Shown one piece after another: positions 1 through 64,000 of a stretch of DNA of 64,000 bases (positions are counted from its first letter, which is position 1; each line of letters starts with the position of its first letter). Position numbers and translations under genes: made by a program. Where the stretch lies: contig NC_135804.1 in NCBI RefSeq assembly GCF_964213995.1, forward strand, positions 113,522,001 through 113,586,000, read 5' to 3'. Origin of the DNA: Mustelus asterias. Its lineage: Eukaryota. The notes beneath the pieces were generated by a model that saw only the letters and a list, made by a program, of their open reading frames with translations, was not told where the DNA came from and searched no databases.

Positions 1-134
1 TAGCTGGAAGCAATCTGTATATGTATTTTGGGATATTAGAAGTAAGCTGTAGCTTTTAGTGAGTTTGTGTTTTGGTATAAGCAAGGTTGAAAACATTAGT
101 TAGATTCATGTTAAACAAAGGGGCTTGCATGCAT

Positions 135-375
135 AAAAGCAAATTACTGCAAATGCTGGAATCTAAAACCAAAAGAGAAAATGCTGGAAAATCTCAGCAG
201 GTCTGGCAGCATCTGGAAGGAGAGAAATGAGCTGATGTTGAGAGTCCAGATGACCCTTTGTCAAAGCTATGACAAAGCTTTGACAAAGGGTCATCTGGAC
301 TTGAAACATCAGCTCGTTTCTCTCCTTACAGATGCTGCCAATCCTGCTGAGATTTTCCAGCATTTTCTCTCTTTA
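135..375. mobile_element. Short non-coding foldback element with HHR motif (PLE-mobilised type)
   Basis: Inverted arms centred near 269-275; 13-bp TSD ggcttgcatgcat at 122-134 and 376-388. Confidence 0.8.
276..314 (+). ncRNA. Minimal hammerhead ribozyme motif with U3-A8 core
   Basis: AGCU-UUGACAA-A-GGGUC-AUCUG-GACUU-GAAA-CA-UC-AGCU. Confidence 0.55.
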
Positions 376-1129
376 GGCTTGCATGCATGTAGGTTTTGGT
401 TTAATTTCAAACTGTGGCTGCATCGTGATTAGAGAGCTTACAACGTGAAAACAAACAAGTTTTAAAGAAAGACTAGGCTGTTGCTTAGCAACCAAAGGCC
501 CCATAGGTTACAAAGAATTTTTGAGTTTAGTTTTAAGCTGGACCCAGTAGCATTTGGAGCGAGGTAGCTGACAAAGAAGCAGCTCTCACAGAAACGAGAA
601 GCAGTCCAATGGAGTAAGGGGAAGAAGGCAAGTCCCAGAAGCTAATGAACAGATAGTTTTAGAAACCAGTGAATGAAATAAAAGTCCCAAGAAGACCAAA
701 GTCAAAGGAACTAGAAATTGAACAAGATTCTGTTCAATACTGAAGTTAAAGGAAGGGGCAGAAAGAGACTCCCAGTTAAAGACAGAGCTAAAAGGTGCAG
801 ACCTAGAGACATTGGCTAGCGAGAAGATCGATATTGTAAGTAATTCTAAGGTTGGTGACACCTCAATACAGCCTGTGAAGCAGTACTGTCCTGTTGGTGT
901 GATGTGGCTCAGATGCTTGTGGCAAGCCAAGGCAAACAAATACTGAAAGGAGACACTGAAATCCTGGAAGTGGATCATGGTGAAGGCATTTGAGAGAAAC
1001 CATTGTTTGGGAGAAATTTCCAAGTTGTGTCCTTTTGAGAGTGAAGTTTGGAAACACCTGTGTAGAAGTAACAGTTTCAGTGAGACCAGTTGGCTTACAG
1101 TAAGATAAGCATCTTGGGAGGGTGTGGGT

Positions 1130-1172
1130 GCGCGCGCGGGGGGGGGGGGGGGGGGGGGTGGGTGGGGGGGGG
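1130..1172 (+). repeat. (GC)n plus long G-run, G-quadruplex-capable
   Basis: About 20 consecutive G followed by tgggtggggggggg. Confidence 0.8.
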
Positions 1173-1309
1173 CAGGAGAGGAGAGGAGGAGGATTTGATG
1201 AGAAGTGCATAGTACTTGTACTGGGTGGTATCTGCCACAAGTAGGAGGTGTCTGACAACACAGAAACATAGAAACTAGAAGCAGGAATAGGCCATTTGGC
1301 AGGGAGGTC

Positions 1310-2207
1310 GGGTTGGGAGATGTGCGCTGATTTGCAGGATTCACACATGGTTGAGACCCATGGTGGGAAGACCAGGTAAGTGATTTTAATCTATTTTTAA
1401 TGTGATTTCAATGTCATTATTGGGCCTGAGACTAATTTCCCATGGCTTGATAGCATTTCCCACCCCGCCAGGAATATTTCACTCCGGCGGGGTTTAGAGT
1501 GGCTCCCCACTTTCGGGGAACTAGCGGGAGACCCCGCTGGAGTGAAGGGGGCAATCGGGAACCCCCCCAGATGTTGGGCAGTGGGGATTGGTGCCCCCTG
1601 GTTATGGGCATCCTGGCAGTGCCAGCCTGTGCCCCCGGCACTGGCACCCCCGGCACTGCCCAAGGGTCGAAGTGCCATTGCCCGGGGGCACCTTGGTACT
1701 GCCCACTAGTCTTCGGGCAGTGTCAAGGGAGCGGGACATGGGACACGTGGGCAGGGCTTAGGGGAGATCAATGGGGGTGGGAGTCCCGCTGCCATTGTGC
1801 ATGGGGATCGGTCAGGACTGGAGGGTGGCCAATGGTTGGGGCGCTCTGGGACGGGTCGGGAAAAACGGTGCTGGCCCGGGAATGCTTGTGGGGGCCGCGA
1901 TCAGGAATTTTGGGGTGGGGGGTGGGAGGTGAGGCAGTACTGCAGGGGTCCTGGGCTGACCAACGATCGAGCTGGTCAGCAAACTGCAGGCTGACAGTTT
2001 GGGGCCACTGCGAATGCAGAGGCCTGGAACTGTCAGGCTCTGGCGTGAATAGGCCTCATTCCCCCGAGCTTTTAATGATATTCACGATTGTGACCTCTGC
2101 ATTGCACAGAGTGGGGCGATTCGAGTCTGAAGTTGAACTGAAATAACAGTCATGATTTACACTTGTTTTCTCGCCATTCAGCACTTTTTTTTGGGAGAAT
2201 CGCCCCC
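1310..2207. mobile_element. GC-rich non-autonomous DNA element, Harbinger-like terminus
   Basis: GC-rich block ending gggagaatcgccccc, similar to termini at 8599 and 35740; left end unclear. Confidence 0.4.
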
Positions 2208-5200
2208 ATTGTGTGTTAACAAACAGACAAACAGGGGTGAAAACATTATCTCTGCCCATTTTCAGTGGGGGAGGTAATAAAGTACTTCAATCACTGATCA
2301 AACATTAACTGTTGTAAACTCATTCTTCAAATGGAGACAATTCAATTTCATTTCAGAATTTTTTTTCTCTCTAAAACGGGAACATGCCACCCAACATTTT
2401 AAAATTATCAAGTATTTTGATATTTGTAAATAGGGAAAAAAATATTTCCACTCGTCAGTGTGTCATTAACGAGAGGCATTAATTTAAGGTCACAACCAGA
2501 AGAACAAATGGCAAGGTTGAGAGAATTGTTCAAATGCAGAAAATGGAATGCCCTATCAGAAACGATGGTGGATGCAGGATCCAGAAAACCTTCTAAATAG
2601 AGGTGGACCTTCACAAAGAGAACTTTGAAAGAATATGCAGCAACAGTATGAAGCATTGAAAAAAGTAATTGTTTGCCATTTTAGTCCGTCTATTAAAACA
2701 TGCCTGAGGACTATCGTTACTGGATTATTGCTGCATGACTGATTGCACAACCTTCCATTACAGTTTGATTGACAGCTACAAGTGGTTATAGACTTTTTGA
2801 AGTGGGACCATGAGTTTCAACATCTGTTTTCATCAGCGATTAAAACACTCGAATGAGAGAGAGATTATTTAATTGAGCAAATGTAAATCTCATGAATGAG
2901 TTTTTGTGAATGTGTGTTTTTCTTAAAATCATGTCTGTAATTGACACTTAGGGATGCATACTATGGGTTGAGGAGTAGTGGGGGTGGGGAAGTGGGGTCG
3001 ATGACTTGCCCTTCACAATCAAAATTGGCAGACTCACCAGACTGCCATATGAGAGTGAGCTTGGGGTGGGCAGGAAGGTATTGGGTTTTCAGACGCTCCC
3101 TCTGCAGAATACACGTTTAGTGGGGCATGCAAAATCCAGCCCTTAGAACTTTAATCTCAGCATGGGTTCGAAATCTGCCCATGGTGGATACATGGCGAGT
3201 TATAGAGGGTATAATAGCAAAGAATGGTGGATGGGGGAGTGGGTTGGCATGATGTGGCAGAGTGTAGGGGCTATAAGGGTAGTAGAGGGATGTGTGTCAG
3301 CAGAGATGCTATAAAGGGCCATTGGGGGGTTGGGTAGTGTTATTATAAAAGGCCACAAAGCAGCCCTCAGCTCCCCATATACTTACCATGTCCATCCAGG
3401 CGAGTTAGAGGGCATAGATTAGTACAAAGTGACATGGATTAGTATGTATGAGTCATGGGTGGTGGTATTTGAGGGCCGTTTTACATTTGTCAGAGCACTG
3501 AGACTGGTCTTATTCCCAGACTGTCTCCACACCTGGCAGCCTCTGCACTCATTCTGTAGTTGCGTTCATGGCTTCCATTTTCAACTGTCTCCCAGACCTA
3601 CTGACCGGGGCACTTTCGCCTGGGTTGCTTTTATGGAGCCAGGAATTTTCCTGACTCTGTTGTTGACTCGGAAGGGATAACTCAGACCATAGTGTCAAAG
3701 CAATTCCATGCTCAATCCTCTTAAAGCCAGGCCCTAAAAATGAAAGGACCTTGTACTAAGCCATCAGGTCATCCAGTCCCTTTAAGTTAAACAAGTCTCA
3801 GTTTTAAAGTCTACTGTCAAGTTCATTTGTGGAAGAATCAGGTTGGGATTCATCATGATCATATTGGTCACTTCAACCACATCAAGCACTCCCTTGAAGA
3901 CAACATGGGAACTAAATTAGCTTCATAAGACAATCATTGTCTCCTGTTCAGGTCAAAATAGTGATTACCATAAAACTCATCAACAGTAGAAGTATGCAGG
4001 CATTTTGATATTAATAGATAATGTATGATCGTTGGCAAGGAGACAACATTCTGCAAAGCTATATCAATTTTTGGCTTACTACTTTCTTTCAATAAAGGTG
4101 GTATGATTTATATGTCCAGTGCTGGCATGCAAACAGCTCTCCATTTTGACTGGATCCCGATTCTTGATTTTGAATTTCAAAGTTCCTTTAAGTGACTAAC
4201 AATTTGAACCACATAGCTCTGTTGTAACTGATGCAGTAAAATTATTCTTACACCAAAAAGTAAATTGGGACAACTAACTATTCACTGTTGCTGCACAACA
4301 CAATGACTATTAAATCGTTTTCATCGCAACTTTCCACTGAGCCATCTATCATTTCATTTGTTACTCTGTAACAGGTTCCCACAGGCAACTTTTGCAAAAA
4401 TTCGTGATCGACTCTATTCCAAGGATGAGTTTACACATGCCATAATCTGAGGTGTTAGTCCAACTTTGCCAAGGGGAAATCCTGTGTATAAACTCTAAGA
4501 ATTGACCATGTTCATGAAGCACCACTTCTGATCATTGATAATAAACTGACCAGCCTGTGATCTGGCTTTTCCCCCTTTCCACCACAGATGACAGAGTTCC
4601 CTTGTTTAACTGTTGCGATCCATATTTTATTAAAAGATTGGTTTAATATCAGGTAATGTGTTACAATTACCCCAGTTTAACCAGCTCTGCTTCACTTTTA
4701 CATGATGTATTACAACAGATTCACACAGTTGCTTTCCATTTGCTCCCACAGTGGGCAATGGATGGCACATATCTCCTGTTCACTGTCATGCATATAATCC
4801 ATCTGCTACTTTTGGAAATTCAATGACTCACTATTGAGTAATTGTTTCTTGGCACTAACTGATTTTGTTTTTTTTTTAAAAAAAGTACCATGTCATGAAT
4901 GCTTAAAGAACTCAAATTGCATGTGTAACTTGACCATTTATTCTGTGACTGCATGAAGTTCACAGATGTCTCAGTTTGTTACTGTGAATGTATGGAGTTT
5001 GCAGATGTGAAAGTTACTTTTTTCTCCTCAAACCCAGCTATTGCAGTTCAGTTGCTGCAGTCATTATCCAAACTGTTCCGGATCTTTCAAAGAACGGCTG
5101 TTGTAATTATTTATTACCATATAACTGCTGCGCCATCCTATGTGGTAAGTCACTATCTCCTTTAAGATACAAGTTGCCCCAATGATTCTTGGCTCAAAGG

Positions 5201-5892
5201 TACATCATGGCACCACACTCACAACACCATCAAGCTTTTGGCAGTGTCTGGTCAATATATATTTCTAAATGGGTTATCAAATGTATTCACACAAAAGCTA
5301 ACTTCACAGATTTCTAGATTCATTTCAAATCACTATCAATTCAAAGATTTCTAGGGTCCTGTCCCTCTCCCATTCTGCTCCTTTTCTGTATCAATAGTCT
5401 TCCTTCCATTTTAATCATTCAAAAAAGAGTTAATTCCCTCAACTTGCTTCAAAAATCGCCACTGCAGCAAATGGTATACATTACCATATATAACTATAAT
5501 GAACATTTCAGTCCATGGCCTCATTATGACCTTTTAAGTCTAACCAACAGCAAACAGCTCTTACTTTTGGTGGTTCCTTCCTTGTTATTTATTTTTCATC
5601 TATTGACATTCTTGGTTTTATCCTGGCCTCACAATGAATTTCCATGTTCCCATGAACATTACATTGCCAAAACAGTCTCCAGTAAGACTACTTTCCTCTG
5701 TTATACTGACACTTTCCCCCTGCAGTAACTCTCAATTTTTCCATCCAAGACTATTCACATATCTGGGGATGTTTCTGACACCCCGTTCCCACTCCCAGTC
5801 ACCAACCAGTTTCCAGTTTCTCAAACTTTCCTGCATTTGCCTTTGTTTTGATGTTACTTTTGCCACTGCTCCACTGATATTTTTGTTCTTGT

Positions 5893-6238
5893 TAGAATCA
5901 TAGAATCCCTACAGTGCAGAAGGAGGCCATTCAGCCCATCAAGTCTGCACTGCTCTCCAACAGAGCATCTTCACCCAGGGCCAACCCTGCTCTATGCCCA
6001 TAACCCCACGTATTTACCCTGTTAATCTCCTAAACTACACATCTTGGGACACTAAGTGGTAATTTAGCATGGCCAATCCACCTACCTGCACACCTTTAGA
6101 CTGTGGGAGGAAACCGGAGCCCCCAGAGGAAACTCACGCAGACATGGGGAGAACGTGCAAACTCCACACAGTCACCCAAGGCTGGAATTGAATCCAGGTC
6201 CCTGGCGCTGTGAGGCAGCAGTACCTGCCACAGTGCCA
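5893..6238 (-). mobile_element. HE1-type V-SINE, CR1-type tail
   Basis: tRNA-like head, V-domain, tail ...ccttctgcactgtagggattctatgattcta. Confidence 0.85.
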
Positions 6239-7512
6239 TTCCAGTTGCAGATTTGCCAACTTGCTCTATACCATTACCATGTATTATAATTTTCTTGAAA
6301 GAAAAATTTGCTACCACTTTCTGTTCCGTAGTTTTACTATGACGGTGCCCAACATTACACTTCATTTTCTCCACTGAAAAAAAATTGAGGAGGACGACCT
6401 TGCACTGGCAATGACAATCTCACTATTACATTTAGAACTTGTCTTCACTTCAAGTAACCTAAATCTTTTAGCTTTTGATAAAACCAATGCAATAGCCTTT
6501 AGCCCCATTATCACCATCAGATTTATTGCTGATTTAATTCAATCAATTTATCAGCTGTACTTTTTTATTGAACAAATGAGGAAGCACAATGAGGCTATGT
6601 TTCATCAATGCTACCAAACAGAACAGGTACTGCCAGGATAATGAGCAAAACTGAATGTATACAACAAATCTACTCCTTCCTAAGCACCACTAACCCAATG
6701 TATCATCCTTGAGGAAAAAAAGTGATCAAATACAAACAAAAGACCCAAGGAGATCATTGCAACCAGCATTCAGTCACTTACAATATCTACAGTTTACAAT
6801 TAATGTCATTTTAGAGTCATATTTTATGTTTGAAAGGGCTATTGGCTTTCCATCGAAATACGTTAAATTCGCTTTTGTACGGAGTACCGAATAATTAAAA
6901 TATTGTAGAACAACAGGTTTGGCTATAAGGAAAATGACACCAGAAAGTTTTGTAGAGCACGATTATCTTTTCTGACTCAATTCCTGATGGTCTGCAACGT
7001 AGGATAGATATAATGTCAAGGTGGGTTTTTTGTTCCCCCTCTCTTAAATGGGATACAACTTACTTAGAAGTCACTTTGGATCCAAATGTTTTAAAATTTT
7101 AAGTAATTGTAAGTCATCACATTTCTACATCAGTTCACAAATAAATGACTAAAGGATTAAAATGTAACAAAGACATATGACACAATTAATACAAAACGAC
7201 TACTCTTTTAATATTAAGACCAGACATAAAATAAATAAAAATGTTCCATTTTGGCTGGATACAGGGCACTACATTGAGTTAATGCACATCTAACAACCCA
7301 ATCTATAAAATTTGCATTGCAGAACATAAATAATGATTCAGTTTGTTATGTATTTACCAAGAGTTTAAAGCTTTTTAATGTTTCGGTTCATTATCTTTAG
7401 TATCTGAATACCATTACCTATCCACGTATTATTTCGTAGTCTCACGATTATCACCTGATTCAAACATATAAGCACAATGGGGGGTGTGGGCGGGGCAAAA
7501 GGTTTTACATAC

Positions 7513-7596
7513 CTGCAGTAGGGATTCCTTCGAGATGCGTACCTTAGGGTCAGGAAACGATAGTAGAAAAAGGGGAGGAATAAATGAGCCCGGCCT
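7513..7596 (-). CDS. TMEM33: Internal coding exon of a TMEM33-like ER membrane protein gene (equivalent to the penultimate TMEM33 exon)
   Basis: tttcacAG acceptor, then A GGC CGG...TGC AG, then GTatgt donor; 84 bp, phase 2/2. Translates GRAHLFLPFFYYRFLTLRYASRRNPYCR versus recalled human TMEM33 GQGSLLQPFIYYRFLTLRYSSRRNPYCR. Could be a paralog. Confidence 0.85.
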
Positions 7597-8228
7597 CTGT
7601 GAAATAAACACATACATCTGGTTGACAATTTAATAACTTTGAACATAAAAATTAAGATCGAAGTCATACATCAAAGACATTCAGCTGTTATCGGAATCCT
7701 AAACAAAGTACTGACAAATAGATTGAAGTGATCAAACGGTAACACAGACAACATTTACTTGCCTCTATTTTTTGCATATATAAAACAAATAGATAGTTTT
7801 AAAAAATCCTGTTGAGACATTACCAATTCCCCTAACCTGTCGTGCAATTAAATCAATAAGGAATAAGCCAGTTTTTAACTGGGTTAACCAGTTGATACTA
7901 TATCAATGCCCTTTCTTGTAGTTACAACTTTGTGACGACAGTGGACAGTTTTACTAAGTGACCTTACTTTTATGGTAGTTGACTTGTATTGCTCTACATC
8001 TATTGGAATGAGATAGCGTGCCACACAATCATTCTCCCTTGCGACTGACTATATTTTGGATAAACTCCTTCAATATGTCTGAGCAAACAATAAATGACGA
8101 GAGTCTTGATAAGAATTCTTAAGCTGCTTTATTTCACCTAAAATAATTATATTTAATATAATTCTGAACACTTGTTGAATGAATGCAACTGATCTTTATG
8201 CAATAATACAAAATAAGTACGTGCCATA

Positions 8229-8495
8229 TGTTATGATGGCCACAAAGGCCTCGGGGTATCATTAATGGATCTACCCATGGGCTTTATGGAGTACAAACTG
8301 CCTTATTGAGTGAACGGAAGCTTGCCCAATGGGAAGGAGTCAGTGGCAGTTTTTAAGCCTGTAACTTTACCTGGACCAGAGTTGTAGGTCCTGAGGAGAA
8401 GACTACCTGACTCTAAGTCGCGGGAGCAACCTTTTCCTGTGGTTCACAATAAAGGGCGTTAGTGATGGAAACAGGTGTGTGGCTGAATTACTACA
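8229..8495 (+). mobile_element. Solo LTR
   Basis: TGTTA...CTACA ends, internal AATAAA, flanks ccata/ctata (5-bp TSD with one mismatch). Confidence 0.6.
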
Positions 8496-8598
8496 CTATA
8501 CTTTGCAAATAAAAGGATCATTGCACTTAATCTATTTAAAATGTTGTCTTTTTTCCATCAGTGAAGGCCCTTCACAACTTTACTTTTAGAAAATCTGA

Positions 8599-8725
8599 GG
8601 GCAGGATTTTCTGACCATGCTCACCCCAAAACCGGAAAATCTTGCCAGAGGTCAACAGACCTTTGCATGGTCCGCTCCCCCACCCGCTACAATTCCCGTG
8701 GCAGATGGGAAGGGAAAATGCCCCC
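8599..8725. mobile_element. Mini MITE, Harbinger-like TIRs
   Basis: gggcaggattttc ... gaaaatgccccc. Confidence 0.45.
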
Positions 8726-8849
8726 CTCCCCCCAAGTGTCCTTTCAGCCACTCTGTTACTTTCTAGTGTACACCTATTTGCATGTTATTACCCTATTCAC
8801 AGAGTGACAGTGAGATTAAAGGGCTTTCCGACACCATGGTTGGATCACC

Positions 8850-9390
8850 TGGAATAGGGTGAACAGTTTTGGTCCCCTTATCTAAGGAAAGATATACTGG
8901 CAATGGAGAAGGTTCACTAGGTTGATCCCGGATATGGAGGATTTTCTTATGAGGAGAGGTTGAGCCCCCACTCACTGGAGTTTAGAACAATGGGAGGCAA
9001 CCTTATTGAGACATATAGGATTCTCAAGAGGGCTTGACAGAGTAGATGCGAGAAGTTGTTTCCCTGTATGGAAGCATCTAGAACTAGAGGGCATAATCGC
9101 AAGAATACAGGGTTGCCTATTTAAGACAGAGCTGAGGAGAAATTTCTTCCCTTGGAGGGTAGTGAATTTGTGGAATTCTTTACTGCAGATGGTTGAAGTG
9201 GCTGGGGCATTAAATATGTTCAAGGTTGAGATGGACAGGCTTTTAATCAATACGGGAATCAAGGGCTGTGGGGATAAGGCAGGAAAGTGGACTTGAGGAA
9301 TACTATAATCAGAGCAGTCAGGATTTTACTGAATGGTGGAGCAGACTTGATGGGCCGAATGGCCCGCTTTTGTTCCTATGTCTTATGGTT
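8850..9390 (+). mobile_element. CR1 LINE 3' fragment
   Basis: ELRRNFFPWRVVNLWNSL C-terminal motif and CR1 tail. Confidence 0.8.
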
Positions 9391-10066
9391 CTGTGTTTTT
9401 AAAATTACTCAAACAAGTGAATGAACTTCTGTCCGGATACCTTTTTTAAACTTATGGACGAGACCTATGATATTGAACCCAAGAGGGTACTGTAAGGCGT
9501 GAGTTTCAAAATGTTATTACCCCAAAACTTAATAACGCTAATATAATCTAGTTCTGTAAATCTACATAATGAAATATAAGTAAGCTGCAGCAATCTTTAT
9601 AAAATATCAGCTTTTCCCTAAACATAAAAATTATGCAACTCTCTTCAGAGCCAATTACCAAAGTTTAATTAATTTTGACACAGATAGGGTGAGACTTTAA
9701 CTCACTCAAAGCCCATACTCAAGCAGAGTGTTAAAATCAAGCCCCATGTTGTATAAATATCAGCACTGTTCACCCTAAGGAAAGGATTATGATTTTATAA
9801 CACAGAGGAAGTCGCCTATATTAAATTAATTCATAGAGATTTCTTCTTCAATACATTAACATTGGAGGTGCAAAAAAAATCATTTAAATCAGGAAAACAT
9901 GCTACATATGCTAACTATATACCATGTATGTGTATGCCTATTAGATAGATCATAGGATTAATTTTCCTCTTCCACCAAAATATGATGAATTCCTGCTGTA
10001 TGGACAAAGTACATGCTACGGTTACCATGACAAATACTTCCAAACCAACTAAATAATTCTATTACA

Positions 10067-10341
10067 GAAAAAAGAGATGCTATCAAAGTTTTTCATCTTG
10101 CACTCATCAGGATAGCTCACAAGAAATGACCAATAGTTATGGAGGAACAACTATTTATACTGCACAAGAAGACAGAGCTGATTGGTTGGCAAGTGGACTC
10201 TGATTGGTGGAGGCAATTCCATGGAAAATGCAGCCCGATTAAATTCAGACCAGGCAGGCCGACTCTGATTGGTTAAGGCATTGCTTTGATAACATATCAC
10301 TTTTTTCAAGCAATGCTCAAGTTTCTGTGCTAGCAAATGAC
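10067..10341 (-). mobile_element. Non-coding PLE-type terminal fragment with HHR
   Basis: 13-bp TSD taattctattaca at 10054-10066 and 10342-10354; internal ctgattgg repeats; HHR near one end. Confidence 0.7.
10079..10116 (-). ncRNA. Minimal hammerhead ribozyme motif
   Basis: GCUAUC-CUGAUGA-GU-GCAAG-AU-GAAA-AACU-UU-GAUAGC; perfect 6-bp stem I. Confidence 0.65.
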
Positions 10342-11498
10342 TAATTCTATTACAACAGATATACATTGGAACGCACTGCTGTGTGCTCAAAACTGCTAAT
10401 TGTCAAAAGGAAGAATGTCCCTTTTTTTCCCTCAGAAATTTTAATGCTCATCAAGCTGAGGAATGTTAGTGCAGGGGAATGGAACTCTTTGCTTTTCTGA
10501 CACTTAGCATAAAACACTCCTAGCCAGATGCAGTTAAAATCTCCCTCTATTCTATCCAGCAACATGCCTTAATCCCAAACTTAGAAGAGCATTCTGTAGT
10601 GCATTCATGCAGTATTCTTGCACTTCACACATCAGCAGTCCTGTGGCCTCACTGCATGAGATTGCTAATTAGTGCTGAATTAAGGACAGTTTTGTGCTGT
10701 GCAGCTACATTAAAACTGTCTAACCTTATTTCACATAGAATCTTTACAGCCAACAAAAGGGTCTTTTATCCTGTTCGTCTTGGCTGGATTTGAAGCCATG
10801 CCCCTGAGGTGAAAGGCAATCAATGTCATTTAATAGGAGTGACAAAAAAAATCAGCAGCTCTTTATATATGTATATGTTTATTAATCACATAAAACAGTT
10901 TTGTAACTTATTTAATTTTTACACTATTAGATCACTCCAATAATATAATAAAACAGGAAAATCCAGTGTTATAATAATAAATAATTGAAACAGGTTTTGA
11001 CACTTTTATTCTTTATAAACAGGCTGTACTGCTCTAAATGGTTTTAGATTGATTCCAGATTGACTAAAATGTAGCTTGCAGCATTTATTTTACTGTTGTG
11101 GGCTTAGAATTTAATTATTATTATTAATATCTGTGAAACCTAGGGTGTGATCTAAATTTTAAACCATATACATAATCTCAGTCTTACATTTAAAGAAGTA
11201 ATGATGTGGGATATAATTTTGTTAACCATCATGCCATTTCTCCGTATATTACTATGAATATCTCAAATTCCTGTGATTATCAGTTCACTGCCCAGTTAAA
11301 AAGGTGCCAAAAGATACCTTGTTCCAGCAGAAAAACTATCCAAATGTCAGAAGTAGTTTTATTCCAGTACCAACCACACAACTAAAACACCCTCTTCCCA
11401 CCCTCTCCTCTTAATTTTAACTTAATTTCTAATTAATGTAGCTTACTTGTGAGTTCCGTACACAGTTGATTCACCTCTTTTTCTTTGAAGATTCAATT

Positions 11499-11844
11499 CA
11501 TAGAATCATAGAAACCCTATAGTGCAGAAAGAGGCCATTTGGCCTATCGAGTCTGCACCGATCACAATCCCACCCAGGCCCTACCCCCATAACCCTACAT
11601 ATTTACCCACTAATCCCTCTAATCTATGCATCTCAGGACACTAAGGGGCAATTTTAGCACGGCCAATCAATCTAATGTGCACATCTTTGGACTGTGGGAG
11701 GAAACCGGAGCACCCGGAGAAAACCCACGCAGACACGAGGAGAATGTGCAAACTCCACACAGACAATGACCCAAGCCGGGAATCGAACCCAGGTCCCTGG
11801 AGCCATGAAGCAGCAGTGCTAACCACTATGCTACCGTGCCGTCC
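11499..11844 (-). mobile_element. HE1-type V-SINE, CR1-type tail
   Basis: Full-length copy with A/B-box head and (ttctatga) tail. Confidence 0.9.
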
Positions 11845-12110
11845 ATATTTAATTTTGAGATGGGATCCACATTAGAAGTGTTCTAAGGCTGGTCCCAAAA
11901 GCCAATATTTCACCTAATTAAAGCCCAGAATTTGAAGAACTATACAGTAATGCTGCAACATCTGATGCCCGAATGCAAAACTAATGCTACTCTGCAGATG
12001 AGGTAATGCGATAAGTTACTTCATCCATAGAACCAATACGATCAAATCAAGACAAAATAACGAGTGCAATGGAGTTAAAATGTTTTTCATGTTCCCTTTG
12101 AATAGCATTT

Positions 12111-13700
12111 AGACCATAAGACATAGGAGCGGAAGTAAGGCCATTCGGCCCATCGAGTCCACTCCACCATTCAATCATGGTTGATTTCAACTCCATTTAC
12201 CCGCTCTCTCCCCATAGCCCTTAATTCCTCGAGAAATCAAGAATTTATCAATTTCTGTCTTGAAGACGCTCAACGTCTCGGCCTCCACAGCTCTCTGTGG
12301 CAATGAATTCCACAGACCTACCACTCTCTGGCTGAAGAAATTTCTCCTCATCTCTGTTCTAAAGTGACTCCCTTTTATTCTAAGGCTGTGCCCCCGCGTC
12401 CTAGTCTCCCCTGCTAATGGAAACAACTTCCCTACGTCCATCCTATCTAAGCCGTTCATTATCTTGTAAGTTTCTATTAGATCTCCCCTCAACCTCCTAA
12501 ACTCCAATGAATATAATCCCACGATCCTCAGACGTTCATCGTATGTCAGGCCTACCATTCCTGGGATCATCCGTGTGAATCTCCGCTGGACCCGCTCCAG
12601 TGCCAGTATGTCCTTCCTGAGGTGTGGGGCCCAAAATTGCTCACAGTACTCCAAATGGGGCCTAACCAGTGCTTTATAAAGCCTCAGAAGTACATCCCTG
12701 CTTTTGTATTCCAAGCCTCTTGAGATAAATGACAACATTACATTTGCTTTCTTAATTACGGACTCAACCTGCAAGTTTACCTTTAGAGAATCCTGGACTA
12801 GGACTCCCAAGTCCCTTTGCATTTTAGCATTATGAATTTTGTCACCGTTTAGAAAATAGTCCATGCCTCTATTCTTTTTTCCAAAGTGCAAGACCTCGCA
12901 CTTGCCCACGTTGAATTTCATCAGCCACTTCTTGGACCACTCTCCTAAACTGTCTAAATCTTTCTGCAGCCTCCCCACCTCCTCAATACTACCTGCCCCT
13001 CCACCTATCTTTGTATCATCGGCAAACTTGGCCAGAATGCCCCCAGTCCCGTCATCTAGATCGTTAATATATAAAGAGAACAGCTGTGGCCCCAACACTG
13101 AACCCTGCGGGACACCACTTGTCACCGGTTGCCATTCTGAGAAAGAACCTTTTATCCCAACTCTCTGCCTTCTGTCTGACAGCCAATCGTCAATCCATGT
13201 TAGTACCTTGCCTCGAATACCATGGGCCCTTATTTTACTCAGCAGTCTCCCGTGAGGCACCTTGTCAAAGGCCTTTTGGAAGTCAAGATAGATAACATCC
13301 ATTGGCTCTCTTTGGTCTAACCTATTTGTTATCTCTTCAAAGAACTCTAACAGGTTTGTCGGGCACGACCTCCCCTTACTAAATCCATGCTGACTTGTCC
13401 TAATCCGACCCTGCACTTCCAAGAATTTAGAAATCTCATCCTTAACGATGGATTCTAGAATTTTGCCAACAACTGAGGTTAGGCTAATTGGCCTATAATT
13501 TTCCATCTTTTTTCTTGTTCCCTTCTTGAACAGTGGGGTTACAACAGCGATTTTCCAATCCTCTGGGACTTTCCCTGACTCCAGTGACTTTTGAAAGATC
13601 ATAACTAACGCCTCCACTATTTCTTCAGCTATCTCCTTTAGAACTCTAGGATGTAGCCCATCTGGGCCCGGAGATTTATCAATTTTCAGACCTTTTAGTT
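12111..13700 (-). mobile_element. Young 5'-truncated CR1 (HER1-like) LINE with an uninterrupted RT frame (12187-13617)
   Basis: NYRPISLTS, YLDFQKAFD, GVPQGSVLGP, KFADD motifs; short-repeat 3' tail; frame runs to the truncation point. Confidence 0.95.
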
Positions 13701-14997
13701 GAGTTCATTCCCAATATTTACTCTTCATTGAAGAGTCATAGTCTGTTTACAGCAATTGGTTCCCAATTTGCTAAAATCTTATTTAATTACATTTACTATT
13801 TCACAAAATGCCATGTCACTGTGCAAGTCCATACAAAATAAACAAGTTACATATAAATTAAGTCCTGGGTACATTTTATGTTGGTGAGCCTTAGTAGGAA
13901 AATTAGTGGGTGCTTTGTATAGAAAAAAACAACAGCATAATCTGCTGCAATTTGCTAGCAAGATTCAAGGGTAATTAAGACGATCTTGCCTTGCCCAAAT
14001 GAACTGAAAGAAGCATGAGTAACAACCACTTACAAGTGTGGACTGAGCGGTATACAGTTAGAGATTTTAAAAACATCTTCAATTGCAAGAAGATGCATAA
14101 GTTCACTTACAGGATAAAATGGCTGACATCTTTTTTTGTGCCGACATTGATCCTTGGGCCTTATGTATGAAACTGGTGAGCCGTGGACACCTGCTGGGCC
14201 TCCCCAGGCACCACACTGGTGAGAGGCTGTGAATGTTTGGCTACTGCATTGCCAATAAGCAGGTTAAAAGAGAAGGGTATGTAAACGTGAGGGGGTCAAT
14301 CAAGAGGAAGTGATGGCCAGCATCAGCTGGCAACACATGATGCAGTTTCTGATGCTACATTCATACAATTTTTTAAAAAACCGCATCTTTTTTTTTGTGG
14401 CGGCCCCTTTAAGGATTGCTGGTTAGGCTGCAGGAACTTGCTACTTTCAGGGCAATTTAATTTCATACAGGGGGCCTCATGTACAAATGACAGCCTGTTT
14501 TTTTCTGCATTTGCAAAGAACCTAATGCCGTTTTCCAGTCAATTACAGCTTGCAAAGAGTGTGCCTATCCTACCATACCATATCAGAGGCTTAGACAACC
14601 ATTTAGCGCCTGGAAAATGTGGCATCCTCAAATTTCTGAGCCACTATATTTTTTACAGATTAAAATATAAAATACATAATTGTTAAAATAAAGGGCAGAT
14701 TTACACACCCATGTTTAGTTCCTTTGGATTTGAGGCCTCATATATCTTCTCATTCGTACATGTCATACCGATCAAGTCAATGTAAAAAATACCTTGCCCT
14801 ATGTGCGACCATTATTTGCATCAGGAAAGAGCAAAATGGATACATTAACCTTTTCAGTAGAAAACTGCTTAACATTTAATGCTGAAAGGAGTCACACTTT
14901 AATTCTTGAAATATACCAAAATGGTGTAACAGAACATAGCAATGATCTTAACTGTTGAACATTAATCATTTGATGGAGCTCTATGCACTTAGTCTAA

Positions 14998-15291
14998 AAC
15001 TTATTCATTTGTGTCACAAGTAGGCTTACATTAATACAGAAATTAAGTTACTGTGAAAATCCCCCAGTCACCACATTTTGACGCCTGTTCGGGTACACTG
15101 AGGGAGAATTTAGCATGGCCAATGCACCTAACCAGCACGTCTTTCAGATTGTGGGAGGAAACTGGAGCACTCGGAGGAATCCCACGCTGACACGGGGAGA
15201 ACGTGCAAACTCCACACAGTGACCCAAGTCGGGAATAGATTATGGGTCCCTGGGGTTGTGAGGTAGCAGTGCTAACCTCTGTGCCACCGTG
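14998..15291 (-). mobile_element. V-SINE with alternative (type B) tail
   Basis: HE1 head and core, but tail ...taatgtaagcctacttgtgac. Confidence 0.8.
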
Positions 15292-16849
15292 GTAGTCCTA
15301 CGGTCCAATGAATAAATTCATAAAATAAGTACAGAAATATCCTGGCCAACCATTGGGTCAATAGCCTTATTAGATTTTAGCGTGACCCAATATAAATAAA
15401 TACAAGGGTTGTAACAAATGTACCAGCAAAACATCCATTCTTCTATCTGACCCCTGCAAGAATCAAATCAAAAGGAACATTTACTTTCCCGAGCACTTCA
15501 TTTGAAATAATTGAAGTACATTTTAATTTAAATTCCACCATTTAATATGACCCGTTTCTTACAGAATCAGTTTGGACCAGTTTAAGATGGGACTTTCATG
15601 GCTCCATGCAGTGCAGATGTAGGTCAACCACATCTTCCTAGCTTCTTGTTCATATGCTCCAATATCATGTAATATGAATGTCCTCCTTATGCTGTGTAGT
15701 AATGTGACAAGCCATTGACATCTGATAAGATGTATGAATACACTTACAAAACACAAAAAAATACGAACAAGGTTTGTTGAAAGCTTGGTTTGAACATGAA
15801 ACTCACTCAATACTTTATAAGCTGCAGACGAAATGACTGCAGGTTTTGTAACAGCAGGAGAAGCAACGAATGCAACAATTAAGTGGTAACATATGTCATG
15901 ACTGCCAAGAGGATTTTTAATCCCTTTAAACATTAATGTAGTATTTCTGCCTCCACTGCAACAACAGAGCCATCTGTGTTGGTACTGAATGGAAACGTGC
16001 CAAAAGCACAATTGAAAACTCGGTTTGTTCATTTGATTTCTCCAATACAATAAAGGTGGGAAACATTTTCACTTTCTTCTTTCCAGATTAAAGAAAGTAG
16101 TCATTTGACCGCACCCTACATCTGGGATAGGTGCTTATAATTCAGAGGCTGACAGGAAATCCAAACACTTAACAGAAATTTGCAAAGGAAACATGTAAAT
16201 AACATTAACAATCAAATTCATTGTGCATTTTCCATGAAGAAACTAGTGGCTTCTCCTGGCCTCCTGTAAAACAAACGGCAATTAACATGTCTCCTCTCCA
16301 CAGAAAACACTGGTCGCAGCTTGTAAAATCTGTTTGATATTTGTTCCACAAATACAATGTTCCATAAGCATTCAAACAGAAAGTGGTGGAAACATATTTA
16401 ATGGATCTACTATATTTGCTGAACATTTCAAATACCTCTAACACATGTAGTTCTGCTAGAGTATAAATACAGCCAGGAAGACATCTTTTTTGCAATATGT
16501 ATTTATCGAAAGCACCTGTTCGCAGTCACTCAAGGTCCAGTAATTTCCTGAAAGCTACTGTTTTACAGGAAATCTTAAAAGATTTACAGTTTATTCCACT
16601 GGCTTCCAAAGTGCACTCTGCTGGAAAAAAATGAACATTAGTTTCAATACCACAAATCTTGTTCTGGAAAGAGATGACTAAGAGGAGACCTATTTAGAGT
16701 CTTCAAAATTATGAAGGGTTTGAGATGGTGGATGGCGAGAAACTCTTCCAACCATGCAATGTGGCAGCGAATTCCACATTCTTGCCACTGTGTAAATACT
16801 CTAATTCCCGACTTTTGTCTGTTTCCATAGCTAGTAATTTCTGGAACAG

Positions 16850-17094
16850 GTTGTCTGTTGTCAGATGCTTATAGCTTCAGGAACGCCACTCCACATCAAG
16901 TGTGGCTGACCAGGAGCCTCTCTCGCGCTTACCACCAGCTATTAGTGTGTTGGAAGGCTTTGCAGGTTGACATTCAATCTGTTTGGCCACGTTATGAATG
17001 CACCTTCCTTGGCCATCAAGTCTTGGGGTGGGACTCAAACCCGGAGCTTCTGGCTAGGAGGTAGGGATGCCACCTATTGCGCCACAAGACCTCC
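16850..17094 (-). mobile_element. tRNA-derived SINE (non-HE1)
   Basis: Head ggaggtcttgtggcgcaatagg...gggtttgagtccc with A/B-box-like motifs. Confidence 0.55.
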
Positions 17095-18411
17095 CTATGT
17101 GAAGGTACTTTTCCTAAGTTCTTTATCTGATTTAGGAACAACTATGCCCTCTAGTTTTCAATGTCCCCACTGAAGCAGATACAACGTTGAAACATTTAAA
17201 AGGGAGGCTTGGGGAAATTGAGAATATAGGGCTGAGGGATCAGAGTGGGAAGAGGTAAATTATAGAAGGAAGCTGATGTGCAATATAAACACTGGCATAG
17301 ACCAATTGGGTGGCACAGCCTGTTTGCGCGTTATGCGAATTTGACGTCGAACAAAATTAAGTAGAATGTCAGATCACTCTGCAGAAACTTCAGCCCAAGA
17401 ACCGTTAATCATTTGAGAACATTTTTTGCAGATGATTCTTGGAGGGATCTTTGAGGCTTCGAAGGTTGACTTATAGGCCGAACAAAAAATGAACAGCTGG
17501 CGTAGGCAGGCATGGTGGCAACCACTTTGAAGTGTCATCTGACATAAAGAGCGAATGTGTCTTAAACTATGACAACTTTGCAACATAGCCCATAGCACCT
17601 GCTTGATCCCTTGTACCGTTAGAAGATACTGGTAAGTAAGAGGTGAAAAGCTGAGGCTGACAATTAATGTGAGCATTTTATGTTGCGGCTGAGAAGAGGG
17701 GTAGTTGGGAGGGGAAAATAGTCGCCTTACATATCAAACATTTGTAAAACATGACCTTGGGAGCTGCATATGTGGTCTTATATGCCGGGTCTGGCGATTT
17801 ACAACATATGAGAAGGAATTAACATGGTCGTGTTTTCAAATTTCATTTACATTTTCAAATTACTACTGCTTTTGTTGTACTCAAGGACATCAGGATTTTT
17901 CATAGACTTAGTTATTTGAAAACTGTAAATTAATTATTACAATAGGACAGTGGGGCATTCAAGAATGCAAGATCTGTTTAAAGTGAAAACTACTCTACAA
18001 ATGCCATGGATGAATAGATTACTACTACTGTAAAGATGCAATGATGGCTGGTTAACACAGCTTTTTTGTCTTTGCAATGTAGATTTAAATCTAGTTCAAA
18101 AACAAAGCTGACAGAATATCATCTCTGCTGAATCCAGTTACCCGCTTAAAATAATTTGCAAAGTCTAATGCATTTCCTAGTTGGTATTAGCCCACAGAAC
18201 AAAACTCTAAACAAGGTGGAATCATACTCCGGGAGAGTATTCAGGACAGTAGGTCCAGGTGGTAATAAAATTCAGATCTCATAGGGTTTCATCTTGAGAC
18301 AAGGTCAGATTTGAATCTTTATTCAGCTTGTTTCTCACAGAAAGTTTTTCATTTGGATACCGGTTGCCAGCATCAAAAGAATTGTGCTATTCCACCGCTT
18401 GACTTTTTCCT

Positions 18412-19110
18412 GGGAATGCCAAAGGCATGTATGAAAGGTTCAAAAAGGCAACAGGTCCATCAGCAAAGAAAATGGCTCTACTGAAAACAAAGGCAGGGTG
18501 GATCATCACCAATTGCAATAAAGAGTTGGCGATGGGAGAAACATTATTTCCAGTTGTACTGTAGAGACAACGTTGTCACCAAGGATGCTCTAGACACCAT
18601 AGGAAGCCTGTCATCCAGCAGAGACGGATATTGAACCCACAGTGGAGGAGCTTAGCAAGGTGACTCGCATGCCAGGTGTCAATCTCTAGGTGCTGATGCA
18701 ACACTACCTGAACTCATCAAGAACGAGAAACCTCTCTCCTGCAGCATCTGCACAAACTTCTGTCTCTGCTGGAAGGAGGGGGTAGCGCCCCTGGATGTGC
18801 AAGATGCAATGATTGTGGCCCTGCAAGAGAAGGGTGACCACAGTGATTGAAACAACTATTGATCCATCTCCCTGCTGAGTATTGTGGGAGAAGTATTTTC
18901 TTGCATTGCCCTTGTCAGACTGCAATCCTCGGTTGAAACCATCTACCCTGAATCCCACTGTGGTTTCCGAACCGGAAGATCTACAATTGACATTTGTATC
19001 TCAATCCGATAACTGCAAGAGAAATGTCGTGAACAAAGGAGACCGCTATATATATTGCTGTCATCGATCACTCCAAGGCATTTGACCATCTGAGCAGAGA
19101 CTTCTTAAAG
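18412..19110 (+). mobile_element. Decayed RTE LINE fragment
   Basis: Frameshifted ISLLSIVG, CGFRTGRST, QEKCREQRRPLYIA, KAFD. Confidence 0.8.
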
Positions 19111-19204
19111 AATTCAACCAAGCACTGCTGTCTCCAGGAAAACAGCCAAATCAGTCATTCACATCTTTAAATCAGAAGCATCGGGACCACTGAAGTAAGA
19201 GACC

Positions 19205-19425
19205 ATCTAGAACATAGAAAAACTATAACACAAACAGGCCCTTTGGCCCACAAGTTGCGCTGGTCGTATCCCTACCTACCTAGGCTTATAAATAGACTTA
19301 CCTATAACCCTCAATCCTATTAAGTCCTATGTACTCATCCAGAAGTCCCTTAAAAGACCCTATTGAGTTTGCCTCCACCACCACTGACGGCAGCTGATTC
19401 CACTCACCCACCACCCTCTGAGTGA
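19205..19425 (-). mobile_element. CR1 3' end fragment
   Basis: QRVVGEWNQLP-type terminus with tail. Confidence 0.65.
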
Positions 19426-20243
19426 ATTCAGCATAAAGCCAGCTGAGTCTCAAAACTGCGGACCCCTTTTATTTCTCTTGGCTCCAAAACTGGAAATTTT
19501 CAGCCCCTTCTGCCAGTGGGATCTTTTGGTCCTGCCAAAATCAACGGACATCTGCCACGTAGGGCCTGGACAATCCTGGCCTCAATTGGCACATCTACTC
19601 TTCCCCCCCTCTATAAATCTATTGGTGTGTGTGTGTGCGCGCCTGTGAACGTCGAATGCATGTGTGCGCAACAGATAGTGTACTTTGCTATTGCATGTAG
19701 AGGGGTTACACACTCCCTGGTGTGGCAAGCACATTGTGCGCGCGCGCACACAATTAATTGTAACAGAAACTGACAACTGGGAGACAGTCACTGACAGCCA
19801 TAGGCTCTGCAAACTGACTGTTCGAAGGGACACTGGAAGGGATGAGCAGAAATGAAAAGCTCAAGTGGCCGAGATGAGGGACCAGAGAAAACAGAAGCCA
19901 GTGAACCGTGCACATTCTCAGTCCACTGTCTTCCTCGGCAGCAAACGTGGCAGAGACTGACATGCCAGAGTGAATCTACCAAGGCACAAACCATCGTCTT
20001 AAGGTTGCCAGGGATGTCACCTTTTAAAGGCAAAAAATATATGTTAATGTTTCAACAAGTAATCACTTTGGATCCAAAATGAATCTAAATCTTAAATTTT
20101 AATTGAGAGAAAAGTTAAAGCTAAAAAAGTCAACGACAGAACATACAAAAAATATCATTTGCATATCCCTATTTAGTACCATATACTAAACATCCTCATT
20201 TTGTACATTCCTCTTAGTTTAATGGAGTCTCACATTTCATAAT

Positions 20244-21287
20244 GACAGAGGGTGGTGGTGGATGGAAAATTTTCGGACTGGAAACCGGTTACCAGCGGAG
20301 TGCCACAGGGATCAGTGCTTGGTCCTCTGCTATTTGTCATTTTTATAAATGACTTGGAGGAGGGGGCTGAAGGGTGGATCAGTAAATTTGCTGATGGCAC
20401 CAAGATTGGTGGAGTAGTGGATGAGGTGGAGGGCTGTTGTAGGCTACAAAGAGATATAGATAGGATGCAGAGCTGGGCTGAAAAATGGCAAATGGAGTTT
20501 AACCCTGACAAATGCGAGGTGATTCATTTTGGTAGGACAAATTTAAATGTGGATTACAGGGTCAAAGGTAGGGTTCTGAAGAATGTGGAGGAACAGAGAG
20601 ATCTTGGGGTTCATATCCATAGATCTCTGAAGGTTGCCACTCAAGTGGATAGAGCCGTGAAGAAGGCCTATAGTGTGTTGGCGTTCATTAACAGGGGGTT
20701 TGAGTTTAAGAGCCGTGGGGTTATGCTGCAACTGTACAGGACCTTGGTGAGACCACATTTGGAATATTGTGTGCAGTTCTGGTCACCTCACTACAAGAAG
20801 GATGTGGAGACACTGGAAAGAGTGCAAAGGAGATTTACCAGGATGCTGCCTGGTTTGGAGGGTAGGTCTTATGAGGAAAGGTTGAGGGAATTTGGGCTTT
20901 TCTCTTTGGAGCGGAGGAGGTTGAGAGGAGACTTGATAGAGGTTTATAAGATGATGAGGGGGATAGATAGAGTGAACGTTCAAAGACTATTTCCTCGGTT
21001 GAATGGAGCGGTAACTAGGGGGCATAACTATAGGGTTCATGGTGGGAGATATAGGAAGGATGTCTGAGGTAGGTTGTTTACGCAGAGAGTGGTTGGGGTG
21101 TGGAATGGACTGCCTGCAGGGATAGTGGAGTCAGAAACTTTAGGAACATTTAAGAAGCTATTGGATAGGCACATGGAGTACTTCGGGATGATAGGGAGGA
21201 AATAACTTGATCTGGGTTTCAGACAAAGCTCGGCACAACATTGTGGGCCGAAGGGCCTGTTCTGTGCTGTACTGTTCTATGTTCTAT
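20244..21287 (+). mobile_element. 5'-truncated CR1 LINE
   Basis: GVPQGSVLGP, VRPHLEYCVQFWSP, (gttctat)2 tail. Confidence 0.95.
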
Positions 21288-22658
21288 AACTCCTCCTGCT
21301 GTGCCCTTGAACTTTCTACCGACTTCAAGAGAAGCAGAATGGGTTGGACTACTTGAGAACAGATCAAGAGCAGGATTACCTGAGAAATGATACGTCAGCA
21401 AAGTTTGAAGTACTAATTTCTTGCGTGGCCAAGCAGTCCCTGCATTCAGCTAAAGACTCATCTTAATTTCCACCTTTAAATAAAATCAATGCTTCATAAT
21501 TCAATTAACCAATGAAAATCTGGAACAAACTGCTAGTGTCATTAATAATAATCATGGGCTAGATTTTATGCTCTCCTGCCAGCGGATCTGAAGATGCCAG
21601 GTAGGGGGAGCGGGTACCTGAAATTTTATCCAGGTGGGGTGCTGGGGAAGAGGTCAGGTGACATGCCTGACCTTGAGCCTATTGTGGCCTTTAAGTGGCC
21701 ATTTACTGGCCTCTGAAGGATCGCAACCTGCTGCCATCCTTGTTTTACCTATGGTGGGCGAAGGCCCATGCAGAGCAGGAAGATGGGCATGTTAAACTGT
21801 AGTGATAGGTGTCGAGTGGTGGGTGGGAATGTCCCACTGAGGGCTCCCTAGACCTATCCGAGGTATTCCCTTTTCCTCCCCTCCTGGCCAGATTATTACT
21901 GTTGAGGCTATGCTTATTATTCGGGAGCCTAAAGCCTCAAACTCTCTTAGCAGATCATTTAGAGTTCGGTGTTGTCCATTCCATAGAACCATAGAACCGT
22001 AGAAAATTACAGCTCAGAAACAGGCCTTTTGGCCCTTCTTGTCTATGCCGAACCATTTTATGCCTAGTCCCACTGACCTGCACTTGGACCATATCCCTCC
22101 ACACCCCTCTCATCCATGAACCCGTCCAAGTTTTTCTTAAATGTTAAAAGTGACCCCGCATTTACCACTTTATCCGGCAGCTCATTCCACACTCCCACCA
22201 CTCTCTGCGTGAAGAAGCCCCCCCTAATATTCCCTGTAAACTTTTCTTCTTTCACCCTTAACCCATGCCCTCTGGTTTTTTTCTCCCCTAGCCTCAGCGG
22301 AAAAAGCCTGCTTGCATTCACTCTATCTATACCCATCAAAATCTTATACACCTCTATCAAATCTCCCCTCAATCTTCTACGCTCCAGGGAATAAAGTCCC
22401 AACCTATTCAATCTCTCTCTGTAACTCAGCTTCTCAAGTCCCGGCAACATCCTTGTGAACCTTCTCTGCACTCTTTCAATCTTATTTACATCCTTCCTGT
22501 AACTAGGTGACCAAAACTGTACACAATACTCCAAATTCGGCCTCACCAATGCCTTATATAACCTTGATGTGGAGATGCCGGCGTTGGACTGGGGTAAACA
22601 CAGTAAGAAGTTTAACAACACCAGGTTAAAGTCCAACAGGTTTATTTGGTAGCAAAAG

Positions 22659-22704
22659 CCACACAAGCTTTCGGAGCTCTAAGCCCCTTCTTCAGGTGAG
22701 TGGG
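22659..22704 (-). ncRNA. Minimal type I hammerhead ribozyme motif
   Basis: CCACUCAC-CUGAAGA-A-GGGGCU-UAG-AGCUCC-GAAA-GC-UU-GUGUGG. Confidence 0.8.
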
Positions 22705-24091
22705 AATTCTGTTCACAAACAGAGCTTATAAAGACACAGACTCAATTTACATGAATAATGGTTGGAATGCGAATACTTACAACTAATCAAGTCTTTAAGA
22801 AACAAAACAATGTGAATGGAGAGAGCATCAAGACAGGCTAAAAAGATGTGTATTGTCTCCAGACAAGACAGCCAGTGAAACTCTGCAGGTCCACGCAACT
22901 GTGGGAGTTACAAATAGTGTGACATGAACCCAATATCCCGGTTGAGGCAGTCCTCGTGTGTGCGGAACTTGGCTATCAGTTTCTGCTCAGCGACTCTGCG
23001 CTGTCGTGTGTCGCAAAGGCCGCCTTGGAGAACGCTTACCCGAATATCAGAGGCCGAATGCCCGTGACCGCTGAAGTGCTCCCCAACAGGAAGAGAACAG
23101 TCTTGCCTGGTGATTGTCGAGCGGTGTTCATTCATCCGTTGTCGCAGCGTCTGCATAGTTTCCCCAATGTACCATGCCTCGGGACATCCTTTCTTGCAGC
23201 GTATCAGGTAGACAACGTTGGCCGAATTGCAAGAGTATGTACCGTGTACCTGGTGGATGGTGTTCTCACGTGAGATGATGGCATCTGTGTGATGACGGCA
23301 TCTCCTCCGGAGCCTTCAACATGTCATTGATGAAGACGAACATCTCGCCAAGAACATCCCCACACCCCCCTTCTTGCCTTCAAACAACCGCACAACCTCA
23401 AACAGACCATTGTCCGCAGCAAACTACCCAGCCTTCAGGAGAACAGTGACCATGACACCACACAACCCTGCCACAGCAACCTCTGCAAGACGTGCCGGAT
23501 CATCGACACAGATGCCATCATCTCACGTGAGAACACCATCCACCAGGTACACGGTACATACTCTTGCAATTCGGCCAACGTGGTCTACCTGGTACGCTGC
23601 AAGAAAGGATGTCCCGAGGCATGGTACATTGGGGAAACTATGCAGACGCTGCGACAACGGATGAATGAACACCGCTCGACAATCACCAGGCAAGACTGTT
23701 CTCTTCCTGTTGGGGAGCACTTCAGCGGTCACAGGCATTTGGCCTCTGATATTCGGGTAAGCGTTCTCCAAGGCGGCCTTCGCGACACACGACAGCGCAG
23801 AGTCGCTGAGCAGAAACTGATAGCCAAGTTCCGCACACACGAGGACGGCCTCAACCGGGATATTGGGTTCATGTCACACTATTTGTAACTCCCACTGATG
23901 CGTGGACCTGCAGAGTTTCACTGGCTGTCTTGTCTGGAGACAATACACATCTTTTTAGCCTGTCTTGATGCTCTCTCCATTCACATTGTTTTGTTTCTTA
24001 AAGACTTGATTAGTTGTAAGTATTCGCATTCCAACCATTATTCATGTAAATTGAGTCTGTGTCTTTATAAGCTCTGTTTGTGAACAGAATT

Positions 24092-24137
24092 CCCACTCAC
24101 CTGAAGAAGGGGCTTAGAGCTCCGAAAGCTTGTGTGG
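24092..24137 (+). ncRNA. Minimal type I hammerhead ribozyme motif
   Basis: Mirror copy of 22659-22704. Confidence 0.8.
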
Positions 24138-25464
24138 CTTTTGCTACCAAATAAACCTGTTGGACTTTAACCTGGTGTTGTTAAACTTCTTATTATATAA
24201 CCTTACCATAACACTCCAACTTTTATACTCGATACTCCGATTTATAAAGGCCAATGTACCAAAGGCACTCTTTACGACCCTATCCACCTGTGACGTCACT
24301 TTTAGGGAATTCTGTACCTGTATTCCCAGATCCCTCTGTTCAACTGCACTCTTCAGAGTCCTACCATTTACCCTGTACGTTCTTCTTTGGTTTGTCCCTC
24401 CAAAGTGCAATATCTCACACTTGTCCGCGTTAAACTCCATTTGCCATTTTTCAGCCCATTTTTCTAGTTGGTCCAAATCCCTCTGCAAGCTTTGAAAACC
24501 TTCCTCACTGTCCACTACACCTCCAATCTTTGTATCATCAGCAAACTTGCTGATCCAATTTACCACATTATCATCCAGATCATTGATATAGATGACAAAC
24601 AACAATGGACCCAGCACTGATCCCTGCGGCACACCACTAGTCACAGGCCTCCACTCAGAGAAGCAATCCTCCACAACCACTCTCTGGCTTCTTCCATTGC
24701 AGTGTCTTATCCAATTTACTACCTCCCCATGTATACCTAGCGACTGAACCTTCCTAACTAACCTCCCATGAGGGACCTTGTCAAAGGCCTTGCTGAAATC
24801 CAGGTAGACAACATCCACCGCCTTCCCTTCATCCACTTTCCTGGTAACCTCCTCGAAAAACTCTAATAGATTGGTCAAACATGACCTACCACGCACAAAG
24901 CCATGTTGACTCTCCCTAATAAGTCCCTGTCTATCCAAATATTTGTAGATCCTATCCCTTATCACACCTTCCAATAACTTGCCCACCACCGACGTCAAAC
25001 TTACTGGCCGATAATTTCCCGGATTTCTTTTGGAACCTTTTTTAAACGGAACAACATGAGCCACCCTCCAATCATCCGGCACCTCCCCCGTGAATACTGA
25101 CATTTTAAATATGTCTGCCAGGGCCCCTGCAAATTCAACACTAGCTTCCCTCAAGGTCCGTGGGAATACCCTGTCCGGTCCTGGGGATTTATCCACTCTG
25201 ATTTGCCTCAAGACAGCGAGCACCTCCTCCCCTTTAATCTGTAAAGCTTCCATGGCCTCCCTACCAGTTTGCCCTATTTCCGTAGATGGACCACAAGGGG
25301 GTTCTGCCCCTTTCAGTCCAAATTTTTCCTGTCTTTAATCCTGGGATTGGGCAGGCAAGATATAACACTGGAATGCCTAGTTGTGGCTGCAGGGTAGACT
25401 ATCCATCTCGGGGTCCATACAGTCCTCCATCACAACCATATTGCTTTTCACTCCTCCCACCTGA

Positions 25465-25800
25465 AGAACATCTTGACAGGGTGGATGCTGAAAGGATAGC
25501 CCCTTGTGGGAGAGACTATAACTAGGGGACACAGTTTAACAATAAGGAGTCTCCCATTTAAGACGGAAAGGAATAGAAATTTCTTCTCCCAGGAGGGAGA
25601 TGAATTTTTGGAACTCTTCCCCGAAGATCAGTGGAGACAGGTCAACGAGTGTTTTTAAGGCAGACGTGGATAGATTCTTGACTAACAAGAGACTCAGATT
25701 ACTGCAGCATGTGGGACTGTGGCCACAATCAGATCAGCCATGATCTATTAAATGGCAGGGCAGGTTCGAGGGGCTGAATGGCCTACTCCTGCTTCTAATT
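25465..25800 (+). mobile_element. CR1 3' fragment
   Basis: TRGHSL..K..PFKTE..RNFFSQ remnant and tail. Confidence 0.7.
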
Positions 25801-27859
25801 CATTTTTATCCTGATCCATGACATTATGGTCTGTTTGCCCATCCGCCCTGCAGTCCTTGTTCTATTCAACATAGGTAGCATGTACCTCATATCTGTTGGT
25901 TAAAGCCAAGGGCCAAATCTTCTCCAGCACCACATCCTGGATTCCCACTGCTGCCCGACTCGCAGTCATGCTCTCCATAACCTGATTATCGACCAGCTCT
26001 CAATTCTACTTAACCTAAGGGGTGCGACTATCCCCAGAACAAAGTGACAAGCTAATTTTCCCCCTTCCTGATGTCTGCAACCGATGTTACTTGAACTCCA
26101 GTTCAATAACTTTGAGCCTAATTTGTTCAAAGTGCAGACAATTACCACAGGGATGACTGTCCAAGAAATCAATGTTCTCCATAAACATCCCACATGCTGA
26201 AGTTACAGTACATCACCTGCCCCGCCATGACTATCTTATATTTATGACTACAGAATTTTATTTACAAAATGTTGCTGGTTGTTTAGCAATTGTGACAAAC
26301 CAGTCCCGAAATGTTTCTCAGGTGACAAAACGAAAGGTTCAGCATTCAGATACAAACAGCTGTCAAAAACAGCAGTAATGGTTTAAAGGTGGCAATTTAA
26401 ACTTGAGGTTTTATGTACACACTATAGCTCATTAGGGCCTAATTAATCCTTTAAGCAATAAGGGAGTATTATAACATCAAAATAAAATCAGCATGCATAT
26501 TTTCAAAAGGAACGGAGAGTCTGCTGAGAGGACAACATTTACCAAGTTTGCTGAGTGTCTAATTAAGCATTTTAAAAAGTTACTGAGGTGGTAAATCAGT
26601 ATTTGCAGATGTAAAACTGGCTCTTTATAAATGTGCCTGTGGTTAGCAAAAGACTTATACAGCCCTTATTTTATAAAGTCGTTGTGCAACTTTAAGCTCT
26701 AATAACTTTAGGCATACACATGGTACAACAGTAAACAGCATTTGAAGGCACAATGTACAAATTGTTTTGTTGTTAACATTGTTATTAATGCAGTCTCAAT
26801 TATGTAAAATTGATTGAAGATGATAACGTAAGAAGAAAATGTGAACTATTGGAAAATCGGAATTGAACAATGTGCCACAAAAATGACAGCTACATTGAAG
26901 CAGAGAAATTGAAATGGAATTCTCTCAAAATTGTATGAAATATGCTTTCATATGACATATACAGTTTGCTTCTAACACAGATACATCCAAAATTATTAAA
27001 GTTTAAAGTTGCCTAAAGACTTCATAAACAAGGAGTCTATAGTTCTTAATAGATGCTACTTGTAGTCTACAATTGTACCTCGTAGATGCTGAGTCCAAGA
27101 AAGGCAATATAATTACTTCATCTTTTGCTTTTTGAGGGGGCAGGTGCCCTATTTTCAGCCAAAAGCAAATGCCGCTCCATAACTAATTGCTAAAACATGC
27201 AGAATGATTTGCCCTTTAACCTTGCCTGTTGCCCATTGCTGCAAATAATACTTCATTACCTCCAAATTCTGGGCCCCCTCCCACAAATATCCTGGCAGAT
27301 GGGAGGCAGTTTGCTGTGGATCGCGCTCTGCTCCACAGCCTATCATTTTCAGAGGCCAGTCTCGCATGCAACTGGCCATATATGGGACATGCATGCCAGA
27401 CAGATGGAACTTAAGCCTCAGCTATTTGTCTTGTCTATGAGACCTCAGGATCATCTATTGGGTCCTAGTGTCCAGTATTCAAAAGACAGCAGAGAGGTAC
27501 CACAAGAAGTTATCGACAAGGATATAAGCACAGAGCAGACTGTGCAATCACTCACCAGAGTGTGGGTGGATATAGTCTCCAAGAGCAAGAAAATATATTC
27601 CTTTAAACAAAAATGTTCCAGGTTTTTCAGGCAGCTCAGAGGCAGCATTTTCCCGTCTTGCCTAAATATGTTTCTCATCCGAATTTGGTGCAATTCAGGC
27701 AAATGACATCAGGACTGAAAAGTTGGCTATGATCAGTGCAGCAACTTTTGTGACAAAGTCAAATTCACTTTGAGATTTTCTCTTTATTATTTCATATTTC
27801 TGAATAGTTTTGTATACATGTCTTTCCTAAAGAAACTGAATAAATCACATGACATCAAG

Positions 27860-28620
27860 GTAGCATTTAACCAAGTGCGATAGCGAGGAGCCCTAGAAAA
27901 ACTGAAATCAATGGGAATCAAGGGCAAAAATGATACCCGGTATAAAGGAAGATGGTTGTGGTTGTTGGAGTTTAATCGTCTCAGTCCCAAGACATTGATG
28001 CAGGAGTTCCTTGGAGTAGTGTTCTTGGCTCAAACATCTTTTGTTGCTTCATCAACGACCTCCCCTCCATCATAAGGTCCGAAGAGGGGATACTTGCTGA
28101 TATTTACATAGTCTTCAGTACCATTCACACCTCCTCAGATACTGAAGCAGTCCAATTCCATATGGACAACATTCAGACTTGGGTTTATACATGGTAAGTA
28201 ACATTTGCACCACACAAGTGCCAGGCAATAACTATCCCCAAGAAAAGAAAATCGAAGCATCCCCTCTTAAAATTCAATGGCACAGCCATTACTGAAACCC
28301 CCACAAACAACATTGTAGGAGTTGCCACTGACTAGAAACTTAAACGGGCCAGCCACATAAACACTGTGGCCACAAGGCAGCTATGAGGTTGGGAATTACA
28401 CTGAGCAACTCACCTCCGGACTCTCCAAAGCTTATCCATCAACTGCAAGGCACAAGTAAAGAATGTGATCGAATACTCTCCACTTGTCTGGATAGTGAAC
28501 TCAAACAATATTCAAGTAGTTTGAAACCATCCAGGTCAAACCAGCCCACTGATCAGCACCCCATCTACTACCTTGAACATTCACTCCTTCACCATCAGCT
28601 CACAGCAACAGTGACGTGCA
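27860..28620 (+). mobile_element. Old CR1-group (L2/Crack-like) RT remnant
   Basis: AGVP.SSVLG, CFINDLPSII, WQVTFAPHKCQA-like motifs; matching 3' tail near 30040-30262. Confidence 0.65.
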
Positions 28621-29257
28621 ATACCTTACAACTGAACAAAACCTAACACGTTAACATCTGGAGTGCATTGCCTGAGAGTGTGGTGGAGGCAGGTTCAAAT
28701 GGCGCATTTAAAATGGAAATTAGAATGTTATCTGAGAAGGAAGAATGTGCAGAGTTATGGAGAGAAGGTGGGAAAATAGCACTAAAACAATTGCTAATTT
28801 GGAGAGCCAGTGTGGACGTGATGGGCCAAATGGCCTCCTTCTGCACTGTATCAGTGCTATGATTCTGTGGTCGAGGATTATCATATCAGATTGGTCGTGA
28901 TCTAATTGAATGGTGGAGCAGATTCAGTGGGCTGAATGGCCTCTGTTCTCAACCTTTACCACCTAGAAGAACAAGGGACATCAATGGTGGTCCTTCAAAA
29001 TCAAGGATGATGTCCGTCACGCTTGGCAAGTCTTCAGATGACAGAAGCCCAATTCTGGATCCACAAGTTCTTCTGCGGTGGGGGCATGATGTTGCGCGAG
29101 GTGAGGGGTGGAATTCGCAGGCTGGGTTGGCTTGCCTCGCCTTACTCTGCCACCACCGTTCTACCTCGCTGTCAAGTTACTGACCCTCGAAACAGCTTAC
29201 ACCTTGATGGACCAGGTGGAGCCATACTGAGCAGTCTGCAGCCTTCTCCCCCAATCA

Positions 29258-29543
29258 AAGTTTAAAAGTTTATTTATTAATGCCACAAGTAGGCTTACAT
29301 TAACACTGTAATGAAGTTACTATGAAAAACCCCTAGTTACGACACTCCGGCACCTGTTCGGGTACACTGAGGGAGAATTTAGCATGGCCAATGCACCTAA
29401 TCAGCACGTCTTTCGGACTATGGGAGGAAACGCACGCAGACACAGGGAGAACATGCAGACTCCGCACAGACAGTGACCTAAGCCGGAAATTGAATCCAGG
29501 TCCCTGACGCTCTGACGCAGCAGTGCTAACCATTGTGCTGCCC
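29258..29543 (-). mobile_element. V-SINE with type B tail
   Basis: Same structure as 14998 and 44390. Confidence 0.85.
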
Positions 29544-29549
29544 TATCAG

Positions 29550-30030
29550 TGCTATAGGGGAGCCTTGAGTGCATCCTTATTCCTTTCCCTTTTGTTGCCT
29601 TCAGAGCCTTGGCCAATGGAGTGCTGGGAGAAGAGAGCCTGCCATGGGAGGTGACTTCCAGGCATCCAGATGGAATGGCCCATCCACTGGAGTTGGTTCC
29701 AATAGAACAGGACTTCGATGCTGGTAGATGTAGCTTCAGGGAGGATGCTAGCTTTGGTCCAGCGGTTTTCCCAGTTGCTCCCCAGGATTCGTTGCAAGCA
29801 CAACTGATGGAAGCACTTGAGGATCTTAAAGTGGTGTTTTCACTACAGAGAAGGGTGGTCAACACAACAGCCATATAAACCTGAACCTTTGTTAACTTCC
29901 AAAGGCCCCTGTTGTCAAAGACATGTTGGGGCAGTTTGAAGAAGAGTGTGCTGGCACAGTCAACTTGGTGCTGGGCTCCCTCATTGATGATAGTTCCCCT
30001 TGGAGAGGTGGCTGCCGAGATATGTGAAGT
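29550..30030 (-). mobile_element. RTE LINE fragment
   Basis: TKVQVYMAVVLTTLL and CLQRILG motifs. Confidence 0.7.
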
Positions 30031-30289
30031 GCTGCACATGCTCAAGAAGAAAGGTAACAAGTACATGGAAACACCAACACTTGCAAGTTTCCCTTCAAAT
30101 CACACACCATCTTGATTTTGAATTATGCTGCTGAATCAAAAATCTGGAACTCGTTCCCTAACAGCACTGCTGCAGTTCAGGAAGTGGTGCACCAGCACGT
30201 TCTCAAGAGAAAATAGGGATGAGCAATAAATGCTTGCCTTGTCTGTGGCATCTCATGAATGAGTTAAAAAAAAAACTGGTAAAATGGAT

Positions 30290-31350
30290 AAGGGCAAAGG
30301 TATTTTGATCTTGGAAAGCATTTGATAAGGCAAGAGGTTAGTATATAAAAATTGGGTTGGATGGGGTAATATATTTGCATGGATTTAGAATTGGTTAATG
30401 GAGAGGATATAGAGAATTGAAACAAAGGAGACGTTTTCAGGTTGACAAGTTGTAACCCACAAGGGGTCTCAGTATATACAATCTACAGTAATGAATTAGA
30501 GGAGCCTGAGCAAATCATTTCCATGTTTGTTAACAGAACAAAAAGGGGTGGAAAATTAAGTGGATAGGAGAATGCAAAGAGGTCATGGAGGGATAATAGA
30601 ACTGTTCTGGTGAAACATGAACTCGGTTTTTCCTCTTGCCCTAGATGTTACTTGATCAGCTGAGTATTTCCAACATTTTCTATTTTCCTTTCAGATTTTC
30701 AGCATCTGCAGTATTTTTATTTTGTTGCAAGAGGAATATATTCAGGCTGTGGGAGTGAGCAAGATGATGGAGTACAAAATGGCAAAGTGTGGAGTTATTT
30801 GCTTTGGTAGGGGGAAAATAAAGTATATTTTTGAAGGGAGAATGGAAAATGTAAATATACTTTCTAATGATGGGAGACTGGGAAATATTTGTATTCAGGG
30901 GGATCTGTGTGCCCTTGTACATGGATCTCAGAAAGTGAATGTGCAATACAACAAGCAATTAGGAAGGCAAACGTCATGTTAGCTTTTGTTACAAAGTAAT
31001 TAGAGAATAAGATTAAGAAAGTTTGATCACACTTGTACAGGGCATTGGTGAGGCCACACTTCAGGTACTGATTTCCTCAGCAAAGGGAGGATATTACTAT
31101 CCCAGAGGGATTTCAATGAAGGTTCACTAGACTGGTTGCTGGGATGAGGGGATTGTCCAATGAGGAGAGATTGAGTAAAGTAGGTCCATATTCCCTGGAG
31201 TTTAGAAGAATGAGAGTTGATTGAATTGAACATATAAAATTCTTCAAGGGCTTTACAGGGTGGATACTGAGATAATGTTTCCCCCGGTTGGGAAATCTAG
31301 AATACAGGGTATAACATCAGCATAAACTGGCTAGTCATTTAGACTGGAGG
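30290..31350 (+). mobile_element. Old CR1 remnant containing a copy of the 135-375 family (about 30600-30725)
   Basis: Degenerate KAFDK, KCGVICFG, LYRALVRPH motifs. Confidence 0.65.
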
Positions 31351-31634
31351 AGAAATCACCATTCCTTCACTGTCTCTGGGTCTCCCTTAGGAAGGTAGTC
31401 CCTTCCTAACAGCACTGTGGGTGTACCTGCAACAGATGGACTGCAGTGGTTCAAGGCAGAGTCTCACTAACACTTCCCCAAGGTCAATTAGGGATGAGTA
31501 ACAAATGTTGGCCTAGCCAGCGACACTCTCATCCTGTGAAAGAATAAAAAAATCTTGTGTTCTTGAAGAATTTGACCACGTTCAGATAAATATCTGAAGC
31601 TTTATGCACCAAGAACAAAATATGGAACAAAGTA

Positions 31635-32015
31635 CAGGCAGTCCCCGGGTTACGAACGAGTTCCGTTTTTAAGTCTGTCTGTAAGTCGAATTTGTATGCA
31701 AGTCGGAACAGTTACGTATGGTTCACATCCAGCTTTGCAGCCATGATTACGAGGGTAAACACACAAAAAATTTAAGTCAAAACACAACGCACACAACAGT
31801 GTTTACGCGATCCGACTGAAAATGGCGACGACGGTGTGGCATTGTTCTCCCTCGGGCCGACGAACCGCTGAAAACGCACAGTATTTTGAGCGTCGCGCAA
31901 TGTAGTCCGCCCGTTCGTTAGTACGAACCATTGTATGTAACTCAATTTTTAAAAATAATAGGCTTTACGGAGGTCGGTACGCAAGTACGGGCGCTCGTAA
32001 CCTGGGGACTGCCTG
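31635..32015. mobile_element. Tc1/mariner-pogo (Tigger-like) MITE
   Basis: TIRs CAGGCAGTCCCCRGGTTACGA, TA TSD on both sides. Confidence 0.9.
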
Positions 32016-32878
32016 TAATGCTAATCAACTCATTAAATCATTGCCCATGTACAACTGACAGTATTGTGGACTCCACCTTACACAAGTTCTCTCCAAGAGG
32101 GGCAACCAGTGCAGGTAAGAATATAGAGAAGATAAAGTTTGATTAATTTTCTCCCACAAAAAAAAAATCCAAGTGGAAATTACTGGGTAACTGTAACCTA
32201 CAAAACACACCAGTGCAAGTTAGGTGCCACATTTTTACTCGGAGTCCTGAGTACACTGGAATCAGAAATTTGCCCCAGACCAGTTTGACTTCACATCAGG
32301 TAGAGTCCTGGTGTAAACCTGAACTTTTAAGTGTCCTCAAAGTCTGTCAGACTTCCTTAGAGCCTGAGAGAATCAAACCTATTGAAAACTAAAAGAAAGC
32401 AACTTCTTACTGAACTTCAAAAATTAGCCAGATATAGATGTACGTATATCAAAGTGCAGTGCTCTATTGTCACTGAAATTAACGCGACCTCCAAGGTATT
32501 GGCTGAGAGCAATAATGGTCTGTTTCAGTGAGAGTGCTTCATTTTACTTGCCTGTTTAAAGCACTTGGTAGATCACTGTCTTAATGCATGTTTCTTCTCA
32601 CTTTGCAATAAAATCATGCCATGCGTAATATCAACCTGACATTACAAAACACATCCATCCTGAACCCAAGCACAGAATCCGGAAATGAGCTCCAGAACAA
32701 CAAATTTCTGTTCTTATCTATTTACTATCCTTCAAAATCAAGTTTCTAGCCAAACTTGACAAGTTCAGCATTCATAAACATAATCAATGGTGAAGTTAGA
32801 TAAATATACAAAGTGCTGAGATCACATCCAGACAAAAAAAACAATGCTTAACAAAATTACACTTCAAACAGCTTCCTG

Positions 32879-33067
32879 TAGAAACCATAGAAACCCTACA
32901 GTGCAGAAGGAGGCCATTCGGCCCATCAAGTCTGCACCGACCACAATCCCACCCAGGCCCTACCCCCACACATTTACCCTCTAATCCCTCTAACCTACGC
33001 ATCCCAGGACTCTAAGGGGCAATTTTTAACCTGGCCAATCAACCTAACCCGCACATCTTTGGACTGT
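32879..33067 (-). mobile_element. 5'-truncated HE1 SINE
   Basis: Tail half only. Confidence 0.8.
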
Positions 33068-34170
33068 AACAATTGTTAATTCTCAGCGTCCTACTGAATC
33101 AAAGATACACTATCATCCGCGAACCCACAAACCCAATATTGCTTACAAGTTACAAACCAAACACATTGACACAGAAAAATAAGCTTGGTTATGAATCTTG
33201 AAGCAGCCAATTGCAATTTACATCACTTTTTCGAATCTTAGTCAATAAAAATCTTAGTTTTAATGCTCGAAATACTCAAATATCGCATGGGCAGTATTTT
33301 TAAAATGTTACTAGTCAAACCACATAATTTGTGATACTCCGTAATCCAGTATGGAGCTGCAGATTGTTCACTAAAATCGTTAGCTGTAAAGCAGTATTTG
33401 GGGGGAGGGGGCTTAACCTAAATATTGAAAGAGAAAACAAAGAATTCTGGCACATCTTTTCATTACTTGTAACACACCCTGTTCAGATTAAAATGTTCTA
33501 ACTCACTGATATGCCTAGATTGAATCAAATGTATTAACCAGTTTAAATATAGAACAGTCTACTTGTGTTTACTTAAGCTGACTCTTTTCTTCCCACAGAA
33601 CGCTCATATTAAATTTCCGTTCTTTAGATGTTTACAGTTTTATTGCATTACAATCTGGTAATGGGAGCTTCCAAGTAAAACTGTTGTTCTTCTGGAGTCC
33701 AGGAATTACTTCTGAATATTACACAAATTAAATTATTTTCCTCTGTGCAATAGATTGTGACTGTTTCTTTCTCTTCACAATTTTCTCACGAGATCTGAAG
33801 AAACATTTTTATTCATAGTGCTCATATTATTAGGGATCAACATTGTTAGCATTTCCTCTCCTGAGGGATATTACATGATTTTGTGCCGAGCTGCTTGCAA
33901 TTTTTCTGTAACTTTTGTAAACATCTGTTTGCCAAATTTTAACATGCTATAGTTAAACGTGCACACCGGAGGAAATTGGAACAAAACCTTTGCTAGGCAA
34001 GTATTAAGTATTCTCACAGACATGACTTAATTCAAAATACTGAATTAGGACATAATCTATTTCTGATATTACTGCAATATCACTATGGAGTAAGGCTGAA
34101 ATGGATAATATACATGCAATATTAGCAACTCTCGAGCTACACAAAACCTCCCCCCCCCAAAAAAAAACAG

Positions 34171-34532
34171 CCTCCCATCCATCGACTCCACCTACACTTC
34201 CCGCTGCCTCGCAAAGCAGCCAGCGTAATTAAGGGCCCCACGCACCCCGGAACAGTCTCTCTTCCACCTTCCTCCGTCGGGAAAAAGATACAAAAGACTG
34301 AGATCATGTACTAACCGACTCAAGAACAGCTTCTTCCCTGCTGCTGTCAGACTTTTGAATGGACCTACCTTGCATTAAATTGATCTTTCTCTACACCCTA
34401 GCTATGACTGTGACACTACATTCTGCACTCTCTCGTTTCCTTCTCTATGAACAGAACACTCTATCTGTATAGCGCGCAAGAAACAATACTTTTCACTGCA
34501 TGCTAATACGTGACAATAATAAATCAAATCAA
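34171..34532 (+). mobile_element. Rex1/Babar LINE 3' end
   Basis: PSGKRY...TNRLKNSFFPAAVRLLN; tail gtgacaataataaatcaaatcaaa. Confidence 0.8.
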
Positions 34533-35149
34533 AAAAAATAAATCAGCATTGCAGCTGTAGTATGGCAGGAAAAAGACTTTTTCAAAGCTTGTACTCATGA
34601 GGACAGTCACAAGAATACCAATATCCTGATGAGTAGAAGGTAAAAGCTTTGACAAAATGTCCGAAAATGACACAATTTTCAGCAATACTCGGGTTCTGCC
34701 CCGCCAAATAAGTATTTCTACAATATTAGGCACTGGTAGACTTTTTTCTGTTCGATTATGCATAAATCATTCATAACCCAATTTACTCGCTCCTTCATCT
34801 TGAAGGATAGGAGAAATTTACTATCGACCTCCATAATAATAGGCCATCTGATCCTTATAAGCCAACAAGGGGATGTTTTGTGAGGAAACATTTCCCGGTG
34901 GATTCTGTTCTTTGCCCCTCCCTCCCTCTTCTTCCCAAACGCCTCCAATACTTCCTGAAATAAACCAGGGTAGGAACATGTGAAATATGTCTGCAACAGA
35001 TTGAATTTTAACATTAGAATGCGGGAGGCTGGTATCCTTTATGGCCACTGCCCTGGGTTCTGTTACGTTCAATCATCCCTGCACAGGAAGATGGAGGGGA
35101 ATTTCAGCATCCTGTGGCTCCAATTTCAGCCCCACCTTTAAGATAGAAT

Positions 35150-35578
35150 TAAAAGAAAGACATGTATTTGCACAGCACCTTTTATGGTCTCAAGACATTG
35201 CAAAGTGTTTTGCAGTCAATGAAGTTACTTTAAAGTGTAGTCATTGTTTTAGTGTAGAAAACTGCCAACTTGCACACAGCAAGTTTCCACTAACAACAAT
35301 GTGATATTGGTCACATAAATCAGTTCTTTTTGGTGACATTGACTGAAGGACAATATTGGCAGGATATGCGCCATGGGAGTTTCACATCCATCTGGGAAAA
35401 CACAAAGGACTATGAATTAATGCCTCATCTGAAAGACAGCAACCCTGGCAATGCAGCATTCCCTCAGTGCTGCACTGGGGTATCAGCCTAGATGTGTGCT
35501 TCAGTCGCTGGAATGGGAATAGAACTCTCAATCTTCAAATTAGAAACAAGAGTGTTATCAACTGTGTGAGGGCTGACA
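35150..35578 (-). mobile_element. Deu-SINE (SacSINE1-like)
   Basis: Deu-domain-like cagtgcagcactgagggaatgctgcattg; tRNA-like head; partial copy at 62855-63038. Confidence 0.7.
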
Positions 35579-35739
35579 TGCTGAATAGCACATAACTCAA
35601 TGAATAATCTGCTGTAGATACTATAGAAGCTAGAAAATTGAGAAAAATATGCATCATTTACGAAAGTCTAAGAAAATTCTGGAAATATTCAGCAGGTCTG
35701 GCATGATGCATTCTCTGTGGAGAGAGAAGCAGAGTTAAC

Positions 35740-36390
35740 GGGTGGAATCTTACTACCGTAGAAAATTCTCAGGACATTAGAATCATATGCAGGTCCCAGT
35801 CTGAGCTTCCTGGAGACAGCTGATTAACTTCCAAAAACCGCGATCAATTAGGGCCAGTAGGCAGGCTCTGTGGGCACCAGAGTCAATCGGATTGTCAATG
35901 GCTGCAGTCAGCCAACAGGCGGAGATGGGTGATGCCAATGTAGAAGGAGACAGCGAGTGTCTCTCAAGGTGGAGATGCCCGAATAAAACAAAACCGGTAA
36001 GTGTGGCCACAGCGACAAGGCTACCATTGTGTGTGTGCACGTGTGTGTGGGGGGGGTGAGAAAAATGCCATAGCCCTCTGCCAGCCAAGATTTCACAAGG
36101 GAGGTGAATTAAATGAGGCCCCGCTGGATGCTGGCCTACCACCAGGAGGCCACCTCCAGCCACCCTGCCAGGCACTGGACTCAGCAGGAGGCCTCTCCAC
36201 CATTGTGAAGGTCTCGGTGCCATGAACATTCACCTTCAATTGACATTTAATTCCAAATAATTAGCTAACCCCCTTCTGGGTGGATTGCCATTCTGAATCC
36301 ATCCCTGGTGAGGTCATGTTGGGCAACGTTTCACAAATTTCCCTCCTTCTTGCACCAAAGCTGCCTCGGCGTGACTGATAATACTCCCCC
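35740..36390. mobile_element. Harbinger-like MITE inserted into a copy of the 135-375 family
   Basis: gggtggaatctt...aatactccccc, 3-bp TSD aac; host element continues on both sides. Confidence 0.6.
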
Positions 36391-38592
36391 AACATTTCGA
36401 GTTGATGTCTTTTCAATTGTTCTGATGAAATGCAGGAACATAAGAACATTGGGGCAGGAGTAGGCCATTCAGCCCCTGGAGCCCGTTCGACCATTTAACT
36501 AGTTCATGGCTGATCATCTACCTTAATGCCATTTTCTTCGCGTTATTTTCCTGGTCTCTGTCTTGAACATACTCCATGACTGAGCTTCCATAAAATCGCT
36601 ACACTCGAGTGAAGAAATTCCTTTTAGTCTCGGTTCTAAATGGCTTGCCCCTTATTCTGAGAGTGCGTTCATTGGTGCTAGACCACCGCCACTTTGCTTT
36701 TGAACATTTAATAAGATGTATATTTCAAAATGAAAGTCTGTGAACTCTTAAAATGTAGACATTACTTGAAGCAACTCCAATATGGTAAAAAAAATAATTA
36801 AGCGTTGTTTGAACAAGTTAAACCACATCATATTTGAAAGGAATATATTTCATGATAATAGCCATAAATGGCCTCTTGATAGTGTTCACATTCTTTACTA
36901 CAATGTGCCACAAGATGGCAGGCTTCCTAACCACAACCATCTTCTCTGCATTTTGAAAATTTACATTAAAACCTAACAATTCATTTATTCAGTCTCAATT
37001 CCTAGCAAACCTCAACACATCACTTTCAGTAATGCAGGTAAGAGGCTTACAAAATACTGAAAACTTAAACATTTACTTTTATTACCAGAAAATCCCCAGG
37101 AAGTCTTATCAAAATAATTACAGGGCTCTGAAGGATAATGGACTTTGCACTAAATCCTATTAAACAATTATATATAAATGTGAATCATATAGTAACATTA
37201 AAAAATGTATCACAATACGCTTTAGTTATTCTCTATTCAAAACAAAACTTTTATTTTACCCTTTTGAACCTATTTACACCAAAAGGATATTAAACCAAAT
37301 CTGCACTGTTGATTAAAATAATGAAATAAGTCTATTTTTCCAATGTTCAAGTTAGATGAACAACTTGATCTCCTAGGTCCATAATTAGAAAGGGTGTCTT
37401 GGCGAGGGTGGCTATCTGTTGCAGAGATTAAAATTTGAATTAGGGAAAGGCCATAGAATTTGGGATTCTAACATGCTGAATTTATTCATACGACGAGTTC
37501 TGCAGTTATCAGCTAAAATGTCAGCAGCAGAACAAACAATCTTTTTGTACCGTGAATACGCAGATAGCCGCGCACATGCAAGGGCTGTTTTCTGAGCTCA
37601 AAATGCACTGCATGAGGAAAACAATTTTGCAGTGAATAATATCTTAGAATTCTTTTCAAATAGCTCAGCCCCAAAAGGAAATGTGCATTGTTAGTTTCAT
37701 CTTCAGCCGCTTCTCTTCACTCAAGCAACTTTATTCAGTTTCCTGTCCTGGATGGAGGCAACTGAAGGTTCAATCGCCCTGACGCTATCTATCAGCATGG
37801 GGAAAAAAAATAAAGTGCCAAACAGAGTTAATAGCTTCATGCTTCATACCAAAACTGTGGAAAACTGCCATAGACATGAGAGTTTTGGTCTCCTTTTGAA
37901 ATTCATCTTAATGGACAGTTAAATTTGAAGGCTCATCTTTAAGCTATCATAGCAGCCTTTTCAGGCCAATGAACTACAGCAAAAAGCACAAACAATTTGC
38001 TTGTTGCTTTTATTTAGGAGTAGCACCAGCTGCTATGACCATCATTACTTCAAACTAGTGTCCTGCATTATTAGATGGTCTCCTGGTCACAAACCGCGAA
38101 ACAAATTGCAAAATCCACTATTGCACGGCAAGGCATGTGTCACAAAGTAAAAACATTGTTTCACTAAAATCCCAACAACATTGCACATTCATTGGCTTCC
38201 TTTCCAAAAGAAAGTCATCATTTATATATAACTGTCTTTGGGTTACGTGTAGAGAGCAATATTTGGCAGCCCGAAATGCTTGATTTGTTACTTATCTGGG
38301 CAGACTGGGTGGGAACAAACATGATCAAAAATCCTTCTGCTCAAATTGGGCACAAAACATGAGAGCTCCAATTTAAAAAAACCTGAACGACTGTAGAAGA
38401 CTAATAAATAAAAAGTGAAATAAAACACCGATGAAGACCTAAGTTTTGGATAAGCTGCATTCTCCTCTTGCTAAAGATGGGTGAATCTGAAGGCATTAAC
38501 TTTCATAATCTTCTCATTCTAGCATATAACGTTGTCTAACTCTGCCATTCCTGAATCCTTTTGCCACTAGAGTCCTGCATCTATCCCTTTGC

Positions 38593-38629
38593 CACACACA
38601 CGCACACACGCGCACGCACGCACACACAC
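38593..38629 (+). repeat. (CA/CG)n microsatellite inside an L2-like remnant (about 38520-39050)
   Basis: cacacacacgcacacacgcgcacgcacgcacacacac. Confidence 0.75.
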
Positions 38630-39484
38630 GGTTTTGGTCACATAACTCGTTCATCCAAAATTCTGCTGCCTAAATCCTCAATTTTAAAATTCTTATCCTT
38701 GTTTTCAAATCCCACTAAGGACTCCCTATCTCTGTAATCTTTTCTAGCCCCACAACCTTCCAAGATATCTGTGCGGCTCTAATTCTGGCCGCTTGAAAAT
38801 CACAACAATTTTAACTGCTCCACCGCCGTACTATCAGTTGCTTGGACCCCAGCTCTGCAATTCCCTATTTAAACTTTCTGCTTCTCGACCTCTTTTTCCT
38901 GCTTACATCCTACGTCTTTGAGCAAGTTTTTGGTCTTCTGCCCTAATATCAGTTTGTGTGGCTTGATGTCAATTTTTGCTTTACAACATTCCTGTAAAAC
39001 CTCTTGGAATAATTTATGATATCAGATACATCGTATGAATACAAGTTGTTGTAGCAAACGGAGGGGCCACGAAAAAGATAGTTGATTTTACAAACAAGTT
39101 ACAATAATAGTTGTCATTAAAGTATTAAAATGGTGGGTACATATTTCTTTTCTTTGTATCAAAAAGGGAAAAGAGGAATTGTATTTAAACATATTGATAC
39201 AGACCTTCTTTATAGCTGTCAGAAAGTTGTATCTTTGAGCAGTTACTTGAATTATGAATTGATCTGGCAGTTGTTAAGGTGATAAGTTCAGCTGTTAAAA
39301 GCCACCTAAATCTCAGAATTATTGCCAGTTATTTCAAATGAAACATCTGTGATAGAGAAACAACAGCTTGAAATGCCTGCAGGATCTAATAGTTTTTAGG
39401 CTAAAGTGCAATAAAGAAACAGAGACTCTGGGCTTGAGTGAACATATTTCACGTCATGCACTTGCCATTCCTAAAATTATAAAT

Positions 39485-39800
39485 CAGATGTCAAACTAAT
39501 GTTCTGGGGACCCGTGTTCGAATCCTGCAAAGGGATTTGAATTGAATGAAAAAAATCTGGAATTAAGAAACTACTCACGGCCATGAAACCATTGTTGATT
39601 GTTGCAAAAAACCCATCTGGTTCACTAGATGGGAAGGAAGTCTGCTGTCCTTACTTGGTCTGGCCGACATACAACTCCAGAGCCACAGCAACATGGTTGA
39701 CTCTCAATTGCCCTCTGAAATGGCCTAGCCAACGGTAACTGGGGATGGGCAACAAATGCTGGCCAGCCAGCGATACTCATGTCTCACAAATGAATAAAAA
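39485..39800 (+). mobile_element. tRNA-derived SINE with L2/Crack-type tail
   Basis: B-box gttcgaatcc; tail gggcaacaaatgctggcc shared with about 31490. Confidence 0.65.
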
Positions 39801-40056
39801 AACCTGGGAGTTTGAACAACATGAGGTATTTGCTACACACATGGTTATTGAGCACACATACAGTACCCTGGAGTTCCCACATGACACAGGAATTGCAACA
39901 ATGGGTCTCAGCTATTCCATCACTTTGCTTTAGATTTAGATATTGGTTATGTTAGGTTTGTTTAAACTCAGTACCCTCTTAGATATTTTTTATTTCTTGA
40001 CTATATATAAATAAAAATCTGGCACAGTATAAGAAAGATAATTTGGATCCCTTTAA

Positions 40057-40336
40057 TCATAGAATCTTATCGTGCAGGAGGCCATTCGGCCCATTGAGTC
40101 TGCACCGAGCATAATCCCACCCAGGCCGAATCCCCATAACCCCATGCATTTACCCTAGCTAGTCCCCATGACACTAGAGCAATTTAGTATGGCCAATTCA
40201 CCTAACCTGCACATCTTTAGACTATGGGAGGAAACCTGAGCACCCGGAGGAAACCCACACCGACAATGACCCAAGCCGGGAATTGAACCTTGGCACAGTG
40301 AGGCAGCAGTGCTAACCACTGTGCCATCCTGCCGCC
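40057..40336 (-). mobile_element. HE1 V-SINE
   Basis: Internally deleted copy. Confidence 0.85.
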
Positions 40337-41189
40337 TGGCAATCCTCTATTTACTTTGTTTCAATTTTATTCCTTTAGATCTAATTAATTACTGATTTAC
40401 ACATTTACTGTTGCCCCTTGGCTTAAAATTCTTATCACCCTTCTGCACCAAATTCTCATTCCCACGAAATTCTCACTCTAGACAGGCAGTCACTCCATCT
40501 AATAGATCCTTTCAGTTGTGTGCACACAGACTTGTGTGTTTTGTTTCTGTCCAAAGATGCTGCCTGATCAGCTAAGCATTTCCAGCATCTTTTGTTCTTA
40601 TCCCACAAAAAATATCATTCAGAAACATACTAGTTACAACTGGTGGTCAGCCATAACAATTAACACGTCAAGTGCCCACTAACATCCTCTATTGGATGGG
40701 TACTTCTTCCACTTCTACACTGTGTTGGGTAGTGCTATTACTGGTGTCAGGTTATAACACTCTAAAAATTGTTCCTGACTTTCTTTAATAAGATGTTTGC
40801 CATTGTTTACGAAACAACACTGCTGTCAAATGGCTGAACTGGGGGATTACTATCATTACCTTTACAGTCTTAATCGTTTTCTGTCTGTGCTGCTGGTAAG
40901 AAACCAATCTTTATCCTTTCCAACAAGGATGTAATAGTCAGGCACAATAGCTCTTTTTCCTGCTTTCTTAGGGGTGATATGTGCCACAAGCTGACAAAGT
41001 AAAATGGGTATTATTATAATTCTTGAATCAGTTCTAAAGAGTCATATTTGACTTGAACCATTCACTCTGTTTCTTTCTCTATAGATGCTGCCAGACCTGC
41101 TGACTTTTTCCAGCAGTGCTATTATTTCTCAAATTATAGGCTAATTTCACACAATTTAAATACGCACTTGTTAAATTTGTTTCATGTTT

Positions 41190-41830
41190 GCAAAAAACAT
41201 CCAGTGGTAGGGCATATCAAGAGAGTGATTAGCTAAGCAGATGAGATCTTAAGCTTCATAAACAGGAGGTATTGTGTAAAAATGCAGGGAAGTTATGCGG
41301 AATCTTTACAAAGCTCTGGTTAGGCCACAACTGGAGTATTGCATCCAGTTCTGGTCACCATGATTTAGGAAGGATTTGAGGCTCCTTTCCAGTATAATGA
41401 CATTTGCCAGATGGTTCCAGGGATGAGGGATTTTAGTCACAAGGTCAGTTTGGGGTTGTTCTCCTTGGCCTACTGAAGATTGAGGGTAGATTTGAAAGAG
41501 GTGCACAAGGTAGACAAGGAAAAATTAGTCACAACAAGGACTAAGGATGGACACAGATTTCAAATTTGGGTAACAGACTTGTGGCGGTGAGAGGGGTGGA
41601 GAGAGAGGTACGAAAAAACCTTTTTATGCAGCGTTGGATAATGACCTAGATAGAACCTGCTGTCCACGAGGGTGATGGAAGCAGAGACGATCAACAATTT
41701 CAAAACAAAATTGAATGGGCACTTGTAGGAAATACACATAGGGCTATGTGGAACTGGCAGAGTGGATTGCTCTACAGAGAACTACCACAGATCTGATATT
41801 TCAAATGTCTTTCTTTATGCTCTTATAACT
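41190..41830 (+). mobile_element. Old CR1 fragment
   Basis: LYKALVRPQLEYCIQFWSP. Confidence 0.75.
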
Positions 41831-43399
41831 CTAATAATACATCTGTAAAATGTTCTGGAATTCTTTTTCGATAAAAGGCAAATCGCTGTTGCACAAACAT
41901 TCAGCCCAGGTATCATTCCCCGATATCATATAGTTGCCTAGAATGCAAAACAACTTTCAAAACTGGCCAGTCAAAAACATTTACAAGGATGCAAACTACC
42001 TTTAGACAAACTTTAGCAGTTTCCACATAGATAGCCAAAAACAATGAACGATTTTGAAGATAGATCCAAGGTTTATTGAGCATCTGACAAAACATATTCA
42101 GCAACTAAGTTTATTCTAATGAGCATATCTCTGTGTTGCTGGCTCAACTGACAGAAATCCATGTTGTCTTGGTCTGCCAGCTGCAGAAAGTGAGTGGTAT
42201 TGCAAACCAACTAGGATGGGGCCCTGTCCTTCATCAATGGTAATAATGGATTAGATCTTGCTTTGAGCAGATGCCTCTGGCAGAAGCTCACCATGGCTTG
42301 GAATCCACACACCCTGTGCAGATATATTGAGCAGTAGTACAGTACAGTGGATGTTCTGGAACTGATTCTGTGTTTCTTTCCACAATTGGCCCTGCCTAGT
42401 TTATGCCCTGGAAGCAATCAGAAAGATGTGCCACATTTAAGCCATATTCAGTTTGAAAGATACACCCAGAAATTTCTGCTCTCTGCTGGTCTTGATTAGT
42501 TTTGACAGAAGCCCAACTCAGCTGCACTTAACCTGGATTTGTCCGTTTACATCAATGGCTTTAAAAAAAAATCCACTGGGTAGATTTTCAACTTGCTACC
42601 AGAGTGCCAAGTCAGCATTACGGATTGGTCATTCACAATGAAGATAGATGATTAATATTTCTATTGATATCAATGCATACAAACATATTGCTAAGTTTTT
42701 AAAACTACAAAATAAGCTGTATTCAAATCGTTACTAAATGATCTAATCAGATAAGTTAAATACACGTTAGAACAAAATGTTGATTTTTTAAAAAAATGCT
42801 GTTTTTGGATTATGATCCAAAAAGGATGCAAGAATCTCATTGGTTTAATAGTAAAAATGATATAGCTATACATCATACAATGTAATGAATTGTGAATGAA
42901 CAAACTGTAACCTGGTGATTTTATTTATTCTTTCCCACCATCTGGGTTGTATATTTTGTGACAGATCAAATAAATCTCGTCTGGAATGAGTATAAACTCA
43001 TAAATAAATAGTAAAAATAAAACCATCAGTACAATACATAACACAAACAGATTTGTTTGACATTCTTCCATTGAGCCTTATGTAATTTGAACACAGAAAA
43101 AAAATGTTGATTTTGTAGAAAAAAGGTGCGTGATGAATGTGGCTATTTATACCAAGTATGGCACAATCCGATTGTCACGGAGTCACAACATATGCTGTGT
43201 GACAGCATCATCAAAACTGAAAAAAACCTTTAGTAAATATAACTAATATCCACAGAATAATAGGATGATCATCCTTAATTACACACATGTTCGTCCACTA
43301 CGTATAGCAAATAACCTACACAAGTTGAAAATCACAGACTTTCATACATCCGTAACATACCTTTAACTTTCCAAATGTGAAAAAGGCCAGTGACATGGC

Positions 43400-44115
43400 T
43401 GAAAACATAAGCAATCGAAACAGGAACAGGCCATTTGTCCCCTCTAGCCTGCTCTGCCATTCAAAAAGAACATGGATGATCTGTGACTTCAACTCCACTT
43501 TCCTGCCCAATCCCTATGTCCTGATGCTCACGGTGTCCAAATTTCTATTGAACTCCACCTTGGATTTACATATGAACATATGTATAAGGAGCAGGAGCAG
43601 GCCACCCGAGCCTGCTCCACCATTCACTAAGATCATGGCCGATTTGCTTGTAACCTCAACTCCACATAACTGTTGAGCAATAACCTTTCATCCCCTGTCA
43701 AAAACATATCTATCTAGCTCTGCCTTTTGAGGAAGTGTATTCTGGAGACTCACGACCCTCAGAAAAGATTGTCCTAATATCGGTCCTAAATGAGCAACCC
43801 CTTATTTTTAAATAGTGATCCTTAGTTCATTCACAAGACAGAACATTCTCCCACATCCACTGTCAATACCCTGCAGGATCTTAAAGGTTTTGATTAAGTC
43901 ACTTCTTACTCTTCTAACCTCCAGTTGATGCAAATCTAACCTCTCCAATCTTTCCTCATAAGACAACCCACCCACTCCTGGTATTAGTTTAGGGAACATT
44001 CTCTGAACTGCTTTTAACACATTTACATCTTTCCTTAACTAATAACTGAGCACAATACTCCAAATGTGATCTCACCAACGCCCTGTACAACTGAAGCATA
44101 ACCTCCCTGCTTTTT
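43400..44115 (-). mobile_element. CR1 3' fragments
   Basis: GLSYEERLERL and DLIKTFKIL; two tails. Confidence 0.75.
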
Positions 44116-44131
44116 TTAATAAACATAAACA

Positions 44132-44258
44132 ATACACTGCAGATGCCAGAATCTGAAACAAAAGCAGAAAATGCTGGAAAATCTCAGCAGGTCTGGCAGC
44201 ATTTGTGGAGAGAGAATAGAGCTAACTTTTTGAGTCTGGATGACCCTTTGAAGGGTCT
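44132..44258 (-). mobile_element. Copy of the 135-375 family with a tiny foldback
   Basis: gaccctttgaagggtc at the end; flanks aacataaaca/aatataaaca. Confidence 0.65.
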
Positions 44259-44389
44259 AATATAAACAGGCCTCATTGATGCCTTCACACAGACACTATT
44301 CTTGCCCGTGACCAAAGGGACTGAACCATAGCCAGCATGTTCGTATGTAATTGGTTCAATTATTTCTGTATTCCACATTGGACTCACCA

Positions 44390-44692
44390 TTTAAAGTTTA
44401 TTTATTAGTGTCATAAGTAGGCTTACGTTAACAGTGCAATGAACTTACTGTGAAAATCCTCTAGTCGTCACACTCCGGCACCTCTTCATGTATACGGAGG
44501 GAAAATTTAGCACGACCAATGCACCCAACCAGCACGTCTTTCGGGCTGTGGGAGGAAATTGGAGCACCCCAAGGAAACCCACGCAGACACGAGGAGAACA
44601 TTCAGACTCCCTACAGACAGTGACCTAAACTGGGAATCGAACCTGGGTCCCTGGATCTGAGGCAGCAGTGCTAACCACTGTGCTACCCTGCC
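44390..44692 (-). mobile_element. V-SINE with type B tail
   Basis: As 29258. Confidence 0.85.
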
Positions 44693-47600
44693 ACTTTGAT
44701 CAAAGGTGCAACTTCGAGAGTAAGATCCTACAGGAGCTTTCCATGGAATATTGTCAAAAGCCACACGAAGTGTGAACAATTCAACCATTCTCCAAGTGAC
44801 CAATTGTGTACCTTGAGTTAAGAATAAACAAAAGGGGCCAGAGTATCTTCTGGATCTGGTCCATGCTTATAACAGTATCCCACATTCCTCCACACTCTTT
44901 TTTTCTTTGGAACAGACCCACAGCCCTTCCCTTTGGATCAGCTCCTTGGGTTCATCACGCATCCAGACAGAGATAGCAGGTTAACGAGTGGATAGATGAG
45001 CATCACGAAGGGCTAAATCAGGCATTTGAAAAGGCAAAAGAAGCAGAGAGAAGAAAAAAACTGCATGATCACCAAGCTGACAAGGTGGTCTTTCCGATTG
45101 CTGCAGGAGTATTCCTCTGGAACAGGAATATTAGGGAGTCATAATAAAATAGATACAAGATGTCTTCGATCCTGAACCTCAAGACATCCAGTAGCTTGGC
45201 GCTAGTGGCCACATCTGTTGTTGGCAGCAAGAGAGCAGCCTCAGAAAATGGTTCAGAGAGGAGCTGCCCGAGGCCAAATGTATGGTGGATCATGTGGAGG
45301 CAAGCAGCTCACTCAACAGTATCACGGATTCTGAAGTGCTGGCGGGACAGTGGCTTGAGACTCAGATAGCGATGAGGAATCTTGAAGGCACCAGAGTGTT
45401 GTGAACCGAAGGGGTGCACACAATGAGAGAAGGCCTACTTCAGCTCTGGAAGAAGAAGAGGCGATGACAGGCAGTGAGGCTACTACTAAAGTGACAAGTG
45501 TTGCCAATCCCTGGAGATATGACTGATTTAGATCCCTATGTGGTTATCCATTATAAAGTTTGAATCCCATTGAAAGTGTCTGGGCCGAGATCATCTTGTT
45601 GAAATGCAGGATATCATCCCAACCCTTACCAATTACCCAGATTGGTGAGGCATGAAGAAAATTCTGCCACTAATGTGGATTCTAATGTGTTAGTCACCAT
45701 GGCTCAATCAAACCTGCTAATCACACAATTGCTTAGTTGGCAGTCACCATGTGATATGTGTAGTTCCTGGAACAACTCAAGCAGAGAAATGTGTAGCAGG
45801 GGAGATGGGCAGATACCCCCCACCCCCTGCCAGCAGTGGTTGTTGGCCCAGAAATCCAGGGAATCGGTCGCCCCTGGGTAGCCCCTCAGGACAAGAGGCA
45901 AATTCTTCAGCAGGCCAGGGTGGACCCTGAGCCCAGAGCACAGGCTGAAGGGTGAAGCCAGGAGCCTCCTGGAGAGAGGGAGGGAAACTGGTGAGCTGCA
46001 GCGCTGAGGAGCCAAGGCCAGGAACTGGGCAGACTGAAGCCTCTGCTGGCGGCTAGGGAACTAGGGAGTGGCAATAGAGCGAGTGAACAGTTGCTGGAGA
46101 ACTAAGTGGACCACCTGTACAACACCCTTGAGTTTGTGAGGTCACGAGGAGTGGGAGATTCCCTTCCTGCCTGGGAGATAGGTTTTTGCACTCACGTTAC
46201 AAATATTGACTGAGCATAATAAGTTCTTAAATCTCAGACAGTACTGGCTTTACCATTACAGACATAGCAAAGACAAAAAGAATGATCAAAAGGAATTCAA
46301 ATTTCATTACATGAATAAGAAAAACAATTATAAATGGTTAGATATGAAGTATGCTATCTTTACAAGATATACAGTTCCTATAAGTAGACGTCAAAGAAAT
46401 GTGCCCGTTATAGGCAGGCAGCTAGTATAAACAAAATTTTTATAAGCACAGTGGGAATCTTCATCCCAAATCAGCCGTCTATCTAAATTCCCCAGTCATG
46501 ATCCAAACAGGAGAGATGGAAGAAAAAGAAGGAAAACGGGGAAGAAAGATAGAGCGAGAGAGACTGACTGGTCAGTTTGACTTGTACTGTGGAGAGCTGA
46601 ACAGGGCTGAAGTACGAAGTAGTGCTTGAACAAAGCAGGGATGGTTACTTGAATTGCCTGACAAGGTCGATGGGTTCAACTCAATTTTAGTGCCTACTTT
46701 GTGATTAATGCCCATGTCAGTGCCATTTGCCTGATTCAGGGGGCTGACTGGGAGAAACCTGTTTAAATGGTGGGGATAGTAAGTGATGCATAATCTATAA
46801 GTATCCATATTTTTTCCAAATGCTATGTAACATTATTCATTGAGTTTGATCAAGTTTCAAGGTTCTATGAAGAAGGTGTTCACTGTAGTGTTCTTTTGAA
46901 CCGAGCATGGTTGGCTAAACTCAAATATTTTATTATTCATCAGCGAAATGATTTTTTTCTGCAATCACAGTAGAAATCAGCTTAACAACATTATAAAATT
47001 TGGAGCCATACATTCGTTCCGCAGGTCAGCCACAAGTCTCTTTGAAGTATTTTACAGTACTATTTTCAGTTTAACAAGGGTTTCAATAAAAACAGTTTTA
47101 GCTTTGAACCAAAGTCCAGCTGAAGTTGCAATTAGAAGAAAATGTTAAATGGCATCCTGAACCATCTACCCATGATATCAAAAGGAGGTAGACAAACTAC
47201 ATTGCACATGCCTCATTTATCTTTCAACCAGAGTAGGTTTAGAAAAAACAACATGAACTCATCTAATTTATATTGAATCAAATAGATAAATCAGATTCAC
47301 AGAAGAATGCCAATCCCCTACTACAATCGAGAGGAACCCTTGCACATAGTTGAGAGTTCCTAAGTGACCATATGCTATAGATTGCAGTGCCCGCTCCCAT
47401 CCAACACTATTATTTTTTCCAGTAACTTGCATTTCCATTACTCTAGATAGTCCGATACACTCCTGGATCCTGCTTCCCTATCATCCCGTGCTCACTGATC
47501 TACACTGGCAACTGGCCAAGCAATTTTAAATTTCGCAACCTTGTCTTCAAATCCTTCCACGGCCTTGCCCCTCCCTAACCTGGTAATCTCCTCCAGTCCC

Positions 47601-47777
47601 TCAATCCTCAGAGACATCTGCTCCTCCAACTCTGGCATCTTGTGTATCCCTAATTTTAAGCTCTGCGCCATGTAACTGCGAGCCAAATTTTGCTTTGGAA
47701 TGCTCTTGTATGACTTTATTATTTTAAAGGCACTATGTAAATAAATTGTTGAAGGAGAGTTGTTGATGGAATAAATT

Positions 47778-48370
47778 ACCATAGGTCATGGTGTATAAAT
47801 TGACCTAGTGTACACAATGACCCCATTTTTTGGCACTAGAGATCATGTTTAAGCCCAGTTGACTTCCCTTGTCTACTGGGAAATGCTCGACTTGCAGTAG
47901 GGGTCGACCTCAATTTTTCACCTCAGAAATGCATGCTTGTCAGTACATGGGATCAAGCAGGTGATATGAGCGAGCCAAGAAGATGCATGAGAGTTTAAGA
48001 CAGGTCATGCATGAAGAGACCATGCATGATGACAAACCAACAGAAATCTGTCCTCTGGTTTTTAAAAAAGTGAAGTACAAAGCTGATTTCATAAGTCGGA
48101 ATATTTGCGAACTCATCAAATAACCATGCTGCAGCGAGAGAATTTGGTGTTAGTGGAAAAACTGGTGCGAGAATGGAAGGAGAAGGAACTTGCCCTTAAG
48201 TAGATGCACAAGACCAAATGCACTGAGAGCAGGGACCAGTCACTGGCCTGATCTCGGGAAGCATGCATCAGAATTGGTCCTCAAATATAATCAGAATGGT
48301 TGTTTCATCAGAAATGCAATGCTGACTTAAGTGAGCCAAATGAAACCCCTGAATCCAGCAAATATTTCAC
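47778..48370 (+). mobile_element. Decayed pogo/Tc2-type DNA transposon with a Brinker-like DNA-binding remnant
   Basis: 48073-48300 reads NNHAAAREFGVSGKLVREWK...HWPDL with stops and frameshifts. Confidence 0.65.
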
Positions 48371-48394
48371 AGCAATAGCTAACTGCTGTATAGA

Positions 48395-48940
48395 AATATT
48401 GTTATATTATAGAAAGGATATATTATATTGTAGAAAGGATATTATTAAACTAGATCGAGTGCAGAAAAAATTTACCAGGATGCTACCGGGACTTGATGGT
48501 TTGAGTTATGAGAGGCTGGATAGACTGGGACTTTTTTCTCTGGATCGTAGGAGGCAGAGGGATGATCTTATAGAGGTCTATAAAATAATGAGGGGCATTG
48601 ATCAGCTAGATAGTCAGTATCTTTTCCCAAAAGTAGGGGAGTCTAAAACTAGAGGGCATAGGTTTAAGGTGAGAGGGGAGAGATACAAAAGTGTCCAGAT
48701 GGGCAATTTTTTCACACAGAGGATGGTGAGTGTCTGGAACAAGCTGCCAGAGGTAGTAGTAGAAGCCGGTACAATTTTGTCTGTTAGAAAGCATTTAGAC
48801 AGTTACATGGGTAAGATGGGTATAGAGGGATATGGGACAAACGCGGGCAATTGGGACGAGCTTAGTGGTTAAAAAAGGGCGGCATGGACAAGTTGGGCCG
48901 AAGGGCCTGATTCCATGCTGTAAACCTCTATGATTCTATG
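48395..48940 (+). mobile_element. CR1 3' fragment
   Basis: RVQKKFTRMLPGL...NFFTQRMVSVWNKLP and tail. Confidence 0.9.
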
Positions 48941-50452
48941 AGAAGAAAAATATTTAGCATTGTGGCAGAAACCAAGAACATTCTTACAGGGCATGATAGT
49001 ACAGATAAGAAATTGTTGAGCTGTCTAGGGAATCTAGAACACAAGTGTTATGGCCTTAAGATAAGGCCATTTATGAATGCGATTGAGAAATTTAGTCACT
49101 TTTACGGTTATGAATTTTTGGAATTCCCTTCCCCCAAAAACTGTGGATAATCAGTCATAGAGTGTAATTAAGACAGGGGTTGATAAATCTTTGGGCCCTC
49201 GGGGAATAAGTGGTATGGAACTAATGGGGGGGGGGGGGGGGAGAAGTTTGGTGCTCTGTAGAAAATCGGCCATGACCTTGCGACATTTGGCCATTCCAGC
49301 TCCTACATCTTACTGTTTTCATTTCATAGAGAACTTCCCAATATCAGTTGCATGTTCGAGTCTGAGCCTCTTTGTTCTGCTAATACCTTGTCTATATCAT
49401 TTACTCTATTATATACTCTGCAGGGTTGTAGTGCTGTTACATTTCTGCAGTCTTACTTCATCATTAGTCCTCTAATGCTGAGCATTGATCTGGTAGTTAG
49501 TTCTTCTCCAAATTACCACCAGGATTTAAAATGTTTTTTTTCTAAATAACTTATTGACCAGAACAGGAAGAAATCTTTTAAAGGTGTGATCTGATAAGAA
49601 TACTATACAGGTTAAGCTTGACTTTTTTGGACTGTCTTATTTTTCTCTTTCTATGCTTTATGTTTCCTGGTCCACAATGACTGGATATGATTAGTGACAA
49701 GTTTCCTAAACCCCCAAGGTCTCTTTCAACTTCATTGTTTGATATTCCAACATGGGGCACCAATGTTAGCCATTGTTCACCCACTCTACCACACTTTCCA
49801 CCTATTTACATAGCTTTTTAATCTGCTATTGCCGGATACATTTTCAATTCCCAGTCTCTTTGTTCAGATTTAGCGGCCAATCCTAATTTATCATCTGCAC
49901 TTTTCAACAATTTGCACTGAGGTTCTAAATCTATGTAATGTAATTCAACTAACACAAATTCGGAACAGTGCTCCCAATATCAATCCCACTCCAACATAAC
50001 TACTTCAAAAAAATTCTTGCTGCTTTTATACCCTTTGATATATTATTTCTCCATTCTCATATGAATCCCCTAAACTAGTAAATCTTTTGTAGAGAACTGT
50101 CAAATTTCTTTTGGAAGTCAAAGTACACCATACTGTTGTGTCTTCTATAGATCACTTAGAATATTACTGCCTCAGAAACTCAAGGTGATTAGTCAGACAT
50201 GAACATCACTTGCTGATTCCATGCTGACTGCTGTTCATTGTTTAATCATGCAGATATTTCTGATAATCAATTCCCTGAATTTACCCAGTATTGAAGTGCG
50301 TCCAAAGTTCTCTCTCGGTCAGTTTCTCCTCTTTTAAAAATTAACACATTTCCCATCTATGGGGATCTCCTCAGTGTTTACTGACTCCTTCATAACAACA
50401 GTCAAAAGCACTGATATCTACTATTTTTCTTTCCCAGTACTTTAGGGATAAA

Positions 50453-50781
50453 TGGGCAGCATGGTGGCACAGTGGTTAAGACTGCTGCCTCACAGCGCCA
50501 GGGACCTGGGTTCAATTCTTGCCTCACATCACTGTGTGGAGTTTGCACATTCTCCCCATGTCTGCTTGGGTTTCCTCCGGGTGCTCCGGTTTCCTCCCAC
50601 AGTCCAAATATGTGCGGATTAGGTTGATTGGCCATGCTAAATTGACCCTGGTGTGAGGGGGGGGGTAAGCAGGGTATATATGTGGGGTTACAGTAATAGG
50701 GCCTGGGTGGGATTGTGGTTGGTGTAGACTCGATGGGCCGAATGGTCTCCTTCTGCACTGTAGGGTTTCTATGATTCCATG
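50453..50781 (+). mobile_element. HE1 V-SINE inside an old minus-strand CR1 remnant
   Basis: gggcagcatggtggcacagtgg head, V-domain, CR1-type tail. Confidence 0.9.
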
Positions 50782-50958
50782 AAATGCTATCTTTCTTGAA
50801 GTTATTTTATACTGAGCCTTTTTAATCTATCTAGGGCTTCCATCTTATTTATATTAAAGTTGTTAATTCTGCTTGGATTGCTATTTCAAGATATTGCTCA
50901 CCTTTTCTAGTGAATACACAAAAGGAAAATTATAACCTTGTGTATTAATTATTACATT

Positions 50959-52370
50959 TGTTAGGGTCCTGGACCAGAACCCCAAGGTATATTACGAAGC
51001 CAGACTAGACCCCAACAATTTTTATATTTTGGCATAAATGTGAGATTTTATTTCTTTCTAGGAATGATTCCACGGACAAAGTACAGATCTTTTATCGTGA
51101 AACAAACTTTTTTTAATAACAGTTTAAATATACCTCTAACAAATCAAGCACTTAACCATTAATAGCTGAACAATATTTATAAAGGAAAGGCAGCAACTTT
51201 ACTTTCTAGTTCATGACTGTTTAAGTTCCAAATAAGCCCCATTTATGCATACATCAAACCCACTTTTTAATAAACACAGCTAACAAACTCAGGCATGCTT
51301 GCTTTCAGAAAGAGCGAGAGCGAGAGAAAATCTGAACTGCATACCTTCTAGACATATCAACTGCCAGCAGAATAAAGCTGAATTTTTAAGCATTACCCAC
51401 AAACATTAGAGAGAGGAGTCCAGAAGCCTGTAAAATCCTAACTTCAACTAGGCTTCAGCTGCAACTAACTACTTTCTCCAAAAGCTTTTTCTGTCTCTGC
51501 AACATATCCAGCTCTGCATGTTAACCACATCATCACATGACCCTGGCAATCACTCTAATCAGAAGCCCAGGGGAACTTAAGGAAACAAAAGTCCATAAGC
51601 TCTACTTAAAACAAACACTTGCAAATGTTAGGGTCCCAGACCTGAACCCCAAGGGATATTACAGAGCCAGACTAGCCCTCCACAGTTTTTCTATTTTGGC
51701 ATAAATGTGAGGAAAGCATACTTCCTTCCAGGAATGTTTCCATTAACAAAGTAGAGATTTTTAAAAAGTGAAACAAACTTTATTTAATAACAGTTTAAAT
51801 ATAACTAATAAATAAATTATAACTTAACTTTTAACAGTTGAACAGTATTTAAAAATGAAAAGGAAACAACTTTAATTTCTAACTGATCACTGTTTCCATT
51901 CCAAATAATCAACATTTGTTTTACAGACCTAAAGGCCATTTTAAATCTAATCAGCAATCACAAATATACTTGCTATAAGCGCAGACAGTCATGAATGAAG
52001 CTTTCAGAGAGGAAATGAGATCAAAATCATTCTAACTTCAAGCAGGTGTCATCTGCTTTCTGCAAAAGCAGTTATTCTCTGCTTCAGACCCACATCATTA
52101 CGTGACCCTGTCAATCAACTAATCAGAAATCTCAAGGAAATTTTTAAAGTCCACAAGCTCTACTGAAAATAAGCACTTGCAAGGCTGTAATGAGTAATTA
52201 TCCTGCTCTCCCAAAATCGGAGCTGCATTCCTTCCAGAAATATTAACTGCCAGTGGAATAAAGCTGAATTTTTAAACATTATATACTATCCGTGCATTTA
52301 GCCATTCTCAATTTCAGACTTGCTAGTATATTTTAAGGTTATCAACTCTTCTAAGTTCCTTATTACTATT
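50959..52370. repeat. Two adjacent diverged LTR-like units (starts 50959 and 51627)
   Basis: Both begin TGTTAGGGTCC...GAACCCCAAGG and are colinear over several hundred bp. Confidence 0.7.
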
Positions 52371-53006
52371 ATGGCAGCAAAAGAATTATGGCATTGATAG
52401 TCCAAAATTGTTCACACATTCCTCCAATTGGATCCTTAATGAGATCAAAACTGAATAAGAAAATGGGCAATATATGATACTGTTTGGATAATATTTGAGT
52501 ATCTATCTTAGTATAGAGTGGAAAGAGAGCAGTCGGGTTTGAAGCTCAAAACAAAGTGTATTATTTTAAAGACTTAAATGAACATGGATAACAGGCTTCC
52601 AAATTGAAAAAAGCTGTAAAAATGACAAGCTTGTTATACTGGTTTTCCGAGTATTGTTTCACATGATGTGTAATCACGAGGAGACACTGGCTCCTCACAA
52701 TATAATAGAGGGAGGAAGACTAAAAGAGCTTTTTAAAAATGATCAAATGGATAGGCTATTACTTCTTGTTGTATTCATTCATGGGATGCTGGCATCACTG
52801 ACAAAGTCATTATTTAATTTCCATCCCTAATTTCCCTTGAGGAGGTGGTTGTCAGCTGTCGTCTTGAATTATTGCAGTATGTGTAGTGAAGGTACAAGCA
52901 CTGTGCTGTTAGGTAGAGTTCCAGAAGTTTGCCTTGGGACAATAAAGGCAGCAAGAAATCTCACAACACCAGGTTAAAGTCCAACAGGTTTATTTGGTAG
53001 CACAAG

Positions 53007-53048
53007 CCACAAGCTTTCAGAGCATTGCTCCTTCATCAGGTGAGTGGG
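53007..53048 (-). ncRNA. Minimal hammerhead ribozyme motif
   Basis: CAC-CUGAUGA-A-GGAGC-AAU-GCUCU-GAAA-GC-UU-GUGG. Confidence 0.75.
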
Positions 53049-53344
53049 AGTTCTGTTCACAAACAGGGCATATAAAAACACAAACTCAATTTACAAGATA
53101 ATGATTGGAATGTGGGTCTTTACAGATAATCAAGTCTTAAAGGTACAGACAATGTGAGTGGAGAGAGGGTTAAGCACAGGTTAAAGAGATGTGTATTGTC
53201 TGCAGCCAGGACAGTTAGTGAGATTTTGCAAGCCCAAGCAAGATGAAGGAGCAGCGCTCTGAAAGCGTGTGGCTTGTGCTACCAAATAAACCTGTTGGAC
53301 TTTAACCTGGTGTTGAGAGACTTCTTACTGTGCATCTCCACATC

Positions 53345-55970
53345 ATGGCAAACTGCCGGCTCCAAGTGGAGAGGATCTCCAAGAAGATTGCGCATATCGA
53401 CACAGACATCAAGTTTCTACAAAGATGCAAGAAAGCAGACAAGATACCGAAAGGAATACAGATCACGAACCCACTCAGGTCAACCCATAACACAGACTAC
53501 GCTGTCGCACCTCTCACACTCCTCAACTACCTCATACACCAGTTCTACAGCGAACACCGCATCCTGGAAACCAAGATAGAGTTCTCAACTTGCGCTCAGG
53601 ACGCAGACCAGCTGTGAAACCCTGCCAAGCAGACGAGACAAAGGAACTACGCCATCTACATGCACATCAAGAACAGGAAACTTGAGAAACTCGGCATCAC
53701 CACCAGCAGCAACCAAGCCCCCCCCAGTACCAGAGTAGGAAACAGTACCACTGCAGGGAAGTCCATTGTTAATTTGTCGGACTACACACTTCAACCAGAT
53801 TAAATCGAAGTTCTCAGCTGAGGGCTCAATTTCTGCCCCACCACCAAAATAGACCCCATCAGTCTCGCAGCGGACAGAGGAATTCATCAGGCGCATGAGG
53901 CTGCGGGAGTTCTTCCACAAACTCCAAGGAGGCCAACAGCGAACACAATGAGACAGCCAATGAACCGGAACAGCCAACAGAGATCCACGGTGCAGCAAAC
54001 AACGAGGAAAGAGTTGAATTGGACTCCTCCGGAAGGCCGCTGCCCTCGACTCGACATGCATGCCCAAGCCGCTAGAAGGTGCATCAATGCCAGACTCATC
54101 AGCCGTACTCAAGACAGCCCTGAATGTCACCCAAGCACAACGCAACGCCATTCGCGCTCTCAAGACCAACCGCAACATTATCAAACCAGCAGACAGAGGG
54201 GCCACCTCATACTGAACAGAATGGATTACTGCAAAGAAGTGTACCGACAATTGAACAATGAGGAACACTACAGACAGTTACCCACAGATCTGACCAAAGA
54301 ACACATCCGTCAACTCAACAGACTGATCAAGACCTTTGATCCGGACCTTCAGAGGACCCTCCATGCTCTCATCCCACGTACTCCCCGCGTTGGAGATCTC
54401 TACTGCCTCCCGAAGATACACAAGGCCAAAACACCCGGCCGTCCCATTGTATCGGGCAATGGGACCCTGTGCGAGAACCTCTCCGGCTATGTCGAGGGCA
54501 TCCTGAAACCCATTGTACAAAGAACCCCCAGCTTTTGTCGCGACACTCCGGACTTCCTACAGAAACTCAGCACACATGGAGCAGTTGAACCAGGAGCACT
54601 CCTCGTCACAATGGATGTCTCGGCACTCTACGCCAGCATCCCCCACGACGATGGCATTGCCGCAACTGCCTCAGTACTCAACACCGACAACTGCCAATCT
54701 CCAGATGCAATTTTACAACTCATCCGCTTCATTCTGGACCACAATGTCTTCACCTTCAACAACCAGTTCTTCATCTAGACACACGGGACAGCCATGGGGA
54801 CCAAATTCGCACCTCAATATGCCAACATCTTCATGCACAGGTTCGAAAACAACCTCTTCACCGCACAGGACCTTCAACCAATGCTATACATTAGATACAT
54901 CGATGACATTTTCTTCCTTTGGACTCATGTCGAACAATCACTGAAACAACTATATGATGACATCAACAAGTTCCATCCCACCATCAGACTCACCATGGAC
55001 TACTCTCCGGAATCGGTTGCATTCTTGGACACACGCATCTCCATTAAGGACAGTCACCTCAGCACCTCACTGTACTGCAAGCCCACGGATAACCTCATGA
55101 TGCTCCACTTCTCCAGCTTCCACCCTAAACACGTTAAAGAAGCCATCCCCTACGGACAAGCCCTCCGTATACACAGGATCTGCTCAGATGAGGAGGATCG
55201 CAACAGACAACTCCAGATGCTGAAGGATGCCCTCATAAGAACAGGATATGGAGCTCAACTCATCGATTGACAGTTCAGACGTGCCACAGCAAAAAACCAC
55301 ACCGACCTCCTAAGAAGACAAACACGGGACACGGCGGACAGAGTACCCTTCGTAGTCCAGTACTTCCCCGGAGTGGAGAAGCTACGACATCTTCTCCGAA
55401 GCCTTCAACATGTCATCGATGAAGATGAACATCTTGCCAAGGCCATTCCCACACCCCCCTTTTTGCTTTCAAACAACCGCACAACCTCAAACAGACCATT
55501 GTCCGCAGCAAACTACCCAGCCTTCAGGAGAACAGTGACCACGACACTACACAACCCTGCCACAGTAACCTCTGCAAGACATGCCAGATCATTGACATGG
55601 ATACCATCATCTCACGTGAGAACACCATCCACCAGGTACACGGTACATACTCTTGCAACTCGGTCAACGTTGTCTACCTGATACGCTGCAGGAAAGGATG
55701 TCCTAAGGCATGGTACATTGGGGAGACCATGCAGACGCTACGACAACGGATGAATGAACACCGCTTGACAATCACCAGGCAGGAATGTTCTCTTCCTGTT
55801 GGGGAACACTTCAGCAGTCACGGCCATTCAGCCTCTGATCGTCGGGTAAACGTTCTCCAAGGCGGCCTTCACGACAACGCAGAATCGCTGAGCAAAAACT
55901 GATAACCAAGTTCCGCACACATGATGTTGGCCTCAACTGGGATCTTGGGTTCATGTCACATTATTTGTAA
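53345..55970 (+). pseudogene. Penelope RT plus GIY-YIG endonuclease ORF, disrupted
   Basis: LPKIHK, PGRPIVS, TMDVSALY, GTAMG, RYIDD, Cys-rich linker CHSNLCKTC, VVYLIRC..WYIGET; several stops and frameshifts. Confidence 0.92.
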
Positions 55971-56173
55971 CCCCCACAACTTGCCTGGACTTGCATAATC
56001 TCACTAACTGTCCTGGCTGGAGACAATACACATCTCTTCGACCTGTGCTTAACCCTCTCTCCACTCTCATTGTCTGTACCTTTAAGACTTGATTACCTGT
56101 AAAGACTCGTATTCCAACCATTATCTTGTAAATTGAGTTTGTGTCTTTATATGCCCTGTTTGTGAACTGAAAT

Positions 56174-56214
56174 CCCACTCACCTGATGAAGGAGCAGTGC
56201 TCTGAAAGCTTGTA
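56174..56214 (+). ncRNA. Minimal hammerhead ribozyme motif (stem I weakened)
   Basis: CAC-CUGAUGA-A-GGAGC-AGU-GCUCU-GAAA-GC-UU-GUA. Confidence 0.65.
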
Positions 56215-59200
56215 CTGCCAAATAAACCTGTTGGACTTTAACCTGGTGTTGTGAGACTTCTTACTGTGTTTACCCCAGTCCAACGCTGGCATCTCCACAT
56301 CATGATAATAAAGGAACAGCAATATGTTCCCAAGTCAAAATTGTTGTCGATTTGGAGGGTAACCAGCTAGTGCCCGGCGTTCTCATGCACCTGCTGCCCT
56401 TGTCCTTCTAGGTTGCAGAGTTCATGGGTTTAGGATGTACTATGGAAGGAATCTTGGCAAGTTGTTGCTGTGTTTCTGGTAAATAGTACAAACTGCACCA
56501 TGGTGCACAGAGTAAATGCAAAAGATGGTGGATGGGGTGCTGATCAAATGATTGCTTTGCCCTGGATGGCATTGGGTTTTCTCAGTAATTGGGGATGCAC
56601 TCATCCACTCAAGTGGACAATATTCCATCATACCCTTCTCGTGTGCTATGAAGGATTGTGGAAAAGCACTGGGGACATAGAATGCGGATCGCTTGTGCCA
56701 AAATCCCAGACTCTGATCTGCTCTTGAGGTCACAATACCTATATAGCTAGTCTGGAAAAGTTTCTGGTTAATGGTGACACCCTCTCAGAGTGGGGGATTT
56801 GATTATAGCAATGTTGTTGGATATCCAGGAGGGTGATGACACTCCCTCTTGTTGGAATGGCTATTGCCTGGTAAGTGATACATAATTTGTGCCACACATC
56901 AGCTCTTGCCAAGTGTGCATACATTACTGCAATGCATCATTACCCAATATATTTGTCAGCTCGAAAGAACTATCAGCGAAATCAGAAGGGGACAGCAACA
57001 AGTGGAACAAATCTAAATGAAAGAGTCCAAACTGCCCAGGGTAAGATGTAAAAGTACATCTGACCTCTGAAGTTTGATACAGTGGAAATCAAACTGGCAC
57101 GAAAGGCAGGCACTGTTGATATCACTGAAAAAAAAATTCAGATGCAATACAGGATAATAATAGGAATATAGTATTCATTAGCCTAAAACAGACCTTGCCT
57201 ACAATTTTACTTGACTTGCACAAACTTACAAATGCTGGTTAAATTCGCTGTGCCTTTTGTGTTCTTTTTAATAGGCAAAATAAGATTTCACTAAAATGTC
57301 CAACTATCAACTTATTCCATAAAGGTTTCTTACTGTATTGAACTGTTAATTTTCCCAATTCATATTATTTACTATCCACCTATTTCAGAGATGCCGAAAC
57401 TCCATGTTGTGCAGGTTTTCTACATTAAAGGGTAAACAAAGTGTAAACTAATTTTACAAAATTTTGCAACTTATTTTAAAACATGTGTATTTTGAAGTTA
57501 TTTCATATTTTCCCATCCTTTAACTCTGAAGAATAGTCTACTTGTTGGCCAACAGAACAGATACTCCTGGATCCCCTCTACTCAAATCAAGCTGCAAGAT
57601 CAGTCTGAAATTAATTACCTTCTGATCTTTTCCCTATTCTTGTGGGAAAAACGTTTTTAAAAAGTACTTCAAGATAGATGACACCGACAAGCCTGCATTT
57701 ATTGCCCATCCCGAGTTGTTCTGAGAAGGTAGAACTGGAACCATTATAGTCCTTAGGCACACAGTGTCACTACAATAATATTAGACAGGGTATTCAGGAT
57801 TGATCATTAAGCAAAGGTTCTATATGTGGAAGTTAGGATGATGTGCTATTCAATGAGACTCCCGAGATCTTTCCTGCTTCTGCACCCACCTCTAATATCA
57901 CAGTTCATTGGAGTTCATCATGTAAAACTGCATCAATTTACTGTGCAGTTTAATATATTATTGTAGCAACAAATTGCTGCATCAAGATAAAAGCGACCAA
58001 CAACGTTGGACAGGGAAATATGTCTAAAGGGTTAACTTTTCTCGAGAACTGGAGAAGGAAACAGCCTCTCTCCATGCCACAATGTTCTATGATTCCAAGT
58101 GCAGAGTCTACCACATCCTCCTCAATATAAGGTTAAACAGTATCATTGTGTACAGACACATTTCCAAGTCGGGGCTGGTGTGGAGATAAAAAGTTCAAAT
58201 AATTTGTAGCACAACAGTTACAATTATTACTGATTCTTCTATTTAATCACCTGCTATTTTCCTACAAAAAAGCAAGCAGGCAAGCAGTCTTGCCATCAAC
58301 AGTTTGATCATGGTATAAATTCTCACGTATTCCCAAGTGTGCATGTATGCATAACATGGCTAAAATACAAGATACAATATTTAACCACAATTGCTTTCAA
58401 AGACATCAAGACTTCTCATGACAAGTTTCAATCAGTTCACTTTTGTATTATGTTACCCTTCACCACTAAAAGTATCCATACATATTGCAGAGATTTCCAA
58501 GAAACATACCCAGGGTGAGATAAATGTCCATGAAACATAATTATCGGCATCAGCCACAAGAAACAAAAAACCTCACCAGACTTGTGAATGGTTAAAGTGA
58601 AACGGAGTACATAAATGAACGTAATGCTGTTTATCGTTTTAAAGATTGCACAAGAGGAATTAAGATCCATGTGATACAAGATATGTATATACAGTATGAC
58701 AGACTAATTGTATTATACATTTGAAACTTGCTATCAAATGTTAAAAATAGGATTTCTGAGAATCCGCAGTATTTGGTTTTTGTATCAAAAATGTCATGCA
58801 GTATTGCAGCTCTGAAGTACTTAAAACCATCAAAGGCAAATTTTAACTGCATCATCAAACTGATGAAGCATTCCAGTGATAAATTAGCTTCCCCCAGTTT
58901 CACTCCACCACCACCGCTCCCACCCCCCAAGCTTCAATGACCGTTATAGTGCAGGCATGGAAAATTCCAAACACTATAGCACATTAAATCGTTTTGGCAG
59001 ATATGCTGATTCGCCAAATGAACCTTTCAAAAACAGGTTCTAGAAAGCCTACTTAGCAACCACATGCAGTCTCTTATAGGCAACAGCCTAAATAATAGAT
59101 AAAAATTGCTTAACAGACTTGTATGACAACAGCTTGTCTTCTATTTTCAAGGAGATGTTTATTTTAAATAGATTAAACAGTTCTGGTAAAACACACATGA

Positions 59201-59368
59201 GGAATGATACAAAAACATGTTAAGCATCATCACTACCATTATCACTGCAAGTCATTCTCACATCAGGTCTAGGAGATGGGTTGATTGCTGAGCAAGCTTA
59301 TAGAATGACTATTCAAACCTCACAAAGACAGTCCTAGGGTTATCTATCTCGCTGCTGAGTTAACTGAC

Positions 59369-59523
59369 TTTAGCCAGGCTTATATTGGCTGCAGCAATCT
59401 TGCTGAAAATGGGCACTAAGGGTAAAGCCAAGATTCTAGCTTGGTGACATTCATTATCCAGGCCTCCATACGCATAAAAGACAAATGCCGAGATTCCATA
59501 AAGCACAAAGTACCATTGTATCC
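59369..59523 (-). other. Candidate coding exon of unknown identity
   Basis: Pyrimidine tract plus AG, one open frame IQWYFVLYGISAFVFYAYGGLDNECHQARILALPLVPIFSKIAAANISLAK, GTCAGT donor; no family recognised. Confidence 0.3.
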
Positions 59524-60734
59524 CTTTAGCAGGGAAAGGGAAAGAACAACGTGGCAGGAATATTTTGCAAAAATTAAAAAGGACTGGCACAAAATTCGGC
59601 TTTAGGAATACTTTTGGAAACTCAAACCTTACATAAATAGTTGATCAGAAAAATAAATAATTCTCTCTACTCAGAATTGAATCTGGCATGTGATAATTTT
59701 CCAGGATCTGAATCTGACTGAATGTAATGTGAATCGGTTAGTCAATGTCTGAGATTAGATTCAAAATGTCCTAAATATCTCTGACACAAACATCAGACTC
59801 CATCACAAAAATCCACCATGAAACTTTGAGGTTAGGATTCTTATTTTGCGTATTAAAGTGCATAAATTGATGGGGAAAAAATAATCCTTTTATTTCTGTT
59901 TAAATTTTCCCTTCTTTGTTTTGTCCCATAGCTATTTGAAAATTTTCCACCTCATCATAACTATGTGCACATACCCCCACACTCAGAATCAAGCACTGTA
60001 TTTTCCTGGTGCTTTCTACCTTGTTGCCATCGTGGGCTCAACAAGACGTAACTCCACAGCAGCAAGATTAAACTAAAACTGTTATGATGAGTTTCTCTCT
60101 TTTGCAAAAAAATGTAAGTGCGGGATGATGTAGGAAAACCTCTCAAGCATTCTTAACACCGTGATTATTTTTATGGATAAATGTAACGATTTTTGTTCCA
60201 GATATATGATTTTATGTGCTTATTATATTACATGTTACCTCCATCTTTATACATTCGGCCAATAGTAGTGCAAATACATTATGAACAATTTGACTGATCC
60301 TTTTTCATGCACTAATCTGATTGCAGCCTTCTTTTAAAAACAGGATTTTTTGCTGGTTACTTGTTCCTCATTGATACCTCCTGCATCACTTTGCTTTATG
60401 TAAAGTGAACTGTCATTGACATCCAAACTTGTAACATTTCTGCAAACTGGACTCCAAAATATACTGACACTTTAGCAGAAAGAGGGAAAAAAGTTCCTTG
60501 GACTGTAATTCAGTATCTGTTCCAAAACTGTTGGATTGCAGTATGGCTTTCTTCACTGCATACTTTATCACCTTATTAAAGGACAATTGAGAGAAAACCT
60601 TAATGAAACAAGGTAACTAATCCTAGATGATAACTCAAAGTAATCAAATCGATTATCAAGAGAAAATGTAAGAATTAATAGTATGGCAATAGCCCAATAA
60701 ATAGTAATCAACTGGATTTGGATGGAAATTATCC

Positions 60735-61330
60735 TATATAAAACAAAGAAAATTACAGCACAGGAACAGGCCCTTCGGTCCTCCAAGCCTGCACCGACCA
60801 TGCTGCCCGACTTAACTAAAACCCTCTACCCTTCCGGGGACTATATCCCTCTATTCCCATCCTATTCATGTACTTGTCAAGACGCCCCTTAGAAGTCACT
60901 ACCGTATCTGTTTCCAATACCTCCCCCAGCAATGAGTTCCAGGCACCTGCAACTCTGTAAAAAATCTGCCTCGTACATCTCCTTTAAACCTATGCCCCTA
61001 GTAATTGACTCTTCCACCTTGGGAAAAAGCTTCTGACTATCCACTCTGTCCATGCCTCTCATAATCTTGTGGGCTTCTATCAGGTCTCCCCTTAACCTCC
61101 GTTGCTCCAGTGAGAACAAATTAAGTTTCTCCAACCTCTCCTCATAGCTAATGCCCTCCATACCAGGTAACATCTTGGTAAATCTTTTCTGTACCCTCTC
61201 CAAAGCCTCCACATCCTTCTGGTAGTGTGGCGACCAGAATTGAACACTATATTATATTCCAAGTGCGGCCTAACTCAGGTTCTATAAAGCTGCAACATGA
61301 CTTGCCAATTTTTAAACTCAATGCCCCGGC
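60735..61330 (-). mobile_element. CR1 3' fragment
   Basis: ALERVQKRFTKMLPG...RLRGDLIE. Confidence 0.9.
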
Positions 61331-63038
61331 ATTGTGTTCAAAATGGCAAATATTCTTGAGTTTTTGAAGAAAGTTGCATCTCAAGTGGTGTTCCTTGGGA
61401 TCCAACTAAGTTCTTCAGGAAAGCCTATTTTTAAGCTCAAAATTTACAGTAAATAACGTGATCAGATAAGAAGTTGGCTCAGGGGTAGGAAGTAATAGTT
61501 AAGTGTTTGAGGAATTATGTTACAAACTGCTGTTTCAAACACTAGTGTTTCCTACTTCTTTAACTGGGATTTTTAAAAAAATGATCAGGTGTTACTAAAC
61601 TAGCAGGGACAGAGAGTCTTGTTGAGCAGGGCTGGAAACTTCTAAATAAGAAATCAGTCAAATGGGCAAAATGACAATAGATGAAATTTGATACTGTCAA
61701 GTGCACCTGGAAGAGAAAATGGATGACTGAAATCCGGATGATCAAGAATGAATGCTTAACATAAATATTGATCTGAAACAGCAAAATAAATAGCATCTAA
61801 AGAGTCATTGGGAGTCATGTCTATACCATGTGGCTTTCTGGTCAGAATACCTTTAGCATTGTGTCCAGTTATAATCACTGAGTAAAAGAAGTAATTCAAT
61901 CCTTTGGTCAATCACAAGACTAGTCCTGAGCATTTCCCTAACAGGAGACTGGATAAACTTGACCTTTAAAACCATGAAAGGTGAATGAAAGAAGTGAAGG
62001 GTCTACAGAGAACCAATTTAGTAAATGTAAATCCAGAATATTACCTCAAGCTATCACAACTGTTACAGTAGGACAAGATGGCACAGGTATAAACTAACAA
62101 AAAAATTTCTTTCCACAGAGTGACGAAAGTACGGAGTCAATTTTCACATAGGGGAATGGAGGTAAATACCCTGAAAAAAAAAGATTTGGATGCACGAATA
62201 GAGGACAACAAGACACTTCCGCTAGGTGAGCCTTCTGCATCTGTATGCGCCTTGAAGTAGCCTGGGGATATGTGGAAAAGATTTACGTGAAAGCGTCATA
62301 CACAGTACTGAAGATGTATACATGATAAGTATCTTCTGGCAAACATTTCCATACACCTGTTATTCAAAATGTACCCTCCCATATGTGGCGCAGAAAATGT
62401 TGCAACCATTTGCTATTCAGCAGAAAATGAAAGTTATGATAGTATTTCAAACAGGAACAAATATTTCAACATTATGACATGAAATACATTGGAACATTGT
62501 TCAAGAATAAAGATGTTGGGGGGGATTGAGGGGTTTTGATAGAGCAACTAAGAAAAAGGATTTGGAACCAGAGGGGACAGATTTAGAAAAATTAGCAAAA
62601 GAAAAACCTGGTGAAAAAGGGATATTTATTTTAAACATGAGTTATGATTTGGAATGGACTGCCTGAAAGTGTGGCAGAAGTAGATTCAATAGTAACTTTC
62701 AAAATGGATTTGGATATATTCCTGGAAAGGAAATATTTACAAGACTATGGAGAAAGAGCAGAGAAACGGAAAGAATTGGACAGCTTTTTCAAAGAGCAGG
62801 TACAGGCAGAACAGGGCAAATTATTTGATGATGAAAGGTTAAATCGAAGAAGTTTACATTTAGATAGTGCTGGTCGTGACCTCAAGATGTCCCAAAATGA
62901 TTTCCAGCTAAGTATTTTAGAAGCACAGTCATTGTGTAGGAAGCACAGCAGCCCATTTTGCATGCAGTGAAGTTCCCACATGCAACATGATGATGACCAA
63001 ATCATCTGTTTAATGATGTTGGCTGAGGGATAAATATT

Positions 63039-63640
63039 GTAAGAAGTTTAACAACACCAGGTTAAAGTCCAACAGGTTTATTTGGTAGCAAAAGCCACAC
63101 AAGCTTTCGGAGCTGCAAGCCCCTTCTTCAGGTGAGTGGGAATTCTGTTCACAAACAGAGCATATAAAGACACAACCTCAATTTACACGAATAATGGTTG
63201 GAATGCGAATACTTACAACTAATCAAGTCTTTAAGAAACAAAACAATGTGAGTGGAGAGAGCATCAAGACAGGCTAAAAAGATGTGTATTGTCTCCAGAC
63301 AAGACAGCCAGTGAAACTCTGTGGGGGTTACAAATAGTGTGCCATGAACCCAATATCCCGGTTGAGGCCGTCCTCGTGTGTGCGGAACTTGGCTATCAGT
63401 TTCTGCTCAGCGACTCTGCGCCGTCGTGTGTCGCGAAGGCCGCCTTGGAGAACGCTTACCCGAATATCAGAGGCCGAATGCCCGTGACCGCTGAAGTGCT
63501 CCCCAACAGGAAGAGAACAGTCTTGCCTGGTGATTGTCGAGCGGTGTTCATTCATCCGTTGTCGCAGCGTCTGCATAGTTTCCCCAATGTACCATGCCTC
63601 GGGACATCCTTTCTTGCAGCGTATCAGGTAGACAACGTTG
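63039..63640 (-). mobile_element. Penelope 3' fragment (GIY-YIG plus pLTR) inserted in a Deu-SINE
   Basis: Nearly identical to 22603-23220; followed by an unrelated GC-rich repeat running to the window end. Confidence 0.92.
63095..63140 (-). ncRNA. Minimal type I hammerhead ribozyme motif
   Basis: CCACUCAC-CUGAAGA-A-GGGGCU-UGC-AGCUCC-GAAA-GC-UU-GUGUGG. Confidence 0.8.
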
Positions 63641-64000
63641 TGGTGGAGAACGGGTCCACTGCCACTCTGCCCGAGATCGGTGGGAGGGGGGGGATGGGGG
63701 TGGTGGATAAGGGGGTCAGTAATGTTGTGGGGGTGGGGCAATGTCTGTGTGGGCCAGGGGGAGATATTATCTGGCCCGGGAGGGATGTGGTAGGGGAGCA
63801 GCATTCTATCATTTCTTGTCCCGTGCACGCGCAGTTGGAGGTGCCGATCAGAGCTGCAGGGTTTCTGGCTGTTAAGACCCACCCACAGGCTGCTGTAGCA
63901 CGATTCGGATTCATTGATATTTTTGCAGGAAGAGTGTATATGGGGGCGCCTGAGAAAGGGTCTAAAAGTCGGATCTGAAACACTCCCAGTTTCAAGTCCG

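Follow-up and report, generated by a model that had tools for sequence, protein, structure and literature searches.

The palindrome at positions 133-375 of the window, the whole stretch of DNA analysed (64,000 nt of NC_135804.1, forward strand, positions 113,522,001 to 113,586,000), is a decayed head-to-head stub of a protein-coding Penelope-type element. Comparison with its relatives in the 3.68 Gb genome places it among the decayed head-to-head 5'-end copies of a Penelope-like element (PLE) that carries a U3-A8 hammerhead and encodes a reverse transcriptase (RT) and a GIY-YIG endonuclease (EN), the arms being likely derived from two mostly uncleaved RNAs. We assign this reading a probability of about 0.7.

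Layout and state of the window copy

Arm numbering sets the A of the first AGCT at 5, N3 at 9, N8 at 14 and the family end at 140; cleavage would fall after 39. The order in each arm is stem I AGCT, core TTGACAA, one extra A, stem II, GAAA box, N17 and AGCT. The window copy comprises the following features.

122-134, plus strand: left target-site duplication, 11-13 bp, with 133-134 common to the element end
133-268, minus strand: long arm, transcript positions 5-140, from stem I to the distal end, with a tail of about 35 nt at 133-168
230-268, minus strand: left minimal hammerhead, stem I 268-265 / 233-230, U3 at 264, A8 at 259, C17 at 234
256-252 / 246-242, minus strand: stem II of the left hammerhead, GAAA box at 241-238 destroyed, G16.2 lost
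269-275, no strand: junction insert of 7 nt that looks like a partial extra copy of the core
276-373, plus strand: short arm, transcript positions 5-102, without a tail
276-314, plus strand: right minimal hammerhead, stem I 276-279 / 311-314, U3 at 280, A8 at 285, C17 at 310
288-292 / 298-302, plus strand: stem II of the right hammerhead, C11.1 changed to U, GAAA intact at 303-306, G16.2 lost at 308
376-388, plus strand: right target-site duplication, direct repeat of the left one

The inverted arms predicted by the sequence-only reading were recovered (171-271 and 273-373, 101 nt, 91% complementary), as was the UUGACAA core in both of them. The palindrome is flanked by 13-bp direct repeats at 122-134 and 376-388, which had been taken for a 13-bp target-site duplication. 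The repeat is real; since 133-134 double as the usual family end in most of 30 copies, the element spans 133-375 and the true duplication is 11-13 bp. Stem II, earlier given as GGGUC/GACUU, has this form in the right arm, but the left arm carries the GACUC of the family. The GAAA box is indeed intact in the right arm only. An intact hammerhead core is absent from this copy: the GAAA box is missing on the left, position 11.1 is U on the right, and both arms have lost G16.2 (ACGU to ACAU), a loss that the sequence-only reading had overlooked. Loss of G16.2 breaks the palindrome needed for dimer stem III, so that neither window ribozyme is intact; judged from these letters, the left hammerhead is predicted to be inactive and the right one to be impaired.

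The U3-A8 state turns the core (arm positions 7-17) into a near-palindrome with the possibility of a short competing hairpin, and this near-palindrome may promote templated insertions where the arms meet. The copy most like the one in the window (L002, G000:C4:88036392-88036667; 93%) is a rare pair in which both arms are long, an exception to the end rule described below.

An Rfam scan of the window gave no hammerhead match. The window monomer folded no better than its shuffles (z +0.3 to -1.1), and the minimum-energy fold of a dimer of a natural copy paired the stems between strands and did not display the active dimer. The putative hammerhead is recognised by its motif anatomy and by family comparison, folding energy giving no support. 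When compared with the minimal type I PLE hammerhead as described in PMC4209133, the family majority letters and the natural copy L046 both have the core boxes, stem I, stem II with G10.1-C11.1, a bulged base after 9 and a palindromic 15.1-16.1.

Several further PLE copies occupy the window. Those at 30643, 35671, 40543, 41036 and 44136, listed earlier as related, are real relatives (74-88% identity) but have no readable U3-A8 core. The one at 44136-44250 is a solo arm with the loop of subfamily B (see below), cut inside the core, and its A8 is best read as CpG decay and not as the U3-A8 state. An old ORF fragment at 12112-12505 shares 73% identity with the U3-A8 parent in its 5' ORF region. 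A second Penelope-like family is represented at 22565-24192 by a young head-to-head insertion. It has arms of 700 bp with 98% identity, fragments of GIY-YIG and, on the minus strand at 22695 and the plus strand at 24101, minimal hammerheads of the canonical C3-G8 type; the tail is confined to the left arm and the target duplication measures about 12 bp. A related element of this second family forms a near full-length RT-EN copy at 52943-56314, which carries an inverted 5' arm, hammerheads of the C3-G8 type on the minus strand at 53039 and the plus strand at 56183, and a tail on the right arm only. A minus-strand 3' fragment of the same family at 63027-63700, with a hammerhead at 63131, is 95% like the copy at 22.6-24.2 kb.

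The parent is an autonomous Penelope-like retrotransposon

Many copies of the family extend upstream of position 5; the additional sequence contains a TATA box, at a distance of about 30 nt, as well as a pLTR and an ORF. Translations of the long copies show Penelope-type RT motifs, a CX4CxxC linker and a GIY-YIG domain. Of three fragments compared with Pfam for RT, L199 matched RVT_1 (E 1.2e-8) and the other two gave no match; GIY-YIG (PF01541) was matched by three of five fragments (E 5e-5), one of them above the curated cut-off. A homologue search returned 45 proteins of 688-1,097 residues, most of them with an annotated RT domain. A CX2-5CxxC linker could be read between RT and EN in L186, L191, L183 and L210; by this linker motif alone, which is common to Nematis too, the element would be of Neptune type. 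Other traits of EN+ PLEs are also present: an RT domain located upstream of the pLTR, pLTRs in direct or inverted orientation, a 30-40 bp tail at one end only, and target duplications of variable length. No intact ORF was found among the approximately 34 long copies examined, all of which carry stops or frameshifts.

The relation of the short arms to this element is given by a full-length copy, L272:2284-6082. It begins exactly at arm position 5, extends beyond 140 into the ORF and ends at position 104 of the 3' pLTR, and its target duplication measures 11 bp. The arm therefore corresponds to the 5' end of the transcript of the autonomous element, each arm comprising the initial 100-136 nt of such an RT + GIY-YIG PLE RNA. 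The proposal of a separate non-coding family mobilised by Penelope thus found no support, since the arms belong to the autonomous element's own transcript. The short arms lack the upstream TATA box and the junction varies from copy to copy, so the palindrome is not propagated as a unit. The other part of the earlier proposal, Penelope-type retrotransposition as opposed to a MITE, holds in view of the RT + GIY-YIG parent, the unequal arms and the variable duplications.

U3-A8 is the fixed state of one subfamily

With the stem II motif held fixed, 11,997 genome sites were found against 22 for the control. Cores at these sites numbered 8,072 for U3A8, 250 for C3A8, 189 for C3G8 and 135 for U3G8 (8,646 in total); U3 and A8, whose co-occurrence had been put forward as a check, are therefore found together as a subfamily state free of the CpG-decay pattern. 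A further sample was drawn with a motif outside the ribozyme (14,929 genome matches, of which the first 100 listed were analysed). Among these listed matches 81 cores were readable: 75 U3A8, 2 C3A8, 2 U3G8, 2 other and no C3G8. In 149 arms of contig C1, A occupies position 8 in 123 of 125 arms and G in none, and T occupies position 3 in 111 of 113, whereas true CpG sites in the same arms are decayed in 11-21% of cases. A8 therefore did not arise by CpG decay after insertion. U3-A8 is a fixed state of this subfamily, termed A.

The C3G8 sites belong elsewhere: of 29 sampled, 27 lie in a sister subfamily, B, two are unassigned and none is in A. Subfamily B is equally large and older, and retains C3-G8. 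Its loop motif has 8,065 genome matches, and in the first 100 of these listed, counted by eye, the core was C3G8 in 72, C3A8 in 19, U3G8 in 6 and U3A8 in 3; all 19 C3A8 cores among these listed matches carry C7, the CpG-decay pattern. Comparison of the majority letters of A with those of B gives 11 differences over 136 arm positions, differences in the loop being masked by the sampling. These include positions 3, 8, 17 and 1.1, and none of the 11 invariant sites. Divergence is 2.3% in A and 4.6% in B; A is thus the younger and U3A8 the derived state. A possible intermediate source lineage with U3G8 was considered and rejected: 29 of 30 sampled U3G8 sites are subfamily A, and the 135 of about 8,400 (1.6%) lie inside the background A-to-G rate of 2.4%.

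A Watson-Crick 3-8 pair is kept in both subfamilies, U3A8 in A and C3G8 in B. The odds ratio of 45 for the 3-8 association mirrors two lineages, not thousands of events. One double change has occurred. Under a uniform model its chance, computed post hoc, is about 0.006, a value that would be higher since G8 was in a CpG; compensation of the 3-8 pair may therefore be taken as a fair inference, not as a result.

Insertion geometry

Pairs were surveyed by taking loci in genome order on contig C1 and joining neighbouring arms within 120 bp. Neighbouring arms are head-to-head in 42 cases, with a single same-strand fragment pair. In 34 of the 42, one arm is long (end at 136-140) and the other short (end at 96-118); none is long-plus-long, one is short-plus-short and in seven an arm is cut elsewhere. 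A target duplication of 9-19 bp was found in 23 of 42 pairs, 16 of 60 solos and 1 of 200 random controls. These survey totals are lower bounds, as a duplicate filter left out copies such as L211, L228, L257 and L264, none of them long-plus-long. The same rule is seen in long copies with an inverted 5' arm (L183, L192, L195, L199, L201 and L209), in the two window copies of the second PLE family, and in 16 of 20 pairs of subfamily B, one pair of the 20 being long-plus-long.

The 5' ends pile up at stem I: among 100 arms, 30 start exactly at position 5, 51 at 5-8 and two at the cleavage site. Together with the TATA box about 30 nt before it, this suggests stem I as the likely transcription start. 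The central junctions vary among copies, and the commonest defined form is a perfect palindrome centred on one AGCT, with 400 exact sites.

Cleavage of the templates

Genome-wide, 400 junctions join two full arms, 56 join a cleavage-site end to a full arm and one joins two cleaved ends. Even if all 56 cleavage-site junctions were cleavage products, cleaved templates would make up at most about 7%. Templates were mostly uncleaved. The cleavage-site junctions were considered as a sign of cleavage in vivo and rejected as such, since a 4-nt microhomology explains them; in eye counts among the matches listed, 19-20 of 100 truncated junctions lie at the cleavage site, and junctions with microhomologies of 2-3 nt account for 4-8 each of the same 100. 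Since the motif occupies the extreme 5' end of the RNA and precedes both priming points, cleavage in the 5' copy would remove the cap and cleavage in the 3' copy would cut off the priming sites. The hammerhead may accordingly have a limiting or regulatory role.

One RNA template or two

The number of templates per insertion can be addressed at arm position 91, a source polymorphism with G in 31 of 137 arms; C90 is decayed in only 4 of 137. Among 69 sampled pairs two are G/G and 13 discordant; genome-wide there are 51 G/G, 160 discordant and 999 A/A pairs. Judged by eye, subfamily B supplies one of the G/G pairs, 11% of the discordant pairs and roughly half of the A/A pairs. One template with 17-30% CpG decay predicts 47-83 discordant pairs in subfamily A, where about 142 are observed. 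Such discordance, two to three times what one template allows, points to two RNAs. Two random templates predict 19-23 G/G pairs in subfamily A, where 50 are observed, and derived changes common to both arms are in mild excess (11 against 4.5 in permutations, p 0.0045). The data lie between the two expectations: many pairs need two different templates, yet their arms are more alike than random ones. This extra likeness is expected if few source loci are active at once, if some pairs come from one template, or after later conversion. By this test, which depends on a single polymorphic site, on a correction for CpG decay and on family shares counted by eye, separate RNAs were likely the templates for the two arms of an insertion.

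Pairs of one A and one B arm are nearly absent: two were found genome-wide with the motif used, neither with a clear duplication. L322, L411 and L412 each have one A-like and one B-like arm without a clear target duplication. Such pairs were set aside as direct proof of two RNAs, the two lacking a clear duplication and L322 having two long ends.

Relation to known systems

As described in PMC8557442, the Neptune and Nematis EN+ PLEs have a single ORF with RT and C-terminal GIY-YIG, a CX2-5CxxC linker, a pLTR with a hammerhead, an inverted 5'-truncated copy at the 5' end and a 30-40 bp tail at one end only, all of which are found here. In contrast to those elements, the commonest product here is a minimal two-arm stub without ORF, and the likeness is one of motifs, not of a tree. 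That inverted pLTRs and the one-sided tail are known PLE traits is also stated there.

The U3-A8 core alone is an already known variant, reported for about 1,300 PLE hammerheads in Schistosoma mansoni (PMC4209133). The Cercyon hammerheads of that species share a short stem I, an unpaired base between 9 and 10.1, G10.1-C11.1, a palindromic 15.2-16.2, the U3-A8 core and opposite-strand motif pairs 100-700 bp apart. They belong to another lineage and have an independent origin; about 8,000 near-uniform sites here compare with about 1,300 heterogeneous ones in the schistosome, and a C3-G8 sister subfamily is present in the same genome here.

Non-LTR retrozymes (bioRxiv 10.64898/2026.07.22.740005) are likewise non-coding, hammerhead-bearing and PLE-derived. 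They are head-to-tail tandem arrays, whereas the copies here end at the promoter and occur singly or in head-to-head pairs. Indeed, head-to-tail hammerhead units are not what the pair survey found, with its 42 head-to-head pairs against one same-strand fragment pair.

For Poseidon of Anolis carolinensis (PAc), PMC11167929 describes a predicted dimer that nicks and extends both strands, two internal RNA start sites for RT that define the tail, and uncleaved RNA as template. The element studied here resembles it in the uncleaved template and would do so in the two starts and in the nicking and extension of both strands. The PAc ORF starts inside the hammerhead, unlike the arm here, which lies upstream of the readable ORF. 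As available, the PAc account assigns no start site to each strand and gives no number of RNAs. Self-priming has been proposed for head-to-head Penelope palindromes (PMC3846280), and the origin of PLE inverted repeats and one-sided tails, and the role of the hammerhead, are posed as open questions in PMC8557442, PMC11167929 and PMC3846280.

In the literature covered, with few subscription papers and no supplements, Schistosoma was the one source of U3-A8 in PLE hammerheads, and a two-RNA mechanism for PLE insertion was nowhere stated. Lunse et al., who reportedly treat dimeric PLE hammerheads, may already list the variant.

A model for insertion and its alternatives

With the parent element, the fixed U3-A8 state, the two arm end points, the pile-up of 5' ends at stem I and the target duplications as observed starting points, the following pathway may be proposed. 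The pLTR promoter, with its TATA box about 30 nt upstream, would start the RNA at stem I. The endonuclease would nick both strands 11-15 bp apart, and each nick would prime reverse transcription inside an RNA, one at a distal (+140) and the other at a proximal point (about +105). Both cDNAs would extend to the RNA 5' end and their ends would join, often by annealing via the self-complementary AGCT of stem I or, alternatively, by an end-joining route that leaves short templated inserts. The U3-A8 change probably preserves pairing between 3 and 8, which would allow the ribozyme of the source element to remain functional as a dimer, but cleavage would not be needed for making these insertions. 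That PLEs insert in general by double target-primed reverse transcription on two RNAs, with a dimeric enzyme and with stem I annealing to join the cDNAs, has in our estimation an even chance of being right.

The main rival keeps the same parent and derives both arms from one template, by fold-back and self-priming or by reading one RNA twice, their differences being left to CpG decay, mutation and gene conversion. The excess concordance of the arms, both in G/G pairs and in derived changes, and the near absence of mixed A/B pairs speak for it, as does the proposal of self-priming in PMC3846280. Discordant pairs nevertheless exceed its expectation even at 30% decay, and discordance is also seen in 15 pairs of perfect-palindrome length, chosen from the discordant list. 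Moreover, the 400 zero-loop AGCT centres would be hard to obtain by fold-back, which alone leaves one fixed long and one fixed short end unexplained. For these reasons we regard a single template as unlikely. A second question concerns the ribozyme itself, which might have drifted neutrally once it had ceased to matter, A8 arising by CpG decay in the source and U3 by chance. G8 did lie in a CpG in sister subfamily B, the templates are mostly uncleaved, U3-A8 makes a competing short hairpin, and only one event is involved. Set against this, the four A/B differences inside the ribozyme (3, 8, 17 and 1.1) are all compatible with its structure and no invariant site was hit, the lack of such hits by itself not being significant (p 0.45), and U3-A8 is a natural, active covariant in other hammerheads (PMC3088659). 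Neutral drift seems to us improbable, if far from negligible.

An independent non-coding family, SINE- or retrozyme-like and moved as a palindromic unit by Penelope proteins, would account for short copies that number in the thousands, keep constant ends and carry duplications. It would not account for central junctions that differ from copy to copy, for arms that follow the autonomous transcript colinearly and pass by degrees into long copies truncated at the 5' end under the same end rule, or for the absence of the TATA box from the short arms, and no tandem monomer arrays were seen at the loci examined; we consider it largely refuted and give it very little credence. A MITE moved by a cut-and-paste DNA transposon has in its favour the palindromic shape only. 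Unequal arms in place of equal terminal inverted repeats, duplications that vary from 9 to 19 bp, solo arms and an RT-EN parent make it barely conceivable, the parent being enough to refute it.

Under the preferred reading, decayed 5'-end copies with arms likely from two RNAs, the main value of the family is a countable insertion geometry. Thousands of minimal insertions, with long and short arms, a start at stem I, joins centred on AGCT and discordant arms, make the question of PLE insertion testable. Thousands of such U3-A8 motifs are missed by C3-G8 descriptors and by Rfam. If true, the double-priming model would explain the head-to-head inverted pLTR together with the one-sided tail, and the U3-A8 and C3-G8 sister subfamilies would provide a natural pair for probing the role of the ribozyme.

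What the first reader, a model, noticed from the sequence alone, without database searches (positions are those of the whole stretch)
135..63640. Shared insertion signature links three HHR-bearing families to Penelope machinery
Seen: five HHR-family insertions have 10-13-bp TSDs (135-375: 13; 10067-10341: 13; 22566-24192: 12; 44132-44258: 10 with one mismatch; 52949-56303: 11 with one mismatch). Four of them include an inverted terminal copy, ranging from about 7 bp to 687 bp. Only the 52949 element encodes RT. Known: PLE pLTRs carry minimal HHRs and often form inverted structures. Inference: autonomous PLEs plus short ribozyme-bearing passengers use a staggered GIY-YIG cut, forming a PLE counterpart to the SINE/LINE system in sharks.
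Basis: partly seen in the sequence, partly recalled or inferred. Interest (0 to 1): 0.7.

Follow-up and report, generated by a model that had tools for sequence, protein, structure and literature searches.

The report
Three Penelope families, no shared passengers
The short ribozyme-bearing inserts are end pieces of three different Penelope-type jumping genes, each family encoding its own enzyme elsewhere in the genome, so they are likely insertion by-products rather than passengers of one shared machine; this is mostly a known pattern.

Summary
The five insertions are real, and four have firm 11-13 bp target-site duplications (TSDs); the one at 44132 is weak. All three hammerhead families (A: 135, 44132; B: 10067; C: 22566, 52949) run elsewhere in the genome into their own RT + GIY-YIG reading frame. 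A and C are about 35% identical in the RT stretch compared. A and C also choose different targets: TG-N16/17-CA lies at 30 of 43 C sites and 0 of 30 A sites. Short and long copies interleave on trees, so short ones are no separate lineage. The shared signature (inverted end, 25-40 nt tail on one arm, TSD of about 10 bp) is published for Penelope-like elements (PLEs). So is the SINE/LINE analogy, for retrozymes. One point not found in my paper searches: 5' ends of short arms pile up 21-45 nt after a TATA-like box (C 20 of 35, A 20 of 27; replicated 14 of 20). They are likely run-off copies from the parent RNA's start. Earlier notes of this scan reached the same readings on other DNA.

The parts
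122..134 (+). TSD, left copy (13 bp; right copy 376-388)
135..269 (-). Family A arm with tail: from +30 after the family's TATA box to the tail end; minimal hammerhead at about 230-268, GAAA changed in this arm
276..373 (+). Family A inverted arm, from +31, ending 38 nt short of the tail end; hammerhead with U3-A8 core at about 276-314
10054..10066 (+). TSD, left copy (13 bp; right copy 10342-10354)
10067..10284 (-). Family B tail-less arm, from -147; TATA-like box at 10153-10159, hammerhead at 10079-10116
10283..10341 (+). Family B short inverted arm that carries the tail (+70 to +126)
22554..22565 (+). TSD, left copy (12 bp; right copy 24193-24204), inside the RT frame of another retrotransposon (CR1-like, name from recall); uninterrupted paralogues hold one copy
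22566..23285 (-). Family C arm with tail (-554 to end); GIY-YIG part at 22908-23315, hammerhead core from 22695
23295..24192 (+). Family C tail-less arm (-770 to 40 nt short of the end); GIY-YIG at 23334-23888, hammerhead core from 24101; 98.8% identical to the other arm over 687 nt
44132..44258 (-). Older family A-like copy (86% to the family majority), cut at about +39 inside the hammerhead core; 7-bp fold-back; TSD doubtful
52938..52948 (+). TSD, left copy (11 bp, one mismatch; right copy 56304-56314)
52949..53242 (-). Family C inverted tail-less arm (-167 to 37 nt short of the end), hammerhead core from 53039
53242..53346 (+). Family C 5' direct module, from +38 (core lacks its first bases) through the tail into the start of the frame
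53345..55970 (+). Family C RT + GIY-YIG reading frame, broken by stops and frameshifts
55971..56303 (+). Family C 3' region: TATA-like box at 56148, hammerhead at 56180-56214, tail to 56303
63039..63640 (-). Sixth copy, family C, tail-less arm; no partner arm found up to 4 kb beyond the window end

Best explanation
The five inserts are 5'-shortened copies of three separate Penelope-like retrotransposon families, each with its own RT + GIY-YIG frame in this genome, and each was likely laid down by its own family's enzyme. Shown: the coding link for all three families, real TSDs, one arm ending at the tail and the inverted arm 25-40 nt short of it, family-specific targets, and a pile-up of 5' ends 21-45 nt after a TATA-like box in A and C. 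Inferred: the enzyme cuts both target strands about 10-16 bp apart and primes cDNA from both ends at the two internal start sites known from the anole PLE. The two cDNAs are then joined head to head, often over short matches. The commonest very short arms likely arise when copying starts at the start site near the 5' end of the parent RNA and runs off that end after about 125-135 nt (about 0.55 for this last step).
For: A: loci found with the 135 element continue through about 520 nt of 3' sequence into GIY-YIG and RT (L091, L092). 24 of 30 loci found with the A protein (query locus included) carry the A end downstream in the same sense. L359 holds a 732-aa frame with RVT_1 and a weak GIY-YIG match, 35% identical to C over 162 aa. 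B: shared sequence runs about 1.4 kb from the hammerhead into RT (tblastn E 1.5e-6 with the A protein, 8e-13 with a homologue) and a YVDD motif plus a GIY-YIG-like motif. TSDs: C 35 of 48, and 25 of 26 with a terminal inverted arm; A 19 of 56, and 19 of 36 among young copies; null 0.5-2.5%. Empty sites: 8 of 55 cases had paralogues, and all 8 hold one copy. Target motif TG-N16/17-CA: C 23 of 31 and A 0 of 17, random 6%; in new loci C 7 of 12 and A 0 of 13; pooled p = 1.4e-10. Trees: label 'short' needs 11 changes against 10.9 in shuffles (C, 33 rows) and 7 against 6.5 (A, 31 rows). 5' peak: C 20 of 35 against 9 of 69 in flanking bins, p = 5e-6; A 20 of 27 against 4 of 41, p = 6e-8; independent C copies 14 of 20 against 9 of 36, p = 0.002. 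Long C copies stop there less often on the second pass, 3 of 16, p = 0.015. In vitro precedent: both strands cut and extended, two start sites that define the tail, and a need for RNA downstream of the start site (PMC11167929).
Against: Older A-like copies such as 44132 (18 of 27 tile copies are under 88% to the majority) were not traced to a frame of their own. All 8 empty-site cases are family C. B gives few TSDs (1 of 34; 2 of 27) and no clear 5' peak (4 of 25 in the peak bin, 4 of 29 in the next bin downstream), so its target and start are untested. The trees rest on about 115-120 columns with few supported branches. No cap-derived G: 2 of 32 in A, and 4 of 6 in C with p = 0.10 (that set includes query-biased loci). 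In A the peak sits on a 4-bp palindrome that inflates +31 at inverted joints, and on a possible splice acceptor. No transcription start was measured.
Confidence: 0.85

Rival explanations
1. One reading: short ribozyme-bearing passengers with their own master copies are moved in trans by one autonomous PLE, like SINEs by LINEs.
For: Similar TSD lengths (median 13 in A, 12 in C) and the same tail architecture. The 5' peak gives many copies a near-fixed length. Trans-mobilisation by PLEs is reported (PMC3846280, passages) and so are putative non-autonomous PLEs (PMC8557442, passages). Older A-like subfamilies were not traced.
Against: A and B have their own frames. A and C targets differ. Short and long copies are mixed in both C subfamilies. 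The 3' 600 nt of the families share nothing beyond 12 nt at the TATA box of A and B. Joints differ from copy to copy. Short copies lack the TATA box.
Confidence: 0.08
2. Same three autonomous families, but the 5' peak comes from stalling or joining at the ribozyme (structure, bound protein, palindromic matches) or from a splice acceptor, not from the RNA's start.
For: The peak overlaps helix I and the core. In A, 20 of 32 arms that begin at +31 have A before it, many at fold-back joints. In A a pyrimidine tract ends in AG at +31/32. In D. virilis an intron ends at helix I (PMC4209133). No cap G was found.
Against: A stall at a hairpin should leave ends on its 3' side, not beyond its 5' side (inference). 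Long copies pass the same spot more often. C has no palindrome there. A TATA-like box lies 30 nt upstream in A and C, and B has three CCAAT boxes before its TATA box.
Confidence: 0.3
3. The short fold-backs are MITE-like DNA transposons or non-LTR retrozymes.
For: Short size, inverted arms, type I hammerheads.
Against: Arms are unequal and vary from tens to over 1000 nt. TSD lengths vary from 9 to 16 bp. The window's copies are not head-to-tail hammerhead repeats.
Confidence: 0.03

Closest known systems
EN+ PLE insertions with inverted pLTR, one-sided tail and TSD (Adineta Pen2a and Pen2; PMC3846280, passages; general scheme in PMC8557442, passages)
   Same: Inverted 5'-truncated copy, 30-40 nt tail on one arm only, 8-10 bp TSDs, strong 5' truncation.
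   Different: TSDs here are longer (median 12-13), and three families are counted side by side with different targets.
Neptune/Nematis-type PLEs (A and C) and Penelope/Poseidon-type PLEs (B, tentative), by the linker rule in PMC8557442 (passages)
   Same: A and C have a CX4CxxC linker before GIY-YIG. None was seen in the decayed B translations.
   Different: No tree with named reference elements was built. C prefers a spaced palindrome, not a microsatellite.
Minimal hammerheads of metazoan PLEs (PMC4209133, parts 1-2 of 4)
   Same: Short helix I, palindromic loop 3, extra base before helix II in A and C, the U3-A8 core variant (A: 98 of 113), opposite-strand pairs 100-700 bp apart, most motifs single and ascribed to truncated PLEs.
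   Different: Nothing of substance; cleavage was not tested here.
Anole Poseidon element PAc in vitro (PMC11167929, parts 1-2 of 4)
   Same: Two internal start sites that define the tail, both strands cut and extended, uncut RNA as the main template.
   Different: The parts read do not link this to a genomic pile-up of 5' ends at a promoter or to a palindromic target.
Non-LTR retrozymes (PMC7229834, passages; bioRxiv 10.64898/2026.07.22.740005, parts 1-3 of 5)
   Same: Type I hammerhead, PLE origin; the preprint already states the SINE/LINE analogy.
   Different: Retrozymes are defined as head-to-tail repeats; these are single or inverted end pieces that continue into PLE coding sequence.

Membership tests
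EN+ Penelope-like elements | One frame with RT followed by GIY-YIG endonuclease | tested here: met
   C; A; B: (decayed pieces)
EN+ Penelope-like elements | pLTR with minimal hammerhead | tested here: met
   B helix I pair A-T/G-C covaries weakly, p = 0.011
EN+ Penelope-like elements | Inverted truncated copy and 30-40 nt tail on one arm | tested here: met
   3' ends fall in two groups, 0-6 and about 27-44 nt from the end; B about 24-28 nt
EN+ Penelope-like elements | RT groups with the PLE clades on a tree | not tested
   no named reference set at hand; 1030 homologues, mostly unnamed
Neptune/Nematis type (A, C) | CX2-5CxxC linker between RT and EN | tested here: met
   read from translations; rule
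SINE-like non-autonomous passengers | No coding parent with the same body | tested here: not met
SINE-like non-autonomous passengers | Own lineage from short master copies | tested here: not met
   (short alignments, young A and C only)
SINE-like non-autonomous passengers | Same target choice as the partner's enzyme | tested here: not met
   A 0 of 30 against C 30 of 43; B not testable
Non-LTR retrozymes | Head-to-tail repeats with a hammerhead in each unit | tested here: not met
   window copies are single or inverted
Non-LTR retrozymes | Circular RNA and self-cleavage | not testable with these tools
   no raw RNA reads listed
MITEs / DNA transposons | Fixed terminal inverted repeats and fixed short TSD | tested here: not met

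The most novel reading that the evidence does not exclude
The stubs record the PLE cycle. A one-unit RNA holds a complete RT start site only near its 5' end, so it mostly yields 125-135 nt run-off copies, while full-length copies need tandem or circular RNA. A paired enzyme cuts a family-specific spaced palindrome (TG-N16/17-CA for C) and copies from both cut ends at once.
Probability: 0.45. Interest if true: 0.55.

Novelty: new member of a known kind. Interest (0 to 1): 0.27.

Why it matters
The SINE/LINE-like system proposed is not there, and the signature is a known PLE trait, so the finding as written is ordinary. What remains useful is a natural comparison inside one genome. Three enzymes share an insertion geometry, but two of them differ in target. 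The many stubs give countable footprints (two start sites, stagger, symmetric target, 5' pile-up) for a transposition cycle that is still only partly worked out.

Tried and rejected
Rfam scan: no hammerhead family matched; three weak miRNA-like matches come from the 135 hairpin. Single-strand folds of six hammerhead stretches: five were not beyond shuffles, as expected for minimal motifs; the sixth (44215-44258) folds by its 7-bp fold-back. A genome search with the last 88 nt of C returned nothing because its words are too common, so C statistics come from tiles. No RNA holder was listed. Orthologous empty sites: contigs of four runs laid on the 135 locus showed no usable joint, because the flanks are repeats. 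Cap-G test: not supported. An apparent A-rich symmetric motif for A did not replicate. The B helix count was one base out of register and was redone. In one search the window's B copy was left out of the B set and scored apart. In one search the second-pass set has three values read by eye, and three repeated values were dropped. A planned replication on new tiles was not run; copies lying by chance in loci already held were used instead. Paper searches for the run-off and twin-priming readings: one search gave 0 papers and one search gave 2, neither on PLE mechanism by listing. The library lacks most subscription papers and Repbase, and the supplements of the 2026 preprint could not be seen.
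Full report
Setting. The window is G000:C4:113522001-113586000 of a 3.68-Gb genome. I call the families A (135-375, 44132-44258), B (10067-10341) and C (22566-24192, 52949-56303, 63039-63640). Positions marked + or - count from the first T of each family's TATA-like box.

Observation. TSDs are exact at 135 (13 bp), 10067 (13 bp) and 22566 (12 bp), and 11 bp with one mismatch at 52949. At 44132 only 7 bp are exact, below my cut-off. Four insertions have a firm inverted arm. In each of them one arm ends at the family's extreme 3' end and the other stops 25-40 nt short. In B it is the short arm that carries the tail. The 44132 copy has a 7-bp fold-back at its cut 5' end and lacks the start of the hammerhead core. 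52949 holds RT and GIY-YIG but is broken, and 22566 holds GIY-YIG twice.

What A and B are. Loci found with the 135 element share one fixed end and vary at the other. The longer ones run through about 520 nt of non-coding sequence into a GIY-YIG domain and RT on the hammerhead's strand. A search with that protein gave 26,630 first-look candidates, of which 150 were scored. 24 of the 30 loci fetched have the A end downstream. One locus holds a 732-aa frame, 35% identical to C over 162 aa. B is older (mean 82% to its majority, against 87% for A and 92% for C). Walking from it reached GIY-YIG-like and RT motifs 0.3-1.4 kb upstream of the hammerhead. The 3' 600 nt of the three families share nothing but 12 nt at the TATA box of A and B. 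By the linker rule of PMC8557442 (passages), A and C are Neptune/Nematis-type and B is probably Penelope/Poseidon-type; no reference tree was built.

TSDs and empty sites. I used five 200-kb tiles, the window with 20 kb of flank, and loci from end-only queries. TSDs scoring 8 or more were found in 35 of 48 C, 19 of 56 A and 1 of 34 B insertions, against 0.5-2.5% in swapped flanks. Further loci, at a score of 9 or more, gave A 13 of 38, B 2 of 27 and C 12 of 30. Lengths run from 9 to 16, median 13 in A and 12 in C (p = 0.015; lengths include chance matches). Of 55 cases, 8 lay in repeats with uninterrupted paralogues, and in all 8, 22566 among them, the empty site holds one copy.

Targets. Prompted by an earlier scan note, I tested a spaced palindrome. 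TG-N16/17-CA is centred on 23 of 31 C sites, 0 of 17 A sites and 6% of random sites. In new loci it was at 7 of 12 C, 0 of 13 A and 0 of 2 B sites. In the window a slightly looser form (spacer 15-18) is present at 22566 and 52949 and absent at 135, 10067 and 44132. One shared endonuclease is thus unlikely.

Lineage. On trees of the last 110-120 nt, short and long copies are mixed. Both well-supported C subfamilies hold both kinds (11 short and 5 long; 8 short and 9 long), and label changes equal the shuffled mean in C and A. Copies under 84% identity and those of middle length were left out. Resolution is low, so small short-only clusters are not excluded.

5' ends. Of arms that reach +45, 20 of 35 (C, tiles) and 20 of 27 (A, end-only query) stop between +21 and +45, against 9 of 69 and 4 of 41 in flanking bins. 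C copies lying by chance in other loci gave 14 of 20 against 9 of 36. Copies that include the start of the C frame stop there in 3 of 16 cases and otherwise end anywhere from -1330 to +148. B shows no significant peak in 29 loci, though it has three CCAAT boxes before its TATA box. A smaller group of ends lies at +58 to +69, near the predicted cleavage bond; I did not test it. A cap-derived G was not found.

Mechanism. PMC11167929 (parts 1-2 of 4) shows that a PLE protein cuts and extends both strands, starts RT at two internal sites that define the tail, needs RNA downstream of them, and does not need ribozyme cleavage. I infer a staggered double cut, cDNA from both ends started at the two sites, and head-to-head joining. 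The arms of 22566 are 98.8% alike but 95.3% alike to the sister copy at 63039, which fits one template source or later conversion. Run-off from the RNA's 5' end is my reading of the peak; it is inferred, with stalling or splicing as rivals.

Against the literature. Inverted pLTR, tail and 8-10 bp TSDs, and mobilisation in trans, are in PMC3846280 (passages). Minimal hammerheads, the U3-A8 variant and opposite-strand pairs from truncated PLEs are in PMC4209133 (parts 1-2). The SINE/LINE analogy for PLE-derived retrozymes is in bioRxiv 10.64898/2026.07.22.740005 (parts 1-3), and larger TSDs of animal retrozymes are in PMC7229834 (passages). D. virilis Penelope has a TATA-less internal promoter (PMC2377424, passages), so a TATA-driven start is not a given. 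Searches listed no paper that, by title or the passages read, reports the 5' pile-up or the palindromic target. Earlier unchecked notes of this scan reach the same readings; they are not independent support.

Verdict. Real insertions of a known class; the passenger system is not supported. New members of a known kind, interest 0.27.

Noticed in passing
window 30643-30723, 35671-35729, 40544-40591, 41036-41115: Four more old family A-like fragments (about 78% to the majority) that the finding does not list.
   Followed up: no
window 34622-34709: Old B-like end with a hammerhead-like core on the + strand (71%).
   Followed up: no
L330-L332 (G000:C4:69472103-69478254): Three family C starts spaced 2991 nt apart: a head-to-tail array of whole units.
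   Followed up: partly
G000:C15:80.4-84.4 Mb: About 30 closely similar family A protein matches cluster here, which suggests an amplified larger segment.
   Followed up: no
family A and C arms, +58 to +69: Second, smaller group of 5' ends near the predicted hammerhead cleavage bond.
   Followed up: partly
window 20246-21067, 22064-25334, 12187-13704, 48291-48872, 60889-61251: Several copies of a LINE-type RT (CR1-like, name from recall); the 22566 insertion splits one of them.
   Followed up: partly
L237 and tile T10 near 97,200: A and C elements directly abutting or nested in each other.
   Followed up: no
window 5896-6238, 11504-11841, 14995-15294, 29264-29548, 32883-33067, 40051-40334, 44392-44693: Abundant short interspersed repeat family of about 300 nt, unrelated to the PLEs.
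   Followed up: no
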